From a phage, in the sequence record PV636258.1: a DNA stretch of 64,000 bases; one strand, written 5' to 3'. How positions within the stretch are numbered: position 1 is the first letter of the stretch; each line of letters begins with the position of its first letter. The translations under genes were made by a program, and so were the position numbers. Shown here one piece after another: positions 1-64,000 of this stretch. The notes beneath the pieces were generated by a model. It was given only the letters and a program-made list of their open reading frames with translations, had not been told where the DNA came from and made no database searches.

Positions 1-54
1 GTCAACAACCCAGAGCCGATAACAGACACCATATGGTTAAAACGCACAAACTGA

Positions 55-393
55 TTAAGGTGCGTTGGTATTGGAGCGGTTGGTAATTATTTCAAAATGC
101 GTCAGTAAACGGTACAGTAATTTCCCACCTATTCTATGGACTATGGTGGTTGACTTTAGGTTAACCACCACACCATCTAGTCTCCCCGTCAACACAAATG
201 TTAAACGAATGCGAAGGATATCACTGCCTTCAGAACGCATTATTTGACAGTCATGGATGTACCCTATTTCTTTCCCTTTGAGGACAAGAGGAACATGTGC
301 GCTTTCCTTTAACAGGGTATCTAAATTTTCAAATAAAGGTTCTTCTTTGTTATTGACGGAATACACCGTCTCTAATATCGGGAATTTATACAT
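55..393 (-). CDS. hypothetical protein (112 aa)
   Basis: ATG at 393..391; abuts upstream ORF stop; no recognisable motif. Confidence 0.45.
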   Translation of the reverse strand: MYKFPILETVYSVNNKEEPLFENLDTLLKESAHVPLVLKGKEIGYIHDCQIMRSEGSDILRIRLTFVLTGRLDGVVVNLKSTTIVHRIGGKLLYRLLTHFEIITNRSNTNAP

Positions 394-394
394 A

Positions 395-856
395 TCATGG
401 CACCAACGTAATCACAATCATGTTGAGTACCGTATCAACCGCGACACCAGAATCTTCTTCATGGATAGTTGATGCACGTAAATGAATGTCAGAAATATAA
501 TTGTCTATATGCATCGATGTCAAATAAGGGCGGTGCTGATACACAGGACGGTTGACCTGAACATATTCACGCAGAATGCTAAATGAAAAGTCTTCACATT
601 GAGTGGTGTCAATGCGCAAAAATCTTTGAGCATGGCAGGTCTTTAACTCGGTCACTTTCCCCAAATAATGGAGGTCTCCGGATGAACCGATACGGAACAT
701 CACGTCTACTTCAGATTTGAAAATTTCGCGTTCAATAAGGGTCGCTGGTGCCCAACAAACTTCTTCCTTGTCTTCTGGGAATAACGTATCGATCACTTCA
801 GGCAATTGGATGTAACCGAAGTTGTGACGAGGGTTGGTCAGTAATTTGTTAGACAT
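395..856 (-). CDS. hypothetical protein (153 aa)
   Basis: ATG at 856 with AGGGG Shine-Dalgarno upstream; start overlaps stop of 849..1091 ORF. Confidence 0.5.
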   Translation of the reverse strand: MSNKLLTNPRHNFGYIQLPEVIDTLFPEDKEEVCWAPATLIEREIFKSEVDVMFRIGSSGDLHYLGKVTELKTCHAQRFLRIDTTQCEDFSFSILREYVQVNRPVYQHRPYLTSMHIDNYISDIHLRASTIHEEDSGVAVDTVLNMIVITLVP

Positions 857-1091
857 TTTGTGCCCCTATTACGTGCTCCGAGGCTTGTTCATAAGCTGTA
901 CGGAGTTCAAGATAAGAATCGGCTAACAGAGGAGATTTTTCATTGCTTCGGTTCATGATTATTTGGTGGTTAACGACAGCACGGCGTAATCTGAGTTCTG
1001 CCACCCAGAATGCTTTTTGTTTGGCGTGTCCTGGACGGGCGCGTAGGTCGTGATAATGCATAGAAGCATGATATATTTCAGAGTTGGTCAT
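849..1091 (-). CDS. hypothetical protein (80 aa), first gene after an early promoter
   Basis: ATG at 1091; sigma70-like promoter and hairpin directly upstream. Confidence 0.5.
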   Translation of the reverse strand: MTNSEIYHASMHYHDLRARPGHAKQKAFWVAELRLRRAVVNHQIIMNRSNEKSPLLADSYLELRTAYEQASEHVIGAQNV

Positions 1092-1141
1092 GATGTAGTA
1101 CCCGCTTTCAATTTGTGGCGTTGGCCAATGAATTACTGGGA

Positions 1142-1170
1142 AGTATAAGCGCAGGATTTATAGAAGTAAA
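1142..1170 (-). promoter_or_regulatory. sigma70-like early promoter TTTACT-N17-TATACT
   Basis: minus strand reads TTTACTtctataaatcctgcgctTATACT immediately after hairpin 1171..1187. Confidence 0.4.
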
Positions 1171-1190
1171 GCCCCTCGATGAGGGGCTGG
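1171..1190 (-). terminator. GC hairpin (gcccctcgatgaggggc), putative terminator
   Basis: perfect stem with 3-4 nt loop downstream of 1196..1582 ORF; short T-run follows on minus strand. Confidence 0.4.
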
Positions 1191-1195
1191 TCGGG

Positions 1196-1582
1196 TTACT
1201 TGATGAAGAGTACCAGAGGCAGGTTTGTGCCCTTGTCTACCACGTACAGAGCGTCATCGCCCTTCTTGAACATCAGCTGGTCGTTCTCGTACATCAGCTG
1301 AGCTTTACGGGCGTCGTTTTGGAAATCTTGGTACAGTTCTGGTTCTTCAGATAACAGTTCCGGGTCGATCAGGTGCACTTCTTTAGATCGCAACTCTTCC
1401 TTGGTCAGCGCCGCCCCGTTACGCAGGGCATCACGCAGGGCACGCAGGATAGAGCGCGGGTATCTCTCCCCGTGGACGTTAAACGCAAAGGGGACTTGTT
1501 TAAGGAACGCTCTGGACTTCGCCAGGCCTTGGATAGGGAAAGAGATGGTGGCTTCTAATACGGCTGGTGTGTTCAGATACAT
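1196..1582 (-). CDS. hypothetical protein (128 aa)
   Basis: ATG at 1582; preceded by promoter-like element. Confidence 0.5.
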   Translation of the reverse strand: MYLNTPAVLEATISFPIQGLAKSRAFLKQVPFAFNVHGERYPRSILRALRDALRNGAALTKEELRSKEVHLIDPELLSEEPELYQDFQNDARKAQLMYENDQLMFKKGDDALYVVDKGTNLPLVLFIK

Positions 1583-1630
1583 GATATAGTCCTTCTGGTC
1601 AAATGTGGCGTTGTTGCCGTGACCTAGAAT

Positions 1631-1658
1631 ACTATAAACCAGGTTTTTGAAAAGTAAA
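1631..1658 (-). promoter_or_regulatory. sigma70-like early promoter TTTACT-N16-TATAGT
   Basis: minus strand TTTACTtttcaaaaacctggttTATAGT after hairpin 1659..1675. Confidence 0.4.
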
Positions 1659-1684
1659 GCCCCTGGGTTAGGGGCTTTGAAAGA

Positions 1685-1909
1685 TCAGCGTTTCAAACTT
1701 GCGGCGAGTCCAGTAACGTCGGTCACGGTTTGGTCAGCCAGAACAATCACGGGCATAGACATGCGTTGCTTACCAGTGATTTTCTGTAATTCTTCCAGCT
1801 TGTAGTCTTTGTCTAGCTTCAGAATTTGGTGTTCAATACCGCGAATGCGACAGATGTTTTCAGCTTGTAAACATTGCGCACAACCTTGTTTGGAATAAAT
1901 CGTAATCAT
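1685..1909 (-). CDS. glutaredoxin/NrdH-like redoxin (74 aa)
   Basis: CAQC active-site motif near N-terminus (KQGCAQC); sits directly downstream of nrdB; AGGTGA SD. Confidence 0.75.
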   Translation of the reverse strand: MITIYSKQGCAQCLQAENICRIRGIEHQILKLDKDYKLEELQKITGKQRMSMPVIVLADQTVTDVTGLAASLKR

Positions 1910-1918
1910 TTCTCACCT

Positions 1919-3022
1919 TTAGGCAAATTTCAGACCGTCGGAGACTGATCCAGTAAGGACACCAGTCAGATAATCAGGGGCTTCCGCTTCCTGTAATGCA
2001 TATTGCATTGTTTTATTATCTAGCCACTCATTTATCCATGGCACCGGATTGTCTTTACGGGCTTGTCCTGGATATGGGTGGCCAATAGCTCCCATACGGT
2101 GTGTTGCCAACCAGTCCACCATTTGATGAAGGATATTTGCATTCAGTCCCAGCATTGAGCCGTCTTTGAACAGATAATTCGCCCATTCTTTTTCTTGGTT
2201 GACAACGTCGACATACACCTGGGTCATTTCGCCGCGCAGTTCTTCTCTAATAATGGCAAAATCAGGGTCCATCAGTGGCAGACGGTTCAGGAAAGTCTGG
2301 GTCAGGATGAGGTGATCTTGCTCATCACGAGCAATCTGGCGGATGATTTTAGCGTTGCCTTCCATTTTGTTGAGGAATTGCATGAAAGCCCAAGAACACG
2401 CGAATGAAACATAGAAACGAACGCCTTCGAGGGAGTTAGCAGCAAACAGAGCACGCCAGAATGCACGCTTGGCGTTCATGATGTCTTCACGGGTGAACGC
2501 GCGTCCAGCCATACGCATCCCGCTGTAACGCACCATGTCGTCGTAGTATACGCTGATCTGTCCGGCGCAATCGACGATCTCCTGAACGTCCAGAACATGG
2601 TCAAAAACGATACCAGGATCATTCACTGTGTTACGAAGGATATGCGTGTAAGATAGTGAGTGGATGGCTTCTTGGCGCGTCCACTCCAGAATAGCAAATT
2701 GCGCTTCTGGTGTTGATGCCCATGGGCCAAACGCTTCGAACGGAGCAGCGCCCTGAATAGAGTCCAGCATGGTTTGGCGTTTCAGGTTGCTGAAGTAGAT
2801 GTGTTGTTCCGCAGCGGATAGAGTGGCAAAGTCCGCTTTGTCTTTGGTGACATCCACTTCTTCCGGACGCCAGAATTGGCTGAGGCCTTTTTCATACCAT
2901 TTTTGAACAAAAGGCCAAGCCACTTTGTCATAACGCTGGATACTTACAGGGTCGCCAAAGAACGGCAAACCTGTATTATCTGAAGATGGGTCAAATACTG
3001 AAAATTGCTTTTGTTCGTTCAT
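1919..3022 (-). CDS. nrdB: ribonucleotide reductase class Ia beta subunit
   Basis: 367 aa; strong resemblance to E. coli NrdB throughout; AGGAAA SD before ATG 3022. Confidence 0.95.
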   Translation of the reverse strand: MNEQKQFSVFDPSSDNTGLPFFGDPVSIQRYDKVAWPFVQKWYEKGLSQFWRPEEVDVTKDKADFATLSAAEQHIYFSNLKRQTMLDSIQGAAPFEAFGPWASTPEAQFAILEWTRQEAIHSLSYTHILRNTVNDPGIVFDHVLDVQEIVDCAGQISVYYDDMVRYSGMRMAGRAFTREDIMNAKRAFWRALFAANSLEGVRFYVSFACSWAFMQFLNKMEGNAKIIRQIARDEQDHLILTQTFLNRLPLMDPDFAIIREELRGEMTQVYVDVVNQEKEWANYLFKDGSMLGLNANILHQMVDWLATHRMGAIGHPYPGQARKDNPVPWINEWLDNKTMQYALQEAEAPDYLTGVLTGSVSDGLKFA

Positions 3023-3092
3023 GTTTATTTCCTGATGAATAAGGGGTGACGAATCACCCCTGATATTAAACGATTGTGTGGTATAGACCTAA

Positions 3093-5369
3093 TCAAACAA
3101 CACAGGTGTCACAAATTTCTTCAACTTGTTTCAGCTCCTCGTCTTCCTTGGAGTCTTTGTTGGTGTTGTAATACAGAGTTTTACCACCCCACATGTAGAA
3201 AGACAGAATATCCTGCATCATAAGAGAGCGCGGGATCTTGCCTTCTGGATATTTCTCTGGGTCATACCATGTGTTGGTGCTGATGGATTGATCTACCCAA
3301 CGTTGTATGACCGCCGCCGTCTTCAGGTATTCAATACAATCCAGATTCCATTTCAGGTCATATAGAGGACCAAGGGTTTCTACATCCGGAACGATCTGTT
3401 TATAGACGCCGTCCTTGCTGCCTTTGATGCTGATGAGACCTTTTGGTGGCTCTATACCGTTCGTTGCGTTCAGCACCTGAGAGGAGCTTTCAGTTGGTGC
3501 TACGGCTAACAACGTGGCGTTACGGATCCCATACTCGGATAGGTTCTGCTTCAGACCTTCCCAGTCAAGACCATAGGCTTGCCCAACAGGCTTTTTGCCA
3601 TTGGGTAGGATGTCCAGCGGGAGAGGCTGAAGGTCGGCTGTTACAAATCCGGAATCATGGATAGTTGACTTCTTACAAGATCCGAAACGCATGGCCAGAC
3701 GGTTGGACGCTTTGACCAAGTAGAAATGAAGATGCGCCATCCACTTGTCTAGAAGTTCTAATCCGATAGGCGATCCATAACCCGTGAAATTCTTGGCCAG
3801 GAAATGTGCGACGTTGACGATACCGATACCCAGAGGACGATATTCTTCTACGGCCAAACGGGCTTGGCGAGCTGGATAGTCCTGATATTCCAACAACATA
3901 TCCAAAGCTGAAACCAGAACGAAAGCAACATCTTCCATTTCTGTTGGATCTTCAAATGCCGTCAGGTTAAATGATGCGAGTGTACATAGGGCAATGCGAC
4001 CATCTTCATCATCATACTGTTGGAACTCACGAGTCGGGAGCGCGATTTCTAAACATAGATTAGAGCTATAAATCGTGTCCAAATTGAACGGACTATACTC
4101 GTTCATGTGATCAACGAATGCGATGTAGATCCGGCCAGTGTCAGAACGCTGGTCTAGTAGCATTTGGAACACTTCTTCAGCTTGCAGCTTTTTGGAACGA
4201 CATAATCCGGCGTCGGCGGCCTTGATCATATTGTCGTACATTTCGCGGAATTTATTGACGTCTGCGAAAAATGCTTCATACATTTCGCGGTTGTCTTTTG
4301 GATCAAACAGGTATAGAGGCTGTTTGTTCACCAGGCGCTCGAACATGACGCGGTTAATCTGAATCCCATAGTCGATACGGCGTTCACGGTTCTCTTCCAA
4401 TCCACGGTTGTTTTTGAGAACAACGACATCATCAAATTGATAATGCCAGATGGGAACATAGCATGTTGCCGATCCACCACGGATACCGCCTTGAGAGCAA
4501 GACTTCAGGGCACCAGTCAAATACTTGATGAATGGAACCAGACCTGTATGGACCATTTCCCCTTTACGGATAGGGCTACCGATGCCACGAATTGCCCCAA
4601 CATCGAATCCGATGCCAGCACGTTTGGAAACATAATCCACGATGCTTTTCGCAGTGGCATTAATTGAGTCCAATGTATCACCAGTTTTGATCAATACACA
4701 AGAGCTGAACTGTCGGGTCGGGGTGCGGACGCCGGACATAATAGGTGTTGGAAGACTGAATTTGCCTGTACTGGCGTATTCATAGAACTTCTTCACCATT
4801 GTCAGTCTGCTTTCTTTATCCCACGCTGAGAATAATGCCATAGCGATTGCCATGTACATGACTTGAGGGGTTTCATAATACACTTTGCTGTCAGAAGAAC
4901 GATCACGCAAAAGATATTTTTGAGTCAGCTGGCCCATTGCTGCCCAAGTGAAATTCTTGTCGCGTTTGTGGTTGATGACTGTGTTAAGTTCTTCGAATTC
5001 TTCTTTAGAGTAAAGTTCGAGGAATTCGCGGTCATAAACACCCAGCTTGGTGTTCTTTGCAAAGATATCCAGCAAATGAGGTGGCTTGTATTGACCATAG
5101 ACAACCTTTCGCAGGTCATACGACTTCAGGCGGGCAGCAACATATTGATAATTGGGTTTATCAACAGAAATTAAGGTGGCCGCAGCTTGGATAATGATAT
5201 CCTGAATGCGTTCGGTTTTCATGTTATCGGTGAATTGAATCTTCGATGCAGCTTCCACCTCAGACACCGATACTCCTTCAAGGCCGTCACATGCTCGTTC
5301 AATAACGGTATGGAGTTTTTCAATGTCAAAGGGGACAGAAGATCCGTCCCGCTTTATGATGTTAATCAT
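3093..5369 (-). CDS. nrdA: ribonucleotide reductase class Ia alpha subunit
   Basis: Near-colinear with E. coli NrdA (ATP cone MINIIKRDGS..., SLPTPIMSGVRTPTRQFSSCVLI, NLCLEIALP); start moved to ATG 5369 with GAGGAT SD rather than track start 5420. Confidence 0.95.
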   Translation of the reverse strand: MINIIKRDGSSVPFDIEKLHTVIERACDGLEGVSVSEVEAASKIQFTDNMKTERIQDIIIQAAATLISVDKPNYQYVAARLKSYDLRKVVYGQYKPPHLLDIFAKNTKLGVYDREFLELYSKEEFEELNTVINHKRDKNFTWAAMGQLTQKYLLRDRSSDSKVYYETPQVMYMAIAMALFSAWDKESRLTMVKKFYEYASTGKFSLPTPIMSGVRTPTRQFSSCVLIKTGDTLDSINATAKSIVDYVSKRAGIGFDVGAIRGIGSPIRKGEMVHTGLVPFIKYLTGALKSCSQGGIRGGSATCYVPIWHYQFDDVVVLKNNRGLEENRERRIDYGIQINRVMFERLVNKQPLYLFDPKDNREMYEAFFADVNKFREMYDNMIKAADAGLCRSKKLQAEEVFQMLLDQRSDTGRIYIAFVDHMNEYSPFNLDTIYSSNLCLEIALPTREFQQYDDEDGRIALCTLASFNLTAFEDPTEMEDVAFVLVSALDMLLEYQDYPARQARLAVEEYRPLGIGIVNVAHFLAKNFTGYGSPIGLELLDKWMAHLHFYLVKASNRLAMRFGSCKKSTIHDSGFVTADLQPLPLDILPNGKKPVGQAYGLDWEGLKQNLSEYGIRNATLLAVAPTESSSQVLNATNGIEPPKGLISIKGSKDGVYKQIVPDVETLGPLYDLKWNLDCIEYLKTAAVIQRWVDQSISTNTWYDPEKYPEGKIPRSLMMQDILSFYMWGGKTLYYNTNKDSKEDEELKQVEEICDTCVV

Positions 5370-5453
5370 AGCGATCCTCGGTTTGTGTTTATGCAGGCTG
5401 TTATTATACACCGCCTCCATGGATTGAAGGCGGCGGGGAAGTTCGTGTGGTAT

Positions 5454-6293
5454 TTAAATGTTGTACAGGTCGTTAATTTCTAACATCAGGCGGGTGAAGT
5501 TGCCGCGACCATTACGATCAGACTTATCGAATTCGATGATGCTGAATGGTTGAACCCACTCTGGATATTCATCTCCGATTTCTACACCGTCAATTTGCAA
5601 GGAACCTGTTTCCAGCTTATTGTTGAAGTCTTTAAAGGAATCCACATACGTCTGTAACGCACTGTCACGCAGTCGCTTGTTAGACTGTTTGATATCTCCA
5701 TTCACGAAGATGTACGAAGAATCTGAAGCACGAGTCAACAAGTTTTTCAGCTGCTCCATATCACATTCCTGTGCTTCTTCAATAATCAGGAAACAATCAT
5801 CGAAAGTCATCCCCTTTACAGTTTCAAGGTCTTGAATTTCTATGATGCGTTTCTCCCACAGATAGTTGAAGAAACCGTCGGAACCCGTATCTGTTTTGAG
5901 AACCTTTTTAAATGTCTGTATGAGCGGCATCAAATAAGGCATCAGCTTTTCATATGTGTCACCAGGCCGGAACCCTGCTGTGGTACCAGTTGGAAGGGGA
6001 GAACGTGTGATGATGATCTTGTTGATTGTTTTGTCTATCAGATGTTTTGCTGCAGCAGATGCACCGCAATAGGATTTGCCTGTACCTGCCGGACCGATTG
6101 CGATAGTGAGGTGTTCGTTTAATGCGGATTGATATGCGAGGTTCTGATTTTCTGAGAGGCCATTGAACGGAGCAATTTTGAAATCACCTTTAGAAAATTT
6201 CATCCAGTCTTCTTCTTTCTGGATGGTGTCTTTCTTACGAGCAGATTTTGTCTTCGCTGGCTTCATGGATACAACTTTAGACGCAGATTGCAT
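5454..6293 (-). CDS. phoH: PhoH-like ATPase
   Basis: Walker A GPAGTGKS, PhoH-like layout; track start is GTG at 6329, ATG 6293 with AGGAAGG SD preferred. Confidence 0.85.
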   Translation of the reverse strand: MQSASKVVSMKPAKTKSARKKDTIQKEEDWMKFSKGDFKIAPFNGLSENQNLAYQSALNEHLTIAIGPAGTGKSYCGASAAAKHLIDKTINKIIITRSPLPTGTTAGFRPGDTYEKLMPYLMPLIQTFKKVLKTDTGSDGFFNYLWEKRIIEIQDLETVKGMTFDDCFLIIEEAQECDMEQLKNLLTRASDSSYIFVNGDIKQSNKRLRDSALQTYVDSFKDFNNKLETGSLQIDGVEIGDEYPEWVQPFSIIEFDKSDRNGRGNFTRLMLEINDLYNI

Positions 6294-6370
6294 GTTGAAC
6301 CTTCCTATATCTACAGGGGTTGTCGACACCTTTAATTAAGCGACACGCCCAGCATACCTGTATATCAGAT

Positions 6371-6395
6371 AAAGAAAAAGGCCGTTTCCGGCCTT
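6371..6395 (-). terminator. rho-independent terminator after endolysin gene
   Basis: hairpin aaggccg/cggcctt followed by TTTTCTTT on the minus strand. Confidence 0.55.
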
Positions 6396-6400
6396 GAGAA

Positions 6401-7195
6401 TTAGCAGAAACTCTTGTATGCTGCCGCCAGTTTAGTATCATACTGGTTTTTCGCATATGCCGGACCATTGTACCGACGAGCAAACTCGGCCCAATTCTTG
6501 TTCTTCAGGGCTTTCCACATATTGGCATCTGCCTTGATGAACTTGACAAATGCCAGAAGGTGAGCGCGTTCACCAGTCAGGAAATCAGTGAACATCTCTT
6601 TGGCATTTGAATAGCCACAGATTTGGCAGTTGAACCCCATGATCTGGAATAGGCCGTAGGAAGCACTCTCGTAAGCGCAGTCCTCGTCAAGGGCGATTGC
6701 ACCCTGAAGGCGTTCCAACTCCGCGTCTCCGCCGATATACCCGCCAGAATTGGGGTTAACCAATGTTGGATAGAGTTGGTACAGAGCATTGGCTCTTGCT
6801 TGCCCGAATTTGGCCGTCACCTTTTTGTACATGATGTGGCGCTCAAACAGAGTTTTGATCTTGCCAGTTTTGGTAAAACCCGTGCCACGGGATTCTACCT
6901 GATTCACAGCTTTCATACTGGCCAGCTCAACACCAAGTTCACGTGCTGCGTCAACCAAGTCCGCTTCGGTCAGATGTTCCTGGTGAGCGTCTCCAGCGTT
7001 TCGGATAGCATAGAAGGTCTTTGGCCCAGCAATACCATCAATAACCAATCCAGCACCTGCCTGAACGGATTTGACAGCATTCTCTGTTGCCTTACCAAAT
7101 ATGCCATCGGCTGTAAGAGAGAAACCGATTTTGTTGAGGCTTTGTTGAAGTGCTTTGACTTCAGAACCTCGGTTGCCAAGTTTTAGAATGGCCAT
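6401..7195 (-). CDS. endolysin: N-terminal peptidoglycan-binding domain plus C-terminal muramidase-like (DUF3380-type) domain
   Basis: N-terminus LKLGNRGSEVKALQQSLNKIGF...DGIFGKATENAV matches PG_binding_1; C-terminal domain resembles phage N-acetylmuramidase family; GGAGGT SD before ATG 7195. Confidence 0.8.
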   Translation of the reverse strand: MAILKLGNRGSEVKALQQSLNKIGFSLTADGIFGKATENAVKSVQAGAGLVIDGIAGPKTFYAIRNAGDAHQEHLTEADLVDAARELGVELASMKAVNQVESRGTGFTKTGKIKTLFERHIMYKKVTAKFGQARANALYQLYPTLVNPNSGGYIGGDAELERLQGAIALDEDCAYESASYGLFQIMGFNCQICGYSNAKEMFTDFLTGERAHLLAFVKFIKADANMWKALKNKNWAEFARRYNGPAYAKNQYDTKLAAAYKSFC

Positions 7196-7262
7196 AAGAA
7201 AATACCTCCGCAATGTATGCGAAGGTATTTAAAGTGAAAGTCGAACTTGAGGAACTGCTGGG

Positions 7263-7598
7263 TCACATCTGAGGCAACAAGGCCGCTATTTTCTCGACCT
7301 TTTGGCGTAGATGGATATACGCTTCTGAAGCCGATATGCCACGTCCTTCTAATGAATCCCGCCCGATGATTTTCACCGACCAGAGTTTCTCATACTGGTG
7401 GTAAGTCATCAAAAAAGATCCACGACACATTTTGATGTCTGCGTCCTCTATGTTTCTGAGTACTTTCCAGTCCGCCTGGCCCAAAGAAATTCTGAGTTCA
7501 TACAGAGCGAGCCTTGACAATTCCAAGTTGCTCTTAGGACTTCCTTCTGGGAAGCCTGACTCGGTTATGACCAAAGCCTCTTGTTTTGTCGGTTTCAT
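7263..7598 (-). CDS. hypothetical protein (111 aa)
   Basis: ATG 7598, ATGA overlap with upstream ORF. Confidence 0.5.
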   Translation of the reverse strand: MKPTKQEALVITESGFPEGSPKSNLELSRLALYELRISLGQADWKVLRNIEDADIKMCRGSFLMTYHQYEKLWSVKIIGRDSLEGRGISASEAYIHLRQKVEKIAALLPQM

Positions 7599-7783
7599 CT
7601 TGATACCACCACTGGCATGATTTCGCTGAAGGACGTACGAACTTCGGTGTCGTACCCGTATTTTTCAAATATTTTCAACATTGCTTGTTCCAGTTCCTCT
7701 TGGAACTGAGGAAAGTGCGCGTTGGGAATTCGGTCGGCAACCCATAGAGCGCCAGGAGAGGCTTGGATAATTGCTCTACTCAT
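7595..7783 (-). CDS. hypothetical protein (62 aa)
   Basis: ATG 7783 with AGGAGA SD. Confidence 0.5.
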   Translation of the reverse strand: MSRAIIQASPGALWVADRIPNAHFPQFQEELEQAMLKIFEKYGYDTEVRTSFSEIMPVVVSR

Positions 7784-7838
7784 GTCTCATTCTCCTACCA
7801 AAACTTTGAAAAAGAGGGGAGAAACCTCCCCCTTGCGG

Positions 7839-8327
7839 TTAAGCCAATTTGTTCACCAGAGTTTCTACTGCGTCGGCGCTCAGTTTACCCATTTTGACAT
7901 ACTGGGATTTCGCTTCACCGCCAGCGGCTTTCACGATATCACTGTTGTCATAACCCTTTTTCGGGAATACCATCACGGAGAATGTTCCGTTGTTCAGCGG
8001 GTTCAGCTGAATACGACCTTTACCGACTACGATGGTGCCGTAAGTTTCGGTATTCGCTTCAACAACGTGGATGTCATGGCCCAGGTCTTTCAGCATGCCA
8101 ACTTTGTCAGCAGTCTTGGCAACTACGGCTTTGTCTACGACAACCTGCTCTACCAGGGTGAAGCCGTTGGTTGCTTTCACTTTGCCGTTCAGCAGATTCA
8201 TGAAGGAAGTTTTGCCACCAGTGAATCCAGCTGCCTGAGCGATGCGGAACATCTCAACTTTTGCAACTTCGGTGTTCAGCTCAAAAGAGATGGTGCCGTT
8301 GGTGATCAGAGTTTTGGTAGTAGCCAT
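7839..8327 (-). CDS. hypothetical protein (162 aa), first gene after early promoter
   Basis: ATG 8327 with GAGGA SD; track start 8363 rejected. Confidence 0.6.
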   Translation of the reverse strand: MATTKTLITNGTISFELNTEVAKVEMFRIAQAAGFTGGKTSFMNLLNGKVKATNGFTLVEQVVVDKAVVAKTADKVGMLKDLGHDIHVVEANTETYGTIVVGKGRIQLNPLNNGTFSVMVFPKKGYDNSDIVKAAGGEAKSQYVKMGKLSADAVETLVNKLA

Positions 8328-8404
8328 GATGTAATTCCTCATAATGTAGTTGGGTCGTTTCACTTTTCATTCGGCGGTGTGTTGTGTACCGCCCTATGTG
8401 AACT

Positions 8405-8433
8405 ATAATAGTGCATCATTATTGAAGAGTAAA
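8405..8433 (-). promoter_or_regulatory. sigma70-like early promoter TTTACTcttcaataa...TATTAT
   Basis: minus strand TTTACTcttcaataatgatgcacTATTAT in AT-rich spacer 8400..8520. Confidence 0.45.
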
Positions 8434-8469
8434 GTCTTTTTCAATAAATTTTTAAATTATTTTTGAAGT

Positions 8470-8500
8470 ATTTTAAAAGGCCTCATAGAACGAGGCCTGA
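8470..8500 (-). terminator. rho-independent terminator
   Basis: hairpin aggcctc/gaggcct followed by TTTTAAAATAC on minus strand, downstream of 8527..8736. Confidence 0.5.
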
Positions 8501-8526
8501 AGGGAAATAATTTGAGTTAAAAAGTT

Positions 8527-8736
8527 TTAGGTCGGCTTCTTTTTCAAATACTGGCGAGCCAAATCCATTTGTTCTTCAGTGATAGGACAACCGCCGAAGT
8601 CCACCATTCCATTCCTCCAACCATGGATGAAACTCTTAGATTCTAAGCCAGATAGGACATATCCTTCACGGGCTTGCATATACCCGCGAAGAATCTCTTC
8701 ATCGTCCATACTATTCAGTTCTTTCAAATCCATCAT
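8527..8736 (-). CDS. hypothetical protein (69 aa)
   Basis: ATG 8736, ATGA overlap with primase stop. Confidence 0.5.
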   Translation of the reverse strand: MMDLKELNSMDDEEILRGYMQAREGYVLSGLESKSFIHGWRNGMVDFGGCPITEEQMDLARQYLKKKPT

Positions 8737-9797
8737 ATCTTCCTCAAGTCAGAAAATCGTAAGGACGCCGACAGTCCCTGATATACGTTCTTGGCCATGA
8801 TCTGAAGCAGATCACGTATCGGGATATTTCCCTTGTCGGGGCGAACCATATCATTGATATCCTTCCACGGTATTTCCGGTGGAAACAGAACGACTTTGAC
8901 TCCGCTGTCTATCATCTTCTGTATACCGTCACAAACTTGTTTGTTCCTGTATTGGTTATCGGGGATATAGATGTCCCCCTTAGCACTTAATAAGTCGGCA
9001 TCGGCAGTCGCAAGACAATTAGGTAGAAACAAGCTATCAATTGGACCTTCTACTACCAACTTTGTTTTGTTCCAAATGATGCGCTCTTCCCCGTAAATCT
9101 TAGTGTCTTCGTTCTTAGGCTTGACAGTGGCATACCGTAATACCCCATCAGGAAGGTTATCGCCGAATGCGCGCCCCTGAACTATCTTCATGCGCCCGTC
9201 TTGGGTCCAGAATGGGATTACCAGCCGCTCATCTTCGGGTATCTTCTTCTGCTTCTCAACATCCGTTTCGAAACTCAGAAGATCTTGACGAAAATTTCTG
9301 CTGTAATATAACAAAGATAACGTGCTCTCCGGCATTCCCCTGCCTTCAACATAACGACGGGCGATATGATCACGGTCAAGAAGATCAAGGCGTATCATAT
9401 TCCCAAGGTGCTCTTCATCCCGTTTGGCGACCCGAGAACCGATACGTGCTGTCTGGGTCAGGCGCTGTAGTGGTTTGAGTTTTTGTAACGGGCGGGAACT
9501 GGTATCCCCCATGATTCTGAATTTTTCAAGGTTGTATTCATTATACAGACGCTCGTCAAACTTCTTCAACCAGAATTCAAACGCCCAACCGCTCATTTCA
9601 TTACAGTTGTGGCACTTGAAACGAAACACATCGTCATCACGATCATAAAAGAAGTGACCACGACGCTTGTTAGCACTCTTCTTAGAATCCCCACATAATG
9701 GGCAACGAAATTTGGCGACAGCGCCAACACGTTCCCAGCTGAATTTATCAAGTCGGGGGGCGAGAAAATTGATGTATTGTTCGTCAAGAAATTTCAT
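8733..9797 (-). CDS. 61: DNA primase (T4 gp61-like)
   Basis: N-terminal zinc ribbon CPLCGDSKKS...CHNC followed by TOPRIM-like region with EGPIDSL acidic motif; size 354 aa as T4 gp61. Confidence 0.85.
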   Translation of the reverse strand: MKFLDEQYINFLAPRLDKFSWERVGAVAKFRCPLCGDSKKSANKRRGHFFYDRDDDVFRFKCHNCNEMSGWAFEFWLKKFDERLYNEYNLEKFRIMGDTSSRPLQKLKPLQRLTQTARIGSRVAKRDEEHLGNMIRLDLLDRDHIARRYVEGRGMPESTLSLLYYSRNFRQDLLSFETDVEKQKKIPEDERLVIPFWTQDGRMKIVQGRAFGDNLPDGVLRYATVKPKNEDTKIYGEERIIWNKTKLVVEGPIDSLFLPNCLATADADLLSAKGDIYIPDNQYRNKQVCDGIQKMIDSGVKVVLFPPEIPWKDINDMVRPDKGNIPIRDLLQIMAKNVYQGLSASLRFSDLRKI

Positions 9798-10069
9798 TTA
9801 CCCCACCCGGTCCGGAAAAGGATAGATTTATATTCTTCTACCATGTTCTGGTCATAATGCGTAAGACGAGAATATGCTTTGGCTTCATAACTGTCAGCCC
9901 CAAGTTCAGTCGCCGCCATGGCCGCTTTCATGTTCAATGTGTTTTCATATCTGGATTCCATACCATGGGTTTCCAAATATTCTTTCGCCTGTACAAATCG
10001 GCGCTCACTCGCAAACAAGAAGTCATAATTTATTTCTGAAAATTCTTTGTTGTATGCTGCTAATGACAT
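9794..10069 (-). CDS. hypothetical protein (91 aa)
   Basis: ATG 10069 with AGAGGTG SD; track start 10114 would overlap upstream gene. Confidence 0.5.
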   Translation of the reverse strand: MSLAAYNKEFSEINYDFLFASERRFVQAKEYLETHGMESRYENTLNMKAAMAATELGADSYEAKAYSRLTHYDQNMVEEYKSILFRTGWGK

Positions 10070-10079
10070 AGTACACCTC

Positions 10080-10697
10080 TTAAATCGCGGGCCTCTGGAA
10101 CACTTCTGACACATTATAATCCACCCCGCGACTTTGAGCTATGCAAAGCTGTCTCCATGCACCATATAGAATATTCTGCTCTGCGACTTGATTGCGTTCA
10201 AAGTGGGCGAATTCTTCCAGCATCTGTTTGTACCCCAATAGATAAGGAGGGATATCTGTAGGTCTTCTTTTGCCCAAAGATTTAGACAAATATGATGCAT
10301 AATGTTCCGGTGAAGACAAAGATGAATATTGCATATTTGGAACGTGAACGGGCTTCAAAGATTTTCTAGGGGTGAAGTACAACAAACCCCACTTGGGAGG
10401 GAGGTCTTCAATTTTAATAACATCTGCTGGGCAAACATAGAAACGATATGCTCCCATGCCTATGGAAGGATTCATGCGATGAGGTTTCTTTTTGTCTGTC
10501 AGGAAGTCGGCGCGGGAGACTTTAACTTCCATTAATATAGAACAACCCCCAGGTCTGAACCCGATGGCGTCAGGGGATTCACGATTATCGAATGAATTTG
10601 GTTCTACGAACACAGCACCACAATTCATTTGTTTGTGTAGAAATTTTGCAGCGATTTGACAACCTTCTGAGTGAGAAGGTATAAAGATTTTGCCCAT
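10080..10697 (-). CDS. PD-(D/E)xK-type nuclease-like protein (205 aa)
   Basis: D...EVK arrangement (DAIGF...ILMEVKV) typical of restriction-endonuclease-fold nucleases; assignment by motif only. Confidence 0.5.
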   Translation of the reverse strand: MGKIFIPSHSEGCQIAAKFLHKQMNCGAVFVEPNSFDNRESPDAIGFRPGGCSILMEVKVSRADFLTDKKKPHRMNPSIGMGAYRFYVCPADVIKIEDLPPKWGLLYFTPRKSLKPVHVPNMQYSSLSSPEHYASYLSKSLGKRRPTDIPPYLLGYKQMLEEFAHFERNQVAEQNILYGAWRQLCIAQSRGVDYNVSEVFQRPAI

Positions 10698-10760
10698 TGT
10701 TATCTGTATCCTATTGATGACGAATGGGCAAAATTATAACCTGACGATGATCCTATTGAG

Positions 10761-11114
10761 TTAGGACAGTTGCTTCAGTTTGTAAATCGTTTGATAGCAC
10801 AGAGTCTTGATTTCGTCAAGCGTATTTTGTAAATGGCTATCACACTGATTGTAGATCCCATTAACGTCGATGATCACGCTGTTGATATACGATATCGGTT
10901 CAGGATTGTACAATTTGATGTTCTCGAATCCTGGAATGTATATACCTCCCGCACCAATATACGCTTCCGTAAAGGTGTCCAGCAAGTCCTCCAGTTCCCC
11001 GTAGAACTCCCCGAGTGCCTTGTGCTTGGCATAGGACGTTGTAACGAAGTGGAGGGCATGAGAGTGGGCTATAGCAAGCAGTCCACGGTTGATGAATATA
11101 CTCGCGTTAACCAT
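10761..11114 (-). CDS. hypothetical protein (117 aa), late-promoter context
   Basis: ATG 11114 with GAGGAA SD; CTAAATAC box 31 nt upstream. Confidence 0.55.
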   Translation of the reverse strand: MVNASIFINRGLLAIAHSHALHFVTTSYAKHKALGEFYGELEDLLDTFTEAYIGAGGIYIPGFENIKLYNPEPISYINSVIIDVNGIYNQCDSHLQNTLDEIKTLCYQTIYKLKQLS

Positions 11115-11128
11115 GATTGTTTCCTCAG

Positions 11129-11158
11129 AAAAAGAAATCCCCCTGTATTTAGGGGGAT
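11129..11158 (-). terminator. hairpin terminator containing CTAAATAC box
   Basis: stem atccccc/gggggat followed by TTCTTTTTCT on minus strand. Confidence 0.5.
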
Positions 11159-11163
11159 TGTCA

Positions 11164-11406
11164 TCAAGGCTTGATCAAAGTCAGCTTGACGGTTTCACCC
11201 GTGCTGGTGTTCGTCAGGGTCATAATGTTCTGTGCGTTCACAGACTTCACTTTCCCCTGATGTTTATCCCCGTTGCGATCATAGTAATCAATCAAATCGC
11301 CTTTGTTAGGGCGGCCAACGTCGGTGATGTCATACATGCCCTGCTGTCCAAGACGGCGATGGTCAACCTTTGCTTCCTTCAAGAGGAAGTCCTGGAATCC
11401 TTTCAT
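11164..11406 (-). CDS. hypothetical protein (80 aa)
   Basis: ATG 11406 with AAGGAGG SD. Confidence 0.55.
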   Translation of the reverse strand: MKGFQDFLLKEAKVDHRRLGQQGMYDITDVGRPNKGDLIDYYDRNGDKHQGKVKSVNAQNIMTLTNTSTGETVKLTLIKP

Positions 11407-11415
11407 ACAACCTCC

Positions 11416-11985
11416 TTAGACAGGTTTAACGCCGATATATTTGGCAATGTCCGCAGCTAGGGTTTTTCCCTTACTGATGTCATGCTGTTTGCCAGCGACT
11501 GTGACAATTACATATGGATCGTCTTCTCCGCCGAAGTCGATTGCGACAGGTTTTCCAATACCAGGAATACCGGAATATTCAAACTCTGTACGACCGCTTT
11601 TACGAGATTTGCCAACGCCCAGCGCTTTACCGATCATCTTATCCATGTTCGCCAATTCTTGGGCATAGGATTCTGTGACCTGACCTTTGCTGGCATCTTT
11701 CCCAAAGAAGAACTCAAAACCGTCATGAACGGCAACCACATCTTTACCGACAGAAACTGCATGAACCTGGTCCGGTGTGAGTTTTACTTTGGTGGTGTTG
11801 CCGTTAGTCAATTCCAGATTATAGATGTCGGCCTGATTATCTGGAGTGATCTGGGTTACGGTGGCACCAGTACACCATTGGGTTCCGTCGGCCTGTTTGG
11901 TGATGGTTACACTTTTGCCTTGTATGCCGCCATGAGTTTGCGGTTGTTGAGCTTGTTCTTTAAAATATTCGATAAACGGTTTCAT
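11416..11985 (-). CDS. hypothetical protein (189 aa), late-promoter context
   Basis: ATG 11985 with AGGAGA SD; CTAAATAC 25 nt upstream. Confidence 0.6.
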   Translation of the reverse strand: MKPFIEYFKEQAQQPQTHGGIQGKSVTITKQADGTQWCTGATVTQITPDNQADIYNLELTNGNTTKVKLTPDQVHAVSVGKDVVAVHDGFEFFFGKDASKGQVTESYAQELANMDKMIGKALGVGKSRKSGRTEFEYSGIPGIGKPVAIDFGGEDDPYVIVTVAGKQHDISKGKTLAADIAKYIGVKPV

Positions 11986-12010
11986 CGTGGATCTCCTAAG
12001 GATTTTGATG

Positions 12011-12017
12011 TATTTAG
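12011..12017 (-). promoter_or_regulatory. late-promoter-like box CTAAATA
   Basis: minus strand gggCTAAATACatc 25 nt upstream of ATG 11985. Confidence 0.4.
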
Positions 12018-12036
12018 CCCCCGAAGGGGCTATGAC

Positions 12037-14766
12037 TTATTTCAGACTAATCTGAAGATTACCACCCAGCGATTGTTCATATTCACTGTATGCACTATCA
12101 CCATTACTCATAGCCCATTCGTCGGATTGGCGAGCGCGTTCAAGGGTCATGAGATTTGGCTCGGTAGGATTATAGCCTTTAGATTTCGCGTCGTTGTATA
12201 CCGTTTGCAGGTATTGGTTGGCACGGTTGATCTGATCCTTGAATTCACGATATGCTCCTTCGGTCGTATTGCGACGGAAAGTGATATCCCAAGCAACATT
12301 CAGAACTGTACCATTACTGGCTGTGTATACCTGCCAATCCAGATCTCGTCCATTAGGAGCGCTGTCACGAATGGATTCGGCATAGGTGGCCAGATCACCT
12401 GCATTCTTACCTCCAGCAGCCTGATCTTTAGCCCGAGCCAGAGCATCAATGACTGCTGTGCGGTTCCTGGACTGCGCCAAATCTTTGTCTTGGAACATAA
12501 TCGCGCCAAATTTACTGACAGTGATGTCATTCAGGAACAGATTGTTAGGGTTATAGTTTGATGAACTGAGGTGGCTCAGTTGCGACGCTGCGTCTTTCAG
12601 GCGTCGAGAAATCTCATCCAATGCATCTTGCACTGATTTGACAGACAACGAAATATCATATCCATTGCTGTCTACTACATTTCGACCATTTTCAGTCAAC
12701 ATGGTGGTGATGTTGGCTTTGTTTCGATCGAAGTCGTAAGTTACGTTGGTAACGAATCTTGCGGCTTGCAACTTGCTGCCAGCAGGGAACTGGAAATCCC
12801 ACGCTACAGAGAAGCCATGAACGGTTTCACCAAAAAATTTAGCATTGCTTGGTACTTTGATGTTTGCAGTGATCACTGCATTTTCACTGGAATTGGTGTT
12901 GATTTCACCAAAGATAGTACGCTCGTCGGAAGATTGAACCAACAGAGTATCTTTTCCACGCCAATCATAGCGGACTTTGAATGTTGTACGAGGAAACTCT
13001 TTCATCAGATCAAGTTTGACCGCCTTGCCCAAGGTAAACCGATTCAGCAGAGCGTCAGCGATCTTCAATGTGAAAGAACCGCAATCAACGTAAGAATATC
13101 CCTGAGAACGGGAAATTTTTTGAATCGGATATGGGGCACCGTTAATAGGAACAACACGGCATTCTACTTCTCCTGCAAATTGAGAATCGGCTGCACGGGA
13201 GATTGCGCCCACTATTTCATAAGCGGCGTTTTTCACGTCTCCTTCCAGCATAAGTTGGTCATGACCAGACAAATCTGATACTACTTCTACAGAAAGTTTT
13301 CCGTTGACAATTCCCCAGAAATAAACCTGAATGTCCAGACCACCCGAAGTACGATATTTGCCCGCACCGATTCGTGTTAGTTTCTCACCTGCATACATAC
13401 CGACCTGTTGTGGAGCATATGTATCAACGATACCCAAGATGCGGGCGATATAACCCTGGTTGCGCAGATCATCCATAGAACCGGTTTTTGGAAGAGTTTT
13501 CATGTCGACGGGAGCAGTAGCCCCTATTCCAAATTCAACATATGCCACAATCTTGCCGCCGGACTTCAGTTCCCACCCCATTCCCTGACGGTCAGAAGCT
13601 GCCATGATTTTGCGATCCACTTCACCGCGACCGACATATTCTTTGTTGAATACGGTCACCTGAGCGATAGATTGGGAGCGGGCAATCTTCGCCATTGCGC
13701 CATCTTTGACCATGATGGCCAGATCATTGGAACTCAGAGTCACATCGTTCGCACCGACTACCTTCACAACAGAACTGAAGATACCGTTGGACTTCGCCAT
13801 GATTGAAATGTTCCAGTCAGGATTGGTAGAATCTGAATTGCTGGTGTCAACATCCACAACAAGTACAACCTGCCCGCCTTTCTTGAACGTGTACTGGTCA
13901 TACAACCCTTTCTTCTGTTTAGACATGTCTGCGCCGATTAAGTCCTGGTTGGTGAAACCGCGCTTCATGCTCCAGGATACTTCTGTGCCATCCAGGTATT
14001 TATCAAAATTGTAGCCATAGAAGGTGGCAACTTCACGGGAACCGCTCACCAGTCGGACGTAGTTTCCGCGGATAGGGTCGCGACCATTCTTCAATTCAAG
14101 GCTAGTGTCGGAAGAGTTATACCAATCACGGTTGACTTCAACCTCTGAACTGTTGTAAGAAGATGAAGTCCCCACATCCAGAGTATCGTTCTGAACCGGA
14201 ACGTCACCGACTTTGTCCGGATCATCCCATGTGACACCTTTCATTTTCGGGCCATCAAATACCTGAGCAGGATCCTTACCTTTACGCACAACCCATACAA
14301 ATGCACGATCAGGGATAGGGGTATACGTCAGGTCCATGACATTGAGCTTCTGCTTCAGGCCGGACTGACGGATGATCTTCGGCAGGAGGGTAACACCACG
14401 TTCCAATGCTTTCTTGGAGAAGTTAATTGCAAAGCCGTCAATGGTTTTACCCAAAGGCGTCGCCATGAATTGCTTTGTTGCTTCAATCATGGATGCGATA
14501 ACGCGCATCGGATTCTTGAAACGACCGATGGCATCGGGATATGTGGAACCACGCTTCTGACCGATAAAGACTTGGCGAACATTCTTGCCTAGACCTTGTG
14601 GGGTATAGAATTGAATACGGAATTCTTTTTCGTCTTCATCAACAAATGTGAAGAAAATGTCGCCAGCGTTCTTCTTGCCGAATGTCAATTCATACGGGGA
14701 TGAGTTAAACGCTTCGTCTAATTGTTTAGACTCTTCAAGAAAGTTCAAGAAAGATGGGATGGCCAT
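12037..14766 (-). CDS. large hypothetical protein (909 aa)
   Basis: long uninterrupted ORF, AGGAGA SD; no motif recognised. Confidence 0.7.
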   Translation of the reverse strand: MAIPSFLNFLEESKQLDEAFNSSPYELTFGKKNAGDIFFTFVDEDEKEFRIQFYTPQGLGKNVRQVFIGQKRGSTYPDAIGRFKNPMRVIASMIEATKQFMATPLGKTIDGFAINFSKKALERGVTLLPKIIRQSGLKQKLNVMDLTYTPIPDRAFVWVVRKGKDPAQVFDGPKMKGVTWDDPDKVGDVPVQNDTLDVGTSSSYNSSEVEVNRDWYNSSDTSLELKNGRDPIRGNYVRLVSGSREVATFYGYNFDKYLDGTEVSWSMKRGFTNQDLIGADMSKQKKGLYDQYTFKKGGQVVLVVDVDTSNSDSTNPDWNISIMAKSNGIFSSVVKVVGANDVTLSSNDLAIMVKDGAMAKIARSQSIAQVTVFNKEYVGRGEVDRKIMAASDRQGMGWELKSGGKIVAYVEFGIGATAPVDMKTLPKTGSMDDLRNQGYIARILGIVDTYAPQQVGMYAGEKLTRIGAGKYRTSGGLDIQVYFWGIVNGKLSVEVVSDLSGHDQLMLEGDVKNAAYEIVGAISRAADSQFAGEVECRVVPINGAPYPIQKISRSQGYSYVDCGSFTLKIADALLNRFTLGKAVKLDLMKEFPRTTFKVRYDWRGKDTLLVQSSDERTIFGEINTNSSENAVITANIKVPSNAKFFGETVHGFSVAWDFQFPAGSKLQAARFVTNVTYDFDRNKANITTMLTENGRNVVDSNGYDISLSVKSVQDALDEISRRLKDAASQLSHLSSSNYNPNNLFLNDITVSKFGAIMFQDKDLAQSRNRTAVIDALARAKDQAAGGKNAGDLATYAESIRDSAPNGRDLDWQVYTASNGTVLNVAWDITFRRNTTEGAYREFKDQINRANQYLQTVYNDAKSKGYNPTEPNLMTLERARQSDEWAMSNGDSAYSEYEQSLGGNLQISLK

Positions 14767-14834
14767 TGTAATTCTCCTGATTATAAAATCGGTGCGGTTT
14801 CCCTTAATTAGCGAAAAGAAAGGGGTGCTTCTTA

Positions 14835-15110
14835 TTAACGACGAAACGGGCGAGACGCGTTTTGGCGATTGTTGTAATTCTTATCAAATTGTGCCAACGC
14901 CGCCGGACTCCATTCGCGTTCCCATTCTTTGTCAACTTCGGTTTGGTTGGCAGGTTCAATCATTTCAGCAGTAGGAAAATCGCGTTTCATAATTTCACGC
15001 AATTGTTCAGAAGGGGCGGTTTGGGCGTGGACTAATTCTTCACCGTCGTAAACTTTGGCCATCAACCATTTGCTGCCGTAACGGATATATGCGTCGAGGA
15101 TGATTTTCAT
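14835..15110 (-). CDS. hypothetical protein (91 aa)
   Basis: ATG 15110 with AGGAA SD; early promoter upstream. Confidence 0.5.
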   Translation of the reverse strand: MKIILDAYIRYGSKWLMAKVYDGEELVHAQTAPSEQLREIMKRDFPTAEMIEPANQTEVDKEWEREWSPAALAQFDKNYNNRQNASRPFRR

Positions 15111-15158
15111 AATGTAGTTCCTGCTTTTCAAGTTGGTGTCGTACTGCTTATGTTTAGA

Positions 15159-15186
15159 ATTATACGTGGGTTATTGAAGAAGTAAA
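15159..15186 (-). promoter_or_regulatory. sigma70-like early promoter TTTACTtcttcaataa...TATAAT
   Basis: minus strand TTTACTtcttcaataacccacgTATAAT immediately after hairpin 15187..15200. Confidence 0.5.
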
Positions 15187-15206
15187 GGGGCTTTTGCCCC
15201 TTTTAT
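15187..15206 (-). terminator. hairpin terminator ggggcttttgcccc
   Basis: perfect 5-bp GC stem with flanking A/T runs downstream of 15215..15853. Confidence 0.5.
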
Positions 15207-15214
15207 TGAATAAT

Positions 15215-15853
15215 TTAAGGTGTTGGGTTGACAACGGGAATATGGAACCTGATCCCAGAGACAATGTCCTTCAACTGTGGCTGCCAACCCGTGACCAAAC
15301 GGGGTAGCGCATTAGAACCAGGATAGACAATAATGATATCGCTTCCGGTTACATTATGTTGAGGGAATTGTGACATGTATTGCTCCATCGTCACCCCTGG
15401 GTCTATCAACACAGGACCGACATCCGAAGATGCATATGTTGCCCCCAAACCGTCGACGCCCCATGCTAATATTCCATAATCAGGAATATTGGCTTCAGAA
15501 GTTATGGTGAATCCGAAGATACGATTCAGCGCAGAAAAATCATACACGCCGTGAGCACTGTCATATGTCAGATAACCCTTTGCCAGCATATCGGCGAATA
15601 TCGCGTCTGTGTCACCAGTTGCCGGAGTCGGTATGGTAAACAATAACTCACCAGCAGGAGGTGATGGATACGTGCCGAGCGCATAAAGGCACCAAGCGTC
15701 AATGCATTTCTTGATGAATGCTTCAGGCGCGACATAATCCGCAAGGCGCATTGTACCGGAATATTCTGAAGTAATGATCCCTTCCTTCGCGCCCTGAATA
15801 GCCAGAAACACCATTATGTGTTCATATCCGGTCTGAGATGGAGTGATATTCAT
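15215..15853 (-). CDS. hypothetical protein (212 aa)
   Basis: ATG 15853 overlapping stop of upstream gene (TAATG). Confidence 0.6.
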   Translation of the reverse strand: MNITPSQTGYEHIMVFLAIQGAKEGIITSEYSGTMRLADYVAPEAFIKKCIDAWCLYALGTYPSPPAGELLFTIPTPATGDTDAIFADMLAKGYLTYDSAHGVYDFSALNRIFGFTITSEANIPDYGILAWGVDGLGATYASSDVGPVLIDPGVTMEQYMSQFPQHNVTGSDIIIVYPGSNALPRLVTGWQPQLKDIVSGIRFHIPVVNPTP

Positions 15854-16470
15854 TATCTGGTCCTCTTGAGTTTCTCAATCGTGCGCTTATTCATGGCGAT
15901 CACTCCTGGGTCGACCTTTGGGTTTATTGCCATGCCTTTGAAAGACACACATCGTTGAAGATATTTAGCCTTCTTCACGACGTCGGCTGCATAAGAATTG
16001 GATTTCTGGTTACGATTGAACCCAGCATTGTAAGAGGAAAGGGATTTGCGGATGTTTTGGTTATGATATTCTAGCCAGAAATTCATTTCATCAAGGGCAG
16101 CATTGGCAGCATATTCTTGATTGACCAGTAATTTGATCGCGACATTGGCGTAACACTTCTGCGTTTTGCATCCCTCCCGTTTCCCGACGGTTTGGACGCG
16201 ATTTTGAAATGCCCCCATATTAGCCGATTTGAGGTTATTCCGCATGGATACAACATCTTCTCCGGCGCGGCTTTCCCTCCATGATATTGCGGCGAGAGTG
16301 AAACCAAGGTCTTGTTGTTTTCCCACGTGATAGGCTGTGGCCATGGTTGAAAGTTGTTGATCAGAAAACTCATAATCACATTGGGTGGTACTTTGGGAAG
16401 CGTGCACACTCCCGCTGGCAATGGTAAAGGTCACGGACAAGGCCATGGCCTTCAACGTTGTCATCGTCAT
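15853..16470 (-). CDS. secreted lytic transglycosylase-like protein (SLT domain) with signal peptide
   Basis: N-terminal signal peptide MTMTTLKAMALSVTFTIASGSVHA; catalytic-type ES motif (WRESRAGED) followed by GAFQ; AAGGAA SD. Confidence 0.6.
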   Translation of the reverse strand: MTMTTLKAMALSVTFTIASGSVHASQSTTQCDYEFSDQQLSTMATAYHVGKQQDLGFTLAAISWRESRAGEDVVSMRNNLKSANMGAFQNRVQTVGKREGCKTQKCYANVAIKLLVNQEYAANAALDEMNFWLEYHNQNIRKSLSSYNAGFNRNQKSNSYAADVVKKAKYLQRCVSFKGMAINPKVDPGVIAMNKRTIEKLKRTR

Positions 16471-16548
16471 GATGGCGTTCCTTATGTGTTTGTCGACTTG
16501 CAGCTCGCTGGAGCCTCCTGACAGGGTTAAAAGATAAAGGGCACGTGA

Positions 16549-16555
16549 TATTTAG
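16549..16555 (-). promoter_or_regulatory. late-promoter-like box CTAAATA in hairpin loop
   Basis: minus strand gggcaCTAAATATCacgtgccc, about 78 nt upstream of SLT gene start. Confidence 0.3.
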
Positions 16556-16566
16556 TGCCCTTCACC

Positions 16567-16851
16567 TTATTCGTAGATCAGATGGTATGATTCCTCGATG
16601 CATTCCAACCAACCGTAGACAAATTCCATAGGATCATCCCAAGCTGTATGGGAAGCAATAGTGAAATCCCCGTCCAAGATTTGCATATCAGTATATTTGT
16701 TGAAACCTAACACGGCATCAACGACTATTAAGCCACCTTGCTCTAGATAACGCTTTGGGGTCAACGTTACCTGATAATGTTTGTTTCGCTGATTCCATAA
16801 CTCGACAGCGATATCACAAGCAATCTGAATTTCATCTTTCTCTTCTGACAT
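16567..16851 (-). CDS. hypothetical protein (94 aa)
   Basis: ATG 16851; overlaps end of upstream ORF. Confidence 0.45.
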   Translation of the reverse strand: MSEEKDEIQIACDIAVELWNQRNKHYQVTLTPKRYLEQGGLIVVDAVLGFNKYTDMQILDGDFTIASHTAWDDPMEFVYGWLECIEESYHLIYE

Positions 16852-17161
16852 ATGTTTGTCTCAAATATTCAGTAAAAGATTTACCCAACTTGCGGAATAG
16901 TTTAATACGACCGATCACTTTGACATAAACATCTCCATGACATGGGCGCGGCTTACACCAGCATCCCAAGGTCTTTCCATCTAATTCAAGGAGTTCATCC
17001 TCGGTGATATCCCCTTCAATCAGGCGCACATACAAATCGTCTTCAAACAACTCAATACAGTTTCCCCGCCCGTGGTCTCTGACCTCGAACGGGTTTCCCC
17101 ATTTACCAGGGCGACCAATGTAGACGTCGTATGGCTCCTTCTTGAAGTGGACGACTTTCAT
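16832..17161 (-). CDS. DUF4326-like protein (109 aa)
   Basis: YDVYIGRPGKWGNPF ... GKTLGCWCKPRPCHGDV arrangement characteristic of DUF4326. Confidence 0.55.
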   Translation of the reverse strand: MKVVHFKKEPYDVYIGRPGKWGNPFEVRDHGRGNCIELFEDDLYVRLIEGDITEDELLELDGKTLGCWCKPRPCHGDVYVKVIGRIKLFRKLGKSFTEYLRQTYVRRER

Positions 17162-17466
17162 TCCAGTTCTTCATTGTCAGAGATTCTTACCAGAAACGCC
17201 TGGTCTCTGTTTGCTTCAAGATCAACGAATCTTCGACTTCCGATAGCTTCAATTTTCCACCAATCGAAAGAACACCAATTCTTGATGATACATTTGATAG
17301 CTTTTTGCTGCATACTACAATGAGCGCGGCGATAGCGTTCCTTGTATTTCTTTGTCCAACCGTGGTTGTCCGCCTTGTGATCATAAATAAACATCAGGCG
17401 AATAGCTTTGTACAGGCGCTTTTCAGCGCCCTTAGATTTCTTCGATACCCTGATCATGATATGCAT
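17158..17466 (-). CDS. hypothetical basic protein (102 aa)
   Basis: ATG 17466; ATGA overlap with downstream gene. Confidence 0.5.
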   Translation of the reverse strand: MHIMIRVSKKSKGAEKRLYKAIRLMFIYDHKADNHGWTKKYKERYRRAHCSMQQKAIKCIIKNWCSFDWWKIEAIGSRRFVDLEANRDQAFLVRISDNEELE

Positions 17467-17469
17467 GCG

Positions 17470-19803
17470 TTAATCCTTCTTAATCACTTCGGTCATGCCA
17501 TTACGCAGACCATAACGAATGTTGTGCTGGAAATATTCTTGGAACTCCTGTTCACGCTGACTGATGACAAACAGATTGTTCCCACCAAATTTATGTTTCA
17601 ACATCTCGACGGATTCTTGAACCCCTCGCTCACTCATGTTTTCGAGTATCTCATCCAACACGAAGAGGTTACATTGTACAGACGCCTTCAGGTTAGCGAC
17701 GTCCCGCAGGGCTAATGTCACCGCCAGATTGAGTCGGCTGCGTTGTCCCGTAGACAGGGAGAATATGCTTTGCCCTTTACGACCTGCAGCGCTCATGGTG
17801 ATTTCAAATGTATCATCAACCGCAATATCCAAGAACATATTGAGTGCTTCAAGATACTCGTTTATTTTACTATTGAGGAAAGGCAAATACAGGCTGATAA
17901 TTCGAGCCTTGGTCTGATCATCTTTTAGGAAGAACAGAAGATGGTTCAGGTCTTGCAATTTCTCATCCAACTCTACGCGCCGCGCATTCAGATCTTCCAT
18001 TAATGCCGTGATGCGAGCGATCTCTCCTTCCAGGGCGTCAGTTGGTGTCGGCTTAACCGCCAATTTACGCTCTAAATCGGCAATGGATGCCTCCAGAGGG
18101 GCACGGCGTGATTTCAGGCTGGTGAGTTTATCAGCCGTGTCGTTGATACTCTTAGAGAGCTGCTCACGGGCTTGGCGAATAGAAGTTGTGATATCTTCAT
18201 AACGGGTGTCTACGGCCTTGAGGACGTCGTTAATTTTGGACTGTTGTTCCCGCTGTAAAGATGTTTTCTCAACAGCAGCGACATCATAGAATCCTTGGAT
18301 GTCGCGTTTTAATGTAGTGATCGCTGATTCCGCTTCTCGGATTTCATTGCGCAAAGCATCCAGTTCTTTGTCAATAACCGAAATTTGAGAAGATAATTCT
18401 GAATCTCTGACATTGTAATTCTCAATCAGGGAATTCACTTCTTCTAGGGCTGTATCAACCTGAAGAATCTTGTCAGTCAGTTCACTGATTTGTGGATAAT
18501 ATTGACTTTCAATGCGTGATTTGGTATCGTCCGACACTAATTGCGTACACGTAGGGCAAGTGCCCATATCGTGGAAACGTTTGATGGCAGATTCATGTCC
18601 TTCCATTTCTGTTACGAATTTGATACGGAAGTTCTCACCCTGCTGACGCCGCGCTAATGCTTTGTTCAGTTCATCCAGGTTAGCATTCCGTTGGCTGACC
18701 AGATCATTTTTACGTTCCGCGACTACCGCCATTCTCTCCCGAATTTCTTGTAATGAACGTTCTCCATCAGACACCTCGATACGCTCATAGTCTTCAGCCT
18801 TGGTATCAGCCTCATCCTGAACCGCTTGGATTTTGGCCGCATACTCTTCATTGATGGCATCGATATCCCCTTTCATTTCGGCATTCAGTCTATTTCGAAC
18901 ATCTGATAATTCTGATTCCAATTTAGAGTCTTGAGCACGGGACTCTGTCAGTTGTTCCTGCACTGCGCCGATATCTGAATTCAGGCTATTCAGACGTTCC
19001 TTCTCTTGGACAAGAATATCCGCAGATTGTTGCTGGATCATCGCATTGGAATTATTGATCTGTTCCAACTGCGCTTGCTGGCCTTTTAGATTCACATCAT
19101 GAAAGGCGTAATCATTGGTGACCGTCGTGAGTTCATTCGTTACTGTCTTGATAGATGCTTTTACATCTTCATTCATCAGACTGAAGAACCCCAAATCCCA
19201 GATTGTCTCTACCATAGCGCGACGGTCGGCAGTGTACATTTCCGTGAATGGGATGAACTTCTCTTTGCCTAGAACCAGGGAGTTCTCAAACATCTTCTGG
19301 TCTACGCCAATCAGGTTCACGATATATTTGTTCATGTCGGCTTTGGCCGCATCATTCACGACCTGCTTCCACTGACCGTCTACCATCTGATAGACTTCTA
19401 CGAAATCAGGTTTGATACCACGACGGACTTTCCATTCACTTCCTCGAGTGGAGAACTCAACTTCACCCACGCATTCCTTTTTGTTTTGAGAGTTAACCAA
19501 TCCGGCTTTCTTTTCTTTCTTACTGTATGTGTCGTTGTACAGAACGAAGAATAACAACCAAACAAGCATGGTAGATTTACCAGCGCCATTGTCATCGGAT
19601 GTAACCAAGGTTGCCGAATTGCGTTGGTAATCAATTTCCATGAATTCATTACCGATGGAACGGAAGTTTTTAGCGCGACCGCGATGGAAAGTCAGTTTGT
19701 GGGTAATTTCCCCACGGATTTCAAATGGTGCTTCAACAGAAACAGGAGTGTCCGCTTCTTTCAACAGCGAACCAAATTTTGATAATAGGTCTACATTGCT
19801 CAT
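17470..19803 (-). CDS. 46: recombination endonuclease subunit, Rad50/SbcC-like (T4 gp46-like)
   Basis: Walker A DDNGAGKST, long coiled-coil, zinc hook CPTC, C-terminal signature and D-loop (LFVLDE); 777 aa. Confidence 0.9.
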   Translation of the reverse strand: MSNVDLLSKFGSLLKEADTPVSVEAPFEIRGEITHKLTFHRGRAKNFRSIGNEFMEIDYQRNSATLVTSDDNGAGKSTMLVWLLFFVLYNDTYSKKEKKAGLVNSQNKKECVGEVEFSTRGSEWKVRRGIKPDFVEVYQMVDGQWKQVVNDAAKADMNKYIVNLIGVDQKMFENSLVLGKEKFIPFTEMYTADRRAMVETIWDLGFFSLMNEDVKASIKTVTNELTTVTNDYAFHDVNLKGQQAQLEQINNSNAMIQQQSADILVQEKERLNSLNSDIGAVQEQLTESRAQDSKLESELSDVRNRLNAEMKGDIDAINEEYAAKIQAVQDEADTKAEDYERIEVSDGERSLQEIRERMAVVAERKNDLVSQRNANLDELNKALARRQQGENFRIKFVTEMEGHESAIKRFHDMGTCPTCTQLVSDDTKSRIESQYYPQISELTDKILQVDTALEEVNSLIENYNVRDSELSSQISVIDKELDALRNEIREAESAITTLKRDIQGFYDVAAVEKTSLQREQQSKINDVLKAVDTRYEDITTSIRQAREQLSKSINDTADKLTSLKSRRAPLEASIADLERKLAVKPTPTDALEGEIARITALMEDLNARRVELDEKLQDLNHLLFFLKDDQTKARIISLYLPFLNSKINEYLEALNMFLDIAVDDTFEITMSAAGRKGQSIFSLSTGQRSRLNLAVTLALRDVANLKASVQCNLFVLDEILENMSERGVQESVEMLKHKFGGNNLFVISQREQEFQEYFQHNIRYGLRNGMTEVIKKD

Positions 19804-19805
19804 TA

Positions 19806-20921
19806 TTATGCATCCAATGTGTTCAGGCGTTGTTGGGCAGCATTATAAAATTGTTCTGCAAGTTTGCAAACATTTTCAGGGCGCTGGATATTGTTGGCTG
19901 CGCGGATATCATTTTTCAAGACTTCCACCGCATCAGTAGCCACCATCTCTTCAGTGACTTCTACCTTCTCGGAAGCAACAGTAATCGTCCGATCGATGAA
20001 GTTGTAATCGATGCATTTACAGCGCTTCAATGCGTCACAGAACTTTTCATAATGCTTGGCATTGTCACGGTTCTGTACAATCACCTTAACGATTTGCCCT
20101 TCAATACCCAAAACATTGTTTAACCAATCGGGGTCGATCCAATTACCTTCAGTATCAGAAGACATTTGTGTGTAGTCGTATTCCACGAACCGGAACAACG
20201 TTTGTTGTTCGTTGTTGGGGATAAACAATTCCCCGCCATTCATGTCGTCTACATAGAATCCTCGGTTCGTCCCGTCTTTGTGGTCTTCCCAGGTAAGGTG
20301 ATAAGGAGTCCCAATATACTGAATGTTACCTTCCATCGAACGGGTATGGAAATGTCCGGTATCCACGCGCTCGAATTTCGAAAGGAGCGCCAAGTCGATC
20401 TGACCTTTATCACATACAGAGGACTGGTACATTTTGAACCCTGCCAACTCCAGATGCGCAAAACAGTACTTGGCGTCTGTATCTTGTATCGCTTTAATGG
20501 ACGCATCATAGTTCTCTTTGTTAATCCACGGCAGTAGGAGGGTCTTGACACCTTCAATCATTACTTCAGTTGGTTCACTGTAATAATGATAAACATCTGG
20601 TGCCAATTCATTAAGATAAGAAGGCCAGTTAATGCGATTGGACTCTTCTAACGTGATATCATGGTTGCCGACGATGCCATTCCATTTAATACCTGCTTTG
20701 CGCAGCGCTGGCGTCAATTCATCTTTCAACCAATCTTTATCGCGACCATACATGAATTTGCGAACATCAAACGTATCACCAAATTGCCACACTTCTTTAA
20801 TATCGGCGTCAACCAATTCTGGAATAAAATAATTGATGAGATAATTCTTTATGAATTCTCGAACGTAACGGGAACCATTACGGCTCCCGATATGTAAATC
20901 ACCAATTTTAGCAATCGCCAT
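19806..20921 (-). CDS. 47: recombination endonuclease subunit, Mre11/SbcD-like (T4 gp47-like)
   Basis: calcineurin-like phosphoesterase motifs (GDLH, GDTFD, GNHD, GHFH) colinear with T4 gp47. Confidence 0.9.
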   Translation of the reverse strand: MAIAKIGDLHIGSRNGSRYVREFIKNYLINYFIPELVDADIKEVWQFGDTFDVRKFMYGRDKDWLKDELTPALRKAGIKWNGIVGNHDITLEESNRINWPSYLNELAPDVYHYYSEPTEVMIEGVKTLLLPWINKENYDASIKAIQDTDAKYCFAHLELAGFKMYQSSVCDKGQIDLALLSKFERVDTGHFHTRSMEGNIQYIGTPYHLTWEDHKDGTNRGFYVDDMNGGELFIPNNEQQTLFRFVEYDYTQMSSDTEGNWIDPDWLNNVLGIEGQIVKVIVQNRDNAKHYEKFCDALKRCKCIDYNFIDRTITVASEKVEVTEEMVATDAVEVLKNDIRAANNIQRPENVCKLAEQFYNAAQQRLNTLDA

Positions 20922-21699
20922 TATTTTGTTGCTCCCGTTCTAATGCTCGTTTCTTTGCTTCTTCCCAATCTGGTTCCATAGAACATATTTCGTCTTCCAG
21001 ATTGAATTGAGTAGAGCCGAAGTCATAGTCTGAATTATCTTCGGCGTCGGCGGTAATGGTATTTTCACTCTTTGTGAGACATTGAAGTATACCGCGTGGA
21101 ATTTTCTTATTCTTTTCCTCTTCTTTGATGGCGATTTGCTTTTGGCGTTCCTTTTCGCGCTGGGCTTCTTTCTTAGTTTCAAAATTTCCGATACGCTCAC
21201 GAAAGTCCATTGTTATACCAGTGCTGTCTACGAACGTCTGTTGCTGGAAGTCTGGGTCATCTGATAATGCAGCGAAACCACCTGCTTCTTCAAATGAACG
21301 CAACTTGATATAATTGTGTTCTTCTTCACTGGTGAGTTTCTTGGCGAATGAACGGTCGGCGCACATCGTTACCCAAGAGAAGAAATTGATTTTTCCTTTC
21401 TTGCCGATATGACTGACGTCAAATGTATGGAGGTAACGAAGAATGTTAACAACGGCCTCACTGACCATGTCTTCGCGGTATGGATAATCACGATAGTTGT
21501 AGCGCATACTCATGTTCTTAATAATCATCTGAACATTCATGGCCACATAATTGGGGATTCTTGGTAGGGGTGTTCCTTCGGCCAAAGCCTTTTTGCGAGC
21601 CGGAATCCAATCTCTCAATATTCCAACAACACGGTCATTATCTTCGTCTGTGAAATATTTGGTGACGTTATCACCCCTGTCTACAAAATTCATACCCAT
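20908..21699 (-). CDS. 55: late-transcription sigma factor gp55-like, with C-terminal acidic extension
   Basis: central region resembles T4 gp55 (LHTFD...FFSWVTMCADRSF); start set at ATG 21699 with GAGGA SD (track start is TTG). Confidence 0.65.
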   Translation of the reverse strand: MGMNFVDRGDNVTKYFTDEDNDRVVGILRDWIPARKKALAEGTPLPRIPNYVAMNVQMIIKNMSMRYNYRDYPYREDMVSEAVVNILRYLHTFDVSHIGKKGKINFFSWVTMCADRSFAKKLTSEEEHNYIKLRSFEEAGGFAALSDDPDFQQQTFVDSTGITMDFRERIGNFETKKEAQREKERQKQIAIKEEEKNKKIPRGILQCLTKSENTITADAEDNSDYDFGSTQFNLEDEICSMEPDWEEAKKRALEREQQNNGDC

Positions 21700-21710
21700 C
21701 GTGATAATCC

Positions 21711-22238
21711 TCAAATACCAATGAATTCATTGAAAGAACCAACGACTTTCTTGACCGAGAAACGGTTATTTTCAAGAACCATTGAACTATCTTCTTTGGC
21801 TCTAACGCTCCACTGATCCGCAATTTCGTTGCCCATCGTTCCTGCATGACCTTTCACCCATTTTAATTCAAGTTCACAAATTGAACAAACTTTGTCATAA
21901 TAATCGAACAACTCGAGCAGAAGTTCTGTGTTCTTAGGCGGCATTCCTTCATATTCCCATTTACGACGCCACTCCAAAACGCTATTGATAACATATTGGC
22001 TGTCGGATATGATGCGGGCTGGGGGAATGCAGCGTTTACCGCAATTAGAGAATTTCCATAGGATCTTCATTGCGTTTATAACCCCGAGTAACTCAGCTAT
22101 ATTGTTCGTTGACGGCGGGGGTAAATACCCATAAAACACTTTCCATTGCTCTCCAGTGATTGGACTGATGGCAAATGCCCAACCAGCGGCTCGTGTCTTC
22201 TGAGGGGACGATGCCCCGTCAGTGTATATTTCAATCAT
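21711..22238 (-). CDS. ribonuclease HI (RnhA-type)
   Basis: IEIYTDGAS, NNIAEL, DSQYV, W.KGHAGTMGNEIAD catalytic motifs; ATG 22238 chosen over TTG 22253. Confidence 0.85.
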   Translation of the reverse strand: MIEIYTDGASSPQKTRAAGWAFAISPITGEQWKVFYGYLPPPSTNNIAELLGVINAMKILWKFSNCGKRCIPPARIISDSQYVINSVLEWRRKWEYEGMPPKNTELLLELFDYYDKVCSICELELKWVKGHAGTMGNEIADQWSVRAKEDSSMVLENNRFSVKKVVGSFNEFIGI

Positions 22239-22280
22239 GTATAAGTATCCCAAACTGGTTTTATCGATGAGGAACGAATC

Positions 22281-23048
22281 ATGTCAGAACGCGCATATCG
22301 TTTCAGTCTGACCGCCCCAGAAATTGAGCGTTTGCTCTTGTCTATAAATGATTCCATACAAAAGCTGGACATCATTTATGACTACACGGCGGGTGGGACT
22401 GAAGGTCAAGTCGCAGCTGCGTCAGCTGTCAAAAACATGTGGCTAAAACTTAATGAGATGGTCACAGGTGAAGGTCTTAAAGACGCAATCAATGCAGCTA
22501 ACGACAGCAACGTATTCACCGATTATTATAAGTCTATTTTAGATCGCGAAACCTGGAAATTTATTGGTTCTCCGGCAGATTTATTAGCAAGGGACGATAT
22601 AGACACTTCCAATTTTGAAGGCGGTGAAGTAATCCTCCTACAAAAGAACGCTTCGGGCAACCCAGAATTCCAATACTGGAAAAGAACTCCTGTGGCAGGA
22701 GGTGATCCAATATTTGGTTGGGGATCTGTTTATGAAGGAAACTCCAACGACTCTTCTATTGATATTCCGGTTGTTGGGACCAGCATACTGAAGACCATCC
22801 CAAAAGCATTGTTTCATATGGTCGAATTCCGAGTACATGCTCGAGAGTCTACCCTCGGTCATTGGCAGGACACTGATGGCAAAATCGGTTATCGTGGTGA
22901 AGATCTGATTTATAGCCTGTATAATCATGTTCAAACCAAACCGATCGCAAATATATCTTTCAGCCAAGATGTGGACAATATGATTATCACGATAACGACA
23001 CTTGAACCAAATATCAAGTGCCATTTATCGTTTATTGCGGGTTATTAA
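22281..23048 (+). CDS. hypothetical protein (255 aa) on opposite strand
   Basis: ATG 22281 with GAGGA SD 8 nt upstream; fills a gap with no convincing minus-strand gene; convergent overlap with helicase stop. Confidence 0.5.
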   Translation: MSERAYRFSLTAPEIERLLLSINDSIQKLDIIYDYTAGGTEGQVAAASAVKNMWLKLNEMVTGEGLKDAINAANDSNVFTDYYKSILDRETWKFIGSPADLLARDDIDTSNFEGGEVILLQKNASGNPEFQYWKRTPVAGGDPIFGWGSVYEGNSNDSSIDIPVVGTSILKTIPKALFHMVEFRVHARESTLGHWQDTDGKIGYRGEDLIYSLYNHVQTKPIANISFSQDVDNMIITITTLEPNIKCHLSFIAGY

Positions 23049-24766
23049 ACCTCAAACACTGCATCGGTGAACCAGGTTGGGAAGAATTCTGGGTTGCGCA
23101 TCATAAGAGATTCAAAGGATGAATCAATGATGTATGTCGCAGCCCAGTCATCAACACCCCTGACCGAACGCCCACACATTTGAACAATGCGCAGTACTGC
23201 ATTGCGGAAATATGCCGACGGATCCACTGAATTGATATGTGCTATCAGTGGATCGCCCAGATAATCATAAGGGACTTTGATCAGTATTTGGAAACGGCTG
23301 TAATCCCCTTTGAAATCATAACCTTCTTCCATAGCCGGACTGGCAATGACGCATGGGGACTTTGTTCTAAAAGCATTTTCCATAATATCCATCAACGCCT
23401 TTCGGGTGCGCGGAACATGGATAAAATTCTGATATTTACTGAATTTTTGTATTGCCAAGGCGCGATCATAACTCACTGTATGGATAATGCCGGACTGACC
23501 TGGGTGGAACGCGATTATTTCATCAATATATTCCGTCAACCTTTTCATTTCATAGTCGCCCATATTGTTAGTCATCTTCACTATGGGCATATAGTTGACT
23601 TTTCTGTTTTCAATTGGGATAGGGTTGCCGATCTGAATGGAATGATAATCCCCCTGTCGAATACCCAATGAACGAGCATAAGAATCTATGCCGCAGATCG
23701 TTGCTGACATATGAACGTGATAATCGGCTTTTCGGAATAACCCGAATTCACTTACATCAGAAGGCATAACAGGTTTAAACCGAATAAAATCTTCCCCCTT
23801 TTCTTGCACAATAAATGTACTTGCTTGGGTTTGTGACATAATACCGCAATAATCACTCAAGTTGTGCAAGACATCTATAATGTCTGCGAGTTTCATCACT
23901 TGGCTTTCACTCAAGCGATCATCTTCGACCAATTCTTCAAGGACTTCCAACAAATTTTCTACTTTGAGATGGAGGTCTTCAAACATTGAATGTAGTTCAC
24001 CAGACAAAGAATATAACTTGCCCAGGACATAGTCCTTGGTACGTTCTACGATATCACCAATGGTAGAGACGATCTCCTTGCCCTCAGGGATAGAACGCAG
24101 CCCCTCCACGGCCTTTGTATTGTATTCCATGATCGTGTGCTCTAGGAGCGTAGAGGGCATTTTATGGCACTCGTCAAGAATCAGCATATCGGAACGGTTT
24201 TCGGGCTTCATGCAGATGGTTGTACACATTTCGATCATCATGGCAGCATTAGTACAACGCAATGATGAAATATCCGTCCACAAATTACGCGCCTGTACAT
24301 AAGGACAGCGGCGTTTGCTACAATGCCCGTCACGGCATGCTATACGGCATTGGACAGCATTGTAATACACATCTGGATGTACGTGGCAACGATAATTCTT
24401 CTTGCCTTTTAGGATATCGATTGATACTGCTTTTTCAGCAGCATACTGATCTTGCAGACCTTTGGTCGGGGTGCTGATAGAAGTGCGAAATTGCCCATAA
24501 GGATCAGCCTGTAAAACTAGATGGCGAATCACTTTATGAATGGTAGTTCCAATCAAAGATTTACCGACGCCTGTCGGAGCTTCAATGATGACATGTTTAA
24601 CCTTTTTGTTGATAAGCGCATCTATGGCTTCGATGATGCATTCCATCTGGCCTGGGTTCGCTTTGTCATATGGGAATTCATCTTTGGCAAGGCGTTGTAT
24701 TTCTTCCATAGGAACCTTACGGCCTATGGCGTCAATCGCCTTTCGGTGTTGATTAAATGCTGTCAC
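23045..24766 (-). CDS. DinG/XPD (Rad3)-family Fe-S helicase-like protein
   Basis: Walker A APTGVGKS, DECH box, four-Cys cluster region CHVHPD...CRIACRDGHC...CPY between them; GTG start 24766 with AAGGAGG SD. Confidence 0.75.
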   Translation of the reverse strand: MTAFNQHRKAIDAIGRKVPMEEIQRLAKDEFPYDKANPGQMECIIEAIDALINKKVKHVIIEAPTGVGKSLIGTTIHKVIRHLVLQADPYGQFRTSISTPTKGLQDQYAAEKAVSIDILKGKKNYRCHVHPDVYYNAVQCRIACRDGHCSKRRCPYVQARNLWTDISSLRCTNAAMMIEMCTTICMKPENRSDMLILDECHKMPSTLLEHTIMEYNTKAVEGLRSIPEGKEIVSTIGDIVERTKDYVLGKLYSLSGELHSMFEDLHLKVENLLEVLEELVEDDRLSESQVMKLADIIDVLHNLSDYCGIMSQTQASTFIVQEKGEDFIRFKPVMPSDVSEFGLFRKADYHVHMSATICGIDSYARSLGIRQGDYHSIQIGNPIPIENRKVNYMPIVKMTNNMGDYEMKRLTEYIDEIIAFHPGQSGIIHTVSYDRALAIQKFSKYQNFIHVPRTRKALMDIMENAFRTKSPCVIASPAMEEGYDFKGDYSRFQILIKVPYDYLGDPLIAHINSVDPSAYFRNAVLRIVQMCGRSVRGVDDWAATYIIDSSFESLMMRNPEFFPTWFTDAVFEV

Positions 24767-24815
24767 GTTGTTCCTCCTTTGGATTCTGTTATAGTTTACC
24801 CGAATCCCAACAACG

Positions 24816-24850
24816 AAAAAGCCGAGGCATTAACCTCGGCTTTCTCTTTT
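24816..24850 (-). terminator. bidirectional rho-independent terminator
   Basis: hairpin gccgagg/cctcggc flanked by A-run and T-run. Confidence 0.6.
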
Positions 24851-24901
24851 AGCCTTGCGCCGCTGCACTGCAGACATGCGCTGGGCCGACGCCTGGTGTG
24901 A

Positions 24902-25180
24902 TTACTGGCCGTTGGCAGCAGCTTTCAGACCTTCACCGACTTTGAATTTAACTACATTTTTCGCTTCGATCTGGATCTGTTGTCCGTTCAGCGGGTTGCG
25001 GCCAGTGCGCGCTTCCTGATGTTTAACTTCGAACGCGCCGAAGCCTACGAATTGGACAGATTGGCCAGCCGCGACTGCAGTTTTCACGCCATTGATAAAA
25101 GATGCAACGATTTTCTCAGCTTCGCCTTTGGTCATACCCTGAGTCTGGGCGATGTGAGCGATAAAATCAGTACGGTTCAT
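24902..25180 (-). CDS. HU/IHF-family DNA-binding protein
   Basis: MNRTDFIAHIA...GFGAFEV...RNPLNGQ typical of HU; ATG 25180 with GGAGT SD. Confidence 0.85.
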   Translation of the reverse strand: MNRTDFIAHIAQTQGMTKGEAEKIVASFINGVKTAVAAGQSVQFVGFGAFEVKHQEARTGRNPLNGQQIQIEAKNVVKFKVGEGLKAAANGQ

Positions 25181-25263
25181 TCGGATTACTCCAGTTGGTT
25201 GTTTACGATGTTTCACTACAAGAGGACTACAGCTTACCTAACAAATATTATTGAATAAAGCGT

Positions 25264-26055
25264 TTATTTGCCGACGTTCAGAATTTTACCTGAGCCGGAT
25301 CCGTCAACGATCAGAGTACATTTCCCGCTGTTGGCGCAAGATTGCAACACCATGTTATATTCGTGTTGTAAATATTCAGATGTCAGAGATGTCGTCAGTT
25401 TCTGATTCGCCTTGGCTTCTTGGTCGCGAATTTCAACGTTCTTTCTTGCTGTATCCAAACGTTTGTCAGCCATGACATTATCACGGATAGATTGCTCAAT
25501 CGAAGGATCTGTCAGCGCCTTTTTCACCAACACGCGTGTGATTGTGAACATGCCAGGCGCAGCAGTTTCCAATTGCTGCTGGGTGCGTTCCTTGATCATC
25601 TTTTCTAACTCAGCCCGTTGGGTGTGAATTGTCATAGAATCCAAAGAAGAAACGGCGTCCATCGTTGAGGATGCTGCGGCGGTTTTAACCAGGTTGAATC
25701 CCACCGCTATCGTGCCGTCACCGAGTTCAGCGCTCTGACCTGCAAATTTGGTATGGAACCAAGGAACCTTCGCGACGTTCGGTGTGTAATAAACGTCCAC
25801 ATCCAGATCTTCCAAGGTCAGGTTGTCTTTGGCCTTTGGCGTCATTTTCGTCAGACTCACGACGGCTTCTTTAGTCGTATAGACATCTACACTTGAAACG
25901 AAACTGGTGTAGATACCTGCGGTTACAGGGTTCATGTCCACTTCACCCCATTGGGTTCGAACACCGACGTTTCCTTCATCGATAACACCGCCGCAGCCTG
26001 AAAGAAGGCTTGTTGCTAGGACCATAATTGCGCCAAATACCAGTTTCTTGAACAT
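25264..26055 (-). CDS. SPFH (band-7/stomatin-prohibitin)-domain lipoprotein
   Basis: lipobox LLSGC after hydrophobic leader; SPFH-like core (EGNVGV...TKEAV...KDNLTLEDLDVDVYYT); AAGGAG SD; ATGA-coupled to upstream small membrane ORF. Confidence 0.65.
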   Translation of the reverse strand: MFKKLVFGAIMVLATSLLSGCGGVIDEGNVGVRTQWGEVDMNPVTAGIYTSFVSSVDVYTTKEAVVSLTKMTPKAKDNLTLEDLDVDVYYTPNVAKVPWFHTKFAGQSAELGDGTIAVGFNLVKTAAASSTMDAVSSLDSMTIHTQRAELEKMIKERTQQQLETAAPGMFTITRVLVKKALTDPSIEQSIRDNVMADKRLDTARKNVEIRDQEAKANQKLTTSLTSEYLQHEYNMVLQSCANSGKCTLIVDGSGSGKILNVGK

Positions 26056-26264
26056 CAATGTACTCCTTCAAAAATGTAAATATAAGCACCCAATGTGAGT
26101 GCAGTTATTGTAACCGAAGAAATCAGCAGTAGGAAAGTTACTCTCACCCGTTTGCGCCAACGTTTACTTCGGTAGATTTTAGTCTCTTTCAAGTATTTGA
26201 AAAAGAAAAATAAAATGAATGTTGAAATTACGAATATGAACAGATAACGGATTAACCCGATCAT
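26055..26264 (-). CDS. small two-helix membrane protein (69 aa)
   Basis: two hydrophobic segments separated by a basic loop (RSKRWRKRVR); translationally coupled to SPFH gene. Confidence 0.5.
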   Translation of the reverse strand: MIGLIRYLFIFVISTFILFFFFKYLKETKIYRSKRWRKRVRVTFLLLISSVTITALTLGAYIYIFEGVH

Positions 26265-26581
26265 ATTTCCCACCCTGTGCTACGCAGATGATCAAAATAA
26301 TCGTTGAGTTCGTCAATATCTTCGATATCAACCCAACGATCATCCAGTCCCATATCATTTAGATCTTCTTCAGTCAGATCATGTTGATAAATCTGAATGC
26401 CCGAAGCATTACAATAATCCGGCTTGATATTGTTGTTGAACTGGAACAAATCATAATCAGCCAGAGTATTCTTCAGGCGCTGCGCTTCTTCAAATGTTGG
26501 AACCTCAACATGAAAAGCGATCCCAGGAACCTGGGGAATATGCCAAACACGAAATTTAAGTTCAAATGGTTTATTCGACAT
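26261..26581 (-). CDS. hypothetical acidic protein (106 aa)
   Basis: ATG 26581. Confidence 0.5.
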   Translation of the reverse strand: MSNKPFELKFRVWHIPQVPGIAFHVEVPTFEEAQRLKNTLADYDLFQFNNNIKPDYCNASGIQIYQHDLTEEDLNDMGLDDRWVDIEDIDELNDYFDHLRSTGWEI

Positions 26582-26858
26582 GTTGTTCTTCCTGCGCCAA
26601 TATTACTTTCATTTGCTCACGAGTAATGATGGTTTCAACAAGATTCTCGTCAATCATCATTTCGTTTAACAGTTCACAACCCAGCACGTGTGGTCGCGCC
26701 ATATACGGTATGGCGTTGAGTTTTTCTTCTATGTCAAGAACGCGCTTGACAGTCAGACCCATAGAAGAAAAGGGAACAGGATAAAAGAATGAAATGATCT
26801 GATTATCCATCCCGTTTGAAAATCTTACCAACAATACATCACACCATACGCCGGACAT
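26571..26858 (-). CDS. hypothetical protein (95 aa)
   Basis: ATG 26858 with GGAGGTG SD. Confidence 0.45.
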   Translation of the reverse strand: MSGVWCDVLLVRFSNGMDNQIISFFYPVPFSSMGLTVKRVLDIEEKLNAIPYMARPHVLGCELLNEMMIDENLVETIITREQMKVILAQEEQHVE

Positions 26859-26859
26859 A

Positions 26860-27528
26860 TTACACCTCCAGACGGTTACAATGAGAAAGCGCGTTATCAA
26901 TCTGTTCCCGAGACAGATATTCCAACGGGTTGCGAGAATACGCGTCTAACAGCAGCAGTTGGAGCACAGCGCGATTACGAGTTTCACTCTCCATCATGAT
27001 ACCGTTCATATGTGGTGAACGGGCTGTCCATACAACATACTGACCTAAATCGTCGTTGGCAGTCAGGCTAATGCGAAACTGATTACACAATTTGTCGATT
27101 AACGCATAATCATATGTGAACGTCCCTTCAGTTTTCCAGCTTGATTTCTTCACCTGAAGAGCTTCACCACGAGTTCTGAATTCTAACGTCACTCCATGAG
27201 TTTCATTGTCGAAATGAACAACTCTCTGAGTTTCATTTTTCAGAGTCCGGTTCATATTATATGCGAAGAAACGGGCGTCGATCTCCCTATTGCTCATGGA
27301 ATTAAAATCGATCGGCCAAAAACGAGCGCGCATAATCGCGCCTTCTGGCAATACAATTAGTCCATTTTCACGGGAGACATAGCAAAGACGTTTAACTGCA
27401 GGGTCAGGATGTTCCACACAATAAACGGAAATTCCAGTGGGAAGGATAGCGTGGGCGACAACACCAGATCTTTCAAAATATAAATTACCCTGGTCAGCCC
27501 CGATGATAATACGGCTCTTGTTGTTCAT
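26860..27528 (-). CDS. hypothetical protein (222 aa)
   Basis: ATG 27528; preceded by hairpin+ATTTGAGA element. Confidence 0.6.
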   Translation of the reverse strand: MNNKSRIIIGADQGNLYFERSGVVAHAILPTGISVYCVEHPDPAVKRLCYVSRENGLIVLPEGAIMRARFWPIDFNSMSNREIDARFFAYNMNRTLKNETQRVVHFDNETHGVTLEFRTRGEALQVKKSSWKTEGTFTYDYALIDKLCNQFRISLTANDDLGQYVVWTARSPHMNGIMMESETRNRAVLQLLLLDAYSRNPLEYLSREQIDNALSHCNRLEV

Positions 27529-27584
27529 AATATAGATCTCTCAAATAAAGGCGGTTTAATAATAACCGCCCTTGTATTATAGAA

Positions 27585-28376
27585 TTATTTTATATCACCG
27601 ACATACATGTTCAAACTTTCATCCCATTCTAAACGAACGCGGATGGTTCCGGAATCGTTAGGGAAAGACAACTTACTAGACATATGTTTGTTGGCATACG
27701 TTCCGCTCTTGTTTACAGGATAATCTTTACCTTCACCGATTGCGAATCGTTTGAAGTTCCGACTCACCATCATATTAATGTTAGGCCACTGCAATTGTTC
27801 CCGTAGGGTTTTGCACAATATAATCTTCCCATTAGACCGGAAAGACACGAATAAATCATTTGGTGAAGAAAATCGCCTTTCTTGCGGGCATAATTGCCTG
27901 ATTGAAATAAACTCAGATTCTTCTTTATTCTCAACTGGAGACTTCACGGGTTCTTCTTTTCGTTTTTCTGCATATTGCTCAACAGCCTTTTGGCTGATAG
28001 GCGGCAGATCAATAGAAGGGGAGATGACTGCGGGCTTAACGACTGGTGAAGTACGAGCGACTCGAAGTTTTTCCTGAGCCTCTAAAATCCTTTCTTGGCG
28101 GGTTTTGGGTTTAGTTTCAACCTTAGAGCTGAAATCGCAGACTGTAACCCAATCACCCTGATCATTGCGCTTGGCAACCAGAGTCAATTTATAGATGATG
28201 CCCTGCAGCTTGCTTTCGCGCATAGTATCTGCGAACCAGAAAGCGCAACCCTGCTCGAACTTTTCAGCGAAGATGACGCGCCCATCTTCGTGAATCAGAA
28301 TGACCTTTGCTTTGTTGGGTGCGAACATCTTATTCTTTTCAATGATCGATTCGGCGATCTTTTTGGTAATAATCAT
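27585..28376 (-). CDS. hypothetical protein (263 aa)
   Basis: ATG 28376. Confidence 0.6.
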   Translation of the reverse strand: MIITKKIAESIIEKNKMFAPNKAKVILIHEDGRVIFAEKFEQGCAFWFADTMRESKLQGIIYKLTLVAKRNDQGDWVTVCDFSSKVETKPKTRQERILEAQEKLRVARTSPVVKPAVISPSIDLPPISQKAVEQYAEKRKEEPVKSPVENKEESEFISIRQLCPQERRFSSPNDLFVSFRSNGKIILCKTLREQLQWPNINMMVSRNFKRFAIGEGKDYPVNKSGTYANKHMSSKLSFPNDSGTIRVRLEWDESLNMYVGDIK

Positions 28377-28426
28377 CACGAAGTATTTCCTTTCAGTTCA
28401 ATGGAAGTTAAATTTTAACCTGAAAA

Positions 28427-28747
28427 TTATCTTTGATTTCCAACGAAATTAGTTGCAATTTCACGGCACATAGTCAGATCTTTAATAGTCTGTTTGCTGT
28501 TGTCTGCGGCAGATTCCATCATAGATAAATCAAGCGCATTCTCTATCTGGTCCACACTATAGAGATCAAGGCGTTTCAATTCACCTTCATAATCAGATAA
28601 AAGAATTGATGTATCCTTATCATCCGGATGGAATTGTTGATATGTAGACAACCAAGCAGCACAAATATTCAACTTACTGGCCGGAGCTGCCAATACTTGG
28701 GAAGACATGAAAGTGCACAGGAATAACAATAAGATTTTGATTTTCAT
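28427..28747 (-). CDS. secreted protein with signal peptide (106 aa)
   Basis: MKIKILLLFLCTFMSSQVLAAP signal peptide; AAGGAG SD. Confidence 0.55.
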   Translation of the reverse strand: MKIKILLLFLCTFMSSQVLAAPASKLNICAAWLSTYQQFHPDDKDTSILLSDYEGELKRLDLYSVDQIENALDLSMMESAADNSKQTIKDLTMCREIATNFVGNQR

Positions 28748-29433
28748 CTTTCGTTCTCCTTCATCATATTATCACAGTCAATTCTTGTTTGCTTGAGTTC
28801 ACGGGAAAGCCTTGGATCATCAAGATTGACAGACAAATTAGTGGAAAGATCTTTCAAACCATTCTGAACACGGTCTTCATAATAATGATCATTTTCCACC
28901 AGCCATGCTCTCAGGCCAAGGGCGCGAGTCCGCCATTCCTTTTTCAAACGTCGATCAGATTCTTGATCAGCACTGTATTCAAATACTCGGATACATTGGT
29001 TGCCATCATTGATGAGATCCAGCTGACGTCGGCCAACCTGCACACCTTTTTGTAATGCTGGAGAAGGAAGAGAACGGCACTGTCTTACGGTCATTCGTCC
29101 TTGTGTGACCATACGACCAGTCATGATGAGATCGCCAGCCTCCATGCCTCCTCGGTTAAATTCTTCGTCGTTCATATATCCTTTCAGGTTGAATGCGCCT
29201 TGCTTATATCGATTAAACTCGATACCAGCATTTACAACGGCATCTGTGACATTACCTGTGGCCCAGAGTTCAGCAAAGTTCTCTATGGAACCAGTTTTGT
29301 CTATAGCCACGGCTTGGGAGAACCCAGCACAGTAGGAAAGATCAGACCACAGTTTTTCACCTGTGGAATTCAGCTTGGCTGTGGCAGGAAGTGCCAGACC
29401 AGCCAGCACAACCGCGATGATTAAACGTTTCAT
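28744..29433 (-). CDS. secreted/periplasmic protein with signal peptide (229 aa)
   Basis: MKRLIIAVVLAGLALPATA signal peptide from ATG 29433 with AAGGAG SD; early-type promoter upstream. Confidence 0.55.
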   Translation of the reverse strand: MKRLIIAVVLAGLALPATAKLNSTGEKLWSDLSYCAGFSQAVAIDKTGSIENFAELWATGNVTDAVVNAGIEFNRYKQGAFNLKGYMNDEEFNRGGMEAGDLIMTGRMVTQGRMTVRQCRSLPSPALQKGVQVGRRQLDLINDGNQCIRVFEYSADQESDRRLKKEWRTRALGLRAWLVENDHYYEDRVQNGLKDLSTNLSVNLDDPRLSRELKQTRIDCDNMMKENER

Positions 29434-29461
29434 GGTGATTCTCCTTATTTCATTGGATAAA

Positions 29462-29490
29462 ATGATAGGGCTGTCACCATGTTGAGTAAA
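29462..29490 (-). promoter_or_regulatory. sigma70-like early promoter TTTACT-N17-TATCAT
   Basis: minus strand TTTACTcaacatggtgacagcccTATCAT upstream of 29433. Confidence 0.35.
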
Positions 29491-29517
29491 GGGTTTCAAT
29501 AAACTATCGTATTCAGA

Positions 29518-29967
29518 TCAGTATCGACTATCACTGACCGTTCTGTATCGCACACCCTGAAACTGTTTAGCGAGTTTAACAAATTCCATCGCTGGCAAAT
29601 CAACTTTGTAGACCTTCATGCGCTGTTTGCCGTCCATGTTCAACGCAGCGACAAATCGGTGAGAACCGTCAACAACGTAATTGTCAGAAGACACCCAAAC
29701 TCGACCCATGGGCTTCTTATTTCTGATCTGCTTCATAATCTTCCAGACCTTCATTTTATTGATTTCGTTCTGGGTAAGACGAAGCATTTTGATAGGCACT
29801 TGCGCAGCATCTATAGACACGCCGTTGTCTTCAAGATATTTGTGAAAATCTTCTTGTTTGTCGGCATCGATTTGCGGCATCGAAGAACGAGAAAGCCCGA
29901 GGTTCCCAACAGGAATCCTCAGGCCATTTATGATATTCATCCAGTCAATAAAGGATGTAAGGAACAT
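29518..29967 (-). CDS. ParB/sulfiredoxin-like nuclease-domain protein
   Basis: YVVDGSHRFVAAL motif resembling ParB N-terminal DGHHR box. Confidence 0.5.
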   Translation of the reverse strand: MFLTSFIDWMNIINGLRIPVGNLGLSRSSMPQIDADKQEDFHKYLEDNGVSIDAAQVPIKMLRLTQNEINKMKVWKIMKQIRNKKPMGRVWVSSDNYVVDGSHRFVAALNMDGKQRMKVYKVDLPAMEFVKLAKQFQGVRYRTVSDSRY

Positions 29968-30004
29968 GACACACCTCGGGATATAGGGTTATCCCTTAGT
30001 TAGT

Positions 30005-30283
30005 TCATTCGGACTTAAACAGCAATTCGCGAACAGAAGTCCCAACGATATTCTGGGTGTTCAACAAACGAGTTAAATCATCCATGTCATATGCTGAATT
30101 GGTGATATGACGCAAGATAATCGCCAACATTCCCTCCAGCGCTCTCCGATTGTTATTCTCTTCAATGTCAAACTTAATTTCAACAAATCGAGATAGCATT
30201 CTGGATTGAGCATTTGTTTCGTTGGTTTTGCTCTGTATAATATCTTTGATTTCCGAACGAGCAATACTTCTTTGATCTGTCAT
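30005..30283 (-). CDS. hypothetical protein (92 aa)
   Basis: ATG 30283; hairpin+ATTTGAAA element directly upstream. Confidence 0.5.
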   Translation of the reverse strand: MTDQRSIARSEIKDIIQSKTNETNAQSRMLSRFVEIKFDIEENNNRRALEGMLAIILRHITNSAYDMDDLTRLLNTQNIVGTSVRELLFKSE

Positions 30284-30335
30284 GATATAGTTCCTTCATT
30301 TCAAATGGGCGGGGCAAAGATACCCCGCCGTGGGT

Positions 30336-30842
30336 TTATAGGGTAATAAGTGATACGGTAAAAACCATCGTCCCATCTGTTGCCATTTTTCTTGAAACTG
30401 GGAAGACGCGAGGCTGGCAGAATATCCATTCTTTCTCCATGGACGCCAAGTCCAGCATATCCATTTCTGATTCATCGTCTTTGTTCACAAATTTTTCTAG
30501 AGAACCAAAGACATTAAGCCCCTCTGGGAGTCCGTTTCGATGTTTGTAACAAATGCGAGCAACAGCTCTGGTTCCATACGATTTAGAAAATTGTTTGGCC
30601 ACATGCTTCAATTCACTGAAGCTGAGACAAGAATCCCATGTCTGGAACATGTCGCCTCGTTCAAACATCATCTCTAAACGCACAACGTCCTCTTTAGGCA
30701 ACCCACGATAAAGTGTGGTCATCTGCGGTTCGCGAAATTCTTGCACCAGATCACGGACGACAGGAGAAACAGTGCCAGGGCGCATAATATGGGACTTATC
30801 ATGGACGAGGTAAAATAAATCTTGAATTTGTTGATCGGTCAT
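30336..30842 (-). CDS. hypothetical protein (168 aa)
   Basis: ATG 30842 with AGGAA SD; hairpin+ATTTGAAA element upstream. Confidence 0.55.
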   Translation of the reverse strand: MTDQQIQDLFYLVHDKSHIMRPGTVSPVVRDLVQEFREPQMTTLYRGLPKEDVVRLEMMFERGDMFQTWDSCLSFSELKHVAKQFSKSYGTRAVARICYKHRNGLPEGLNVFGSLEKFVNKDDESEMDMLDLASMEKEWIFCQPRVFPVSRKMATDGTMVFTVSLITL

Positions 30843-30901
30843 GGTGTAGTTCCTGCATTTCAAATCGACGGGGTAATCATACCCCGCCCTAAGTTATAGA
30901 A

Positions 30902-31141
30902 TTAACTGACGTGCTTCAGAAGAGCGAAGAGGATCACGGCCTTGGCTTTCACCTTGCCGACGATGCCTGTCTCAACATCGACTTCTTCCGCAACCCACTC
31001 TTTACCCTTCTTGCTAATGATGACGTCGCGGCGCTGGACGTATACCTCTTTCGTCGCATACACACGACGGAACCCTTTAGCGCGGAGCAAGCCCCAATTA
31101 CGGTCAATCTCCACTGAAGTTTCTACCATTTTGTTCTTCAT
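30902..31141 (-). CDS. hypothetical protein (79 aa)
   Basis: ATG 31141; early promoter upstream. Confidence 0.5.
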   Translation of the reverse strand: MKNKMVETSVEIDRNWGLLRAKGFRRVYATKEVYVQRRDVIISKKGKEWVAEEVDVETGIVGKVKAKAVILFALLKHVS

Positions 31142-31192
31142 GATATAATCTTACCTTTCAACCTGGTGAACCCATCGTTCGCCAGTTATTGA

Positions 31193-31221
31193 ATAATACG
31201 CATTTGCCTTATAGAAGTAAA
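31193..31221 (-). promoter_or_regulatory. sigma70-like early promoter TTTACT-N17-TATTAT
   Basis: minus strand TTTACTtctataaggcaaatgcgTATTAT after hairpin 31237..31258. Confidence 0.4.
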
Positions 31222-31264
31222 CCCCTAAAAGTAAAAATCCCCAACGTTTGTTGGGGATCTTCAG

Positions 31265-31582
31265 TTACTTGCGCAGGGCAACGACGAGTTCAGCTAACTC
31301 TCCGAGGGTAGGATCATCTCCATGTTTACCCACCCACTCGTCACTAATTTCTACATCGTACTCTTCTTCGATTTCCATGACCAGCTCAATCATGTCAAGA
31401 TCGTCACCGCCGAGATCATTCTTAACCCGTAACGGCGCTAAAGCATCGATATTATCATCAATGTTATCAAACTTGTCCTTGTGATCCCCGTTGCGCCAAG
31501 TTTCCATGTTCAGGTTGTCACAAGCGTACTGAGCCAGAACACGCATTACTTCAACATAAGTTGGTTTGTTTGACATAAGCAT
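31265..31582 (-). CDS. acyl-carrier-protein-like protein with Asp in place of the phosphopantetheine-attachment Ser
   Basis: DLGGDDLDMIELVMEIEEEYDVEISDE aligns with ACP helix II ([27 protein letters not shown]); codons GAC GAT CTT GAC verified on the DNA. Confidence 0.7.
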   Translation of the reverse strand: MLMSNKPTYVEVMRVLAQYACDNLNMETWRNGDHKDKFDNIDDNIDALAPLRVKNDLGGDDLDMIELVMEIEEEYDVEISDEWVGKHGDDPTLGELAELVVALRK

Positions 31583-31619
31583 ATCTCAAAATGAAGGCGG
31601 GTTTCCCCGCCAGTTGAAT

Positions 31620-33836
31620 TTAGATTTTGACTTCTTTTTCAGCCAGTTCGGCAGTGACGGTGTATTTCACCCCATCAACTTCCACATCCATAGTGGATTC
31701 TTCCAAATCCAGGTCGGTAAACCAACCATGGCCTGCAACAATCCCATAAACTACCTTGGACAGCGTTTTGTTCAGGGCGCGGACTTCGTTGATAGCTGCT
31801 TTTGCTGCGTCTCCGATCCAACTTTCGATCAGCTTTTTCTGAGTCTCTTCCGGTACGCTGGTGATCATCGGTGATTTAACGAATGCATTGTATTCAGCCA
31901 GGGCATTAGCGATCAGCTGATCAGCGACATTCAGTTTTTTACCGTCCGTCTGTTTTTTGATAACAGACGCGATGCTCGGCAGTGAAGATGCGCCTTTGAT
32001 TTTCACATTCAATTCACGACTCATATAGACATCGGTTGATTCTACAGAAGAAGTCTTCGGTGAAAATCCATAGTCGCGAATGCCGTTTGCTGACAGGAAA
32101 TCAGCCGCTTCTTTGCCATATTTTGAAGCCAGACCAGTAGCGTTGCCTTTGCCAACCAGTTCATCACGGTAGAATTTCAGAACTTTCTGTTTTGCCTTCA
32201 ATGCTTCACGGCGCACATTGTCTGCAAAGAATTCAGCAGCACTGATATTCTTTGTCATGGCGCGGTTAACCATTGGGACACTTTCCAGATTTACAATGAA
32301 GACTTCCGGCCCACCAAACACATGAACACCCATGGCAGTCAAATCCTGTGCCACCTTAGCCCGAACAATCGGAGAATCTGCAGTGATAGGCATTGTTTTC
32401 AGGTTGATGATACCATCCTTGACAATAGTGTAATTACGATAACGCCAGGTTCCCAGCTCTTCAGGAAGTTCATATTTCTTCTGTACAAACTCAGGCACAA
32501 CAACCGTTCCGTGTTGAACTGTCTGCACACTGATGTTAGGACGTTCTGAATTATAGACCAAATTGCTGATCGGGACAATCCCTTTATCATCTGCTGGATT
32601 GAATTCGGGGGTCCAATCTTCGTGCTCGGCCAGTTTGAGCGCCAGGGCTTTACGCTCTTCTTTAGAAGTCGCATTCGCAATCTCTTCGGCCAACTTGTCT
32701 TCGGTGTCATCAACTTTCTGTACAGTACCGCGCCCAATGCTCTTGTAAGAGAATAGCGGATGCTTGGTGACGATAGAGACATCTGCTTCAGCCAGATACG
32801 TCAGAACATCAACAATGGTGGTGGCGTCTTCAGCCGGAACCATATTATAATCGATGCCATCAACTCCTCGCAGAGATTCGTCTACGATAGCCTGAGTCAG
32901 ATCGACTTTGATGTTGGAATAGTCCTGCTTGGTGAAACAGTTGCTGTATTGTTTGATGAAGCGGACGTCACCCGTCTTCTTCAGCGCGGCCCAGACCAAA
33001 TCGGCGTCCATGGTGTACACGCCATAGAATGCCAGCACGTATGCCGCCTGGGTGTCTGCCAGATTATCCAGCTGGTCGATCATGTTGGGGTTTACAACCC
33101 ACAGCTGAGAAACGCTTTCAGGGATGCTGACGTGGCCAATAGGGTGCTCTTCATCAGGATGCACGGCTAAAACAGTCGCCACACCATTTTCAACATAAAT
33201 GGCATGGGTGTAAACCAGGGGAACATCGACCACCACTTTCGGTGAAGAAGTTTTCAGCACGTTTTCCAATTCGGTCTGATATTCATTCTGGCCTTCGGCG
33301 AATACGTGGGTCGCACCAGAACGTTCTGCCATTAGCCCCAGCAGTTCGCGATTACAATACCAACCGTATTCGATGAAGGTAATGTTATCAAACGCTTTGG
33401 GCAGTACTTCAGCGGCATCCAGGATTTCATTAGAACGCCAGCAGTTGTCATATCCGTCGGTCATGAATGCCAGGTTATTAACATAACCAGGTTTATTCAG
33501 GCTAATGGCAGTTTCCGCAGCCAATTTCAGCGGCTCAACAAAACCAGTACAACCAGAAGGCTTCAGGAAACGGTCAATTAGATTATTGATCTCACTGAGA
33601 TCAGTTGCACTGTTAATCTGACGTCCGGCAAATACCGTTCCGAAATCACCGCGAGATGAAAAGTAAAGGATGCTCACAGTATCTTCCGGTTTCACCAGGG
33701 AAGGCAGGTTCTCCTTCAGATGCTTACGGACTTCTGGAAGTGAACGATACATGGAACCGGAGATATCCACAACGATTACATGGTTAGACGGCGCGACGGT
33801 CGCAACCGCATTCTTAAATGTTAATGATTCAATCAT
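31620..33836 (-). CDS. von Willebrand factor A-domain protein (738 aa)
   Basis: N-terminal vWA with MIDAS DISGS (VIVVDISGSM); long C-terminal region unassigned; ATG 33836 preferred to track start 33974 (TTG). Confidence 0.75.
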   Translation of the reverse strand: MIESLTFKNAVATVAPSNHVIVVDISGSMYRSLPEVRKHLKENLPSLVKPEDTVSILYFSSRGDFGTVFAGRQINSATDLSEINNLIDRFLKPSGCTGFVEPLKLAAETAISLNKPGYVNNLAFMTDGYDNCWRSNEILDAAEVLPKAFDNITFIEYGWYCNRELLGLMAERSGATHVFAEGQNEYQTELENVLKTSSPKVVVDVPLVYTHAIYVENGVATVLAVHPDEEHPIGHVSIPESVSQLWVVNPNMIDQLDNLADTQAAYVLAFYGVYTMDADLVWAALKKTGDVRFIKQYSNCFTKQDYSNIKVDLTQAIVDESLRGVDGIDYNMVPAEDATTIVDVLTYLAEADVSIVTKHPLFSYKSIGRGTVQKVDDTEDKLAEEIANATSKEERKALALKLAEHEDWTPEFNPADDKGIVPISNLVYNSERPNISVQTVQHGTVVVPEFVQKKYELPEELGTWRYRNYTIVKDGIINLKTMPITADSPIVRAKVAQDLTAMGVHVFGGPEVFIVNLESVPMVNRAMTKNISAAEFFADNVRREALKAKQKVLKFYRDELVGKGNATGLASKYGKEAADFLSANGIRDYGFSPKTSSVESTDVYMSRELNVKIKGASSLPSIASVIKKQTDGKKLNVADQLIANALAEYNAFVKSPMITSVPEETQKKLIESWIGDAAKAAINEVRALNKTLSKVVYGIVAGHGWFTDLDLEESTMDVEVDGVKYTVTAELAEKEVKI

Positions 33837-34005
33837 CGTTTTGACCTTTTTGGGCTTTGGAGTGTTTGGAGTTCGCGTCGGCGTTCTCCAGCATAGTTTC
33901 AATGAAATCCCGGTTGTTTTCCATTTGGGCGACCAGAACATCACTGGGACGGAATGAATTGTCAAGACAATCAAGTCCGGCGCGTTTTAATTTGTTGTCG
34001 GTCAT
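33829..34005 (-). CDS. small hypothetical protein (58 aa)
   Basis: ATG 34005 downstream of promoter-like TTGGCA...TATAAT; stop 2 nt before vWA ATG. Confidence 0.35.
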   Translation of the reverse strand: MTDNKLKRAGLDCLDNSFRPSDVLVAQMENNRDFIETMLENADANSKHSKAQKGQNDD

Positions 34006-34155
34006 CAGGCTCTCGTGAGTTATATTTCCCAACTATTTCAACATGGGACTATTATATTACGACAGGCGGTATTGATGCCAATTAATATAATAAAAATGCC
34101 CGATTGAATATAACCGGGCATTATATTATTGACAGGTTGAAATATTATTCAGAGC

Positions 34156-35028
34156 TTATTTAAAGGAGTCTACAATGGATTTGAAAATATAATCTTTGGA
34201 GCGTTGTTGTACCGGGAGTTCTCCATACGGAACCATGCAAGGGTGTTGCTTGGTCTGAGGGTCTTTGACTGGGCCATACACCCATCCCTCAGCCTCCTTC
34301 TCCGCCATCCAGCTCTCATGCGATTCGCTGGGCTTACGATCACCAGTGAGATGGAAGATAACACCTTTGCAAGCGCTCTCACGCTGCCAGGCCGGAGATT
34401 GTTCCCAAGGCAGTTGAGAGTCGTCACCAACAGACTTGCAGTATGCGCGGTTGGCTTCATGACAAATCTTGGCGATGCGCAGAACCAATGGCGAATAAGT
34501 GAGATTGAGTTTGGAGTTGGCGCGCAGGAAATCACTAACAGCCTTACGAGATTTGGCGTTGTGAGAGTCAACAACAAGTTCCATGTCATCCGGCCCACAA
34601 ACGAAAGACGCCAAGAAGCGCTCGCCATTTTCCGCTCTGAACATCACGTCCTGAATCATCACATTGAAGCCGAGGTGATAGGCCGGGCAGAGGGCGCTAC
34701 GTTCAACAGCGTATTGATCGATCCGGATCTCTGCCGTTTCCGTGGCTTTGGCCAACAGATCTTGTTCAACAAGCGCCCGGTACGCCTCCAGCTGCCACAG
34801 CTGGTCGAAGGTGTTATTGTAGGAAATCTCTTTGCCCAGGGCTTCATCGAAGTTGGCCGGGTCTATGGATGTGCTGGGCTTGGTGCCGTGAACGACGAAG
34901 CCGTTATCCATCTTGAAATGACAAGTGATAGCCCGGTGACCGCCGACTTCGCGGTCTTCGTAAATCACCTCAGCGATATGTGACTTCAGGACTTCAGGAG
35001 TGAGTTTGATGCCAGTACGAGTTGTCAT
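34156..35028 (-). CDS. RyR-domain protein (290 aa)
   Basis: C-terminal HESWMAEKEAEGWVYGPVKDPQTKQHPCMVPYGELP matches ryanodine-receptor (RyR) domain signature; AGGAT SD. Confidence 0.65.
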   Translation of the reverse strand: MTTRTGIKLTPEVLKSHIAEVIYEDREVGGHRAITCHFKMDNGFVVHGTKPSTSIDPANFDEALGKEISYNNTFDQLWQLEAYRALVEQDLLAKATETAEIRIDQYAVERSALCPAYHLGFNVMIQDVMFRAENGERFLASFVCGPDDMELVVDSHNAKSRKAVSDFLRANSKLNLTYSPLVLRIAKICHEANRAYCKSVGDDSQLPWEQSPAWQRESACKGVIFHLTGDRKPSESHESWMAEKEAEGWVYGPVKDPQTKQHPCMVPYGELPVQQRSKDYIFKSIVDSFK

Positions 35029-35036
35029 GTGTTATC

Positions 35037-35411
35037 CTATGATATTTGTTTACAGACCTCCACTACTTTACGGCACATGACGATATCGAACAAGCCGATA
35101 TGGCAATCGCGCTTCTTGATCCCCAGATTATGAGCCAGCCAGCTGTAAGCATCACTCCTGCTCCTCTGCCCACTTTTCCAGATAGGGTCAAACGACCTAT
35201 GAGCTTCCTGCTTAGCAGCACGGAGAGCGGCATTCGCCATCCTTCCCAGAGGTTGTCTACCATCCCCATGGGTATGGCAACCCACACGAGCGTCGCATGG
35301 CGAGCATCCCCAGAACTTCAGTTTGTGTAGATCTGGGCGATGAGGGTAGAGTACATCACCACTGACGTATTTGGCAGGAAGACCGCAATAATCACAAATA
35401 ACTTGTTTCAT
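35037..35411 (-). CDS. Cys-rich zinc-ribbon protein (124 aa)
   Basis: CDYCG...CSPCDARVGCHTH cysteine cluster. Confidence 0.55.
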   Translation of the reverse strand: MKQVICDYCGLPAKYVSGDVLYPHRPDLHKLKFWGCSPCDARVGCHTHGDGRQPLGRMANAALRAAKQEAHRSFDPIWKSGQRSRSDAYSWLAHNLGIKKRDCHIGLFDIVMCRKVVEVCKQIS

Positions 35412-35422
35412 ATTCTTTACCT

Positions 35423-35447
35423 AAAAGAAACCCCGCACACGGCGGGG
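35423..35447 (-). terminator. rho-independent terminator
   Basis: hairpin ccccgc/gcgggg followed by TTTCTTTT on minus strand. Confidence 0.55.
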
Positions 35448-35470
35448 TTGCTCAGGCCGGAGCCGACAGA

Positions 35471-35842
35471 TTATTTCAGGAGTTTTTCCAGTTCTTCAAC
35501 AGAGAGACCTTCCAGTTCCTGCTGTTTCTTACGCTGGATCAGTTCCATGATCGCCTGGTTATTCGCTTTACGTTCGGCGGCGGTTGCGCTTTCGTCACGT
35601 TCTTTCAGTTTAACACCGATGATCGCTTTCACGATATCGAAACGCAGTTGTAACTGAGAGTCGACTGCGCTTTTCACGCCGATGAAATCTTCTTCATCGC
35701 TGGCGGCTTCCTTCACCTGACGGCTGAGGTCTTTCGCCAGTTCGTTTAGGGCATTCAGGTTCAGATCCCAAACCTGCTCAACAGACAGCAGACCTTTGTT
35801 AGAGTTGAAACGCAGTTTTAAACGGGTTGCTTGATCAAACAT
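35471..35842 (-). CDS. hypothetical coiled-coil protein (123 aa)
   Basis: ATG 35842 with AAGGAA SD. Confidence 0.55.
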   Translation of the reverse strand: MFDQATRLKLRFNSNKGLLSVEQVWDLNLNALNELAKDLSRQVKEAASDEEDFIGVKSAVDSQLQLRFDIVKAIIGVKLKERDESATAAERKANNQAIMELIQRKKQQELEGLSVEELEKLLK

Positions 35843-35880
35843 TTCTTTGTTCCTTATTACGAATTTGTGGTCAAAATCAA

Positions 35881-37899
35881 TTAGAAAATGACTTTTACAG
35901 TACGGTTAAACGCGCCGGACACTTTGACGAACACGTGGTTGCGTTGCGTCGTTGAGAATCCCAGACCGGACAGTTGGTTTTCATTCGGCTGGACTTTCAT
36001 TTTACTACCCAACATTTCAAAAACCTTACGATGTTTATCCAGTTCTGGCTTCAGATATTCGTTGTAGAAACCACGAGTACCTTCAGGATTAGCACAGCCT
36101 TCAAGAATGAAGAACACGTGCTTGTTACCAGTTTGCTCCCCATCCCAATGGTTTGGTGAATTCAGGACCAGCTGTACTTTCTGGAAGGTCGCAGTCTTGA
36201 TACCCCAAACTTCTTTAGACTTATCAACATTAGCCAGTTCGGACTTAATGCCAACAACTTGTTTGTCTTTAACAGTCAGGATGACTGCAGTGATACGCCC
36301 CTGATCTTTCAGGCCAGGATGGCTGAAACGATGCGTTGCGCCTTTGTATTCTACTTCGACTTCAAACCCTTCGTCGATTTTTTCACGTTGATTGTAGTTG
36401 TGGATTTCGAAACGGTATTCACCATCGCGCAGCTTGCTTTCATCTGTAAAGATGATATTTTCCACCGGAGCGCGGTTTGGATCAATACCATCCATACCGT
36501 TCATATCGATATCCAGATGGGCACCTGTCATAGAGCGGCGATCGCGGAAGTAAACGTGCTCCATGTTGTTGAACATATGCAGATCGAGGTCGTCGTTATT
36601 GTGCCACGCCAAGGAAACGCGCAGATACCCGTCAACTTTACCACCAGCAGCCTTTACACGTTCTTTAATGGAATCGGTCACTTCACCGTTGTAAGACCAG
36701 GAGAAACCGTTGTTCCACTTGAACAGGTTAGGCGCATCTGGGTTCGCCGGAGCAACCAGGGACATCAGGTTGCTAGTGTGAGAATTCTCTACAAGCACTT
36801 CCATTGAATGCGCTTTTGGCAGAACATTGCTCAGGAAATCATCAACGCTGATCTCTTCAACTTTTTCCAGGGACTTGGTCGGAGTTTTCACTTCGGCGGC
36901 CAGCTGAGCAAACGGATCCATCGCTTTCTGAGCAGCCAGGTCGGCAAACAGAACGTTGTTGATGGTCAGATCATCGTAAACCGCATAACGACGCGCCAGT
37001 GAGTCTTCCAAACCCAGAGCAATAACTTCTTTCTGAGCGTTTTCGATCATGGATTTTGAAACCAGCGCTGTCGGACGTTTGTAGTTCGCCGGAGCAACTT
37101 TGGATTCAAACGATTTAACAGCCTTTTCCAGTTCCACGCCTTCGCTGATATCTGTCAGCAGAGTGCCGATAACTGTGTTACGGATGCCGTGTGGAACATG
37201 ATTGTTTGAACGGTATCCAGTATGCCATGCCCAAAGAGAACGGGCTGATTCGGGGACTTGTTCATATGCCTTTTTGGTTTCAACAAATCCCTTCACTGCT
37301 GCTTTGTGTTCTGCGCCGCGATACAGAGAATTCTGGTCAATCAGTTCCAGAACGATTTCAGCTGATTCCAGAGTAATTTCACGCAGACCGCGTTCAAACA
37401 ATTCAATAGCCTGGCGGATTTCACCTTTTTTCGAAGCGATTGCGTCCGGACGCAGAACATAGCTACCAAGTAATTGGGTATGGAAATGATTGTAAGTACG
37501 GATTTTGCCATCTTCACCAGATTCGTGATTGTGAGACAGGCCGACTTTGGCAGAATCGTTAAAATAAACATCGACGATTGCGTGTTGTTTGACATAAGCG
37601 GAAAGAGCCGCAGCCACCACGTCATATTCATTACCCAGATCAATGTTGTCCCAGATGGAAATCACGTTCAGCTCTGAATCGATGGTGACAACACCGCCGA
37701 TGTTACGGATGAATTGTTTACAGCAGGTGCAATCGTGTTCAGTACGTTCGCGGTACAGCGGGTTAGTACCAGCAGGGAAAGATGCCAGATACAGATCCCA
37801 AAGAGCATCTTTATCGATATTGGTCATGAACAGACCAGTTGCGGACATCGCCAGCACGTTGTTATTAACTGCCGTTGCGAAGGGTTTGAATTCTGCCAT
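35881..37899 (-). CDS. large hypothetical protein (672 aa)
   Basis: ATG 37899 with AGGAAG SD; no family-B polymerase, P-loop or other recognisable motif. Confidence 0.7.
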   Translation of the reverse strand: MAEFKPFATAVNNNVLAMSATGLFMTNIDKDALWDLYLASFPAGTNPLYRERTEHDCTCCKQFIRNIGGVVTIDSELNVISIWDNIDLGNEYDVVAAALSAYVKQHAIVDVYFNDSAKVGLSHNHESGEDGKIRTYNHFHTQLLGSYVLRPDAIASKKGEIRQAIELFERGLREITLESAEIVLELIDQNSLYRGAEHKAAVKGFVETKKAYEQVPESARSLWAWHTGYRSNNHVPHGIRNTVIGTLLTDISEGVELEKAVKSFESKVAPANYKRPTALVSKSMIENAQKEVIALGLEDSLARRYAVYDDLTINNVLFADLAAQKAMDPFAQLAAEVKTPTKSLEKVEEISVDDFLSNVLPKAHSMEVLVENSHTSNLMSLVAPANPDAPNLFKWNNGFSWSYNGEVTDSIKERVKAAGGKVDGYLRVSLAWHNNDDLDLHMFNNMEHVYFRDRRSMTGAHLDIDMNGMDGIDPNRAPVENIIFTDESKLRDGEYRFEIHNYNQREKIDEGFEVEVEYKGATHRFSHPGLKDQGRITAVILTVKDKQVVGIKSELANVDKSKEVWGIKTATFQKVQLVLNSPNHWDGEQTGNKHVFFILEGCANPEGTRGFYNEYLKPELDKHRKVFEMLGSKMKVQPNENQLSGLGFSTTQRNHVFVKVSGAFNRTVKVIF

Positions 37900-38018
37900 G
37901 GTATAGTCTTCCTGTTTCAGTTCAAATGTGCGCCCCGTTTGCCAGGGCGCTTCGTTTAAGTGAGGTCAATAATACGTTGAAAAGAGTTATTGAAGAATGA
38001 AGTAAAGGGAATCTTTAT

Positions 38019-38243
38019 TCAGACGATCTTACCGCCGTCACAAGGCCGAGTATCACCGGAGTTGTATGCCAGCATCCCCTGCTTCATCAAACGTCTCGGC
38101 CCAGAAACTGATTTCTGTTTCCTCAGCGTGTTGCAAAACCGAGTATTGCCTGGGTAAGGAGTGTACACGAGACGTCCTTCCATACGGGCTTTCAGAAGAA
38201 ACTCATCAGTCGCTTTACACAGTTTGAACAATTTCCAGCTCAT
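38019..38243 (-). CDS. hypothetical protein (74 aa)
   Basis: ATG 38243, ATGA overlap with HNH gene stop. Confidence 0.4.
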   Translation of the reverse strand: MSWKLFKLCKATDEFLLKARMEGRLVYTPYPGNTRFCNTLRKQKSVSGPRRLMKQGMLAYNSGDTRPCDGGKIV

Positions 38244-39169
38244 TTTTCACCCTTGTATCTTTTTAACCATTTTACGCATTTTAATGGTTCCCAGCCTTTA
38301 TTGAAACGTTCGATTATCCCACTGGTGGCATTAAACGCCTTCAGATCTTTTGTTCCATACACGAACAAGAGGGCTTCTGAACGTTTCATCGTATTCAGGG
38401 CTTCAAGGAATTGATCAGCTTTCTCCCAATATACGTCATTGTCGGGGTTCCATTTACCCTTCTCCCAAGGCATCTTAGCCAACATGCCTTTCTGAGCGTT
38501 TTCTTTCTGTTTGGCGCGTTGCTCTGGTGTGAATGAGTTGGTTAAGTCCTTCCCATAATTGGGATTGAGTTCCCCAAGTTTAGCTTTCCTGGCACGTTCA
38601 GAAAATTGTTCTAAATCCATGTTGGCGCGGCGTTTCTCTAAAACCCGCCTTTTATATTCAGGATCAGAAGCCATCCTTTCATGGATTTTCATCAATCCTT
38701 TGGTAATTTTCTTGACTTGCTCTGGAGTTCTCTTATACCCATATTGGGGATTATTCTTTCCTCTTCTCCCATACATTGGGTTGTTTGCCCCGACGCATTT
38801 AGAGACACCCTTTGTGAGTTTGGATATTCTTTGTCCAAATTCTTTCCTTAACTTTTCGTAAAGGTGAGAATTAAATTTTATGCCCGTTGGTGTATACCTA
38901 CCCCCACGGCTCATCAAAAGAACAGCATATACCATATCAGAATTCGGGAAAGCCAAGGCCAAACACACATGGGCAAGATAATGTTGCCTGCCAGTAAGTC
39001 TTGCCAAATTGATCTTGTCTTTGGAATATTCAGGGAACATGCTCTTGGGAAGGATGTGGTGTAATTCGGTGTAGTCACCATCAGGATATTTGAAAGATTG
39101 AATCATCCTCAAATACTTCTTGATAAAATGCGGTTTACCGCCTTTAGAAATCAATAATTCGTAAAACAT
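38240..39169 (-). CDS. HNH homing endonuclease with NUMOD-like repeats (free-standing)
   Basis: ELHHILPK...HYLAH His-Me finger motif; repeated NPMYG/NPQYG/NPNYG motifs; GGAG SD. Confidence 0.7.
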   Translation of the reverse strand: MFYELLISKGGKPHFIKKYLRMIQSFKYPDGDYTELHHILPKSMFPEYSKDKINLARLTGRQHYLAHVCLALAFPNSDMVYAVLLMSRGGRYTPTGIKFNSHLYEKLRKEFGQRISKLTKGVSKCVGANNPMYGRRGKNNPQYGYKRTPEQVKKITKGLMKIHERMASDPEYKRRVLEKRRANMDLEQFSERARKAKLGELNPNYGKDLTNSFTPEQRAKQKENAQKGMLAKMPWEKGKWNPDNDVYWEKADQFLEALNTMKRSEALLFVYGTKDLKAFNATSGIIERFNKGWEPLKCVKWLKRYKGEK

Positions 39170-39228
39170 AACAGGAACTCCAAATGAAAGTTCCTGTTAT
39201 AATATACTTTCTTAACTCACAAAGTAAG

Positions 39229-40431
39229 TTACTTTTTAAATAAATTTAGTAGGTTTTTAGAACCAGATGTCGTCGCTTTAGGTTGTCCTTCCCCATCGTA
39301 TCCAACCTTCCCGCGCGGTTTTTTACCTTGCTGTAAAGCCTCTACACAACGGGTGTATTTCTGAAGTTCACAAAACATATTTTCTCCTGCCATTATATTT
39401 AAATGGTGATCCCAAGGCTCTTCCGCAGACCAAAATTCTTCCCTGTTATACCCAAGAGGACCATAAACTGCGTCCTGATTATCCCGTAGCCAGAATATGC
39501 ATTCTTCATGAGTCATGCCGTCCTTATCCAGGAACATCAGGTCAATACCCGCACGGCAACCTGGACCAGCGATAGTGAAATGATTCTCACTGAATGGATA
39601 CTCAGGGATGTATGTGAAGTCCACCCAGATCTGATATGCCAGGAATGGCCCAAGCCCCTCAATGTCGTCATACATCGCCTGGTAAACAGAGTCGGGACGG
39701 CTAAATTCCCTGAGGCGATCAAAGTAATGAGGGTGTTTGTTGACGAATGCCTTCAAAGAGCGGATGACTCGCATTGGCATGTACGGCTCCCAACCCTCAA
39801 TCGTGTACTCCCCAGGATTCTCTTCAACCAGCTTCTTGGCGACCTTGTAATCCAATTCATCCACGACACCCTGGCCAACACGGTGTACCTTAACCATCAT
39901 GCCACCGAAGCGCTGCTCCTTGTGGTTGACAACCAGCTCAGGAAAAGCCAGGCATTGCTTCAGACCGCCCGTGTTGAAGGCATTGGTGAATACCTTACCA
40001 CCGTCGGCCTCGAACTTCTGAAGACGGGCGCGGGTCTCGTCCAGGTTGATTTTAGCAAAGTCTGAAATCGTCATAGCGCCCTCGAGCGCCACCTTGATCG
40101 GATCCCAGAGATTGAACATGCGGAACAGAACACAGTTGAACATTTTGTCGGCCATGCTCAGAGCGTCGTTCTTGACGATGTTGTTGATCAGGTTGAGGGA
40201 CTGCCTGTCGTGCTCTCTCCGGACGTTACAGAACTTGACCTGCCGTAGTATAGGATTATTCGTCCAAGGAGCAGGAAGACGCTGGACGTCCTTCTTGACG
40301 TGGATCTGGTAACGATCGTGCATCCATTCGTAAGACCACTTTACAATCTGCTGGTCCAGGACGGGTTTGGCAGATTTAATTTTAGCTTCCCGAACACCGC
40401 AATAAGGAATGTCACACGGTTTATCTTTCAT
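39229..40431 (-). CDS. hypothetical protein (400 aa)
   Basis: ATG 40431 with GAGGAT SD; own terminator upstream; no motif recognised. Confidence 0.65.
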   Translation of the reverse strand: MKDKPCDIPYCGVREAKIKSAKPVLDQQIVKWSYEWMHDRYQIHVKKDVQRLPAPWTNNPILRQVKFCNVRREHDRQSLNLINNIVKNDALSMADKMFNCVLFRMFNLWDPIKVALEGAMTISDFAKINLDETRARLQKFEADGGKVFTNAFNTGGLKQCLAFPELVVNHKEQRFGGMMVKVHRVGQGVVDELDYKVAKKLVEENPGEYTIEGWEPYMPMRVIRSLKAFVNKHPHYFDRLREFSRPDSVYQAMYDDIEGLGPFLAYQIWVDFTYIPEYPFSENHFTIAGPGCRAGIDLMFLDKDGMTHEECIFWLRDNQDAVYGPLGYNREEFWSAEEPWDHHLNIMAGENMFCELQKYTRCVEALQQGKKPRGKVGYDGEGQPKATTSGSKNLLNLFKK

Positions 40432-40448
40432 GGTATCCTCTCTAGAAT

Positions 40449-40477
40449 ACAAAAACAGAGGCCATTATAGCCTCTGT
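40449..40477 (-). terminator. rho-independent terminator
   Basis: hairpin cagagg/cctctg followed by TTTTTG on minus strand. Confidence 0.55.
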
Positions 40478-40500
40478 TGTTTAGTGAATAACGGATTATA

Positions 40501-41370
40501 TTAATCGAAGCGAGAGAGGTGTGTCACAGTGTTTTGAACAGGTGCGCACGCGTATACGCGAACATTAGCACCCCACACCCCACACAGCTTAGGCATATTG
40601 GTATCGTTAATGATATACGCTGGCACATAACTTTCAATTTGGCCGTTAACATCTACGGGTCGAGAAGATTTTTCAACTGCCATAGAAAGAATTACTTCCA
40701 ACGTTTTTGGAGATACCAATGCCACGCCGTTCAGATCATCAACAAATACCTGTCCTTCTTCAATTGCCATGCTGACAACGATGTCATTGATCTGACGGGA
40801 AGGGGTATTCGTCAGCATATCAGAGAAATCAGGCTCTTTGAACACAGCCATGTTTTTCAGGAATTTTCCTTTCGGATATTCTTTGCCATTCCACATCACA
40901 GTCTCATTCACTTTGATGCATGCCTGAGGGAATTCACCTTCAACGCGTAACTGGCCAACTGGGAAACCGCGTGAATAATAATATTCCAGTGCCGGACCGA
41001 CTTCATCTTCAGAGCGAATAAATTTGCTCATGTTGGAGGCATAAACACGCTGCAAGCACTCATCGCCGTTGAAACCAGCAATGTGTGCCACGCCGTCATT
41101 GACTGTTGTGATGTCGCCCTGAGCGTCCAAAATCTGGCGCATAATGTCTTTGATGTCGACAACAGCAGGTTCTTTCAGGACTCGCGGAGATGCAGTGAAC
41201 TCAATTTTCACCTCGTGGTCGAAATAAGCCGCTTCCAGTAATTCGCGGGTCTCTTCCAGAACCAGTTTGGCCTGATTGCGAATTTTACCGAAGTCAGGGG
41301 CTGTAATATCTCCAGCCGCATTACCAAAAGCCAAATTCAATCTCACGTTTTTATTAAATGTAGTTGTCAT
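40501..41370 (-). CDS. hypothetical protein (289 aa)
   Basis: ATG 41370 with TGGAG SD; follows regA. Confidence 0.6.
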   Translation of the reverse strand: MTTTFNKNVRLNLAFGNAAGDITAPDFGKIRNQAKLVLEETRELLEAAYFDHEVKIEFTASPRVLKEPAVVDIKDIMRQILDAQGDITTVNDGVAHIAGFNGDECLQRVYASNMSKFIRSEDEVGPALEYYYSRGFPVGQLRVEGEFPQACIKVNETVMWNGKEYPKGKFLKNMAVFKEPDFSDMLTNTPSRQINDIVVSMAIEEGQVFVDDLNGVALVSPKTLEVILSMAVEKSSRPVDVNGQIESYVPAYIINDTNMPKLCGVWGANVRVYACAPVQNTVTHLSRFD

Positions 41371-41386
41371 AATATAGCGACTCCAG

Positions 41387-41782
41387 TTATTCGCTTTTTG
41401 CCCGACTTGGGCGAATAGTGTATTTTGGAACCAATTTCCACTCAGAAACTTGGTCATGTTTTACAACTTTGATCCGAGACATGTCAGCCACTTCGGTTAT
41501 TTGTTCCGGATGCAAGATCTTAACCATATTCCATTGCTCCAGAAGCCGTATAATCCGATTCATACGCAGGACATCTTCACGCGTAAAGCCGTTGTAGTGC
41601 CCATCTAGCATGAACAAATGCTTGAAATGCACGATGTGATATCTGCCAAATTTATGCAGAATATGGCACGTTTGATACAAGGTGTTAGGCTCTTGACGAG
41701 TGTTAACCCCTATCCGACTCAGCGTTTCCTTGATACCCAGGAAAATCCCTGGTTTGTCTTGGTTCAATTGAACTTCAACCAT
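41387..41782 (-). CDS. regA: translational repressor RegA
   Basis: LYQTCHILHKFG...HFKH...EWKLVPKYTI closely parallels T4 RegA; start at internal ATG 41782. Confidence 0.8.
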   Translation of the reverse strand: MVEVQLNQDKPGIFLGIKETLSRIGVNTRQEPNTLYQTCHILHKFGRYHIVHFKHLFMLDGHYNGFTREDVLRMNRIIRLLEQWNMVKILHPEQITEVADMSRIKVVKHDQVSEWKLVPKYTIRPSRAKSE

Positions 41783-41880
41783 ACAGTCAACAATGCTGGC
41801 CTCATCGTTGACAGCTGAAAGTTTTAAGATGTCCAGCGTATTACGCGCCATGACTCATACCCCTTTAACAATTATTTGAA

Positions 41881-42303
41881 TTACTTAGCCTTGCGCGGTT
41901 TGGCTTTTTCGTTGCTGTTGGAACGTTCGACCTTCGCCTTGATTTCAGCCAGGACTTCTTTCGGCAGGAATCGAACATATTCTGAAGCCTTTTCAGGACT
42001 GATGTAATAATACTCAGAAATCAATTTTACATCAGGATCCATAGCTCCCTTCTTAGACCACTTGTCATAGCGACGTTTTGCCGGAATGCTATGAAACGCC
42101 AGGTTCCATTGCATCCAAGGAGTAATGGCATGGAAGCGGTTCATTTGTTCAGCAACCACAAGCGTGTCTTTACTCTGAGCAAGGCCGCGCCGAGTCATGA
42201 AAGGATCAAATGCCTTTCTGATTTCGGGGTCTTCGGTCATCAACAGATTCTCTTTGGTGCTATTCAACGCACCGAGGTAATCGAACAGTGACGGAGCGGC
42301 CAT
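41881..42303 (-). CDS. 62: clamp-loader small subunit (gp62-like)
   Basis: position between 44 and regA; IPAKRRYDKWSKK resembles T4 gp62 VPRGKRYGKWAK. Confidence 0.65.
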   Translation of the reverse strand: MAAPSLFDYLGALNSTKENLLMTEDPEIRKAFDPFMTRRGLAQSKDTLVVAEQMNRFHAITPWMQWNLAFHSIPAKRRYDKWSKKGAMDPDVKLISEYYYISPEKASEYVRFLPKEVLAEIKAKVERSNSNEKAKPRKAK

Positions 42304-42307
42304 AATA

Positions 42308-43297
42308 TTACTTCCATTTGATGTTGAGCATGACGTTAGTCAAGAAGTAAACGCCGTGTAACCAGACGTCGCCGACGGAACGATGTTCAATCTGAGACTG
42401 ACCACAGACACATACCAGATCAGGGATTGACTCTTTTTGAATCAAAGGAGCCTTTTCCTTGTTCTGGGGAACGCAGAAATGGAAGAAACGGGAATAAAAA
42501 TCTTCAGTGATGTAGTTTTGGTTGTCGGTCACCCACTGCTTCATCCCAGCCCAATCATTGGTTTTCAGGAAATCAACCAACGCTTGGAATTCCCCTGCTT
42601 TAACCTGTGCCAGAGCGCGTTCATCGATTTTACCAAACGTGGTGGCATTATCCTGAAGAGTTCCCATAATTTTGCGATTATCTGGGAAATATGATTTCAC
42701 AATGGAAGCAATTACACCAGCTTCATACGGAATACCTTCCTCTGTCAGGATAGTTGCGCAACGACGCATGAATTGGAGTTTAACTTCATCTGCTTCCTTT
42801 TCGGACCAGATAAAATCAATTTCACGACAGCGGGAACGCAGAGGTTCGTTAACGCGCTGTTTCGCATTAGTCGTCAGGATGAAGGAGCAGTTTTTGGAGA
42901 CTTTCTCTACGATGCCTTTCAGGGATTCCTGCGCCGCCATGGAAAGTCGCTCAACTTCATCGAGGATAACGACTTTGCGGCCACCGAAAACACTGACGCC
43001 AGTTGCGTATTGAATAACACGGTCACGGATGACATCAATGCTGTTATCCAGTGACGCATTGATCATCAACGGTTTGATGCAACCGATTTCGTTACACACA
43101 GCCAGAGCAGAAGTAGTCTTGCCCGTACCAGGCTGAGGGGAATAGAACAGCATTGAGGGGATGTTTCCATTGCCTGATGTAACATAGCCATGGATTTTTG
43201 CACGGACGTCTGAAGGGAGGACGATCTCATCCAGATTGTCAGGGCGATATTTGTTTTCCCACGCGTATTGATCTGTGACGATAGTGATGTTAGACAT
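42308..43297 (-). CDS. 44: clamp-loader large subunit, AAA+ ATPase (gp44-like)
   Basis: Walker A PQPGTGKTT, Walker B ILDEVE, SRC-like motif SRC (PLRSRCREI). Confidence 0.9.
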   Translation of the reverse strand: MSNITIVTDQYAWENKYRPDNLDEIVLPSDVRAKIHGYVTSGNGNIPSMLFYSPQPGTGKTTSALAVCNEIGCIKPLMINASLDNSIDVIRDRVIQYATGVSVFGGRKVVILDEVERLSMAAQESLKGIVEKVSKNCSFILTTNAKQRVNEPLRSRCREIDFIWSEKEADEVKLQFMRRCATILTEEGIPYEAGVIASIVKSYFPDNRKIMGTLQDNATTFGKIDERALAQVKAGEFQALVDFLKTNDWAGMKQWVTDNQNYITEDFYSRFFHFCVPQNKEKAPLIQKESIPDLVCVCGQSQIEHRSVGDVWLHGVYFLTNVMLNIKWK

Positions 43298-43375
43298 TGC
43301 AGCCTCTTTAGATAAAACGTTTCAAAGGGCGGGGAAACCCCCGCCACCGATAATAAAGCGCCGAATCGTTATTGA

Positions 43376-44044
43376 TTAATCCAGCTGCATGCCGACGTAA
43401 TAGTTGATGGTGCCGTCTGCGGATTGGAAGTTAACCAGTTGCATTTCGGCACAGGCGCGGATCACGTAGTTGCCTTCGATCATTTTCAGGTTGACCACAT
43501 CAACAGGCATAGCAAAATCACCCAGAGTTGTTTCACCCAACTCAACAGTGTAATCGTTGGAATTGTCGATAGTAGTGGTCGTGCCCACCAGACGAGTTTT
43601 ACCGCCGCTGGCAACCAGACGTACAGTTTTGTGACCCAGAGTAGAACAGGCGCGAGTCAGCTCTTTCATTTTTTCAGGAGTGACCGTTGCTTCAAATTCT
43701 ACAGACGGAAGATCGATGCTGTCTGCCGGAACGACAGTCAGTTCTTTAGCGGAACGCCAGAATTGCAGTTGGGAGTTTTCACCTTTCAGCAAAATGTGGT
43801 CTTCTGACATTTCAATTTTACCGCCTTTAAAACTCGGCAGACGCTGGATTGCCAGCAATTTGGTCAGATCCAGAATCGGGAATTCGAACGGGAAGTCTTC
43901 GTCGATGTCGGCAATAGCGATAACTGTACTGGAATCGTTAACAGTGCGCAACTTTTTACCAGGTGCCAGAACGATAGAGGGGCAGATGGTTTCAAAGTTA
44001 GCCAGCAGTTGTAAAGTGCGTTCGGAGAGAGTGATCTCTTGCAT
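43376..44044 (-). CDS. 45: sliding clamp (gp45-like)
   Basis: 222 aa; N-terminus LSERTLQLLANFETI parallels T4 gp45 LSKDTTALLKNFATI; GAGGA SD before ATG 44044. Confidence 0.8.
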   Translation of the reverse strand: MQEITLSERTLQLLANFETICPSIVLAPGKKLRTVNDSSTVIAIADIDEDFPFEFPILDLTKLLAIQRLPSFKGGKIEMSEDHILLKGENSQLQFWRSAKELTVVPADSIDLPSVEFEATVTPEKMKELTRACSTLGHKTVRLVASGGKTRLVGTTTTIDNSNDYTVELGETTLGDFAMPVDVVNLKMIEGNYVIRACAEMQLVNFQSADGTINYYVGMQLD

Positions 44045-44382
44045 TAGTTGTATCCTCAAAATATAGTGGGGTTCAAGTCATATTTGACGCAAATTAGTAT
44101 CGCGTGTTTGTAGTTATAGAACAAGTAATAAATTGCCCTACGCGCGATAAATAAATGCCTGACGGCATTTATAATATTCTGTTTTAATAAAACCTTTCTT
44201 TATCAGTCTACTCGCTTCGCTCGTGATAATACTCGTTGCTCGCAAAGCTCACAACTCGTATATTACGCACGGATTGTTCAACAAGAAAGCGATTTTTATT
44301 CAACAATTAAAATATTTTATTTGGTCTAAACAGAGCATGACATTATTATGTAGCCAAGTTTGCTAACACGCGAGAAATACAT

Positions 44383-44748
44383 ATGAAGCAATTTGTTGGT
44401 TTATACGCAGTAGGGGAAGACCAAGAAGCAATTCTTTCCATATCAGAACAACGTTCGTCATTAAAAGGCGTTTATTTACAAAGCCTTTTCTGTACATCGG
44501 GGTTTGTTGTGACACCGATGATGGTGATACCATTACTCCCAAATAACAAAGGTCTGTATGTTGGTATTATTCAACAAGGCCAGGCGCGGGAAGTGAAAGT
44601 TGTTCCATTGCTGGCATCTAATGAAGAATTGTTTTCTCAGATTCTTGAGCCGAAAGTGCTACAACAATGTATTGGCACGATCGACTGTTTATTTGGTTCC
44701 AACAAAGAAGGCGAGGCAACCCCCGCCTATGTGAACCAAGATCTTTGA
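44383..44748 (+). CDS. hypothetical protein (121 aa) on opposite strand
   Basis: only long ORF in the AT-rich divergent region; weak SD. Confidence 0.3.
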   Translation: MKQFVGLYAVGEDQEAILSISEQRSSLKGVYLQSLFCTSGFVVTPMMVIPLLPNNKGLYVGIIQQGQAREVKVVPLLASNEELFSQILEPKVLQQCIGTIDCLFGSNKEGEATPAYVNQDL

Positions 44749-44753
44749 AATAG

Positions 44754-46253
44754 TTAGAGCGCCACTTTTTTCATTTTAACAGGGTGGCGCTCCATAAGAT
44801 AAAATTTATATCTCTCATGAGAATGCCTGAGAGCATGGTTGTAGGAACCGTTGTAGCGCAGGTTGTCTACCAGGTCCCAGATTCGCGCAACATCCTTAGA
44901 GGAATGCTGACGCATCAAACGCCCCAATGTCTGTATAACACGGATATAAGATTTGCTGGGATGGGCCAATATCAGATGATGGAGTTTTTTGATAGATACG
45001 CCCTGTTGCATAGTACCATATGATGCTAACAGTGTTATATCTTCCCCTTCTTCCATAGCAGCCTGAATCTGTTTACGAACTTCTGTCTTGACTTCCCCGT
45101 TGATGACGAATACGTTTTTCTTGACTGCCGATAGCATTTCATAAACCAACATCATGTGTGCATCGATACGTTCGAACATTACTGCGACGTTCCCTTTCAA
45201 AGATAGAGCCATTCGGGCTATCAATTCATTGCGGCGTTCGTTAGCAATGAGGAATTCTATTTCCTTTTGATACTCAGCACCGTGCATTTCAATACAGTCT
45301 GCCATAGGATGTATGACTTCAATCATATTAACATTGATGTCCGCCGCATATCCTAGATCGATTAAATCGCGCGCTGTAATAATTTTATGATATGCACCAA
45401 AGTGAGCAACGACTTGTAACCCTGCGACCTTTGTATTCGCCAGGGTTCCGGTTACTCCCAAACGTTGATCAGCGTTAATACAGTTGTTCAAGATGTAAGA
45501 CAATTTATCTGATTTTGATGTATGTACTTCGTCGACGACGATATCTCCAAATTGATGGAACCACTCTTTGGGTTGGTTCTGGATACCTTGCCAAGTTGAA
45601 ATAACTATGGGTTTGAAAATCTCTTTCGTTGCCCCTTCGTATATTGTCTGGACGTTCATCAATGGCTTCCATTCTGTCCCGTGGCTATATTCTTCGAAGT
45701 TGTCATACAACTGAGTCACCAAATGAATGGATGGTACAACGATTAACGTTCTCAGATTACTTTCGAGGGCATCTCTGCGTTGCCTGTAGTAACGAGCCAT
45801 GATGTACAAAATAAAGGATTTGCCGGCACTCGTGGCAGCTTCGAGGACACATCTGCTTTGGCGTATTGCTGTGGAAACAGAATCAAATTGATAATCGCGG
45901 ACAATCGCTTTTTGATATTGTTTGTTTTCGTCTCGGTACACCGCATTCAATGTATCGATGAACGCATGAATTTCTTCATCCGGAATATCTTGAATATATT
46001 TTAAGGCCGGATCTAATTTGATGGTGTAACCGTTCATCTTACAGAATTTGAACACCTCAAATAACAGGCCGATGTCGATAAGCCCAGAACTCTTTGTGAA
46101 CAGCCGCACTACGCCGTCCCATTTACTGAACGGATTCGGTTGGAAATTAGGATCTTCAAATTTGAAGTAATCGTTGAGTTCTTCACGGATATAATCCTCG
46201 GCGAGGATCCGCATTCTAACTTCGTTCACTTTGACTATTTGGATCTCAGACAT
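44754..46253 (-). CDS. uvsW: UvsW-like DNA/RNA helicase
   Basis: colinear with T4 UvsW (TSAGKS, DEVH, SGEV..E.R, LHHLILAH, QTLGR); CTAAATAC box 26 nt upstream of ATG 46253. Confidence 0.9.
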   Translation of the reverse strand: MSEIQIVKVNEVRMRILAEDYIREELNDYFKFEDPNFQPNPFSKWDGVVRLFTKSSGLIDIGLLFEVFKFCKMNGYTIKLDPALKYIQDIPDEEIHAFIDTLNAVYRDENKQYQKAIVRDYQFDSVSTAIRQSRCVLEAATSAGKSFILYIMARYYRQRRDALESNLRTLIVVPSIHLVTQLYDNFEEYSHGTEWKPLMNVQTIYEGATKEIFKPIVISTWQGIQNQPKEWFHQFGDIVVDEVHTSKSDKLSYILNNCINADQRLGVTGTLANTKVAGLQVVAHFGAYHKIITARDLIDLGYAADINVNMIEVIHPMADCIEMHGAEYQKEIEFLIANERRNELIARMALSLKGNVAVMFERIDAHMMLVYEMLSAVKKNVFVINGEVKTEVRKQIQAAMEEGEDITLLASYGTMQQGVSIKKLHHLILAHPSKSYIRVIQTLGRLMRQHSSKDVARIWDLVDNLRYNGSYNHALRHSHERYKFYLMERHPVKMKKVAL

Positions 46254-46279
46254 CACTAATTTCCCCCAATATTATGGAG

Positions 46280-46286
46280 TATTTAG
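46280..46286 (-). promoter_or_regulatory. late-promoter-like box CTAAATA upstream of uvsW
   Basis: minus strand cgCTAAATACtcc overlapping stop of upstream gene. Confidence 0.45.
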
Positions 46287-47029
46287 CGATCCGCCCAGAT
46301 TCCTTTCTGTTCTTTATCCATTTTGTGATACAGACGGACACGGTCAAACATTTTAGAAATAACGTCTTTGCGATCGAATTCGATTATGGTGGGAACAAGG
46401 GCATTTTCGTTGGATATAATATTGATTAAACGCTCTATCTTGACATTAAACATTTGTTGAAACATGACTGAGTATAGACACAATTGAATACTATAATCTT
46501 CTATCATGCTTCGAGTTTTTAGGGTGTTAGATGTTTTGAAATCGATTATGCTTGGAATTCCTTCGTAAACCCCGATGAGGTCAACACGACCAGCAAGACC
46601 CAGGACTTCGCTATATAATGGAATCTCTTGTGCATATATCTTGCTCATTTTGTTAAGGTAGGGGAAAACCTGTTTGAACATAAACACGTATTCCCCTGCA
46701 GCTTCCAGAACTTCCTTCATTGGTCTGTTTTTGAGATACAACTCACAAGCCAAATGAAGTTTTTCCCCACGGTCTGCGCAACGATGTGTTTCTATATCAG
46801 CAGCTTCATGCCCCAACTTGTCCCGCCAGGCTTCTAACCATGTATGGTCACCAGTACGCCCTAACATGGTCGTCACTGAAGTTAGTTTGACTCCAGTGGG
46901 AGAAACATAGTGACGACCATTTTCGGTAGTTACGCAAGTCAGTTCCTTAAACGGCAAGGAATATTGCTGAAATGTATGATGACGATTTTCAAAGTCATTA
47001 AGTTTGCGCAAAGCCTGTAGAGAAACCAT
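46283..47029 (-). CDS. RecB-family PD-(D/E)xK nuclease-like protein
   Basis: GRVDLIGVYEG...IIDFKTS matches D / E.K-type RecB nuclease motifs; TAATG coupling with upstream gene. Confidence 0.55.
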   Translation of the reverse strand: MVSLQALRKLNDFENRHHTFQQYSLPFKELTCVTTENGRHYVSPTGVKLTSVTTMLGRTGDHTWLEAWRDKLGHEAADIETHRCADRGEKLHLACELYLKNRPMKEVLEAAGEYVFMFKQVFPYLNKMSKIYAQEIPLYSEVLGLAGRVDLIGVYEGIPSIIDFKTSNTLKTRSMIEDYSIQLCLYSVMFQQMFNVKIERLINIISNENALVPTIIEFDRKDVISKMFDRVRLYHKMDKEQKGIWADR

Positions 47030-47484
47030 TACATCCCATCCAAATATTTTCGCCAATCAATAGCATTCTTCACTTCATATCCGAGTTTGTTCAAACGATC
47101 TAAGCAACTTTCGATGAACTTGACTTTGGCTTTCTGCTCTTGAAGCATGCTAGACAATTCGATATAATCATCATCTGCTTTTACCCATACGTCTATATCA
47201 GATTTCAGGGGTCGAACTTTTAATGGGCGTTCAACATAAACGTTGGGCGGCAATTCCCCTGCATAAAATCGGCGTAAATAGAGATCTATTTGGCGGAATT
47301 TGCCAGTTAGATACTCCAGATATCTTCCTTCACGAATATAATGGCGTTGCACAGTCATCCACGAACGACCAATTTTCAATGACATTTGGTCTAAGTTCAT
47401 GTCTTCAGGATTTACCGAAATAAGAGGTTCCAATTCTACCATTATATCTTCGGTTTTCATCGTTTCAAGTTTTGTTTCGCTCAT
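47029..47484 (-). CDS. possible UvsY-like recombination mediator (151 aa)
   Basis: weak resemblance to T4 UvsY (LRRFYAGE vs LDYYSG) and proximity to uvsW; AGGGAA SD. Confidence 0.4.
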   Translation of the reverse strand: MSETKLETMKTEDIMVELEPLISVNPEDMNLDQMSLKIGRSWMTVQRHYIREGRYLEYLTGKFRQIDLYLRRFYAGELPPNVYVERPLKVRPLKSDIDVWVKADDDYIELSSMLQEQKAKVKFIESCLDRLNKLGYEVKNAIDWRKYLDGM

Positions 47485-47522
47485 GATTTATTCCCTGCTG
47501 TTTCAACTCTCTGTATTATAAC

Positions 47523-48020
47523 TTATTGTTTATCAATTTCGCGGGTGACGCGAGTCGGAGTCAGTTTCAAATATTTGAACGTGACAGTCGTGACCAGTTG
47601 GGGAACCGCAGCATCCACATCCACCAATACGTTATCCAAAGCTGTGGGACGGGCTTCTTCCAACAACAATTGTAGACCAACAGGTCGATTCATGTTATCA
47701 AGAAGGTCGATGGTGATGTCGCGGCTGACAGCTAAATCAGATCCAGCATTAGACGCAATCCAATTGTAAATCTGTTCCCAGTTGTACCAACTCTCATCGA
47801 TAACGAACGTAAATACGATGGGGTCATACGTGAGACGTTCTGAAGGTATGGAGTTGAGCACATCGCCAGGGGATGGTCCCTCGATACCTTCAGAATACAC
47901 TCCAGGAATACTGAAGTCATGTATTGAACGAGTAAGCAATATCAGGTCTCCGATAGTTAAGCGCCATTTATCGGAAGCCGCGAAATTAGGATTTTCGTTT
48001 TTGAATTGTACACCTGTCAT
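47523..48020 (-). CDS. tail-tube-family protein (gp19 paralogue; possibly tail tube terminator)
   Basis: pattern shared with the window's gp19 (DKWRLT vs QHRWRVT; PIVFTFV vs LPVTFINV; DLLDN vs ELLDAN). Confidence 0.45.
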   Translation of the reverse strand: MTGVQFKNENPNFAASDKWRLTIGDLILLTRSIHDFSIPGVYSEGIEGPSPGDVLNSIPSERLTYDPIVFTFVIDESWYNWEQIYNWIASNAGSDLAVSRDITIDLLDNMNRPVGLQLLLEEARPTALDNVLVDVDAAVPQLVTTVTFKYLKLTPTRVTREIDKQ

Positions 48021-48083
48021 GTTAGCACCTTTGCTGTGGAGAACGTTTTAGTGTTCCTGATACGCGGATTCAGAAAATGGATC

Positions 48084-48704
48084 ATGACGATGATAATGGT
48101 GCTTGCACTCACAAGTTGCCGTATCTTTGTCACGTCCGTCATTTCTGTAACCGACCTCTGGGATCCTGAAATCAGAACCATACCTGTTAACATCTCAGCC
48201 GACATTGATAAATGCAATAAAAATATTCTGAATCAAGTAGTATCTGATTTTCAGAACTTCCAGACTCTTCAAGCTGTTGGTTGTTTTGATGATAACAACC
48301 AGTCACTGAGACCATACTGGAAAACCACGATTCCCCTATTGAGGAAAGGTGACGAAGGAAAGATCCCATATCTATCCGCAAGTATTTATTACTCTCAGAA
48401 TAATAGCATCATAGCGACTTTCAATCCTTCTTTCTTTGACAAACTTAGAAGGAATACTCAAGCAAGGGACGTAGAAATCACCAGAGACGTTGCAATATCA
48501 TTTCAGATAGTTAATAACACCAAATCTCCGATCCGAATTGCCACTCAGGGTGTTTTCGTTAATGGATCTGCTGTGGGTAATGAAATGAACATCTATGAAA
48601 TAAGACCAGGCGGTAAAGTATGGATTCGAATGAGTGATGTTGGGGTGAACTCCCTGGTGATGGAAGGTATCGAACCAGTGGGAGTTCTCCCCGCTAGACA
48701 TTGA
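48084..48704 (+). CDS. putative lipoprotein (206 aa) on opposite strand
   Basis: MTMIMVLALTSC lipobox-type signal peptide; divergent from 47523..48020; abuts stop of 48705..49433. Confidence 0.4.
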   Translation: MTMIMVLALTSCRIFVTSVISVTDLWDPEIRTIPVNISADIDKCNKNILNQVVSDFQNFQTLQAVGCFDDNNQSLRPYWKTTIPLLRKGDEGKIPYLSASIYYSQNNSIIATFNPSFFDKLRRNTQARDVEITRDVAISFQIVNNTKSPIRIATQGVFVNGSAVGNEMNIYEIRPGGKVWIRMSDVGVNSLVMEGIEPVGVLPARH

Positions 48705-49433
48705 TTATTTCAGGGACTCTTTTAATTCTGGAGTCCCTATTTTATCAATAACGCCTCCAGCACAGAGATCTTTGGCCCATTCTCCAAGAACATTCGCAAA
48801 AGAGAAGTTTAGACATTCTTTGATCATACTTTCAATATGAGCAAGTTCTGCAGCTATCCCATCGGTGATATCGTTTATAACTCCATTGACGGCGGTTATT
48901 GCCTCATTGATATGTCCTGTTACTTCAGCAGCCAATTGCTGTAGTTTTGCCATACCTTCTGAGGCACCTTCCATAATCATGTCATACAATTCCGATATCT
49001 TGTTAGTCACAGTCTGGAGAGCGCCTTCCATAGCGTTTAACCATTGGCGGCCTAGATCCTGAACAACACCGAATGCTTTGTTGATCAGGTCACAATTGTT
49101 TGGTTCCCGTGATATACTTTTCAAACCTGATTTATATGAAACGGAAGTCCCAATTCTTGAATACGCTTCATTTATGCTCTGGTCGCCATATGTGTTCAGT
49201 GTCGTTATCCCCGTGTTGGCAGAGCTATACATGTTTGTGGCTGCTGTAAGTTTATCTGGTGTTAATCCACCTGCTGACATAGCCAACTGCATTTCCGGAG
49301 TCGCGTTGGCAGTTATCAATGGTATATTGGTACTACCACTGGTGATTAAATCCTGTGAGGGACCGGAGAGGGACGGAAGCGGGTTGCTAAATGCGTTACC
49401 AGAGGAAAGGACATCGTAGATTTGTGCGTTCAT
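48705..49433 (-). CDS. hypothetical protein (242 aa), late gene
   Basis: ATG 49433 preceded by TATAAATACCCCC embedded in 26-nt palindrome. Confidence 0.6.
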   Translation of the reverse strand: MNAQIYDVLSSGNAFSNPLPSLSGPSQDLITSGSTNIPLITANATPEMQLAMSAGGLTPDKLTAATNMYSSANTGITTLNTYGDQSINEAYSRIGTSVSYKSGLKSISREPNNCDLINKAFGVVQDLGRQWLNAMEGALQTVTNKISELYDMIMEGASEGMAKLQQLAAEVTGHINEAITAVNGVINDITDGIAAELAHIESMIKECLNFSFANVLGEWAKDLCAGGVIDKIGTPELKESLK

Positions 49434-49455
49434 AAAATACCCCCAATTTTGGGGG

Positions 49456-49463
49456 TATTTATA
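49456..49463 (-). promoter_or_regulatory. T4-type late promoter box TATAAATA within perfect palindrome 49435..49460
   Basis: minus strand TATAAATACCCCCAAAATTGGGGGTATTT, 22 nt upstream of ATG 49433. Confidence 0.5.
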
Positions 49464-49464
49464 A

Positions 49465-49635
49465 TCATGGAAGATGATAGATAAAATTCTCGCAGAACTT
49501 TTTGGTGTATTTCTTTAGAAATATAAATTTAGGTTCGCGTGGTGTATTTTTCAGATCATTTAGTGTGATATAACTGATTCGCGCCAGAAAGTACATGGTA
49601 AAAGCGACGCAAAGAATCAAAATTAATTGCAGCAT
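49465..49635 (-). CDS. small membrane protein (56 aa)
   Basis: hydrophobic helix LILILCVAFTMYFLA; GGAG SD; TATAAATA box at 49667..49674. Confidence 0.45.
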   Translation of the reverse strand: MLQLILILCVAFTMYFLARISYITLNDLKNTPREPKFIFLKKYTKKFCENFIYHLP

Positions 49636-49666
49636 AGCTAACTCCATATGGGTGTGAAGGCAAACA

Positions 49667-49674
49667 TATTTATA
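49667..49674 (-). promoter_or_regulatory. late promoter box TATAAATA
   Basis: exact T4 late consensus on minus strand upstream of small membrane ORF. Confidence 0.45.
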
Positions 49675-50092
49675 ACAATCGTTTGGTTTTGGGTTTGCCC
49701 ATGAGAGTGATATTGACATTGACTCCTGCTTTTTTCATGCGGGTAATCATGTCTTGCGTCCCAGTAGACGAACCATCCCATAACGCAATTCCAAAGACCT
49801 CAAGACCTTTTTGTTTGGCCAGGGTTGTAGCTTTGTCTAACATATCTTTGTTACGTTGGTTTCCTGCGCCTTTCCCATATATCGTGTGATAATCCTTAGG
49901 GATCCCCATTGGCGTAACATGGACATAATTGATTTCACACCAATCACGAGATATCAAGTCCACACCAACCGCTTCACCTTCTATAAAAGTTTCGATCTCG
50001 TGGGGATCTAACAGTTCATCCAGTTTGGCGAAGATTTTATCCCGCTCGGTTATTGAGCGGGAACCTGTAATGAGCACGACATATTTCTTCAT
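49670..50092 (-). CDS. SLOG/DprA-like (DUF2493-type) protein
   Basis: YVVLITGSR and WDGSSTGT motifs. Confidence 0.45.
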   Translation of the reverse strand: MKKYVVLITGSRSITERDKIFAKLDELLDPHEIETFIEGEAVGVDLISRDWCEINYVHVTPMGIPKDYHTIYGKGAGNQRNKDMLDKATTLAKQKGLEVFGIALWDGSSTGTQDMITRMKKAGVNVNITLMGKPKTKRLL

Positions 50093-50097
50093 AGAAC

Positions 50098-50415
50098 TCA
50101 CAGCGCCCCAAGATTGCCGATGACATAAAGGGAGCACAGGGGAGTCCCTGACGAGCGGGGTTCGATTGTCATCCCACTCAGGCGGATCAGTTCCAGCAAG
50201 CCGTCGGTGGTCTGATACGCACGAGTCGAACCGTTTGGACGATATAGCTCCAACTCGGTTCGCCCTTCCTTTAATGCGTTACGGATGCGTGTGAATACGC
50301 TGTGGGCTTGATATTTTTGACGTAGAATATCTAAACGGGTGATGAGATTTCGACTGCGGCTGCGACGCCCCTTTGAAGAAACAACTAATTTCATTTCTGG
50401 TGTTTTACAAGCCAT
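50098..50415 (-). CDS. hypothetical basic protein (105 aa)
   Basis: ATG 50415. Confidence 0.5.
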   Translation of the reverse strand: MACKTPEMKLVVSSKGRRSRSRNLITRLDILRQKYQAHSVFTRIRNALKEGRTELELYRPNGSTRAYQTTDGLLELIRLSGMTIEPRSSGTPLCSLYVIGNLGAL

Positions 50416-50483
50416 GTTATAGTCCTCTATTTGTAGGGGTTGGGTATGATTTTAACATACCCGTTCAAATGGTTTAGAACAAA

Positions 50484-50948
50484 TTACAGATCTTGGCACT
50501 GATCGCAATATTCGTCGTATGTGAATGTCTCATCACACAGGCCATCACGCATCATATCGGCCTTGGCTTCGCCAAACATTTTCAGGGTGATAACGTTGCC
50601 GTCTAAATCTTTACGAAGTTCGTTCGGCTTGGTTTCTATGAAGTCGAACACCACAAAGAACCCTTCGGTGACATATTTGATGGTTTTGTTGCTCAGCTTA
50701 CGGATGCCACCATTCTTTTTGAAGATAGAGGTGCGGAGGTTTTCGAATTCAGCCAGATTGTCATCGTGATTCTTGATGGCGTTCAGCATTGCGTCAAGGT
50801 CGATTTCAGGACGAAGCATTTTGACCTGATCTTCGCGGTCATAAGAAGTGAAAGATTCTATGTTGGTGATGCCCAGAGCGTTTTTAACAAACGCGTCAAA
50901 TTTGGTGAAATTGTTGAATGCCCAGACGGAGATTTTTACGGTTGTCAT
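50484..50948 (-). CDS. hypothetical protein (154 aa)
   Basis: ATG 50948 downstream of early promoter. Confidence 0.55.
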   Translation of the reverse strand: MTTVKISVWAFNNFTKFDAFVKNALGITNIESFTSYDREDQVKMLRPEIDLDAMLNAIKNHDDNLAEFENLRTSIFKKNGGIRKLSNKTIKYVTEGFFVVFDFIETKPNELRKDLDGNVITLKMFGEAKADMMRDGLCDETFTYDEYCDQCQDL

Positions 50949-50997
50949 GATGTAGATCCTTCATTTCAGAGTCAGTGTTGTGCTGCTTATGGAATGA

Positions 50998-51025
50998 AGT
51001 ATACGGGGTTTATTGAAGAAGTAAA
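50998..51025 (-). promoter_or_regulatory. sigma70-like early promoter TTTACTtcttcaataa...TATACT
   Basis: minus strand TTTACTtcttcaataaaccccgTATACT overlapping hairpin 51004..51030. Confidence 0.5.
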
Positions 51026-51051
51026 CCCCGTTTATTGAATAAATTTTAAAT

Positions 51052-51306
51052 TTATTTGAAGCGATCAGGAAGAGTGTCGTGAACCTCAGCGCTCAGCACC
51101 AGGAACTTGCCGTCTTTAGTAGGGAAGCAGTAGTCTTTCTTGATGTGGCGCATGTGTTCAGCCGTAGCCGCTACACAGTCGTTAGTCACGTCGGTCTTCT
51201 CACCTACCCACATACTGGTTTTGGTATTCAATGTACCTTGGAAGATAGTGCCCGTCAACGGGCTTGCTCCAATCTTTTTGATTCTCATAATTTCTCCCAA
51301 GTCCAT
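51052..51306 (-). CDS. hypothetical protein (84 aa)
   Basis: ATG 51306 with AAGG SD. Confidence 0.45.
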   Translation of the reverse strand: MDLGEIMRIKKIGASPLTGTIFQGTLNTKTSMWVGEKTDVTNDCVAATAEHMRHIKKDYCFPTKDGKFLVLSAEVHDTLPDRFK

Positions 51307-51659
51307 GTTTGCGCCTTGGCTTTTCCGACTACTGGAACGTTACGGTGCATGTTTCTGAAGCTGCCTGTCTGATAAAAACAGATCCTGATGCGTTCATTTT
51401 CGGTATGCTGTGCCCAAACATGATGACCGTCTGGGTATGGGTCGTGACCAGCGCTACCTCCTTGTAGAGCTGTTTTGGTAACGACATAATGCCCTTGCAT
51501 GTAACCGAAGAATCCCTCAGGGGTGATATAACCAGAGTCCGTTTGCCAATCTCCCTTGCAATTAGAATACAAGAAATGCTTAGGCACCTGAGTTTCAATG
51601 GTCATTTCTTCTGTGAGAACGAACACATCGCCGACTTGAAGCAGTGGTAAATTGCTCAT
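51285..51659 (-). CDS. hypothetical protein (124 aa)
   Basis: ATG 51659 with GAGAG SD. Confidence 0.5.
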   Translation of the reverse strand: MSNLPLLQVGDVFVLTEEMTIETQVPKHFLYSNCKGDWQTDSGYITPEGFFGYMQGHYVVTKTALQGGSAGHDPYPDGHHVWAQHTENERIRICFYQTGSFRNMHRNVPVVGKAKAQTWTWEKL

Positions 51660-51670
51660 ATATTAATCTC

Positions 51671-52117
51671 TCACATGTTGCTGATTTTAAATAAAGTCGG
51701 AACATAGCACGGGTGTTGTTCACAGGACATGAAGGTATCAAAACGGGAACCTTTAACCAAGCCAGGCAGTTCGCCTTTCTTCAGGAGATCACGCACTAAC
51801 TCTTGCGTGTCATACCAACTTTTTGCCGGATTGGATTGGACTTCTGAAACTCGGATTTTCAACTCCCCAGTCGAATAATATTTACCGCTTTCCTTCATAT
51901 AATAAAGGTTGACGGTCAGATATTGAGGAGAATCTATTTCTTCCCAACCGTTATCAACCAAGTCTTGGCGGTCATTGTCGTGACTTTGATAATCAATGCC
52001 ACCGCTGGCCAATTTATAGCATTTGAAAATGCGAAAACCTTCGATAGGTGTATCGATGTCGCTACGAAAAAACTGGGAACGTCCTGGACTAATAAAGATA
52101 TAATTTTGTTTAGACAT
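51671..52117 (-). CDS. hypothetical protein (148 aa)
   Basis: ATG 52117 with GAGAG SD. Confidence 0.55.
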   Translation of the reverse strand: MSKQNYIFISPGRSQFFRSDIDTPIEGFRIFKCYKLASGGIDYQSHDNDRQDLVDNGWEEIDSPQYLTVNLYYMKESGKYYSTGELKIRVSEVQSNPAKSWYDTQELVRDLLKKGELPGLVKGSRFDTFMSCEQHPCYVPTLFKISNM

Positions 52118-52132
52118 GATGTAGTTCTCTCT

Positions 52133-52366
52133 TCAAAGTGATAAATGGTTGCATGAGTCTTCTTGACTTGCCAACTCCCAACGAATGATCGTGCCGTCCA
52201 TTTGGGTTATGTCGCAATTCAAATTACTTCCTGGGAGATAAAGGTCTGGCTTCAGATAATATCTCGTTTCACCGTCTTCAAATATTTTTTGAGCCGTGAA
52301 AACTTCGATTTTAGATTCCAAATAGTTCTTATCCAGATATATCTTACGGATTAGAGTCGGCATCAT
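52133..52366 (-). CDS. hypothetical protein (about 77 aa)
   Basis: ATG pair at 52366/52363; N-terminal part of track ORF overlaps neighbouring gene. Confidence 0.4.
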   Translation of the reverse strand: MMPTLIRKIYLDKNYLESKIEVFTAQKIFEDGETRYYLKPDLYLPGSNLNCDITQMDGTIIRWELASQEDSCNHLSL

Positions 52367-52538
52367 CCCACCCCCATTCGTCTTCCCAAGCCTGACGTGG
52401 AGTTTTGCCAGATTCATAATCTTCACGCCAAGCATCTGCATCAGCGGCAGAACCATGTTGAGAACGGGCAACGCGCTCTAATTCGGTATGCCATTCTGCA
52501 AAGTTGGAGTTTTCATTGTTAAGAGTTTCTTTTGCCAT
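52344..52538 (-). CDS. small acidic Trp-rich protein (64 aa)
   Basis: ATG 52538 with AGGAAT SD. Confidence 0.4.
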   Translation of the reverse strand: MAKETLNNENSNFAEWHTELERVARSQHGSAADADAWREDYESGKTPRQAWEDEWGWDDADSNP

Positions 52539-52599
52539 GAGTTGTATTCCTATTGTGAAAGTTGGGTAATGATGGTTCATTACCCATTTATTGAAAATA

Positions 52600-52914
52600 T
52601 TAACAATTATCTTTAGACTCGTTTTCACAATTTGGGTGATAAAACGTTCCCAGTTTAGTATGGATGACGTCCATGTGGGCATTGATTCTATCGATGATAT
52701 CGTCCTGCTCTCCTTGTATGTTAAGGATAGCACCAACAAGACCTGGATTGTGTGTTGATTTTTCTTCAGAATCAGATTCGGGAAATTCACCATCTAATTG
52801 TCGACGAATATTGATCACATTAGTAAGGATGTCAAAAAGACGTTCTTTTTGGGTGCGGGAATTAATGAGGATTTGTGACACGGATTGTTCAGAGGTAATA
52901 TTTCGGGTTGTCAT
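52600..52914 (-). CDS. hypothetical protein (104 aa)
   Basis: ATG 52914 with AGGAG SD. Confidence 0.5.
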   Translation of the reverse strand: MTTRNITSEQSVSQILINSRTQKERLFDILTNVINIRRQLDGEFPESDSEEKSTHNPGLVGAILNIQGEQDDIIDRINAHMDVIHTKLGTFYHPNCENESKDNC

Positions 52915-53001
52915 GACTGATACTCCTGTTGTAAGAAAGTTATATCGTACAACAGGAATTGTTATTGAACTATTCGCGTATTAAATCGTTACGATAAACA
53001 A

Positions 53002-53238
53002 TCACGTATTTTGAGAAACATATTTCAGATATGCGTATTTGTAACCTTCCTCGGTGAGTACACACAGATGTGTATCTCGACCTTTTGGTACGTTTTTAAC
53101 ATCAACTCGTTTACAAAACCCCAGGGATGCCAATTCGGCTTCTCCAGATTTAGCAGGTATTTCCCCAGCTTCACGAGGTCCAAACCAGAAAAGAACGAAT
53201 AGAGTATCGATGGCACCGCCGGATAATTGATGAGACAT
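53002..53238 (-). CDS. hypothetical protein (78 aa)
   Basis: ATG 53238 with AAGGAGG SD, just downstream of gp23 terminator. Confidence 0.5.
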   Translation of the reverse strand: MSHQLSGGAIDTLFVLFWFGPREAGEIPAKSGEAELASLGFCKRVDVKNVPKGRDTHLCVLTEEGYKYAYLKYVSQNT

Positions 53239-53284
53239 TTTAACCTCCTTTGATAAATGAGGCTTTATTATCTTACATATCCCT

Positions 53285-53311
53285 ATAAAGAAAAACCCCG
53301 CCGAAGCGGGG
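53285..53311 (-). terminator. rho-independent terminator after major capsid gene
   Basis: hairpin ccccgc-cgaa-gcgggg followed by TTTTTCTTT on minus strand; identical hairpin recurs at 59652..59667. Confidence 0.65.
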
Positions 53312-53332
53312 TTTGTTATCAAAACCTGTCGA

Positions 53333-54655
53333 TTAGAACAGAGATTTGATCAGACCTTTGCGGAAATACGGGTTGCTGTCTTGAGCAATACCGTCAGCAG
53401 TCACGTAAACCTGCGGGTCTTGGTTCGCCGGAATCTGTACGAACGGGTTAGCACAGATGCCGTAACGGGTTTTGAACGCCATACGCGGAGCGAAGGTGGT
53501 TTCACCCTGGGTGCGGTACATTTCCAGCGGCACATACGGCGCGAAGAAGATACCAGCATCCAGCGCAGTTGCGCCTTTGTATGCCAGAGTGATATATTCT
53601 GCTACAGCATACGGGTCAACATAGACGCGCATACCGTTGGACAGAACACCAGCGAAGGTCTGGCCAGTCGGGTCAACAGCCAGTTTAGTGTTTTCCTGCA
53701 GAACCGGAGCATAGTCCAGCATGCCAGACATCGCCAGAGCGGATGCCACGTTCGGAGAACACAGAACACGGTTGCCTTTACCACGACGGGTGTCAACACC
53801 GATACCGTTCGCTTCAACTTCCAGCATGAAAGTCAGGAACTTCCATTTTTCCAGCGCCCAACGACCGGAGATGTCCTGCGCGATATCAACAACACCGTTG
53901 GTACCGAATTTTTTGAAGCGAACAGCACTGAAGTTCATGGTACGGATGAATTCACGGTTCATTTCCGCCTGAATTTCAGTTACCATCACGTCAGACAGGA
54001 TATTATCCACGTCTTCGCCGTGAATCGCCATCATGTCCTGACGCAGTTCGTGGCTGTAATCAGCGTACAGGCCGCGAGACTTGGCAGTAACGGTCGCTTT
54101 CTGAACAGTGATACCAACACGCGCCCAAGGGTTGGTGGTAGTACCCAGCAGTTCAGCGTCACTTGACGGCATACCTTTACCGATAGTGGTCACGCCAGAG
54201 CCAGAACCTTCGATTTCAGCCTGACTAAAGCCAGACGGGTCGCCAGCCTGTACAGTACCATCACCGGAATAGCCGGAATCGGCTTCCTGCATGAACAGTT
54301 CTTTACGAGACTGTGCGGTGTTGGAACTGTCGCCAACGCCCTGGCGAGCGCGCAGTGCAAAGATCTGACCGTCAGGACCAGACAGCGGCTGAACACCGAA
54401 GAAGTCCATCGCGATGTTGATCGGCGCCAGACGTTTTGCCATGTCGATCAGAACTGGCTGCCATTTACCGACAGTGCTGTTCACAGAACCAGGTGCGTCA
54501 GATTCGCCCAGGTTTTTTGCGTTCCATTCAGCCTGGTTCTGCATCAGACGGATGGTTACGTTTTCGACAGACAGAGGTTGAATAGCTTCAGATTCTTTTT
54601 GGAGAACTGGCAGCCACTGTTTGCGCATTTCTTCGGTTACAAGTTTCTTAGTCAT
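53333..54655 (-). CDS. 23: major capsid protein (gp23-like)
   Basis: FFGVQPLSGPDGQIFALRAR and KTRYGICANPF blocks parallel T4 gp23; AAGGAA SD. Confidence 0.92.
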   Translation of the reverse strand: MTKKLVTEEMRKQWLPVLQKESEAIQPLSVENVTIRLMQNQAEWNAKNLGESDAPGSVNSTVGKWQPVLIDMAKRLAPINIAMDFFGVQPLSGPDGQIFALRARQGVGDSSNTAQSRKELFMQEADSGYSGDGTVQAGDPSGFSQAEIEGSGSGVTTIGKGMPSSDAELLGTTTNPWARVGITVQKATVTAKSRGLYADYSHELRQDMMAIHGEDVDNILSDVMVTEIQAEMNREFIRTMNFSAVRFKKFGTNGVVDIAQDISGRWALEKWKFLTFMLEVEANGIGVDTRRGKGNRVLCSPNVASALAMSGMLDYAPVLQENTKLAVDPTGQTFAGVLSNGMRVYVDPYAVAEYITLAYKGATALDAGIFFAPYVPLEMYRTQGETTFAPRMAFKTRYGICANPFVQIPANQDPQVYVTADGIAQDSNPYFRKGLIKSLF

Positions 54656-54746
54656 GATGCTCGTTCCTTACATTGATATTCAGTTAAGTTGAAATTACTT
54701 AGTAGTTCAAAATCAAGCCCCCTTTCGAGGGCTGTGGCTGCTAAAA

Positions 54747-55586
54747 TTAGCCGTTCAGCAAAGCACTGATCTGGCGACGGACGGCTTCGTTGACTTCTTT
54801 GCCAACTTCGTCTTTGTCATCATCGTCATCGTCATCATCGTCGGCTTCACCTTCTTTCTTCGGTTTTTTACCTTCTTTGATGTCTTTTTCAGACTTGTCG
54901 CCATCCGGCTTGCCTTTTTCATTGTCTTTGCCGACTTTATCAGAGAAGTCATCTTTGCCTTCTACCAGGTTACGGAAGGTGCGCACACGGGATTCAAATT
55001 CAGACTCGGTCTGGAATTCAATACCTTCCAGCAGGTTGACAACAGTGTCTTTCTTGGTGTCAACCATACCTTCACAAATACGATCAATGACATCATTGCG
55101 CTGGCGTTTGGTTTCACTTTCTTTGAGCTGAGCCAATTCAGTATTGGCAATGCTGGCGCGTTTCTCTGCTTCAGCCAGGCGGTTGGTGAGAGCTGCAATC
55201 TGACCGTCTGGGTCAGTGGCGAAACTAACACCTGCTTCTTTCAGAACATTAGAGAAACCAGTGAGGAAGCGTTCAGCAGCTTCGGTTTTGATCTGAGCGT
55301 CAATAGCTGGGGCATTTTTGTTAGCCCATTCTTCAACAACCGCGTTGAGGAACGAATCAACTTTTTCCGCCAACTGAAGAGTGAAATTTTCTTTAAGGTC
55401 TGCGACTTCTTTCTGGTGAGCTTCTACCAGAGTCAGGCGCTCAACGTTACCAGCCGCTTCAGTTTCTTGAATAGCTTGCAGACGGGCGGCTTCAACTTTA
55501 GATTCCAGCAGACCAGATACTTTGTCCAAGAAATCGGTGCTGAGGCCATTAACGCCTTCAAACAGTTTTTGCAATTCAGGTTTCAT
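54747..55586 (-). CDS. 22: prohead scaffold protein (gp22-like)
   Basis: alpha-helical, acidic C-terminal poly-Asp run; position between gp21 and gp23; CTAAATAC box 28 nt upstream. Confidence 0.8.
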   Translation of the reverse strand: MKPELQKLFEGVNGLSTDFLDKVSGLLESKVEAARLQAIQETEAAGNVERLTLVEAHQKEVADLKENFTLQLAEKVDSFLNAVVEEWANKNAPAIDAQIKTEAAERFLTGFSNVLKEAGVSFATDPDGQIAALTNRLAEAEKRASIANTELAQLKESETKRQRNDVIDRICEGMVDTKKDTVVNLLEGIEFQTESEFESRVRTFRNLVEGKDDFSDKVGKDNEKGKPDGDKSEKDIKEGKKPKKEGEADDDDDDDDDKDEVGKEVNEAVRRQISALLNG

Positions 55587-55614
55587 GATAGTTTCCTTCT
55601 GAACGATTTTTCAG

Positions 55615-55621
55615 TATTTAG
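55615..55621 (-). promoter_or_regulatory. late-promoter-like box CTAAATA upstream of gp22
   Basis: minus strand cactaaatactg, 28 nt before ATG 55586. Confidence 0.45.
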
Positions 55622-55632
55622 TGAGCTGAATT

Positions 55633-56301
55633 TCAGCCCAGATGATTCAATGCTGCATCAAGGCGGCGCAGGAAGTCGTCTTCTACTTGAATATTGGCTT
55701 TCACCAACTGATCAACAACGTTTCCTTTAACATCCCGAGGCATCCAAATACCAGAAGCCTCATCAAGCTGCCATTCAACAGATTCACTCACAGCCTTAAC
55801 ATAACAAACTTGTCCAGAAGGACGGTCGACTGCATCAACAGCGGTGAGCATAAAGCCAGGCTGAACGTCATCATAACCGTTTACTGACTTGGTCTCACCC
55901 AGGCCACGTGTAGACACGGCCAGATTGAAGTCTGCTTCAGCCAATGCACGTATGATTTGGCCTTTTGGTGTATTTAAAATTCGCGCCCGACCGATGGCAT
56001 TAGTGCCTTCCCAGCGAAGGGATTCGGTTTTGAGCGCTGCTTCCACCAGATTAGGGAAAGGATAGTCAGGATGTGTGACTTCACCGATTGCGCGACGATC
56101 TTGGATATACTCTTTGTCGTATGCTTCGACAGCAGGAATACCCACTTTCTGCAGATCATAGTTACGCCCGTTACGGTTGACTTGGTTACACATCACAAAC
56201 GGACCTTCGATGAACATGGCCTTCCCACCAGTTGAGGTTGTGGCCTCACCGATTTGAAGATCCTTCCCTATCGCTGTGATCTCACGCAACAGTTTCATCA
56301 T
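55633..56301 (-). CDS. 21: prohead protease (gp21-like)
   Basis: size and position as T4 gp21; GEVTHPDYP and catalytic-type Ser/His regions; AAGGAG SD. Confidence 0.85.
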   Translation of the reverse strand: MMKLLREITAIGKDLQIGEATTSTGGKAMFIEGPFVMCNQVNRNGRNYDLQKVGIPAVEAYDKEYIQDRRAIGEVTHPDYPFPNLVEAALKTESLRWEGTNAIGRARILNTPKGQIIRALAEADFNLAVSTRGLGETKSVNGYDDVQPGFMLTAVDAVDRPSGQVCYVKAVSESVEWQLDEASGIWMPRDVKGNVVDQLVKANIQVEDDFLRRLDAALNHLG

Positions 56302-56308
56302 AAACTCC

Positions 56309-56626
56309 TTACTTGTTCTTACTCAGTCCCATCATTTTGCGGAACTTCATAGCCTTTTTCTTACGACGCTCGATTTTACGTTGATAGCCCATTCCCATAC
56401 GCTTTTTAGAGCGGAGGGCTTTGCGGTTGCCGATCTTGCGAACACGACGTTCGCTGGCATCCATGACTTCACAACGTGAACCATCAGCCGACAATTTGAA
56501 CCCAGGGGCACATTTCAGACGGCGGCGGCGTTTACCACGAGCGTTCACTTTATCGATGACTCGCTGCTCGTCCATACGAGAGGCCAGGAAATCAGCGAAC
56601 GTGGCGATCTCTGTGATTTCCATCAT
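56309..56626 (-). CDS. prohead core protein-like (very basic C-terminus)
   Basis: position between portal and protease as T4 gp67/gp68; Arg/Lys-rich tail; AAGGAG SD. Confidence 0.45.
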   Translation of the reverse strand: MMEITEIATFADFLASRMDEQRVIDKVNARGKRRRRLKCAPGFKLSADGSRCEVMDASERRVRKIGNRKALRSKKRMGMGYQRKIERRKKKAMKFRKMMGLSKNK

Positions 56627-56634
56627 GCATCTCC

Positions 56635-56805
56635 TTACTGGCCGTTGTTGTTTGAATTCATATCAGCTGCGATAGAATCCAGAACATATGCTGTGCCTTG
56701 GTTTAATAGTTCTTGACTACGTGCATCAAGTTCCATGTTGCATTCTGCAACAGCAGTTTCAGTGTCACCGTCAATTACTGCACGAACGATATCAATTGCG
56801 CTCAT
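56635..56805 (-). CDS. small acidic protein (56 aa), possible prohead core component
   Basis: ORF below track cutoff found by hand: ATG 56805 with GGAGAT SD and CTAAATAT box 27 nt upstream. Confidence 0.35.
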   Translation of the reverse strand: MSAIDIVRAVIDGDTETAVAECNMELDARSQELLNQGTAYVLDSIAADMNSNNNGQ

Positions 56806-56832
56806 GATTTTGATCTCCGAATTAATTTTCTA

Positions 56833-56839
56833 TATTTAG
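56833..56839 (-). promoter_or_regulatory. late-promoter-like box CTAAATA
   Basis: minus strand aactaaatatag immediately after portal stop. Confidence 0.4.
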
Positions 56840-56846
56840 TTGAACT

Positions 56847-58529
56847 TTAAATACTATCGTCTGTTGAACCGGAGAATGGGATAGTCTCAGGTTTAAACTT
56901 CAACGGACTAACATCTGAACCGCTATAATTGCCAGTTTCATCTGCTTGAACCTTCGGATAGAGACCTTTCTTCTTCTCTTCCGCGATCTTCGTTTGTTGT
57001 TCTTTAACTTCTTCATCAGACATACGCAATACATTTCTCATGACGTAGTCTATGGAGAAAATGGAACCAACGAATGGCTCAACAGTGTTCAATGAAGCCA
57101 GACGATCATTCAAGATAGCGTTTTCTTGTTGTTCACGAATGTAACTATCTGATGTGAATTCAAACTTTATAAACGGTTTGATCTTCTCATTCCAATCCTT
57201 TTCATCCGTAACGCCTTTCAAAATTAACTGGCGGCGCAAGAATTCCATAAAGAAATGGGAGTAACGGCGTCGTAACCCAGCACAGAACTTGCTGAAGCGC
57301 AGCTCTTCCTGTGTAATCTCCGCAAGGTTAGAACCCCCAATGTTAATGGAACCTTCTTCCTGAAGACGGCTCTTGGGGATCATCAGTGCATCATAGAGTT
57401 TTTCACGGAAATAATTCACATGGTCCATTTCACCCAATTGATTCCCACCACCAACAGTTGCAATTTCTGTGGCGTTTTGGCCTTCACGACGAGGCAACCA
57501 ATAATCTTCTGCAATCCCCATGAGGTGGGCGTTGCCTGTAATTTTACCAGTGGTCCTGTCGTATGCATTACGGTTTTTGAATTTACCCATCATCATAGTC
57601 ATGTATTCTTCAGCAGATTTCTTGCCGAGAGTACCGACGTCGAGATAGAATGCGCGTTTCTCGGGGGCACGAGTGATGGCATAAATTACTGTTGCGTCTT
57701 CAGTCGTAACCAAGTTGTTCAACGGACGGATTGCAGGATTTAAAAGCCCTGGGACAATACCGTTAGCCAATGGTTCTTCACCACTATCGATATAAACGAT
57801 ACTTTCATCATCAAACACGAGTTCTTGTTGTGAAGGTTGGAAGTTTTGAGAAGTACCTGATTGACCAGTGAATTGATTCCGGTTGTAATTCGGATTGTAA
57901 TAGTATTTCAGCGTTACAGATTCGATCGCTTCTATACCACCTTCACGCATTGCCTTTTCAACGATGTACACAGGACGAATACAACGAGAATCCAGCATGA
58001 CCAATTTCTTGATCCCACCCTTCTTATTCGTTGGGTCAACAATCACATGATACGCTTGTCGACCATCTACATACCATTTCCGAATTTTTTGATACGCCGT
58101 ATTTTCAAAATCCATCAAATGAATCACTTCTTTGAAACATTCGGTGATAGATTCTTTGACTGATTCAGAAATACCATCAACTTTGTCAAGATTGACTGTC
58201 ACCGGAGTTTCGTCTTCCTCACATGTGACAACGTCATTAACAATGATGTCCACAGCTTTGCGTATTTCTGGCTGCTGGGCCATGGACTGATATTCTTCCA
58301 CAACTGTTTTAACGCTGAGAAGTTCACTCTCAACGCCAACATAGTTGTAGGTGTTTGCACCGCCCTGAAGGATTATAGAACCGTCTTGAGCATCGTCCAG
58401 AGCAACAACTGTCGCCTTGGTGAGCAACAATTCATCTTGTTTTTGGGCTAACTTATCGGTGTCGACTTTGGCATTGACTAAACCGCCGCCACCAAACAAA
58501 CCGAAGAACCCTCTGCCGTATCCAGCCAT
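56847..58529 (-). CDS. 20: portal vertex protein (gp20-like)
   Basis: 560 aa; position upstream of prohead core/protease/scaffold/capsid; GAGGAC SD. Confidence 0.88.
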   Translation of the reverse strand: MAGYGRGFFGLFGGGGLVNAKVDTDKLAQKQDELLLTKATVVALDDAQDGSIILQGGANTYNYVGVESELLSVKTVVEEYQSMAQQPEIRKAVDIIVNDVVTCEEDETPVTVNLDKVDGISESVKESITECFKEVIHLMDFENTAYQKIRKWYVDGRQAYHVIVDPTNKKGGIKKLVMLDSRCIRPVYIVEKAMREGGIEAIESVTLKYYYNPNYNRNQFTGQSGTSQNFQPSQQELVFDDESIVYIDSGEEPLANGIVPGLLNPAIRPLNNLVTTEDATVIYAITRAPEKRAFYLDVGTLGKKSAEEYMTMMMGKFKNRNAYDRTTGKITGNAHLMGIAEDYWLPRREGQNATEIATVGGGNQLGEMDHVNYFREKLYDALMIPKSRLQEEGSINIGGSNLAEITQEELRFSKFCAGLRRRYSHFFMEFLRRQLILKGVTDEKDWNEKIKPFIKFEFTSDSYIREQQENAILNDRLASLNTVEPFVGSIFSIDYVMRNVLRMSDEEVKEQQTKIAEEKKKGLYPKVQADETGNYSGSDVSPLKFKPETIPFSGSTDDSI

Positions 58530-58596
58530 GATCTAAGTCCTCAACATTTTCTTGTAATTAGTGAGGGGGAATAACATTCCCCCAGCACCGAGGACA

Positions 58597-59130
58597 TTAC
58601 AATGACTTGTCAGAAACGGCTTGGAAATAACGCAAGTCGACAGTGAACTGTGTGTAAGAGTCCATTGCCGACATATCGAGTTCCAGTTGGCCGAGGTTTT
58701 GAGGCCAGCCGCCCTGTAAAGTCCATGTCTTAGTCACGTTGTCATTCGCGTCCAGAAGTTCCATGATGATATCACGGAAATAATCATCTGGATTCGCGCT
58801 GGCGCGGTTGTTTTCACTACCGTTGATGAATTGCTGCCACACTTCAAAAGCATTGTATGGAGCGTTGTTCACCACGTTAATGAACGTCACAGGAAGCGCT
58901 TCGAAACGACGATCCCCTGGGAACGGAAGTTCACGACCACCCCAGGGCACCAGAATTTCGCCCAGCTGACCTGTTGGGGTGTTGGTGGTTACAGCCAGCA
59001 AGGACACGTCACGAATTGTGTCGGAACCAGCAACAAAAGAAGGAAAGTTTACAGTCACACGCCAGCGGTGTTGGCGTTGTACGCCGCCCCCTCGTGACAT
59101 GGCTGCGCGAAACTCATTGACTGTCGCCAT
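58597..59130 (-). CDS. 19: tail tube protein (gp19-like)
   Basis: 177 aa immediately downstream of sheath gene region; GGAGAT SD. Confidence 0.8.
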   Translation of the reverse strand: MATVNEFRAAMSRGGGVQRQHRWRVTVNFPSFVAGSDTIRDVSLLAVTTNTPTGQLGEILVPWGGRELPFPGDRRFEALPVTFINVVNNAPYNAFEVWQQFINGSENNRASANPDDYFRDIIMELLDANDNVTKTWTLQGGWPQNLGQLELDMSAMDSYTQFTVDLRYFQAVSDKSL

Positions 59131-59160
59131 TTTTATATCTCCAAATAAGAGTACACAATT

Positions 59161-59619
59161 CTAATTAGTCGTCAATCTTTTAATCTTCATGGAAGAAAAA
59201 TCAAATCCGTGGTCAACATTGCTTAAAACGGGTTCGATTTCACACAATTCCCAACGGGGATCTATGAGAGAAACAAGACCAATGTGTTCACCTGTGGATG
59301 TCAATTTTGCTGCAGTTTTACCCAGCATATGACTTCCATCATTACCGCCTTTATTCATGTTGTAACCCATCTCATAAGAATTATATTGAGCGATGAGTTG
59401 CTTCTCTAATTCCCATTTATGGACTTCATCGGTCTGAGCAATTACAACGAAAGTAAATCCAGATGTTCCATACTTACGCATAGCATCATACAATTCACTT
59501 TGGACTCCATGATGAAAAGCATTCGCAAAATGCTGATCATATCTTCGTTGTGGGTGATTGGTCACACCGATGTAGACCTTTCCATTAGTTATCGTTTCAA
59601 TTTTGTATGCGTATATCAT
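59161..59619 (-). CDS. GIY-YIG homing endonuclease (free-standing, between genes 18 and 19)
   Basis: N-terminal IYAYKIETITNGKVYIGVT...RRYDQH GIY-YIG motif. Confidence 0.8.
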   Translation of the reverse strand: MIYAYKIETITNGKVYIGVTNHPQRRYDQHFANAFHHGVQSELYDAMRKYGTSGFTFVVIAQTDEVHKWELEKQLIAQYNSYEMGYNMNKGGNDGSHMLGKTAAKLTSTGEHIGLVSLIDPRWELCEIEPVLSNVDHGFDFSSMKIKRLTTN

Positions 59620-59640
59620 TCAATAACTCAAATCAATAAG

Positions 59641-59667
59641 ACAAAGGAAAACCCCGCCGAAGCGGGG
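59641..59667 (-). terminator. rho-independent terminator after tail sheath gene
   Basis: hairpin ccccgc-cgaa-gcgggg followed by TTTTCCTTTG on minus strand. Confidence 0.65.
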
Positions 59668-59675
59668 TTGGTCAT

Positions 59676-61571
59676 TTATGAAGCAGCAACGATGCCGCCA
59701 CCGGATTCGATTTCCGAGAATTCCATGTCCGGACGAACGGCAGCAAAGTCAAGATACACCCAATTTATGCTGTATTCCGGTTTCAACCAAATGCCTGCAA
59801 CCATTTGGTTTGCCGCAATGACATCAGCAGTGTTGTTGTCTTCATCACATTTGACTTTACCATCGTAAATCGCGCCCATATTTGCCAGCTGGCGAATATA
59901 TGGACGAACCGCATTGCTGAACAGACCACGTGTAAACGCGTCATTGTTCTCACCAAGATAGTATTTGGCGATTGCGGCGATGTTCTGCTCAGCCATGATG
60001 AACAGACCACGAACGTTGATGCGGTCAAACGCCGACGGGCGGGTCAAGCCAGTTTTGTCACCATACAGGACGATGCCTTCATTGGAGAAGGTTACGATGC
60101 TGTTGATCTGATTGCGGTACAACACAGCACGTTCATCAGAAGACGCGGACCACGCCATTCGATTATAGTTGTTGTATTTACCACGGTTGTGGAACGCCGG
60201 AGATTTGTAGATACCCGCGATTTCAATGCTTCGCGCCCAAACACCTGCGGTGCCACCACAAGCCGGAATCCAACGCATTTTGTCGTTGTACTTGTCGTAC
60301 ACGTATGCCCAGTTATCATCCATGAAGAAATAAGAAGAGTCGCGAACAAGGCTTTCACGCCAAGCAACGACATCATCCATTTCACGACCACGGTTGCCAA
60401 CAACCGTATCACGGAGCGGGGATACGAAAGATACGGTATCTTTTCGCTCAGTAGATAAGTCGATCAATGCTTGTTGCTCAATCAGTTCTTCACAGTACGC
60501 AAATACTGGCTTCGCATCATATGCTTCAGCGTTGTTCAAGACTTGGATAGCTGCCACGCGGTTGATGTTATAATCGTCTACGCCGCCTTCTAATTCAACG
60601 ACACCTGCTACCAGTTCACTCGCGAAGGTATACACCCAATTTGAAGTATCGTTGATCACGTCTTTGAAGTACGCATTCGCACCATCGGATTTTTTAGAAC
60701 CCTGGGTATTCTGCATCAGTTCGTATTTTTCAATGATGGAACCAGAAGCGCCAACAGTAGTGATTACGGCTGTTGCAGTCAGTCCTTTATCATCAGGAAC
60801 GATAGCTGTAACGGCCTGAGGACCGATAGCTTTATGGGTCACGATGACAGTGTTGGACTTCACGACAACAGAAGAATAAACACTTGTCAGGGAAGTCAGC
60901 GCTGTACCGATTTTGGTTGCCAAAGTGGCTGGAGTATCAGTATCCAGATATGCGATATCTTCACCCGCCACACTGATGGTGCCAGCAGCAGTAGCCGTAC
61001 CAGAAACGGAGATACGGTCAACCTGACCGACCGCGCCAGCAGAGTCGGTAATGCGACCAACTTTGTCTACGACAACTACATGGAATTCACCAGACTGAGG
61101 TGCGTATGCAAAGTTATTACGGAATTCCCAAGTCGAGAACCCAGCAGCATCACAAACATTGATAGCAATATCATTGCCCAGGGAACCTGGATAACGACCA
61201 GTCCAAGTGATGGACGCCGAAGGACTTGCTGTTTCAAAATCCAGTTTGTTTTTGATCGCAATCGCTGTCTGACCTTTGGTAACAGAGTTCTTGGCTAGAG
61301 GACCAACAACACGGGTCACCCATGCCATAGAGCTGTAAGACAAAAAGTCCGCGATTACGAGAAAATCGGTCGCAGTACTGTCGTTGGGTTTGAAGAATTT
61401 CTTCACCAAACCTGTCTCACCACCAGTCACCAGCACTGGAAGTTCAACTTCACCCCATTGAAATTTGCCGACGGTCGCGCCCTGAACAACAACGGACGGA
61501 GACGTCTGAAGCGTGGCATCACGCTCAGTCCACTGAACGGACGGCGCAACGCTGAAGCTTTGAGTTGCCAT
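59676..61571 (-). CDS. 18: tail sheath protein (gp18-like)
   Basis: 631 aa; ATG 61571 with GAAGGAA SD; track start is non-ATG; CTAAATAT box upstream. Confidence 0.9.
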   Translation of the reverse strand: MATQSFSVAPSVQWTERDATLQTSPSVVVQGATVGKFQWGEVELPVLVTGGETGLVKKFFKPNDSTATDFLVIADFLSYSSMAWVTRVVGPLAKNSVTKGQTAIAIKNKLDFETASPSASITWTGRYPGSLGNDIAINVCDAAGFSTWEFRNNFAYAPQSGEFHVVVVDKVGRITDSAGAVGQVDRISVSGTATAAGTISVAGEDIAYLDTDTPATLATKIGTALTSLTSVYSSVVVKSNTVIVTHKAIGPQAVTAIVPDDKGLTATAVITTVGASGSIIEKYELMQNTQGSKKSDGANAYFKDVINDTSNWVYTFASELVAGVVELEGGVDDYNINRVAAIQVLNNAEAYDAKPVFAYCEELIEQQALIDLSTERKDTVSFVSPLRDTVVGNRGREMDDVVAWRESLVRDSSYFFMDDNWAYVYDKYNDKMRWIPACGGTAGVWARSIEIAGIYKSPAFHNRGKYNNYNRMAWSASSDERAVLYRNQINSIVTFSNEGIVLYGDKTGLTRPSAFDRINVRGLFIMAEQNIAAIAKYYLGENNDAFTRGLFSNAVRPYIRQLANMGAIYDGKVKCDEDNNTADVIAANQMVAGIWLKPEYSINWVYLDFAAVRPDMEFSEIESGGGIVAAS

Positions 61572-61613
61572 AATATCATTCCTTCTCGGTAGAGTTTCGC
61601 TCAATTTGAAAGA

Positions 61614-61620
61614 TATTTAG
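61614..61620 (-). promoter_or_regulatory. late-promoter-like box CTAAATA upstream of gp18
   Basis: minus strand cactaaatatc between terminase stop and sheath start. Confidence 0.45.
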
Positions 61621-61623
61621 TGA

Positions 61624-63834
61624 TCAATTCTTAAACCACTCATCCATGGTCATCCCTGACATTTCGTTGAAAACTTGAATACCCCCGAAACCAGGCAAAT
61701 GCTCAGTTTCGGATGGGGTGTCTCCAACGACTAAACCGCCAAATGGGAATACCTGCTGAGATTCAGTTGAAGACATTCGGTTTCTCATGTCCTGAGAAAT
61801 ACTTGTAGACGTCAAGTCACTGAACCATTCTTGTTTTACCGCCCATGAATATAAGACCAACGGCATGACACAGTCATCGTGACAACCGTCATCGGCTTCA
61901 TACCGAGCGCCTTTGAACACAAATGTACTGAGTTCATCTATCGTGTCCTGGTCTTCTATCACCAACATTTCTTTCTCAATGAGCGCTTTCAAGTTAGCAC
62001 AACCGATAGATCGGACTTTTCTGTTGGTATTGATACCAGGTTCCGGTTTACGCCCACCAATCCGTTTCCCCGTCCCTTTGTTATCTGTTGATGTGAATAT
62101 GATTTCTGGATATTCTATCTCTTGATAAAGAATTGTAATAACCTGACCGCCGACGTCGTTGTTTGTTTCAACAAGGACAGGACATTCCCCGTATTCGGTG
62201 CACATATCAGCTATCGTGTATGCATACATCATAGGAGGTATCGTATTATTCCTGTACTTGGCTGCTATGACATGCGGATATTCAGTTATATCCAGAATTG
62301 TTAAGACGGAATAATCTCCTTCCACTCCCTTCCCAGTGTCCGCAATCCCAAAGTAGAGACGTTGTGGGTCGTATTCCTTATAAATCTTGGTGAATTCATT
62401 AGGTTCCCGATACAACTTGGACGTCATTTTATCTAAGCATTTGGCCGGAATCAATGAACCCACGGAACCACGGAACTTAATGCCAAATTCTTGATCGAAA
62501 CGAGCATCCCCCAGACGGGCACGTTGTTTGGTTTCCCAATCTGGATCTTTGGTATATGCCGGAACCTTATACCATGGGACTTCAGTTAGGTGGAAGTCGT
62601 TGTATTGTGGATGGCGTGGATCTGCTTTGGTGACAATATCATAGAACAACCCTCGCTGGCCTTTCGGAGTACTTGTCAAAATACAGCGTGATGTATCGGC
62701 AGATGCAATGGCTGGGAAAGTTGATTCCCAAAATTCAAAGTCGTTTTCGATAAACGCGACTTCGTCAACATACAAGAGCGATACAGAACGACCACGGATG
62801 GAGTCCGAAGACGTGGCATAAGCGTATATCTTAGAACCATTCTCAAACTCTATCAGGGTAGAACCAAACTTCTCACAACCCTGCTGAAGGAAGAATGGAA
62901 GGTCTTGGTATGCCTTTCTGATACGATCAAGAATTTCTATCGCTTGTTTCTCTTTGTTTGCCAGTACTGCGATTTCCTTATCAGAATGGAACATCGCGTA
63001 CCAAAGAAGAAACGCCGCCACCACGGTCGTGTTATGACTGAGAAAGCCATTCGTGTAATAACGTTGATCACTAGATTTGACCTGCAGATCGTACATATGG
63101 TGATATTCACCAGTCTGCCAAATCTCACGGATTTCTTCTGGACCTTCTGTCGTCATGATGTATGACCCAGCATTCAGGTCTTTGGCAAATATCTCCTTCA
63201 TGTCCGAAGTGAAGAACATATGTTCATCGGCCACGTTAATTCGCCTTCCGGTAACGGTGACAATAACGAATTCCGCATATTTCTTCGTCTTATGCGCTGC
63301 GATAACCGGAACCCAGCCACTATCGGATTGTACAAAGTAACGTTTGCCGAAGCGGCTGTCCACGAACTTGTCATGGTTGCCAATGGTATTCAGCGGCACA
63401 GCGTGGTTGACGTCCTCGAAGCGGCTGTGAAGCTCCCCTATGGTCAGGAGCAACTCCTCTTGGCTGAGAGTATCGTAAACTGTGACAAGCGTGTCGCCTT
63501 TTACACATTTTCCAGACTGACGAGCCTGGACGACCGCATTAAATCGATAGTCCTGAAAGTCATGGAACAACTGTTTCTGATAATCATGCATATCGAAAAG
63601 GATAAAGCCTTTATCGATCGTGGTTATCTTGTAATAGTTGGCGGCGAAGTAGTGTGCATCCATAGAACATTCAACGAATTCGTCTTCTTGTTCATCTGTC
63701 AGCATTAACTCGACTCGAGGAGCACGCACAGAAGGTTTGCGCATAAACGTTTGGTCCATACGCAATTTCACATCGTCTATTTTGAACCCCGTTTTAATTG
63801 GGGCATATTCTATATCACGCTTCTGATACGCCAT
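61624..63834 (-). CDS. 17: terminase large subunit (gp17-like) interrupted by an in-frame mini-intein
   Basis: 736 aa; Walker A region VVQARQSGK / TT split by insertion; C-terminal nuclease region colinear with T4-type terminases. Confidence 0.9.
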   Translation of the reverse strand: MAYQKRDIEYAPIKTGFKIDDVKLRMDQTFMRKPSVRAPRVELMLTDEQEDEFVECSMDAHYFAANYYKITTIDKGFILFDMHDYQKQLFHDFQDYRFNAVVQARQSGKCVKGDTLVTVYDTLSQEELLLTIGELHSRFEDVNHAVPLNTIGNHDKFVDSRFGKRYFVQSDSGWVPVIAAHKTKKYAEFVIVTVTGRRINVADEHMFFTSDMKEIFAKDLNAGSYIMTTEGPEEIREIWQTGEYHHMYDLQVKSSDQRYYTNGFLSHNTTVVAAFLLWYAMFHSDKEIAVLANKEKQAIEILDRIRKAYQDLPFFLQQGCEKFGSTLIEFENGSKIYAYATSSDSIRGRSVSLLYVDEVAFIENDFEFWESTFPAIASADTSRCILTSTPKGQRGLFYDIVTKADPRHPQYNDFHLTEVPWYKVPAYTKDPDWETKQRARLGDARFDQEFGIKFRGSVGSLIPAKCLDKMTSKLYREPNEFTKIYKEYDPQRLYFGIADTGKGVEGDYSVLTILDITEYPHVIAAKYRNNTIPPMMYAYTIADMCTEYGECPVLVETNNDVGGQVITILYQEIEYPEIIFTSTDNKGTGKRIGGRKPEPGINTNRKVRSIGCANLKALIEKEMLVIEDQDTIDELSTFVFKGARYEADDGCHDDCVMPLVLYSWAVKQEWFSDLTSTSISQDMRNRMSSTESQQVFPFGGLVVGDTPSETEHLPGFGGIQVFNEMSGMTMDEWFKN
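63031..63507 (-). mobile_element. mini-intein (about 159 aa) inserted in terminase P-loop
   Basis: insertion begins CVKGDTLV (Cys1) and ends FLSHN followed by Thr +1; interrupts GK|T of Walker A. Confidence 0.75.
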
Positions 63835-64000
63835 CGTCTTCTTCCTTCACATCAACTGTTTCACCATCAATGATTTCATCTTCTGGTTGTTGTGCGGCCT
63901 TTGCTTGTGCTCTTTCTTCAGCGCGACGACGGGCATCTTCAATCGTCTTCAATAAATCGCGAGAAGATCGCGCCTTTTTCCCAACCGATACTGTTGTTGT
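63815..64000 (-). CDS. partial CDS, probable terminase small subunit C-terminus
   Basis: open frame running off window end; stop TGA at 63817..63815 overlaps gp17 start as in T4 gene 16/17. Confidence 0.4.
   Translation of the reverse strand, partial: TTTVSVGKKARSSRDLLKTIEDARRRAEERAQAKAAQQPEDEIIDGETVDVKEEDDGVSEA

What the first reader, a model, noticed from the sequence alone, without database searches (positions are those of the whole stretch)
1142..51025. Family of near-identical early promoters fused to upstream hairpins
Seven sites (about 1150, 1640, 8420, 15170, 29475, 31205, 51010) share -35 TTTACT, frequently the extended spacer tcttcaataa, and a TATAnT -10, each immediately downstream of a GC hairpin. 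This terminator-promoter cassette organisation partitions the minus-strand array into early transcription units.
Basis: seen in the sequence. Interest (0 to 1): 0.45.

Follow-up and report, generated by a model that had tools for sequence, protein, structure and literature searches.

The report
Conserved early promoter–hairpin cassettes in phage
Seven short intergenic cassettes in this ViI-like Salmonella phage each combine a host-type promoter of the phage-T4 early kind, usually a GC hairpin and a shared ribosome-binding leader; they are conserved across related phage genera and mark spots where small unknown genes are inserted or swapped, as already described for T4-like phages.

Summary
The window comes from a Kuttervirus (Ackermannviridae, ViI-like; about 100% identical to Salmonella phages Chennai and PM10). 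The seven sites are real. TTTAC[TA]-N16-18-TANNNT matches exactly seven times, all on the minus (coding) strand and all intergenic.

"Near-identical" and "each immediately downstream of a hairpin" are overstated:
- Only the −35 TTTACT is invariant.
- Three hairpins abut the −35, two lie 14 and 44 nt upstream, one stem-loop overlaps the −35 and spacer, and one site has none.

Whole-genome census gives 10 copies in Chennai, 11 in Klebsiella phage Menlow and 8 in Dickeya phage RC-2014, mostly at orthologous junctions. The cassettes are more conserved (81–84% identity) than the flanking coding DNA (69–72%).

They match the published T4/PST consensus for promoter-early stem-loops (PeSLs), TTTACW-N17-TAYWAT. 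They also behave like PeSLs:
- Most Kutterviruses lack exactly the 488 bp (gene C122 plus one cassette) lying between two repeated hairpin/−35 junctions.
- The ORF downstream of two other window cassettes is replaced by unrelated genes, with homology ending at the ATG.

Best reading: σ70-type, probably early, promoter–terminator cassettes, a new member of a known kind. Timing and activity are inferred; no transcript data were found. They do not partition the whole array. A larger TTCAAT-N14-TATAAT class and CTAAATA late-type motifs head most other units.

The parts
1089..1188 (-). Cassette s1150. Hairpin AGCCCCTCATCGAGGGGCT at 1188-1170, with its last T serving as the first T of the −35. −35 TTTACT 1170-1165; 17-nt spacer; −10 TATACT 1147-1142; leader with TTGAAAG..GGGTACTACATC; ATG 1091-1089 of an 80-aa ORF (Chennai C121).
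   Evidence: flagged both promoter-like and terminator-like; −14.0 kcal/mol; orthologue in RC-2014
1580..1678 (-). Cassette s1640. Hairpin AAAGCCCCTAACCCAGGGGCTTT at 1678-1656; its 3' arm includes the TTT of the −35. −35 TTTACT 1658-1653; 16-nt spacer; −10 TATAGT 1636-1631; ATG 1582-1580 of a 128-aa ORF (C122).
   Evidence: −13.4 kcal/mol. Repeat D8 with s1150, 81% over 37 nt, spacing 488.
1164..1651 (-). 488-bp insertion module: the s1640 spacer, −10 and leader, ORF C122, and the s1150 hairpin/−35. Most Kutterviruses lack it and carry a single chimeric cassette instead. Exact ends are ambiguous within the ~31-nt repeated hairpin/−35 junction.
   Evidence: only 21 of 293 records cover ≥80% of window 700-2200, and most span 1013 bp against 1501 bp of query; in Marshall the two BLAST pieces (window 2200-1646 and 1188-700) overlap by 31 nt of hairpin plus −35.
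8325..8498 (-). Cassette s8420. Terminator-like hairpin AGGCCTCGTTCTATGAGGCCT 8498-8478 followed by TTTT. AT-rich tract containing TTTATTGAAAAAGAC 8477-8434. −35 TTTACT 8433-8428; 17-nt spacer CTTCAATAATGATGCAC; −10 TATTAT 8410-8405. Leader hairpin around 8394-8372. In-frame ATGs at 8342-8340 and 8327-8325 (C130).
   Evidence: orthologues in Menlow and RC-2014, cassette identity 88–93%. The AG3 paper listed this region as Porf100 in a different register.
15108..15218 (-). Cassette s15170. Upstream TTATTCAATAA at about 15213-15203. Hairpin AAAAGGGGCAAAAGCCCCTTT 15204-15184, with its 3' arm running into the −35. −35 TTTACT 15186-15181; 16-nt spacer TCTTCAATAACCCACG; −10 TATAAT 15164-15159. Conserved leader CATAAGCAGTACGACACCAACTTGAAAAGCAGGAACTACATT. 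ATG 15110-15108 (C139, 91 aa).
   Evidence: (10 of 12 hexamer matches). Alignment across four genera shows 86% column identity, an invariant stem and a variable loop. The downstream ORF is swapped.
29431..29503 (-). Cassette s29475, the weakest member. TTTATTGAAACCC 29503-29491; −35 TTTACT 29490-29485; 17-nt spacer; −10 TATCAT 29467-29462; no hairpin. ATG 29433-29431 of a 229-aa ORF with a signal-peptide-like N-terminus (C158).
   Evidence: 93–95% conserved in RC-2014, but only 59–71% in Menlow, where the −10 reads TACTAT.
31139..31259 (-). Cassette s31205. Terminator-like hairpin GATCCCCAACAAACGTTGGGGATT 31259-31236 followed by TTTTACTTTT. −35 TTTACT 31221-31216; 17-nt spacer; −10 TATTAT 31198-31193; TTCAATAA 31193-31186. 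Leader hairpin CTGGCGAACGATGGGTTCACCAG 31185-31163. ATG 31141-31139 (C162, 79 aa).
   Evidence: −15.3 kcal/mol. The Menlow orthologue has no upstream hairpin but a different leader hairpin.
50946..51050 (-). Cassette s51010. AT-rich AAATTTAAAATTTATTCAATAA upstream, with TTCAATAA at 51039-51032. A 10-bp inverted repeat ACGGGGTTTA…TAAACCCCGT 51031-51003 encloses part of the −35 and the spacer. −35 TTTACT 51025-51020; 16-nt spacer; −10 TATACT 51003-50998. Leader CATAAGCAGCACAACAC…; ATG 50948-50946 (C187, 154 aa).
   Evidence: −13.0 kcal/mol. The core is 100% identical in Chennai, Menlow and RC-2014, while the three downstream ORFs are unrelated. Repeat D5 with s15170.

Best explanation
The seven sites are members of a small family of composite promoter–terminator cassettes in ViI-like phages (Ackermannviridae), with about 10 copies per genome. 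They are built like the promoter-early stem-loops (PeSLs) of T4-like phages.

Anatomy. Each cassette fills the whole spacer from the stop codon of one gene to the ATG of the next. It contains:
- usually a GC-rich stem-loop (GGGG/CCCC type) that would stop transcripts arriving from upstream; in three cases its T-rich 3' tail is itself the −35 hexamer;
- a σ70-type promoter of the T4 early kind (TTTACT, 16–17 bp, TAT(A/T)nT), sometimes preceded by an AT-rich tract with TTATTCAATAA;
- a 55–95-nt leader ending in a shared initiation region (TTGAAA-n-GAAGGAACTAYATYATG).

Inferred mechanism. Unmodified host RNA polymerase holoenzyme recognises these promoters right after infection and transcribes the short, mostly unknown-function gene(s) downstream.

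Shown by comparison. Because the same 30–100 bp recur at several junctions and in related phages, homologous recombination between cassettes inserts, deletes or replaces the adjoining ORF without disturbing its expression signals.
For: 1. Motif. Exactly 7 window hits, all on the coding strand and intergenic. There are 10 in the Chennai genome, and a position weight matrix finds no others. TTTACTTC is enriched in gene-oriented intergenic DNA, 7 observed against 0.5 expected.
2. Consensus. It equals the published T4/PST PeSL promoter consensus TTTACW-N17-TAYWAT (PMC4122927). PeSL anatomy (AT-rich tract, σ70-like promoter, GGGG…CCCC stem-loop at variable positions, Shine-Dalgarno site and ATG) is described in PMC2839356.
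3. Conservation. Orthologous cassettes are present in Taipeivirus Menlow (11) and Limestonevirus RC-2014 (8). Mean identity is 0.84 for the core and 0.81 for the cassette, against 0.69–0.72 for the flanking 300 nt. The s15170 alignment across 4 genera has an invariant stem and −35 with a variable loop.
4. Hairpins of −12.9 to −15.3 kcal/mol lie directly after stop codons; s1150 was flagged as terminator-like.
5. Plasticity.
   - The 488-bp C122 module between the repeated hairpin/−35 junctions is absent from most Kutterviruses.
   - C139 is replaced by unrelated ORFs in bering/EspM4VN and in RC-2014, with homology ending at the ATG.
   - Three unrelated ORFs follow the 100%-conserved s51010 core.
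   - A homing-endonuclease gene is inserted between duplicated TTTACTTT in phage KE28.
6. All ten first downstream ORFs lack Pfam domains and fall in PHROGs of unknown function.
7. Two family members were already listed as putative early promoters in phage AG3.
Against: - No transcription start sites, time-course RNA data or reporter assays exist for any of these sites or for any Ackermannviridae phage in the searched literature.
- The −35 matches TTGACA at only 4 of 6 positions. None of the seven has the TGn extended −10 typical of T4 early promoters (against PMC2988021).
- Three hairpins have an interrupted U-tract (UUUACUU), and only one of them was called terminator-like by the scan.
- All copies lie on one strand, with none in the plus-strand arrays that carry DNA polymerase, rII and topoisomerase. 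They therefore cannot be the whole early programme.
- Enrichment of variable genes directly downstream is suggestive only: 5 of 10 against 45 of 195, Fisher p=0.066.
- From my own knowledge, not tested here: ViI-like DNA carries hypermodified thymidines, which could alter recognition of these T-rich elements.
Confidence: 0.7

Rival explanations
1. The sites are genuine σ70-type promoters but not immediate-early ones. They might be active throughout infection, or in a delayed-early or middle phase, possibly modulated by a phage factor that binds the recurring TTCAATAA / TTATTCAATAA word in the spacer and upstream region.
For: - TTCAATAA is the most enriched 8-mer in gene-oriented intergenic DNA: 21 observed against 1.3 expected.
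- It occurs both inside the spacer and upstream of several family members.
- It also defines a second promoter-like class with fixed spacing.
- Temporal class cannot be read from sequence alone.
Against: - The full −35/−10 pair with 16–17 bp spacing needs no activator in principle.
- The consensus equals that of T4 early promoters/PeSLs.
- TTCAATAA is absent from four of the seven spacers: 1150, 1640, 29475 and 31205.
Confidence: 0.15
2. The conserved element acts mainly at the RNA level. It would be a terminator hairpin plus a conserved 5' leader and translation-initiation region, for example a target of the phage RegA-like translational repressor or RegB-like RNase. The promoter-like hexamers would then be incidental AT-rich sequence.
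For: - The leader and initiation region (TTGAAA-n-GAAGGAACTAYATYATG) are as conserved as the hexamers.
- The same initiation region recurs at junctions without a TTTACT promoter: 30278-30303, 30837-30862 and 52110-52133.
- The phage encodes RegB-like and RegA-like proteins.
Against: - −35 TTTACT is invariant and the −10 hexamers stay within TATNNT or TACTAT across genera, while neighbouring spacer bases vary.
- Spacing stays at 16–17 bp.
- Conservation of the leader begins at the predicted start site (CATAAGCAG…), as expected for a transcribed 5' end.
- No Rfam family matches anywhere in the window.
Confidence: 0.07
3. The repeats are primarily recombination or homing targets, or binding sites for a phage DNA-binding protein. 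On this view they are selfish or structural DNA elements rather than expression signals.
For: - Breakpoints of the 488-bp indel and of a homing-endonuclease insertion fall inside the hairpin/−35 junction.
- TTATTCAATAA is a near-palindrome, which is typical of sites bound by protein dimers.
Against: - Strict orientation with the downstream gene.
- Fixed distance to the ATG (56–97 nt).
- Presence of a complete promoter, Shine-Dalgarno site and start codon.
- This reading is not exclusive of the best explanation: PeSLs are both expression signals and recombination sites.
Confidence: 0.05
4. The seven sites are chance matches to a loose σ70-like pattern in AT-rich intergenic DNA.
For: - The loose pattern is expected about 2.8 times per window by chance, with up to 6 in shuffles.
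- Generic promoter scans are unspecific here: 49 found against 33 expected.
Against: - All 7 are on the coding strand and in the ~6% of sequence that is intergenic.
- They recur at orthologous positions in three genera, with conservation above the flanking coding DNA.
Confidence: 0.01

Closest known systems
PeSLs (promoter-early stem-loops) of T4-like myoviruses: RB49/phi1, T4/PST, KVP40/nt-1 (Arbiol 2010, PMC2839356; Comeau 2014, PMC4122927)
   Same: - Intergenic composite of an AT-rich tract, a σ70-like early promoter, a GGGG…CCCC stem-loop at variable positions (upstream of, overlapping, or between the boxes), a Shine-Dalgarno site and an ATG.
- The promoter consensus is identical to the T4/PST type (TTTACW-N17-TAYWAT).
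- Dispersed copies lie next to unknown-function ORFs.
- Indels and gene replacements between relatives have breakpoints inside the cassette.
   Different: - The host phage belongs to Ackermannviridae, a separate family that shares only core genes with T4.
- There are only about 10 copies per genome, mostly at conserved orthologous junctions, and they are not concentrated in recognised hyperplastic regions.
- Copies are less alike (about 80% over 37–56 nt).
- Promoter and terminator activity and mini-circle formation are untested here.
T4 early promoters (Hinton 2010, PMC2988021)
   Same: - −35/−10 architecture read by host Eσ70.
- TTTAC-type −35.
- AT-rich UP-like upstream tracts at some sites.
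- Located ahead of small early-type ORFs.
   Different: - No TGn extended −10 at any of the seven sites.
- According to Kutter 2011 (PMC3184105), ViI-like phages have no Alt, ModA, MotA or AsiA homologues, so modulation of these promoters must differ.
Previously predicted 'early promoters' of ViI-like phages (AG3: Anany 2011, PMC3121705, Table S2; LIMEstone1: Adriaenssens 2012, PMC3296691; CBA120: Kutter 2011, PMC3184105)
   Same: AG3 Porf138 (TTttacttcttcaataactcacgTATAAT) is a family member. AG3 Porf100 overlaps the s8420 orthologue.
   Different: - Those papers searched with TTGACA-N15-18-TATAAT or T4 consensus boxes and listed 5–9 unrelated sites.
- They did not recognise a family, the hairpin fusion, the shared leader, or the link to gene swapping.
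- Kutter et al. stated they could not identify early promoters by informatics.
Morons of lambdoid phages (gene plus its own promoter and terminator)
   Same: A single extra ORF carried with its own promoter and terminator is inserted between conserved genes; C122 is an example.
   Different: Morons are not flanked by repeated regulatory sequences. Here the insertion lies between two copies of the same hairpin/−35 junction, which implies homologous recombination.

Membership tests
PeSL (promoter-early stem-loop) cassettes | σ70-like −35/−10 promoter with about 17-bp spacing in an intergenic spacer, oriented with the downstream gene | tested here: met
   7 of 7 sites have TTTACT, a 16–17-bp spacer and TAT(A/T/C)nT, on the coding strand and intergenic. 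This matches the T4/PST PeSL consensus TTTACW-N17-TAYWAT.
PeSL (promoter-early stem-loop) cassettes | Stable GC-rich stem-loop within or next to the promoter, at a variable position | tested here: met
   6 of 7 sites have stems of 8–10 bp, −12.9 to −15.3 kcal/mol. Three abut the −35, two lie upstream and one overlaps the −35 and spacer. Site s29475 has none.
PeSL (promoter-early stem-loop) cassettes | AT-rich tract upstream of the −35 | tested here: inconclusive
   Clear at s8420, s15170 and s51010, and short at s29475. Absent at s1150, s1640 and s31205, where a hairpin or GC-rich sequence precedes the −35.
PeSL (promoter-early stem-loop) cassettes | [quoted passage not shown] | tested here: met
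   Intergenic listing. The ATG lies 56–97 nt from the start of the −35.
PeSL (promoter-early stem-loop) cassettes | Dispersed copies similar enough to support homologous recombination | tested here: met
   D5, 56 nt at 80%; D8, 37 nt at 81%; repeats of the initiation region, D1–D3. Similarity is lower than reported for RB49/phi1.
PeSL (promoter-early stem-loop) cassettes | Indels or replacements of adjoining ORFans between related phages, with breakpoints in the cassette | tested here: met
   - 488-bp C122 module.
- C139 replaced by two unrelated ORFs.
- Three unrelated ORFs after s51010, and further cases.
- Genome-wide enrichment is only suggestive, p=0.066.
PeSL (promoter-early stem-loop) cassettes | Measured promoter and terminator activity; formation of PeSL mini-circles | not testable with these tools
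   Requires reporter fusions and inverse PCR on infected cells, as in PMC2839356.
PeSL (promoter-early stem-loop) cassettes | Host genome is a T4-like myovirus in the sense of the original description | tested here: not met
   Taxonomy is Ackermannviridae; Cvivirinae; Kuttervirus. This is a matter of taxonomic scope, not a mechanistic feature.
T4-type early promoters | Extended −10 (TGn) and UP element in addition to −35/−10 ('uber' promoters, PMC2988021) | tested here: not met
   No TG lies one base upstream of any of the seven −10 hexamers. UP-like AT tracts occur at only 3–4 sites.
T4-type early promoters | Used by unmodified host Eσ70 immediately after infection, independent of phage protein synthesis | not testable with these tools
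   No transcript data were found for Ackermannviridae.
Intrinsic (rho-independent) terminators, for the hairpins | GC-rich stem, short loop and an immediately following U-tract, placed 3' of a gene | tested here: inconclusive
   - Stem and position are as required at 5 sites.
- The U-tract is good at s8420 (UUUU) and s31205 (UUUUUACUUUU).
- It is interrupted (UUUACUU) at s1150, s1640 and s15170.
- The consensus scan flagged only s1150 among the sites it covered.
T4 middle (MotA-dependent) promoters, considered for the neighbouring TTCAAT-N14-TATAAT class | Good −10, no −35, activator box about 12±1 bp upstream of the −10 with consensus (a/t)(a/t)(a/t)TGCTTtA; MotA and AsiA encoded | tested here: not met
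   The geometry fits: TTCAATAA sits 12 bp before the −10, with a sharp peak at N14 after TTCAAT. The box sequence is different. MotA/AsiA homologues are reported absent (PMC3184105); I did not re-test that.

The most novel reading that the evidence does not exclude
The TTTACT cassettes may be the 'early' arm of a three-class promoter system in Ackermannviridae.

The second and larger class is marked by TTCAATAA, the genome's most enriched intergenic word. Its form is TTCAAT-N14-TA(T/C)(A/T)AT, with no −35 and with the −10 often sitting in the loop of a terminator-like hairpin. It heads nrdA, gp32, the thymidylate-synthase and primase clusters, and the gene cluster after DNA polymerase.

The box sits where T4's MotA box sits, yet these phages have no MotA or AsiA. 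That would imply an undiscovered activator or σ-remodelling mechanism for middle-type transcription.
Probability: 0.2. Interest if true: 0.7.

Novelty: new member of a known kind. Interest (0 to 1): 0.35.

Why it matters
Kutter et al. (2011) reported that early promoters of ViI-like phages could not be identified by informatics, and later genome papers listed only scattered σ70-like hits.

This analysis contributes three things:
- A conserved TTTACT cassette family gives about 10 concrete, testable candidates per genome for the first transcripts of phages that are widely proposed for biocontrol of Salmonella, E. coli O157, Klebsiella and Dickeya.
- It points to a set of unknown-function genes likely to act in host takeover.
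- It extends the PeSL idea, regulatory cassettes that double as recombination linkers for gene shuffling, from T4-like phages to a separate myovirus family.

The extension is incremental rather than surprising.

Tried and rejected
- Exact 16-mer scan of IMG/VR for TTTACTTCTTCAATAA. It gave more than 120 loci, mostly unrelated contigs of all sizes, with only a few contigs of about 157 kb. A 16-mer is too short for that collection, so the result was uninformative and I did not use it.
- Position weight matrix trained on the 10 Chennai sites. It recovers only its own training sites plus one coding-region false positive. It is circular as evidence and useful only to show there are no extra copies on either strand.
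- Generic σ70 and terminator consensus scan. It has poor specificity (49 found against 33 expected) but did flag four of the sites.
- Rfam scan of the window: no family matched.
- Pfam scan of the ten first downstream ORFs found nothing, and the PHROG matches are all 'unknown function'. No anti-σ or activator candidate emerged.
- Literature searches for Ackermannviridae or Kuttervirus transcriptomes or start-site maps and for the TTCAATAA motif: nothing relevant.
- Reading TTCAAT as a displaced −35: rejected, because the 14-bp spacer is too short and the hexamer at the canonical 17-bp position is not conserved.
- Test of whether variable genes are significantly enriched downstream of cassettes: a trend only, p=0.066.

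Full report
**Identity of the window.** A 6-kb stretch is 100% identical to Salmonella phage Chennai (MN953776.1; Ackermannviridae, Cvivirinae, Kuttervirus) and 99% identical to phage PM10, with about 280 related records. The window corresponds to about 85.3–148.9 kb of Chennai with a few SNPs and small indels. Nearly all genes run on the minus strand. They comprise small unknown ORFs, nucleotide-metabolism and replication genes, and from about 53 kb onward head and tail genes.

**The observation.**
- TTTAC[TA]-N16-18-TANNNT matches seven times, all on the minus strand. Shuffles give 2.8±1.4, maximum 6.
- The count alone is weak evidence. Strand, intergenic position and conservation (below) are what make the family real.
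- The exact 16-mer TTTACTTCTTCAATAA occurs twice.
- The −10 is TATAnT at four sites, TATTAT at two and TATCAT at one.
- An independent repeat search found s15170/s51010 (56 nt, 80%) and s1150/s1640 (37 nt, 81%) among the strongest dispersed repeats of the window. The members are related, not near-identical.
- Hairpins of −12.9 to −15.3 kcal/mol sit directly after the upstream stop codon at five sites.
  - At s1150, s1640 and s15170 the 3' arm runs into the −35, so the terminator's T-rich tail is the −35 hexamer.
  - At s31205 and s8420 the hairpin lies 14 and 44 nt upstream.
  - At s51010 a 10-bp stem encloses part of the −35 and the spacer.
  - s29475 has no hairpin.

**Family size and conservation.**
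- The Chennai genome has 10 intergenic, gene-oriented copies, all on the same strand.
- Klebsiella phage Menlow (Taipeivirus) has 11 and Dickeya phage RC-2014 (Limestonevirus, a different subfamily) has 8, almost all at orthologous junctions, including the weak s29475.
- Mean identity among the three genomes is 0.84 for the −35 to −10 core and 0.81 for the cassette. The flanking 300 nt score 0.69–0.72.
- The s51010 core is 100% identical in all three.
- In a four-genus alignment of s15170 the stem, the −35 and most of the spacer are invariant, while the hairpin loop varies (AAAA, TTCG, AAAC, TTTT).
- Leader conservation starts at the predicted transcription start (CATAAGCAG…).

**What they resemble.**
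- Comeau et al. 2014 give TTTACW-N17-TAYWAT as the promoter consensus of PeSLs in the T4/PST pair.
- Arbiol et al. 2010 describe PeSLs as an AT-rich tract, a σ70-like early promoter, a GGGG…CCCC stem-loop at one of five positions relative to the boxes, a Shine-Dalgarno site and an ATG. They showed promoter and terminator activity, and recombination between copies that shuffles adjoining ORFans. The anatomy here is the same.
- Earlier ViI-like genome papers found only scattered σ70-like hits. AG3 Table S2 lists Porf138, a family member, and Porf100, the s8420 orthologue read in another register. LIMEstone1 has five 'early' sites defined by T4 similarity.
- Kutter et al. wrote that early promoters could not be identified by informatics and that MotA, AsiA, Alt and ModA are absent.
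- I found no transcript or start-site data for this phage family.

**Recombination signature.**
1. Gene C122 (window 1196-1582) lies between s1640 and s1150, whose hairpin/−35 junctions are repeated 488 bp apart.
   - Only 21 of 293 related records cover this region fully.
   - Most Kutterviruses are exactly about 488 bp shorter.
   - In phage Marshall a single chimeric cassette joins the s1640-type hairpin to the s1150-type −10 and leader. The two alignment pieces overlap by 31 nt of hairpin plus −35.
   - In phage KE28 a homing-endonuclease gene sits between duplicated TTTACTTT at the same spot.
2. Downstream of s15170, the window and Menlow encode C139. Phages bering (Kuttervirus) and EspM4VN (Agtrevirus) encode a different 123-aa protein, and RC-2014 encodes a third. 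Homology ends at the ATG and resumes at a conserved right boundary.
3. Three unrelated ORFs follow the identical s51010 core, and similar breaks occur at three further cassettes.

Genome-wide, the first ORF after a cassette is missing from Menlow or RC-2014 in 5 of 10 cases, against 45 of the other 195 genes. This is a trend only, p=0.066. All ten first ORFs are of unknown function.

**Mechanism and confidence.**
- Shown: the sequence anatomy, copy number, orientation, conservation and breakpoint positions.
- Inferred: recognition by host Eσ70, early timing, termination by the hairpins, and recombination between cassettes as the cause of the indels.
- I put 0.7 on 'σ70-type promoter–terminator cassettes of the PeSL kind, probably early'.
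- The main rival is a different temporal class or factor dependence (0.15).
- RNA-level-only, recombination-site-only and chance readings are unlikely given the invariant hexamers, the fixed spacing and the conservation.

- The cassettes do not partition the array.
- An unbiased k-mer count in gene-oriented intergenic DNA ranks TTCAATAA first (21 observed against 1.3 expected, in 18 regions). CTAAATA(C) and TATAAT follow, and TTTACTTC comes only later (7 against 0.5).
- TTCAATAA defines a second class, TTCAAT-N14-TA(T/C)(A/T)AT.
  - It has 7 strict copies against 0.2 in shuffles, with a sharp peak at N14, and all copies are intergenic.
  - It has no −35, and the −10 often lies in the loop of a terminator-like hairpin.
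  - It is conserved in Menlow and RC-2014.
  - It sits ahead of nrdA and, in relaxed form, gp32, the thymidylate-synthase cluster and a primase-proximal cluster.
  - The geometry equals that of T4 MotA-dependent middle promoters, where the box lies 12±1 bp before the −10. The box sequence differs.
- CTAAATA motifs precede structural genes.
- This three-class picture is my most novel reading. It rests on sequence alone.

**Verdict.** This is a real, conserved regulatory cassette family, correctly spotted but over-described. It is a new member of a known kind (PeSL-like cassettes with T4-type early promoters) in a phage family where it had not been described. Interest is moderate.

Noticed in passing
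window 5433-5403 (−), 10760-10733 (−), 27584-27548 (−), 30889-30867 (−), 37994-37969 (−), 40477-40455 (−), 52595-52563 (−), 52969-52925 (−); Chennai record 14050, 28557, 32963, 35957 (+) and 63694, 90669 (−): A second, larger promoter-like class: TTCAAT(AA)-N14-TATAAT/TATTAT with no −35. The −10 very often sits in the loop of a GC hairpin followed by a T-run. The strict form has 7 copies against 0.2 in shuffles, with a sharp peak at a 14-nt spacer. It is conserved at orthologous junctions in Menlow and RC-2014 and lies ahead of nrdA, gp32, the td and primase clusters and the cluster after DNA polymerase. The geometry is like T4 MotA-dependent middle promoters, but the box differs and no MotA/AsiA is reported.
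   Followed up: partly
window minus strand 8426-8419, 15178-15171, 15210-15203, 25255-25248, 31193-31186, 37994-37987, 51017-51010, 51039-51032, 52595-52588, 52969-52962: TTCAATAA is the most enriched 8-mer in gene-oriented intergenic DNA of the genome: 21 observed against 1.3 expected, in 18 regions. In its longer form TTATTCAATAA it is a near-palindrome. It occurs in the spacer of some TTTACT promoters, upstream of others (as TTCAATAA or its complement TTATTGAA) and as the upstream box of the second class. What reads it is unknown.
   Followed up: partly
window minus strand at 61620, 56839, 55621, 46286, 16555, 12017, 11152 (CTAAATA); 7232 and 5457 (TTAAATA): CTAAATA(C/T) motifs lie in spacers ahead of structural and some other genes, sometimes inside a hairpin (e.g. 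CCCCCTAAATACAGGGGG at about 11152). They probably correspond to T4-type late promoters (TATAAATA) read by the gp55 homologue. Kutter 2011 said the late motif of ViI-like phages was not yet identified.
   Followed up: no
window 30272-30336 and 30831-30895 (−): A 65-nt repeat pair (82% identical), made of a GC hairpin plus the shared initiation region, flanks ORF C161 (30336-30842). C161 and its neighbour C160 are absent from Menlow or RC-2014. This is a second cassette-flanked variable module, here without a TTTACT promoter.
   Followed up: partly
window 1084-1107, 8339-8362, 15103-15130, 30278-30303, 30837-30862, 50943-50968, 52110-52133 (− strand gene starts): A shared translation-initiation region, TTGAAA-n-GAAGGAACTA(C/T)AT(C/T)ATG, recurs at a subset of gene starts, with or without a promoter. 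It extends well beyond a Shine-Dalgarno site. It could serve as a recombination linker at the ATG or as a target of translational control, since the phage encodes RegA- and RegB-like proteins.
   Followed up: no
L138 (Salmonella phage KE28, PP856727.1) 640-1500; corresponds to window about 1658: A homing-endonuclease gene (801 bp) is inserted inside the orthologous cassette, between two copies of TTTACTTT. It separates the hairpin and first −35 from the intact −35/−10.
   Followed up: partly
window 8394-8372 and 31185-31163 (−); Menlow orthologue of s31205: GC hairpins lie in the 5' leader, starting about 10–15 nt after the −10. At s31205 the Menlow orthologue has a different sequence (GGGCGGGAACGGCTCCCGCC) that still forms a hairpin, which suggests the structure itself is maintained, possibly as an mRNA-stabilising 5' stem-loop.
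   Followed up: no
window 38009-37969 (−): A hybrid site, CCCTTTACTTCATTCTTCAATAACTCTTTTCAACGTATTAT. TTTACT lies too far (26 nt) from the −10, whereas TTCAAT is at the class-B distance (14 nt). It may be a decayed or recombinant cassette.
   Followed up: no
Chennai record 15212-16980 and 17885-18426 (outside the window; L003): Long non-coding stretches (1.77 kb and 0.54 kb) surround the tRNA cluster and are left unannotated in the record. I did not examine them.
   Followed up: no

Follow-up and report, generated by a model that had tools for sequence, protein, structure and literature searches.

The stretch of phage DNA analyzed here (the window; 64,000 nucleotides of record PV636258.1) carries an endolysin gene whose surroundings are genes for nucleotide metabolism and replication. 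The window shares 99.5% DNA identity with Salmonella phage PM10 and has 271 related records, and by this measure the phage is a Kuttervirus (Vi01-like, Ackermannviridae) of Salmonella. Between positions 5400 and 9800, the endolysin gene included, it is also 98% identical to the genome of Salmonella phage 10. The gene order phoH-endolysin-small open reading frames (ORFs)-primase recurs in Vi01 and in Dickeya phage LIMEstone1, the latter a member of another subfamily. The endolysin locus comprises the following.

6401..7195, minus strand: endolysin coding sequence; 264 amino acids (aa), 28.8 kDa, pI 9.0, soluble, with PG_binding_1 and PF11860 domains
7224..7233, minus strand: late-promoter-like box TTTAAATACC, with 30 nt between its TAAATA core (7226..7231) and the start codon of the endolysin
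6378..6395, minus strand: intrinsic-terminator-like hairpin AAGGCCGGAAACGGCCTT followed by TTTCTTT, directly after the endolysin stop codon

The original prediction, made from the DNA sequence, had described an endolysin with a peptidoglycan-binding and a muramidase-like domain and no signal peptide, and this description is borne out. Pfam places PF01471 (PG_binding_1) at residues 9-64 (E 2.9e-16; 59.8 bits against a cut-off of 23) and PF11860 (Muramidase) at residues 90-263 (E 3.8e-58; 197.1 bits against a cut-off of 22.3), the latter match spanning profile positions 1-174 of 175. PHROG assigns the protein to its endolysin family phrog_1224 (E 2.9e-137). No signal peptide or SAR domain was detected in the endolysin, the highest 19-residue Kyte-Doolittle mean being 0.99; its N terminus is the folded peptidoglycan-binding domain, and it has no amphipathic membrane-active segment.

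The crystallized LysT84 of E. coli O157:H7 phage FTEbC1 (PDB 7RUM), from the same phage genus, is essentially the same PG_binding_1 plus PF11860 protein, with identities at 260 of 264 positions (E 1e-173). The four substitutions relative to 7RUM are A14S, T28V, T128A, and S196P, and no functional difference is expected. Gp110 of Salmonella phage 10 and El1 of phage Sa157lw share this architecture and phage genus as well. N-acetylmuramidase activity has been demonstrated for Gp110, and muralytic activity has been shown by experiment for the near-identical Gp110, LysT84, and El1. AP3gp15 of Burkholderia phage AP3 (PDB 5NM7) belongs to the same two-domain fold family but is more distant (E 7.5e-65 versus 1e-173) and comes from a different phage type and host; its published identity to the Gp110 homologue is 46%. 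The single catalytic Glu of the VES motif is aligned, NQVES of the window endolysin matching NEVES of 5NM7, and replacement of Glu101 by Ala in AP3gp15 abolished 99.4% of activity (PMC5674055). Judged by its sequence, the window endolysin is thus a modular N-acetylmuramidase, near-identical to assayed proteins. Because this enzyme has already been solved, assayed, and taken into development as an enzybiotic, the window adds nothing new on the endolysin itself.

A Shine-Dalgarno (SD) sequence, GGAGG, lies upstream of the gene at 7205..7209, and the conserved form of the late-promoter-like box is TTTAAATAC. The box and its spacing are identical in LIMEstone1, where the element is annotated as a putative late promoter. 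Across the window, 11 of the 21 TAAATA boxes on the coding strand sit 15-40 nt 5' of an SD plus ATG, against 1.6 expected, and the phage encodes homologues of gp55 and gp33. The arrangement of late-promoter-like box, SD, coding sequence, and terminator reads as a monocistronic gene; its late timing we infer from the sequence motif alone. Our literature search found no transcriptome for Ackermannviridae, and nothing useful on the CTAAATA motif.

The absence of membrane-protein neighbors, which the original prediction had also noted, was supported by both hydropathy and lipobox scans. The four ORFs upstream of the endolysin (7263-7598, 7595-7783, 7839-8363, and 8527-8736) and phoH downstream have maximum hydropathy values of at most 0.92. 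The hydrophobic ORFs within 1..12000 are all antisense or embedded artefacts, and no real gene with a transmembrane domain (TMD) or lipobox occurs in any frame of that interval. A six-frame lipobox scan of the window gave matches only at 25264..26058 and 48051..48704, and the nearest real in-window TMD or lipoprotein genes lie at 25.3-26.3 kb. As no transmembrane or lipoprotein ORF of the window comes within ~18 kb of the endolysin, we regard its isolation as confirmed. The prediction had allowed for a holin or spanin gene immediately outside the window; past the left edge, PM10 has baseplate and replication genes, with no holin or spanin adjoining the endolysin, and the nearest TMD protein there is gp012, ~11 kb from the endolysin.

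This isolation is a published, if unexplained, trait of Vi01-like phages and not a new discovery. The CBA120 paper (2011) found no holin and described lysis-inhibition-like behavior; the Mutine and Mooltan announcements (2019) stated that "holin and spanin complexes could not be reliably identified"; and a 2018 spanin census listed Vi01, SFP10, SJ2, SJ3, Maynard, CBA120, ECML-4, AG3, and RC-2014 as spanin-less. Specialist groups have sought the holin and spanin of these phages without success, and no member of the family has a known holin. The predicted dispersal of the lysis genes likewise agrees with a T4-like pattern already described for this family. The original prediction was right in part, but did not recognize a known property of a well-studied genus. 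As Vi01-like phages are widely used in biocontrol of Salmonella and E. coli O157, the question that they pose is how an endolysin without a signal passes the inner membrane, and how the outer membrane is then breached.

We think it very probable that the soluble endolysin is produced as a self-contained late unit and depends on a holin, its partners being scattered as in T4. The T4-late-type TAAATA box would be recognized by the phage gp55 and gp33, and folded endolysin would build up in the cytoplasm. Since it has no export signal, it would have to wait for a holin from a distant locus to damage the membrane; PG_binding_1 would then keep the enzyme on the murein while the PF11860 domain, with catalytic Glu E101 in VES, would cleave the glycan strands. 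Both the holin dependence and a distant holin gene, whichever it may be, are what we infer from this arrangement.

T4 scatters its lysis genes e, t, rI, rIII, and pseT.3/pseT.2. The window phage, with its large T4-related genome, resembles it in having a stand-alone endolysin with a late promoter and dispersed lysis genes, and a lysis-inhibition-like phenotype is on record for its relative CBA120. The T4 lysozyme family, on the other hand, is unrelated to the PF11860 endolysin, and searches by Pfam, PHROG, and fold revealed no counterpart of T, RI, or the T4 spanins. The S-R-Rz/Rz1 cassette of lambda illustrates the same three jobs to be done, on membrane, murein, and outer membrane; unlike lambda, the window phage does not cluster these genes, and neither a holin nor an outer-membrane-disrupting component was recognized in it.

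Against strict holin dependence stands El1, which falls in the 95% identity cluster of LysT84, lysed E. coli from within when overexpressed without holin or spanin, and appeared in the medium. Together with the 15 years over which a holin has gone unfound, this might suggest that the endolysin reaches the murein alone. We regard such holin-free passage as very unlikely: the protein has no signal, SAR, or amphipathic segment (hydropathy maximum 0.99), lysis upon overexpression is a common artefact, and the sharp lysis timing and lysis-inhibition-like behavior of CBA120 imply a holin-type clock.

The original prediction had named further lysis candidates, a second murein hydrolase and two secreted proteins, and every item it listed is present where it was placed, on the minus strand. 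These are separate conserved genes of the family, with a putative link to lysis at most. The hydrolase region contains the following.

15853..16470, minus strand: candidate GH23/SLT-like lytic transglycosylase, 205 aa, from a Pfam SLT match and motifs
15215..15853, minus strand: DUF7270 protein, 212 aa, whose start overlaps the SLT-like stop (ATGA)
16529..16562, minus strand: hairpin AAGGGCAC / GTGCCCTT with a T-tail, terminator-like for the upstream gene; its 10-nt loop holds CTAAATA

Both the SLT/GH23 motifs and a signal-peptide-like N terminus are present in the 15853..16470 product, in keeping with a second hydrolase. The Pfam SLT match (PF01464) is marginal, at 21.6 bits against a cut-off of 21.3, and goose lysozyme tops the PDB profile search at E 0.36 only, with RES, SAYNAG, and YAND aligned. 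The motifs are E66-S67, G86xFQN, S146YNxG, and Y160, and the residues E66, S67, G86, F88, Q89, N90, S146, Y147, N148, G150, and Y160 are invariant across 21 sequences down to 35% identity. A lysozyme-like prediction for its family, phrog_600, has already been published. The protein shares with Sec-exported GH23 transglycosylases (SLT, goose-type fold) the ES, GxxQ, (A/S)YNxG, and Y motifs, a length of ~200 aa, and a signal-like N terminus; it differs in that the similarity is at threshold level only and in that its gene adjoins a virion gene in a virulent myovirus. We therefore treat it as a candidate GH23/SLT-like enzyme. The T4 RegB label that it bears in many records was rejected, as a Pfam scan (E<=0.01) returned SLT only and NCBIfam nothing; on a GH23-like gene this label is wrong, though widespread.

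One possible role, less likely than not, is that of a second, Sec-exported murein hydrolase in late lysis, weakening the sacculus in advance or acting upon membrane de-energization. The invariant GH23 motifs and threshold SLT match speak for it, as does the conserved N terminus, MTMTTLKAMALSVTFTIASGSVHA followed by SQ, in which a positive n-region and an h-region of 13 residues precede a V-H-A site before S; the most distant homologue, P0092, has a stronger, classical signal instead. Four conserved Cys would suit a periplasmic protein, neither the ViI nor the LIMEstone1 virion proteome contained it, and a published paper counts the protein in the lysis arsenal. Against this, N-terminal hydropathy is weak, with a maximum of 1.12 in the hydropathy scan.

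The CTAAATA box upstream of the gene, on which the original prediction had based late expression, is real, and together with the 5' region it is conserved, in favor of a lysis role; LIMEstone1 has almost the same upstream sequence, and its authors, too, called the box a putative late promoter. As a late-gene mark it is doubtful: the box (16549..16555) lies 79 nt from the ATG and in the loop of a terminator-like hairpin, and the 78 nt that follow its TAAATA core are atypically many by comparison with the 17-40 nt at the 11 start-adjacent boxes.

The lysis assignment itself fared less well, as the gene forms a unit with a virion protein gene and its product was found in virions of Sajous1. The homologue of the 15215..15853 product in LIMEstone1 (ORF085, 22.75 kDa) is a confirmed structural protein, as is that in ViI, where Vi01_096c is annotated "phage associated protein"; the SLT-like gene is translationally coupled to it within a block of virion genes. 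Sajous1 gp211, 99% identical to the SLT-like protein, gave 31 spectra in CsCl-purified virions, more than the 20 of the tail lysozyme; the supplementary mass spectrometry data of PMC10892097 held no searchable peptides for gp211. As one of three virion proteomes (Sajous1, as opposed to LIMEstone1 and ViI) detected the protein, its role in lysis is at most putative.

These data raise the alternative of a virion-associated peptidoglycan hydrolase that acts at entry and supplies the glycosidase absent from the tail hub protein, which we consider somewhat doubtful. Besides the Sajous1 spectra and the place of the gene at the head of a unit that also encodes an established virion protein, in a virion-gene block with late boxes, it is consistent with the domain content of the tail hub protein, which in this family has an NlpC/P60-type peptidase in place of a lysozyme; the gp5 homologue of CBA120 has a CHAP/NlpC-P60 domain and no lysozyme. 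Yet the protein went undetected in two other virion proteomes in which its equal-sized neighbor was detected, and a Sec-type signal and conserved Cys fit poorly with cytoplasmic virion assembly. A basic protein (pI 9.7) could also co-purify, and the endolysin and the SPFH lipoprotein are likewise in the Sajous1 data set.

The two further secreted proteins are encoded by an overlapping gene pair.

28744..29433, minus strand: 229-aa secreted protein, predicted all-helical, with 4 invariant Cys; "i-spanin" in some records
28427..28747, minus strand: secreted protein of 106 aa, a helical bundle whose mature portion has 2 invariant Cys; some records call it "Rz-like spanin" or "o-spanin"

The signal-peptide-type N termini that the original prediction had seen in both proteins were recovered; the link to lysis was not, and the pair appears to lack the membrane anchors of a spanin. 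Such labels (in Marshall, PS5, several MT0744xx, and RefSeq records) would make the pair, 21 kb from the endolysin, a two-component spanin. The genes are adjacent and overlap by 4 nt (28744..28747), both products have N-terminal hydrophobic segments, the larger is predicted all-helical, PHROG 3843 is labeled "Rz-like spanin", and a genuine lipobox, LIAGC, is present in Marshall, which was counted as a singleton spanin family. The window copy of 28427..28747, by contrast, begins with MKIKILLLFLCTFMSSQVLA followed by AP, with no [LVI][ASTVI][GAS]C lipobox, and goes unflagged in the six-frame scan; a lipobox occurs in 8 of 39 homologues, and an AxA signal-peptidase-I site before AP in nearly all. 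The signal of the 229-aa protein, MKRLIIAVVLAGLALPATA followed by K, has a 14-residue h-region and then P-A-T-A, an A-x-A site, and distant relatives have classical cleavable signals; its product is probably soluble and periplasmic. Both mature domains are globular, contain Cys, and show 75-97% conservation, whereas spanins evolve fast, and no late box lies upstream of the pair. The group behind the Marshall annotation subsequently placed SFP10, Vi01, and others among the spanin-less phages, and in 2019 reported spanins not to be reliably identifiable.

On this evidence a spanin function of the pair seems highly improbable, and the "Rz-like spanin/i-spanin" RefSeq labels, which rest on a minority lipobox, are not to be trusted. 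Were these annotations correct, the statement that the phage has no spanin would be wrong; the tests made here argue against them. Complementation of an outer-membrane disruption defect has been proposed as the test of a spanin (PMC6139136).

The 229-aa protein matched nothing in Pfam, NCBIfam, or PDB, and its AF2 model (pLDDT only 53.6) was too poor for a fold search. Its family profile, run against 1.84 billion representative proteins, gave 10 matches, all uncharacterized, and thus no functional lead beyond the cleavable signals. The lysis-inhibition-like phenotype of CBA120 had also prompted the idea of a T4 holin T, antiholin RI, or Spackle-type function for the pair. It was rejected after PDB profile searches came back empty, and the sole BFVD match of the pair was an uncharacterized Erwinia phage protein.

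The small TMD proteins of the window considered as holins, with their surroundings, are as follows.

49465..49647, minus strand: small late single-TMD protein, 56-60 aa; the TMD is N-terminal, and the conserved C-terminal tail is basic
26055..26273, minus strand: two-TMD protein, 72 aa, in an accessory operon with a sie gene and the SPFH lipoprotein
26261..26581: P22 gp17-like sie gene (Pfam GP17)
25264..26058: SPFH lipoprotein (Pfam Band_7; lipobox)

Neither 49465..49647 nor 26055..26273 matched a holin model in Pfam, PHROG, or NCBIfam, and the features that they present (small size, TMD, charged tail) are generic. The two-TMD protein is confined to Kuttervirus (157 records, none below 95% identity), in contrast to the endolysin, whose 271 records extend to Klebsiella and Dickeya phages, and no TAAATA box lies upstream of the two-TMD gene. 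As a Kuttervirus-confined accessory gene, it is unlikely to be the holin of the family.

The protein at 49465..49647 appears to be the best holin candidate in the window, if a weak one. Its single TMD is strong (hydropathy 2.42) and is followed by the basic tail; an exact T4 late consensus, TATAAATA, occupies 49667..49674 at a distance of 31 nt from the start codon, and Dickeya phage XF4 shares the box. Homologues occur in 225 records, from Salmonella, Escherichia, Dickeya, Shigella, Yersinia, Serratia, and Enterobacter phages, and diverge down to ~40% identity, a fast, holin-like divergence. A function as the holin missing from Ackermannviridae, or as a membrane-active factor in their lysis, is nevertheless rather unlikely. 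It matches no holin family and was not detected in 45 Klebsiella-phage records that have the endolysin. Its gene is flanked by a SLOG-domain gene and a virion gene, with which PHROG 289 merges it into one family, and the protein might serve in assembly or membrane anchoring; at least 10 other TMD proteins are encoded elsewhere in the genome. This small, late, widely conserved single-TMD protein is a testable holin candidate.

A broader reading, which we consider improbable, is that Ackermannviridae lyse their hosts with a non-canonical set made up of the cytoplasmic muramidase, a single-TMD late protein (49465..49647 or another orphan TMD protein), the Sec-exported GH23 enzyme, and the periplasmic pair 28427..29433. 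The pair would then replace a lipoprotein-anchored spanin, through outer-membrane disruption or lysis-inhibition sensing. If true, this would amount to a new holin family plus a new spanin-independent outer-membrane or lysis-inhibition (LIN) module.

A holin search of the whole PM10 genome yielded ~15 TMD ORFs, 0 of which matched a holin family. An unannotated 60-aa lipobox ORF that overlaps PM10 gp128/gp129 was rejected as a likely artefact, because its host gene has no TMD and its mature part is hydrophobic and not spanin-like. Outside the window, the 49-aa PM10 gp199 gave a sub-threshold match to GTA_holin_3TM (E 0.015).

The endolysin of this phage is already known and belongs to an established family, and the arrangement in which it stands is already described for Kuttervirus. 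The gene and its flanking signals are as follows.

6401..7195, minus strand, endolysin CDS (264 aa; Pfam and PHROG)
7205..7209, minus strand, GGAGG upstream of the endolysin ATG
7224..7233, minus strand, late-promoter-like box TTTAAATACC, its TAAATA core ending 30 nt upstream of the ATG
6378..6395, minus strand, intrinsic-terminator-like hairpin after the stop codon

Pfam bears out the predicted PG-binding and muramidase-like domains, placing PG_binding_1 (PF01471) at residues 9 to 64 and N-acetylmuramidase (PF11860, formerly DUF3380; 197 bits) at residues 90 to 263, and the PHROG label is endolysin. The protein shares 260 of 264 residues with LysT84 from E. coli O157:H7 phage FTEbC1 (PDB 7RUM) and aligns over its full length with AP3gp15 (5NM7); the alignment takes in the VES motif, in which the Glu101Ala substitution removed 99.4% of AP3gp15 activity. 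N-Acetylmuramidase activity has been demonstrated for Gp110, the endolysin orthologue from Salmonella phage 10, whose genome is 98% identical to window positions 5400 to 9800, where the endolysin gene lies. Because no hydrophobic segment was found (top 19-residue Kyte-Doolittle mean, 0.99), the endolysin is neither of the SAR nor of the signal-peptide type, in agreement with the original prediction that it lacks a signal peptide.

A megablast search with positions 5400..9800 returned 271 phage records, headed by Salmonella phage vB_SalM_PM10 (99.5% identity; Ackermannviridae, Cvivirinae, Kuttervirus). Almost every window gene lies on the minus strand, and PM10 RefSeq genes correspond one-to-one, save for one extra gene that causes a 242-nt coordinate offset.

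11164..11406, minus strand, 80-aa gene in the window, Sajous1 (gp216), and LIMEstone1 (ORF079), missing from PM10

Sajous1 gp216 gave 20 spectra in virions. Two "Enterococcus phage Efm 3-10" records (OR844944.1 and OR844942.1) are 97 to 100% identical to this Salmonella Kuttervirus in several regions and are probably contaminated or mislabeled.

The endolysin was also expected to have no membrane-protein neighbors, and ORF hydropathy and six-frame lipobox scans agree. By hydropathy and Pfam, the four upstream ORFs (111, 62, 174, and 69 aa) contain no transmembrane domain (TMD) and no Pfam domain, and the downstream phoH has no TMD and PhoH as its sole Pfam domain. All hydrophobic ORFs in 1..12000 are antisense to, or embedded within, real genes, and the window-wide lipobox scan picked out just two ORFs, 25264..26058 (an SPFH lipoprotein) and 48051..48704 (a DUF7424 lipoprotein). 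The order phoH, endolysin, small ORFs, primase is common to the window, Vi01, and Dickeya phage LIMEstone1, which belongs to another subfamily. With its box, GGAGG, and hairpin, the endolysin gene would form a self-contained unit; in LIMEstone1, an identical box stands at the same distance, and the authors annotated it as a putative late promoter.

Across the window, TAAATA occurs 21 times on the coding strand versus 10 on the other, and 11 of the 21 lie 15 to 40 nt upstream of an SD and ATG (ORFs of at least 45 aa). This placement is not chance: in a random-position control, 2000 trials averaged 1.6 such boxes and never exceeded 7, against the 11 observed. These late-promoter-like boxes often read CTAAATAC, match the exact T4 consensus TATAAATA twice, and include the following.

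61614-61619, minus strand, TAAATA box
56833-56838, minus strand, TAAATA box
55615-55620, minus strand, TAAATA box
49667-49672, minus strand, TAAATA box
49456-49461, minus strand, TAAATA box
46280-46285, minus strand, TAAATA box
12011-12016, minus strand, TAAATA box
11146-11151, minus strand, TAAATA box
7226-7231, minus strand, TAAATA box

The phage also encodes gp55 and gp33 homologues; together with the box statistics, these make late expression of the endolysin reasonable to infer from the motif. A literature search found no transcriptome of Ackermannviridae. At two places on the minus strand (16529-16562 and 11130-11160), a TAAATA box forms part of the loop in a G+C-rich hairpin that precedes a T-run, apparently an overlapping terminator and promoter arrangement, which is conserved in LIMEstone1.

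Several reports bear on lysis in Vi01-like phages. The CBA120 paper (2011) described 12 membrane proteins, reported no holin or lysin, and noted a lysis-inhibition-like delay at high MOI. The announcements of the Vi01-like Mutine and Mooltan (2019, Center for Phage Technology) describe an endolysin that is a soluble N-acetylmuramidase carrying a PG-binding domain, but state that a holin and a spanin "could not be reliably identified." A spanin census (2018) listed 91 "spanin-less" phages, including Vi01, SFP10, SJ2, SJ3, Maynard, CBA120, ECML-4, AG3, and RC-2014, and described T4-like genomes without clustering of lysis genes. Thus, the main claim of the original prediction, that the lysis genes are dispersed, with the endolysin isolated, is correct but already known.

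A second hydrolase with a signal peptide, preceded by a CTAAATA box, had also been proposed.

15853..16470, minus strand, SLT-like protein (205 aa; Pfam SLT, 21.6 bits versus a gathering score of 21.3)
16549..16555, minus strand, CTAAATA box in the loop of the upstream gene's terminator-like hairpin, 79 nt from the SLT-like ATG

The Pfam score is barely over threshold. The GH23 signature (E66-S67, G86-x-F-Q-N90, S146-Y-N-x-G150, and Y160) is invariant across 21 homologues (identity of at least 35%), and the top match in a profile search of the PDB, goose lysozyme, is weak (E value, 0.36) and aligns exactly through the GH23 motifs. A 2022 paper predicted phrog_600 to be lysozyme-like and placed it in the Kuttervirus lysis arsenal. 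Dozens of homologue records in GenBank and RefSeq are labeled "RegB" or "RNA endonuclease" (RegB endoribonuclease), an identity that we reject, as there is no RegB match in Pfam or NCBIfam and GH23 lytic-transglycosylase motifs are present. The conserved N terminus (MTMTTLKAMALSVTFTIASGSVHA↓SQ) is arranged in n, h, and c regions like a Sec signal; the most distant homologue has a stronger signal in its place, and four Cys are conserved. The motifs and the Sec-like N terminus favor the proposed secreted hydrolase, but the N-terminal hydropathy is weak (1.12); likewise, the box is present, but distant from the ATG and within a hairpin. The upstream region is nearly identical in LIMEstone1, where a putative late promoter is annotated at the box.

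The SLT-like protein is possibly a periplasmic enzyme, a reading that we hold only tentatively. Three observations speak against simply assigning it to lysis. Its stop codon overlaps the first codon of a gene for a 212-aa DUF7270 protein, which is confirmed as part of the virion in LIMEstone1 (ORF085, 22.75 kDa) and is "phage associated" in Vi01; the gene heads a virion-gene block; and in CsCl-purified Sajous1 virions, the 99%-identical orthologue, gp211, accounted for 31 spectra (tail lysozyme, 20; endolysin, 6). Alternatively, and slightly less probably, it could be a virion-associated enzyme, although the ViI and LIMEstone1 proteomes did not report the protein. With virion evidence set against this absence, we keep both readings.

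Two further proteins had been predicted to be secreted.

28744..29433, minus strand, secreted protein (229 aa), overlapping the next ORF by 4 nt
28427..28747, minus strand, secreted protein (106 aa), overlapping the previous ORF by 4 nt

Database labels vary (hypothetical, "i-spanin," "o-spanin," "putative lipoprotein," and "Rz-like spanin"). The 106-aa protein of the window has no lipobox (N terminus, MKIKILLLFLCTFMSSQVLA↓AP); the Marshall copy has a true one, LIAGC. Just 8 of its 39 homologues have a lipobox, whereas nearly all carry an A-x-A↓(A/S/T)P site for signal peptidase I. In the family alignment (A1), the signal alternates between these types although the mature domain is 64 to 97% identical, an unusual anchoring polymorphism. 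The 229-aa protein has an h-region of 14 residues followed by P-A-T-A↓K, four invariant Cys, and a poor AF2 model (pLDDT, 53.6). A search of 1.84 billion representative proteins turned up very few relatives of it, and these carry classical cleavable signals. Neither sequence nor fold comparison found resemblance of the pair to T4 T, RI, or Spackle, and the window TAAATA search found no late box upstream. These features point to soluble proteins of the periplasm, probably not to spanins anchored in a membrane. The signal-type N termini uphold the prediction of secretion; a role in lysis is unproven, as it is for the SLT-like protein.

The remaining interest lies in the holin and the outer-membrane step of Ackermannviridae. 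There are two small TMD proteins in the window.

26055..26273, minus strand, two-TMD ORF (72 aa), sharing an operon with the SPFH lipoprotein and with a superinfection-exclusion gene resembling P22 gp17
49465..49647, minus strand, single-TMD ORF (56 to 60 aa), whose TMD is strong and whose conserved C-terminal tail is basic
49667..49674, minus strand, exact TATAAATA upstream of the single-TMD ORF
49456..49463, minus strand, exact TATAAATA serving the virion gene after it

We reject the two-TMD ORF as the family's holin: it is accessory and restricted to Kuttervirus (157 records, each at least 95% identical), unlike the endolysin, which is found in 271 records, Klebsiella and Dickeya phages among them. 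The accessory operon (25264-26581, minus strand), comprising the P22 gp17-like gene, the 72-aa protein, and the SPFH/Band-7 lipoprotein, is absent from LIMEstone1. The single-TMD ORF has homologues in 225 records from several genera, at identities down to ~40%, and Dickeya phage XF4 retains both of its flanking boxes. No holin family matched this ORF, which is the best candidate in the window but unlikely to be the holin. Outside the window, PM10 (NC_031128) has at least 10 further orphan TMD ORFs, and no holin model matched any of them; its orphan membrane ORFs include the following.

L007 2261-2602, gp110
L007 31757-31906, gp199
L007 32863-33453, gp196
L006 7594-7890, gp012
L007 38915-39118, gp191

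None of these five matched a known lysis family. PM10 gp110, which adjoins neck genes, has the i-spanin-like topology of an N-terminal TMD and a coiled coil, and gp199 has a GTA_holin_3TM match below threshold (E value, 0.015). For Ackermannviridae lysis, the analysis yields annotation corrections and a few candidates rather than an answer.

The DUF7424 lipoprotein (48051-48704, plus strand) is conserved and lies on the strand opposite to its late-gene neighbors. Its lipobox is LTSC in the window and LLVSC in XF4, and a GTG start at 48051 gives a normal signal peptide, which the start annotated in PM10 shortens.

Follow-up and report, generated by a model that had tools for sequence, protein, structure and literature searches.

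Which of the nuclease-fold proteins encoded in this stretch of phage DNA would act on DNA, and in which process? The window analyzed here, the whole 64,000-nucleotide stretch of record PV636258.1, shows 100% identity to Salmonella phage Chennai (MN953776.1), a Kuttervirus of the Ackermannviridae, with window position 9000 corresponding to record position 94266. The initial annotation had pointed to two PD-(D/E)xK-type open reading frames and one with a ParB-like nuclease domain, with possible parts in recombination-dependent replication, host DNA degradation or anti-defence. All three, here called ORF A, ORF B and ORF C, are present on the minus strand at the positions where they had been placed, and each was deposited as a "hypothetical protein" (Table 1). 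They are considered real genes because they have many homologues in which the motif residues are invariant. HMMs of the three families, run on the window and on 149 kb of the genome, detected no second copy of any of them, and a review of the Ackermannviridae is silent on all three genes.

Kuttervirus phages are considered for biocontrol of Salmonella and E. coli. Each of the three ORFs is an unannotated new member of a known fold family, and three "hypothetical" Kuttervirus genes can be named by their fold and likely activity, which is mainly a gain in annotation. On balance we lean towards a joint explanation in which the three are unrelated small genes of DNA metabolism, each within a recognized fold family: ORF A an endonuclease linked to the primase, ORF B an MGME1-like exonuclease, and ORF C a nucleotide-binding protein of the ParB/sulfiredoxin fold. 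Profile searches, which had been proposed as the test of the nuclease folds, support the PD-(D/E)xK assignment of ORF A (by a family profile) and of ORF B (by Pfam and the RecB motifs), and fail for ORF C.

Table 1. Coordinates of the features discussed in the text (window positions; all on the minus strand).
Feature	Position	Strand	Evidence or remark
gp61-like DNA primase, downstream of ORF A, same direction	8733..9797	-	PHROG 47, E 1.7e-78; annotation
chennai_133, 91 aa, function unknown, between ORF A and primase	9794..10069	-	PHROG 22447
ORF A (chennai_134), MmcB-like PD-(D/E)xK nuclease (predicted), 205 aa	10080..10697	-	
ORF A nuclease core, residues 1-118	10344..10697	-	
ORF A active-site stretch, E40 to D68	10494..10580	-	read from sequence
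DUF5856 protein, upstream neighbour of ORF A	10761..11114	-	Pfam DUF5856, E 1.7e-28
ORF C (chennai_159), ParB/sulfiredoxin-fold protein, 149 aa	29518..29967	-	
ORF C motif D100-G-S-H103-R104	29656..29670	-	
ORF C motif L64-T-Q66-N67-E68	29764..29778	-	
UvsW-like helicase, immediately downstream of ORF B	44754..46256	-	Pfam ResIII, DEAD, UvsW_N, Helicase_C
ORF B (chennai_180), RecB-type PD-(D/E)xK exonuclease (predicted), MGME1-like family, 248 aa	46283..47029	-	
ORF B RecB-type motifs G88..H92..E96, G147-R-V-D150, D163-F-K165, Q182..Y186	46472..46768	-	invariant columns, alignment A4
UvsY-like recombination mediator	47029..47484	-	Pfam UvsY, E 4.7e-12

A predicted endonuclease related to MmcB

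Direct searches with the ORF A sequence returned no matches in Pfam (E ≤ 1), NCBIfam or PADLOC (E ≤ 1), and a single-sequence search of the PDB returned only noise. Among the PHROGs the protein belongs to phrog_631, listed as function unknown (E 1.4e-81), and the weaker matches include a PHROG named "DNA repair protein". In an alignment of 27 relatives, extending down to 36% identity, the invariant residues are H9, E32, E40, P42, D43, E57, K59, R62, D64, D68, K71, R74, G80, G82, R85, W103-G-L105 and E173. Across 59 divergent representatives of the family E40, D43, K59, D64, F65, D68, K71, R74 and R85 do not vary, and conservation is at least 90% for E57 and R62. The active-site stretch reads E40-S-P42-D43 ... 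E57-V-K59-V-S-R62-A-D64-F65-L-T-D68, and its residues, as judged from the sequence, form a textbook PD...ExK centre followed by S-R-x-D-F-x-x-D. P42-D43 starts the strand of residues 44-48 and E57-V-K59 ends the strand of residues 52-58, so that the catalytic D...(D/E)xK arrangement is present. The core has the restriction-endonuclease-like alpha-beta-beta-beta-alpha-beta fold, and residues 119-205 make up a helical C-terminal part.

The signature ExKxSRxDFxxD aligns to 3DNX (SPO1766), an MmcB-like (DUF1052, PF06319) reference structure with which ORF A is homologous and shares the PD-(D/E)xK core. ORF A itself stays below the gathering threshold of PF06319, and among its relatives this model matches weakly in 3 of 27 and in 5 of 59 (best E 1.9e-4, and 1e-3 among the 59). 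With so few matches, the ORF A family is best regarded as a sister group within the MmcB clan that the curated libraries do not cover, rather than as a member of PF06319. It differs from MmcB/DUF1052 in its own invariant E40 and P42 and in its longer helical C-terminal part, and it occurs mostly on phages and plasmids, whereas MmcB/DUF1052 proteins are found on alphaproteobacterial chromosomes. An archaeal Hjc-type Holliday junction resolvase was also considered and rejected: ORF A has no significant match to Pfam Hjc (PF01870), Hjc is not its closest fold match, and the Hjc model matches weakly in 4 of the 59 divergent relatives.

We predict that ORF A functions as a metal-dependent DNA endonuclease of the PD-(D/E)xK type, stand-alone and sister to the MmcB-like (DUF1052) repair nucleases, with D43, E57 and K59 intact. 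Caulobacter MmcB has been described as a PD-(D/E)XK endonuclease that protects against mitomycin C (PMC9578287). A function in mitomycin C or cross-link repair under SOS control is known for Caulobacter MmcB only (PMC9578287), and our literature search found nothing on MmcB-like proteins of phages.

Distribution of the ORF A family

A scan of 1.84 billion cluster representatives with the ORF A profile matched 6971 clusters at E ≤ 1e-3, of which 1125 also pass the stricter E ≤ 1e-30; the family comprises about 7000 clusters at the 50% identity level. It is thus very large, spread across phages, plasmids and prophages, and almost invisible to Pfam and NCBIfam. Relatives occur in 648 phage records. 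Full-length copies are those of the Ackermannviridae, and phages of the Stx, Vibrio, Klebsiella and Acinetobacter groups share with ORF A only the N-terminal half, the half that holds the nuclease core. A distant relative used as the query identified family members in 848 plasmids. The profile scan places the family in many bacterial phyla, in contexts that are mostly prophage-like apart from a chromosomal group in the Terriglobia; of two distant relatives, one has a phage-like and the other a plasmid- or ICE-like context, and neither is decisive. Because the family is so large, a single biochemical study would annotate thousands of genes.

In the Terriglobia (Acidobacteriota) the gene is chromosomal and lies at about 5001..5490 of the extracted loci. 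It follows the gene of a 683-aa CHAD and HD (Ppx/GppA domain III) protein in 9 loci (L122, L138, L140, L145, L149, L161, L168, L170 and L171), and recR is nearby in 3. This setting suggests that the Terriglobia copies are a housekeeping repair version of the family.

A side observation concerns nomenclature. In RefSeq, the relative on the Citrobacter phage-plasmid NZ_CP114569.1 (positions 6001..6684 of locus L006) and another relative, H59, carry the name 'adenylosuccinate synthase', apparently a mistaken label for a PD-(D/E)xK nuclease that has been propagated.

The primase junction and the possible role of ORF A

The gene directly downstream of the ORF A homologue encodes a gp61-like primase in 17 of 18 related loci, which come mostly from the Ackermannviridae and include Vibrio phage D531 (40% identity). 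A stop/start overlap of the form TAATG is usual at this junction in the related phages; in phage SPTD1, for example, it joins the end of ORF A to the beginning of the primase gene. From these sequences, ORF A is probably translationally coupled to the primase in the related phages. Chennai itself has an insertion at the junction, chennai_133, which has no match in the 18 related loci. The same junction holds about 150 nt in one related locus (L009) and about 650 nt in two others (L014 and L019). For two phages the features annotated beneath the match to ORF A include a homing endonuclease, which would be consistent with the 650-nt insertion. The junction looks like a hot spot of insertion. On the other side of ORF A, the neighbouring DUF5856 gene is conserved across Kuttervirus-like loci.

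Just upstream of the DUF5856 gene there is a terminator-like hairpin (11136..11159, minus strand), which reads AATCCCCC-TAAATACA-GGGGGATT followed by a T-run. Its loop, upstream of the block formed by DUF5856, ORF A and primase, holds CTAAATA, a motif that the SPTD1 record labels 'Kuttervirus late gene promoter'. A promoter motif within a terminator hairpin is odd.

Outside the Ackermannviridae the gene has no conserved partner. Among 197 neighbouring genes in 51 non-Ackermannviridae viral loci there are 143 clusters, including DNA methyltransferases (six clusters), replication protein O, DnaB, SSB, NinB and RusA, an enrichment that is loose. Such highly diverse neighbours indicate that ORF A does not depend on one fixed partner gene, and the idea of a two-gene system was therefore dropped. 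In Stx2 phage 1717 the relative lies in the early leftward (pL) operon after ea22, and on a P1-like phage-plasmid it comes after rdgC and a gene for a Dam-family methyltransferase.

The gene context makes a link of ORF A to replication or recombination plausible, and to this extent the replication and recombination role named in the initial annotation is retained. ORF A would be produced together with the primase and, by analogy with the repair role proposed for Caulobacter MmcB, would cut intermediates of replication or recombination such as stalled or damaged forks and branched DNA. Its fixed place beside the primase turns this scenario into a concrete hypothesis that can be tested. A more specific version holds that ORF A represents a large nuclease family of mobile elements which in the Ackermannviridae serves as a primase-coupled, structure-specific endonuclease of forks and branches, possibly in place of T4 endonuclease VII; we consider it unlikely in this full form.

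We also weighed three other functions. The first is a Holliday-junction resolvase or debranching enzyme that would replace T4 endonuclease VII before packaging. It draws on the finding that no ORF resembling T4 endonuclease VII (gp49) was detected in positions 1-149266 of the Chennai record (149 kb), a weak negative that depends on one query sequence; the annotation of the same positions (loci L088 and L089 and the window) lists no Holliday-junction resolvase. The similarity of ORF A to Hjc is weak, however, and some of its relatives adjoin RusA or NinB, and we rate this function as quite improbable.

The second is an accessory nuclease used by mobile elements for counter-defence or competition with other elements. 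The highly variable gene neighbourhood is what such a nuclease might be expected to have, as are the relatives located in early regions of accessory character (in Stx phages, the pL operon next to ea22), those adjoining DNA methyltransferases on phage-plasmids and in further phages, and those of the 848 plasmids. In the Ackermannviridae, however, the gene is conserved and fixed beside the primase instead of residing in a variable island, the Terriglobia chromosomal copies are near recR, no PADLOC model matches ORF A, and the literature search found nothing in support of this role, which leaves it distinctly unlikely. The anti-defence role suggested earlier fares no better for the other two proteins: ORF C likewise has no PADLOC match, and those of ORF B are confined to weak matches of the Cas4 type below threshold.

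The third, a host-takeover nuclease that would degrade unmodified host DNA and spare phage DNA carrying 5-NeOmdU, in the manner of T4 endonucleases II and IV, agrees with the intact nuclease centre of ORF A and with the presence of 5-NeOmdU in Ackermannviridae DNA, where it blocks many nucleases in vitro (PMC11721090), but is improbable, as the same core is found in temperate Stx phages, P1-like phage-plasmids, conjugative plasmids and Terriglobia chromosomes, carriers that would not destroy the DNA of their own host, and the closest structural relative of ORF A is in a family of repair nucleases. We found nothing else in support of the host-DNA degradation proposed in the initial annotation, and we retain the reading of ORF A as a primase-linked endonuclease.

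A predicted MGME1-like exonuclease between UvsY and UvsW

ORF B is recognized by standard models. It scores 29.9 bits against PDDEXK_1 (PF12705), above the gathering cutoff of 22, and belongs to PHROG 298, exonuclease (E 6e-86). Its start is the annotated ATG at 47029, whereas the mechanical list of open reading frames begins at a TTG at 47056. The residues H92, E96, D150, D163, K165, Q182 and Y186, invariant in the family alignment (A4), constitute the full RecB motif set. There are more than 2000 homologues, nearly all with PF12705, and the name "genome maintenance exonuclease 1" is already in use for some of them.

The relationship to human MGME1 is apparent at the level of the family. As a single sequence ORF B matches MGME1 only at E 0.02, whereas the A4 profile matches it (8xa9/5zyu) at E 6.8e-18, with positions 43-236 aligned to chain residues 35-242; the match is near end to end and all RecB motifs are shared. 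In the reverse direction, the human MGME1 core matched 489 phage genomes (tblastn; H81-H105, E down to 4e-11), mainly of T4-like cyanophages, in which the matching gene is annotated "exonuclease", and of Pelagibacter phages. Genes for MGME1-like exonucleases are therefore common in phages. The link between ORF B and human MGME1 is clear, but it is already reflected in automated annotations.

We assign ORF B to the MGME1-like RecB-type exonucleases, a predicted activity. What sets it apart from MGME1 is its place in a phage between uvsW and uvsY. The adjacency to uvsW had been pointed out correctly, and on the other side the UvsY stop and the start of ORF B overlap within TAATG. From this context, a role of ORF B in replication or recombination, as originally proposed, is plausible. 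The protein would act in recombination-dependent replication by trimming single-stranded DNA ends and flaps, and an exonuclease of this kind fits the position between UvsY and UvsW.

Cas4 was considered as another identity for ORF B and rejected. The score against the Cas4 model TIGR00372 is 34.5 bits with a cutoff of 65, the Cas4 models, those of PADLOC included, match weakly and below threshold over the DxK and QxxxY motifs, and there is no CRISPR context. Moreover, the family alignment contains no invariant cysteine, and thus the four-cysteine Fe-S cluster is missing and the protein is not Cas4.

A ParB/sulfiredoxin-fold protein and nearby genes

The initial annotation was right about the fold of ORF C and probably wrong to take it for a nuclease, a name that derives only from a historical Pfam label. 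The motifs L-T-Q-N-E (residues 64-68) and D-G-S-H-R (residues 100-104) are invariant in 21 sequences of the family, the latter being a phosphate-binding motif of the (D)GxHR type. The fold corresponds to ParB-N/Srx structures: the closest ones are CTP/ATP-binding proteins and kinases, with matches that include sulfiredoxin, SbnI, SerK, PadC and KorB. PadC and KorB are ParB-like proteins that bind CTP. Pfam is less informative, with no significant ParB match for ORF C or for 20 relatives; the 21 sequences reach only the noise level for ParBc_2 (E 0.081) and ddrB-ParB (E 0.073). In the PHROGs, ORF C belongs to PHROG 2859, function unknown (E 3e-45), with "ParB-like" PHROGs at E 1.5e-3 and 8.7e-3, and no PADLOC family matches at E ≤ 1.

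Compared with other members of the ParB/sulfiredoxin superfamily, ORF C is a 149-aa single domain that lacks a helix-turn-helix or dimerisation domain and has a conserved N-terminal PVGNLGLSRSSMPQI segment. The surrounding genes provide no partition context and no clue to its function. Judging by its sequence and its fold relatives, ORF C is probably not a nuclease; it would bind or hydrolyse a nucleotide, as a CTP/ATP switch or a phosphotransferase, rather than cut DNA. That ORF C truly cuts DNA, in line with the Pfam name 'ParB-like nuclease domain', has a low probability, with sulfiredoxin, the serine kinases SbnI and SerK, PadC and KorB among the close structural matches and no Pfam ParB family matched significantly. 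ORF C cautions against reading the label "ParB-like nuclease" as evidence of nuclease activity.

Three further genes of the window, all on the minus strand, deserve mention. An acyl-carrier-protein-like ORF (31265..31582; PP-binding, E 3.7e-7) adjoins a gene (31620..33836) whose 738-aa product has a von Willebrand A domain at its N terminus, and positions 34156..35028 encode a 290-aa protein that combines a domain of the N4 gp49 / Sf6 gp66 family with a RyR domain.
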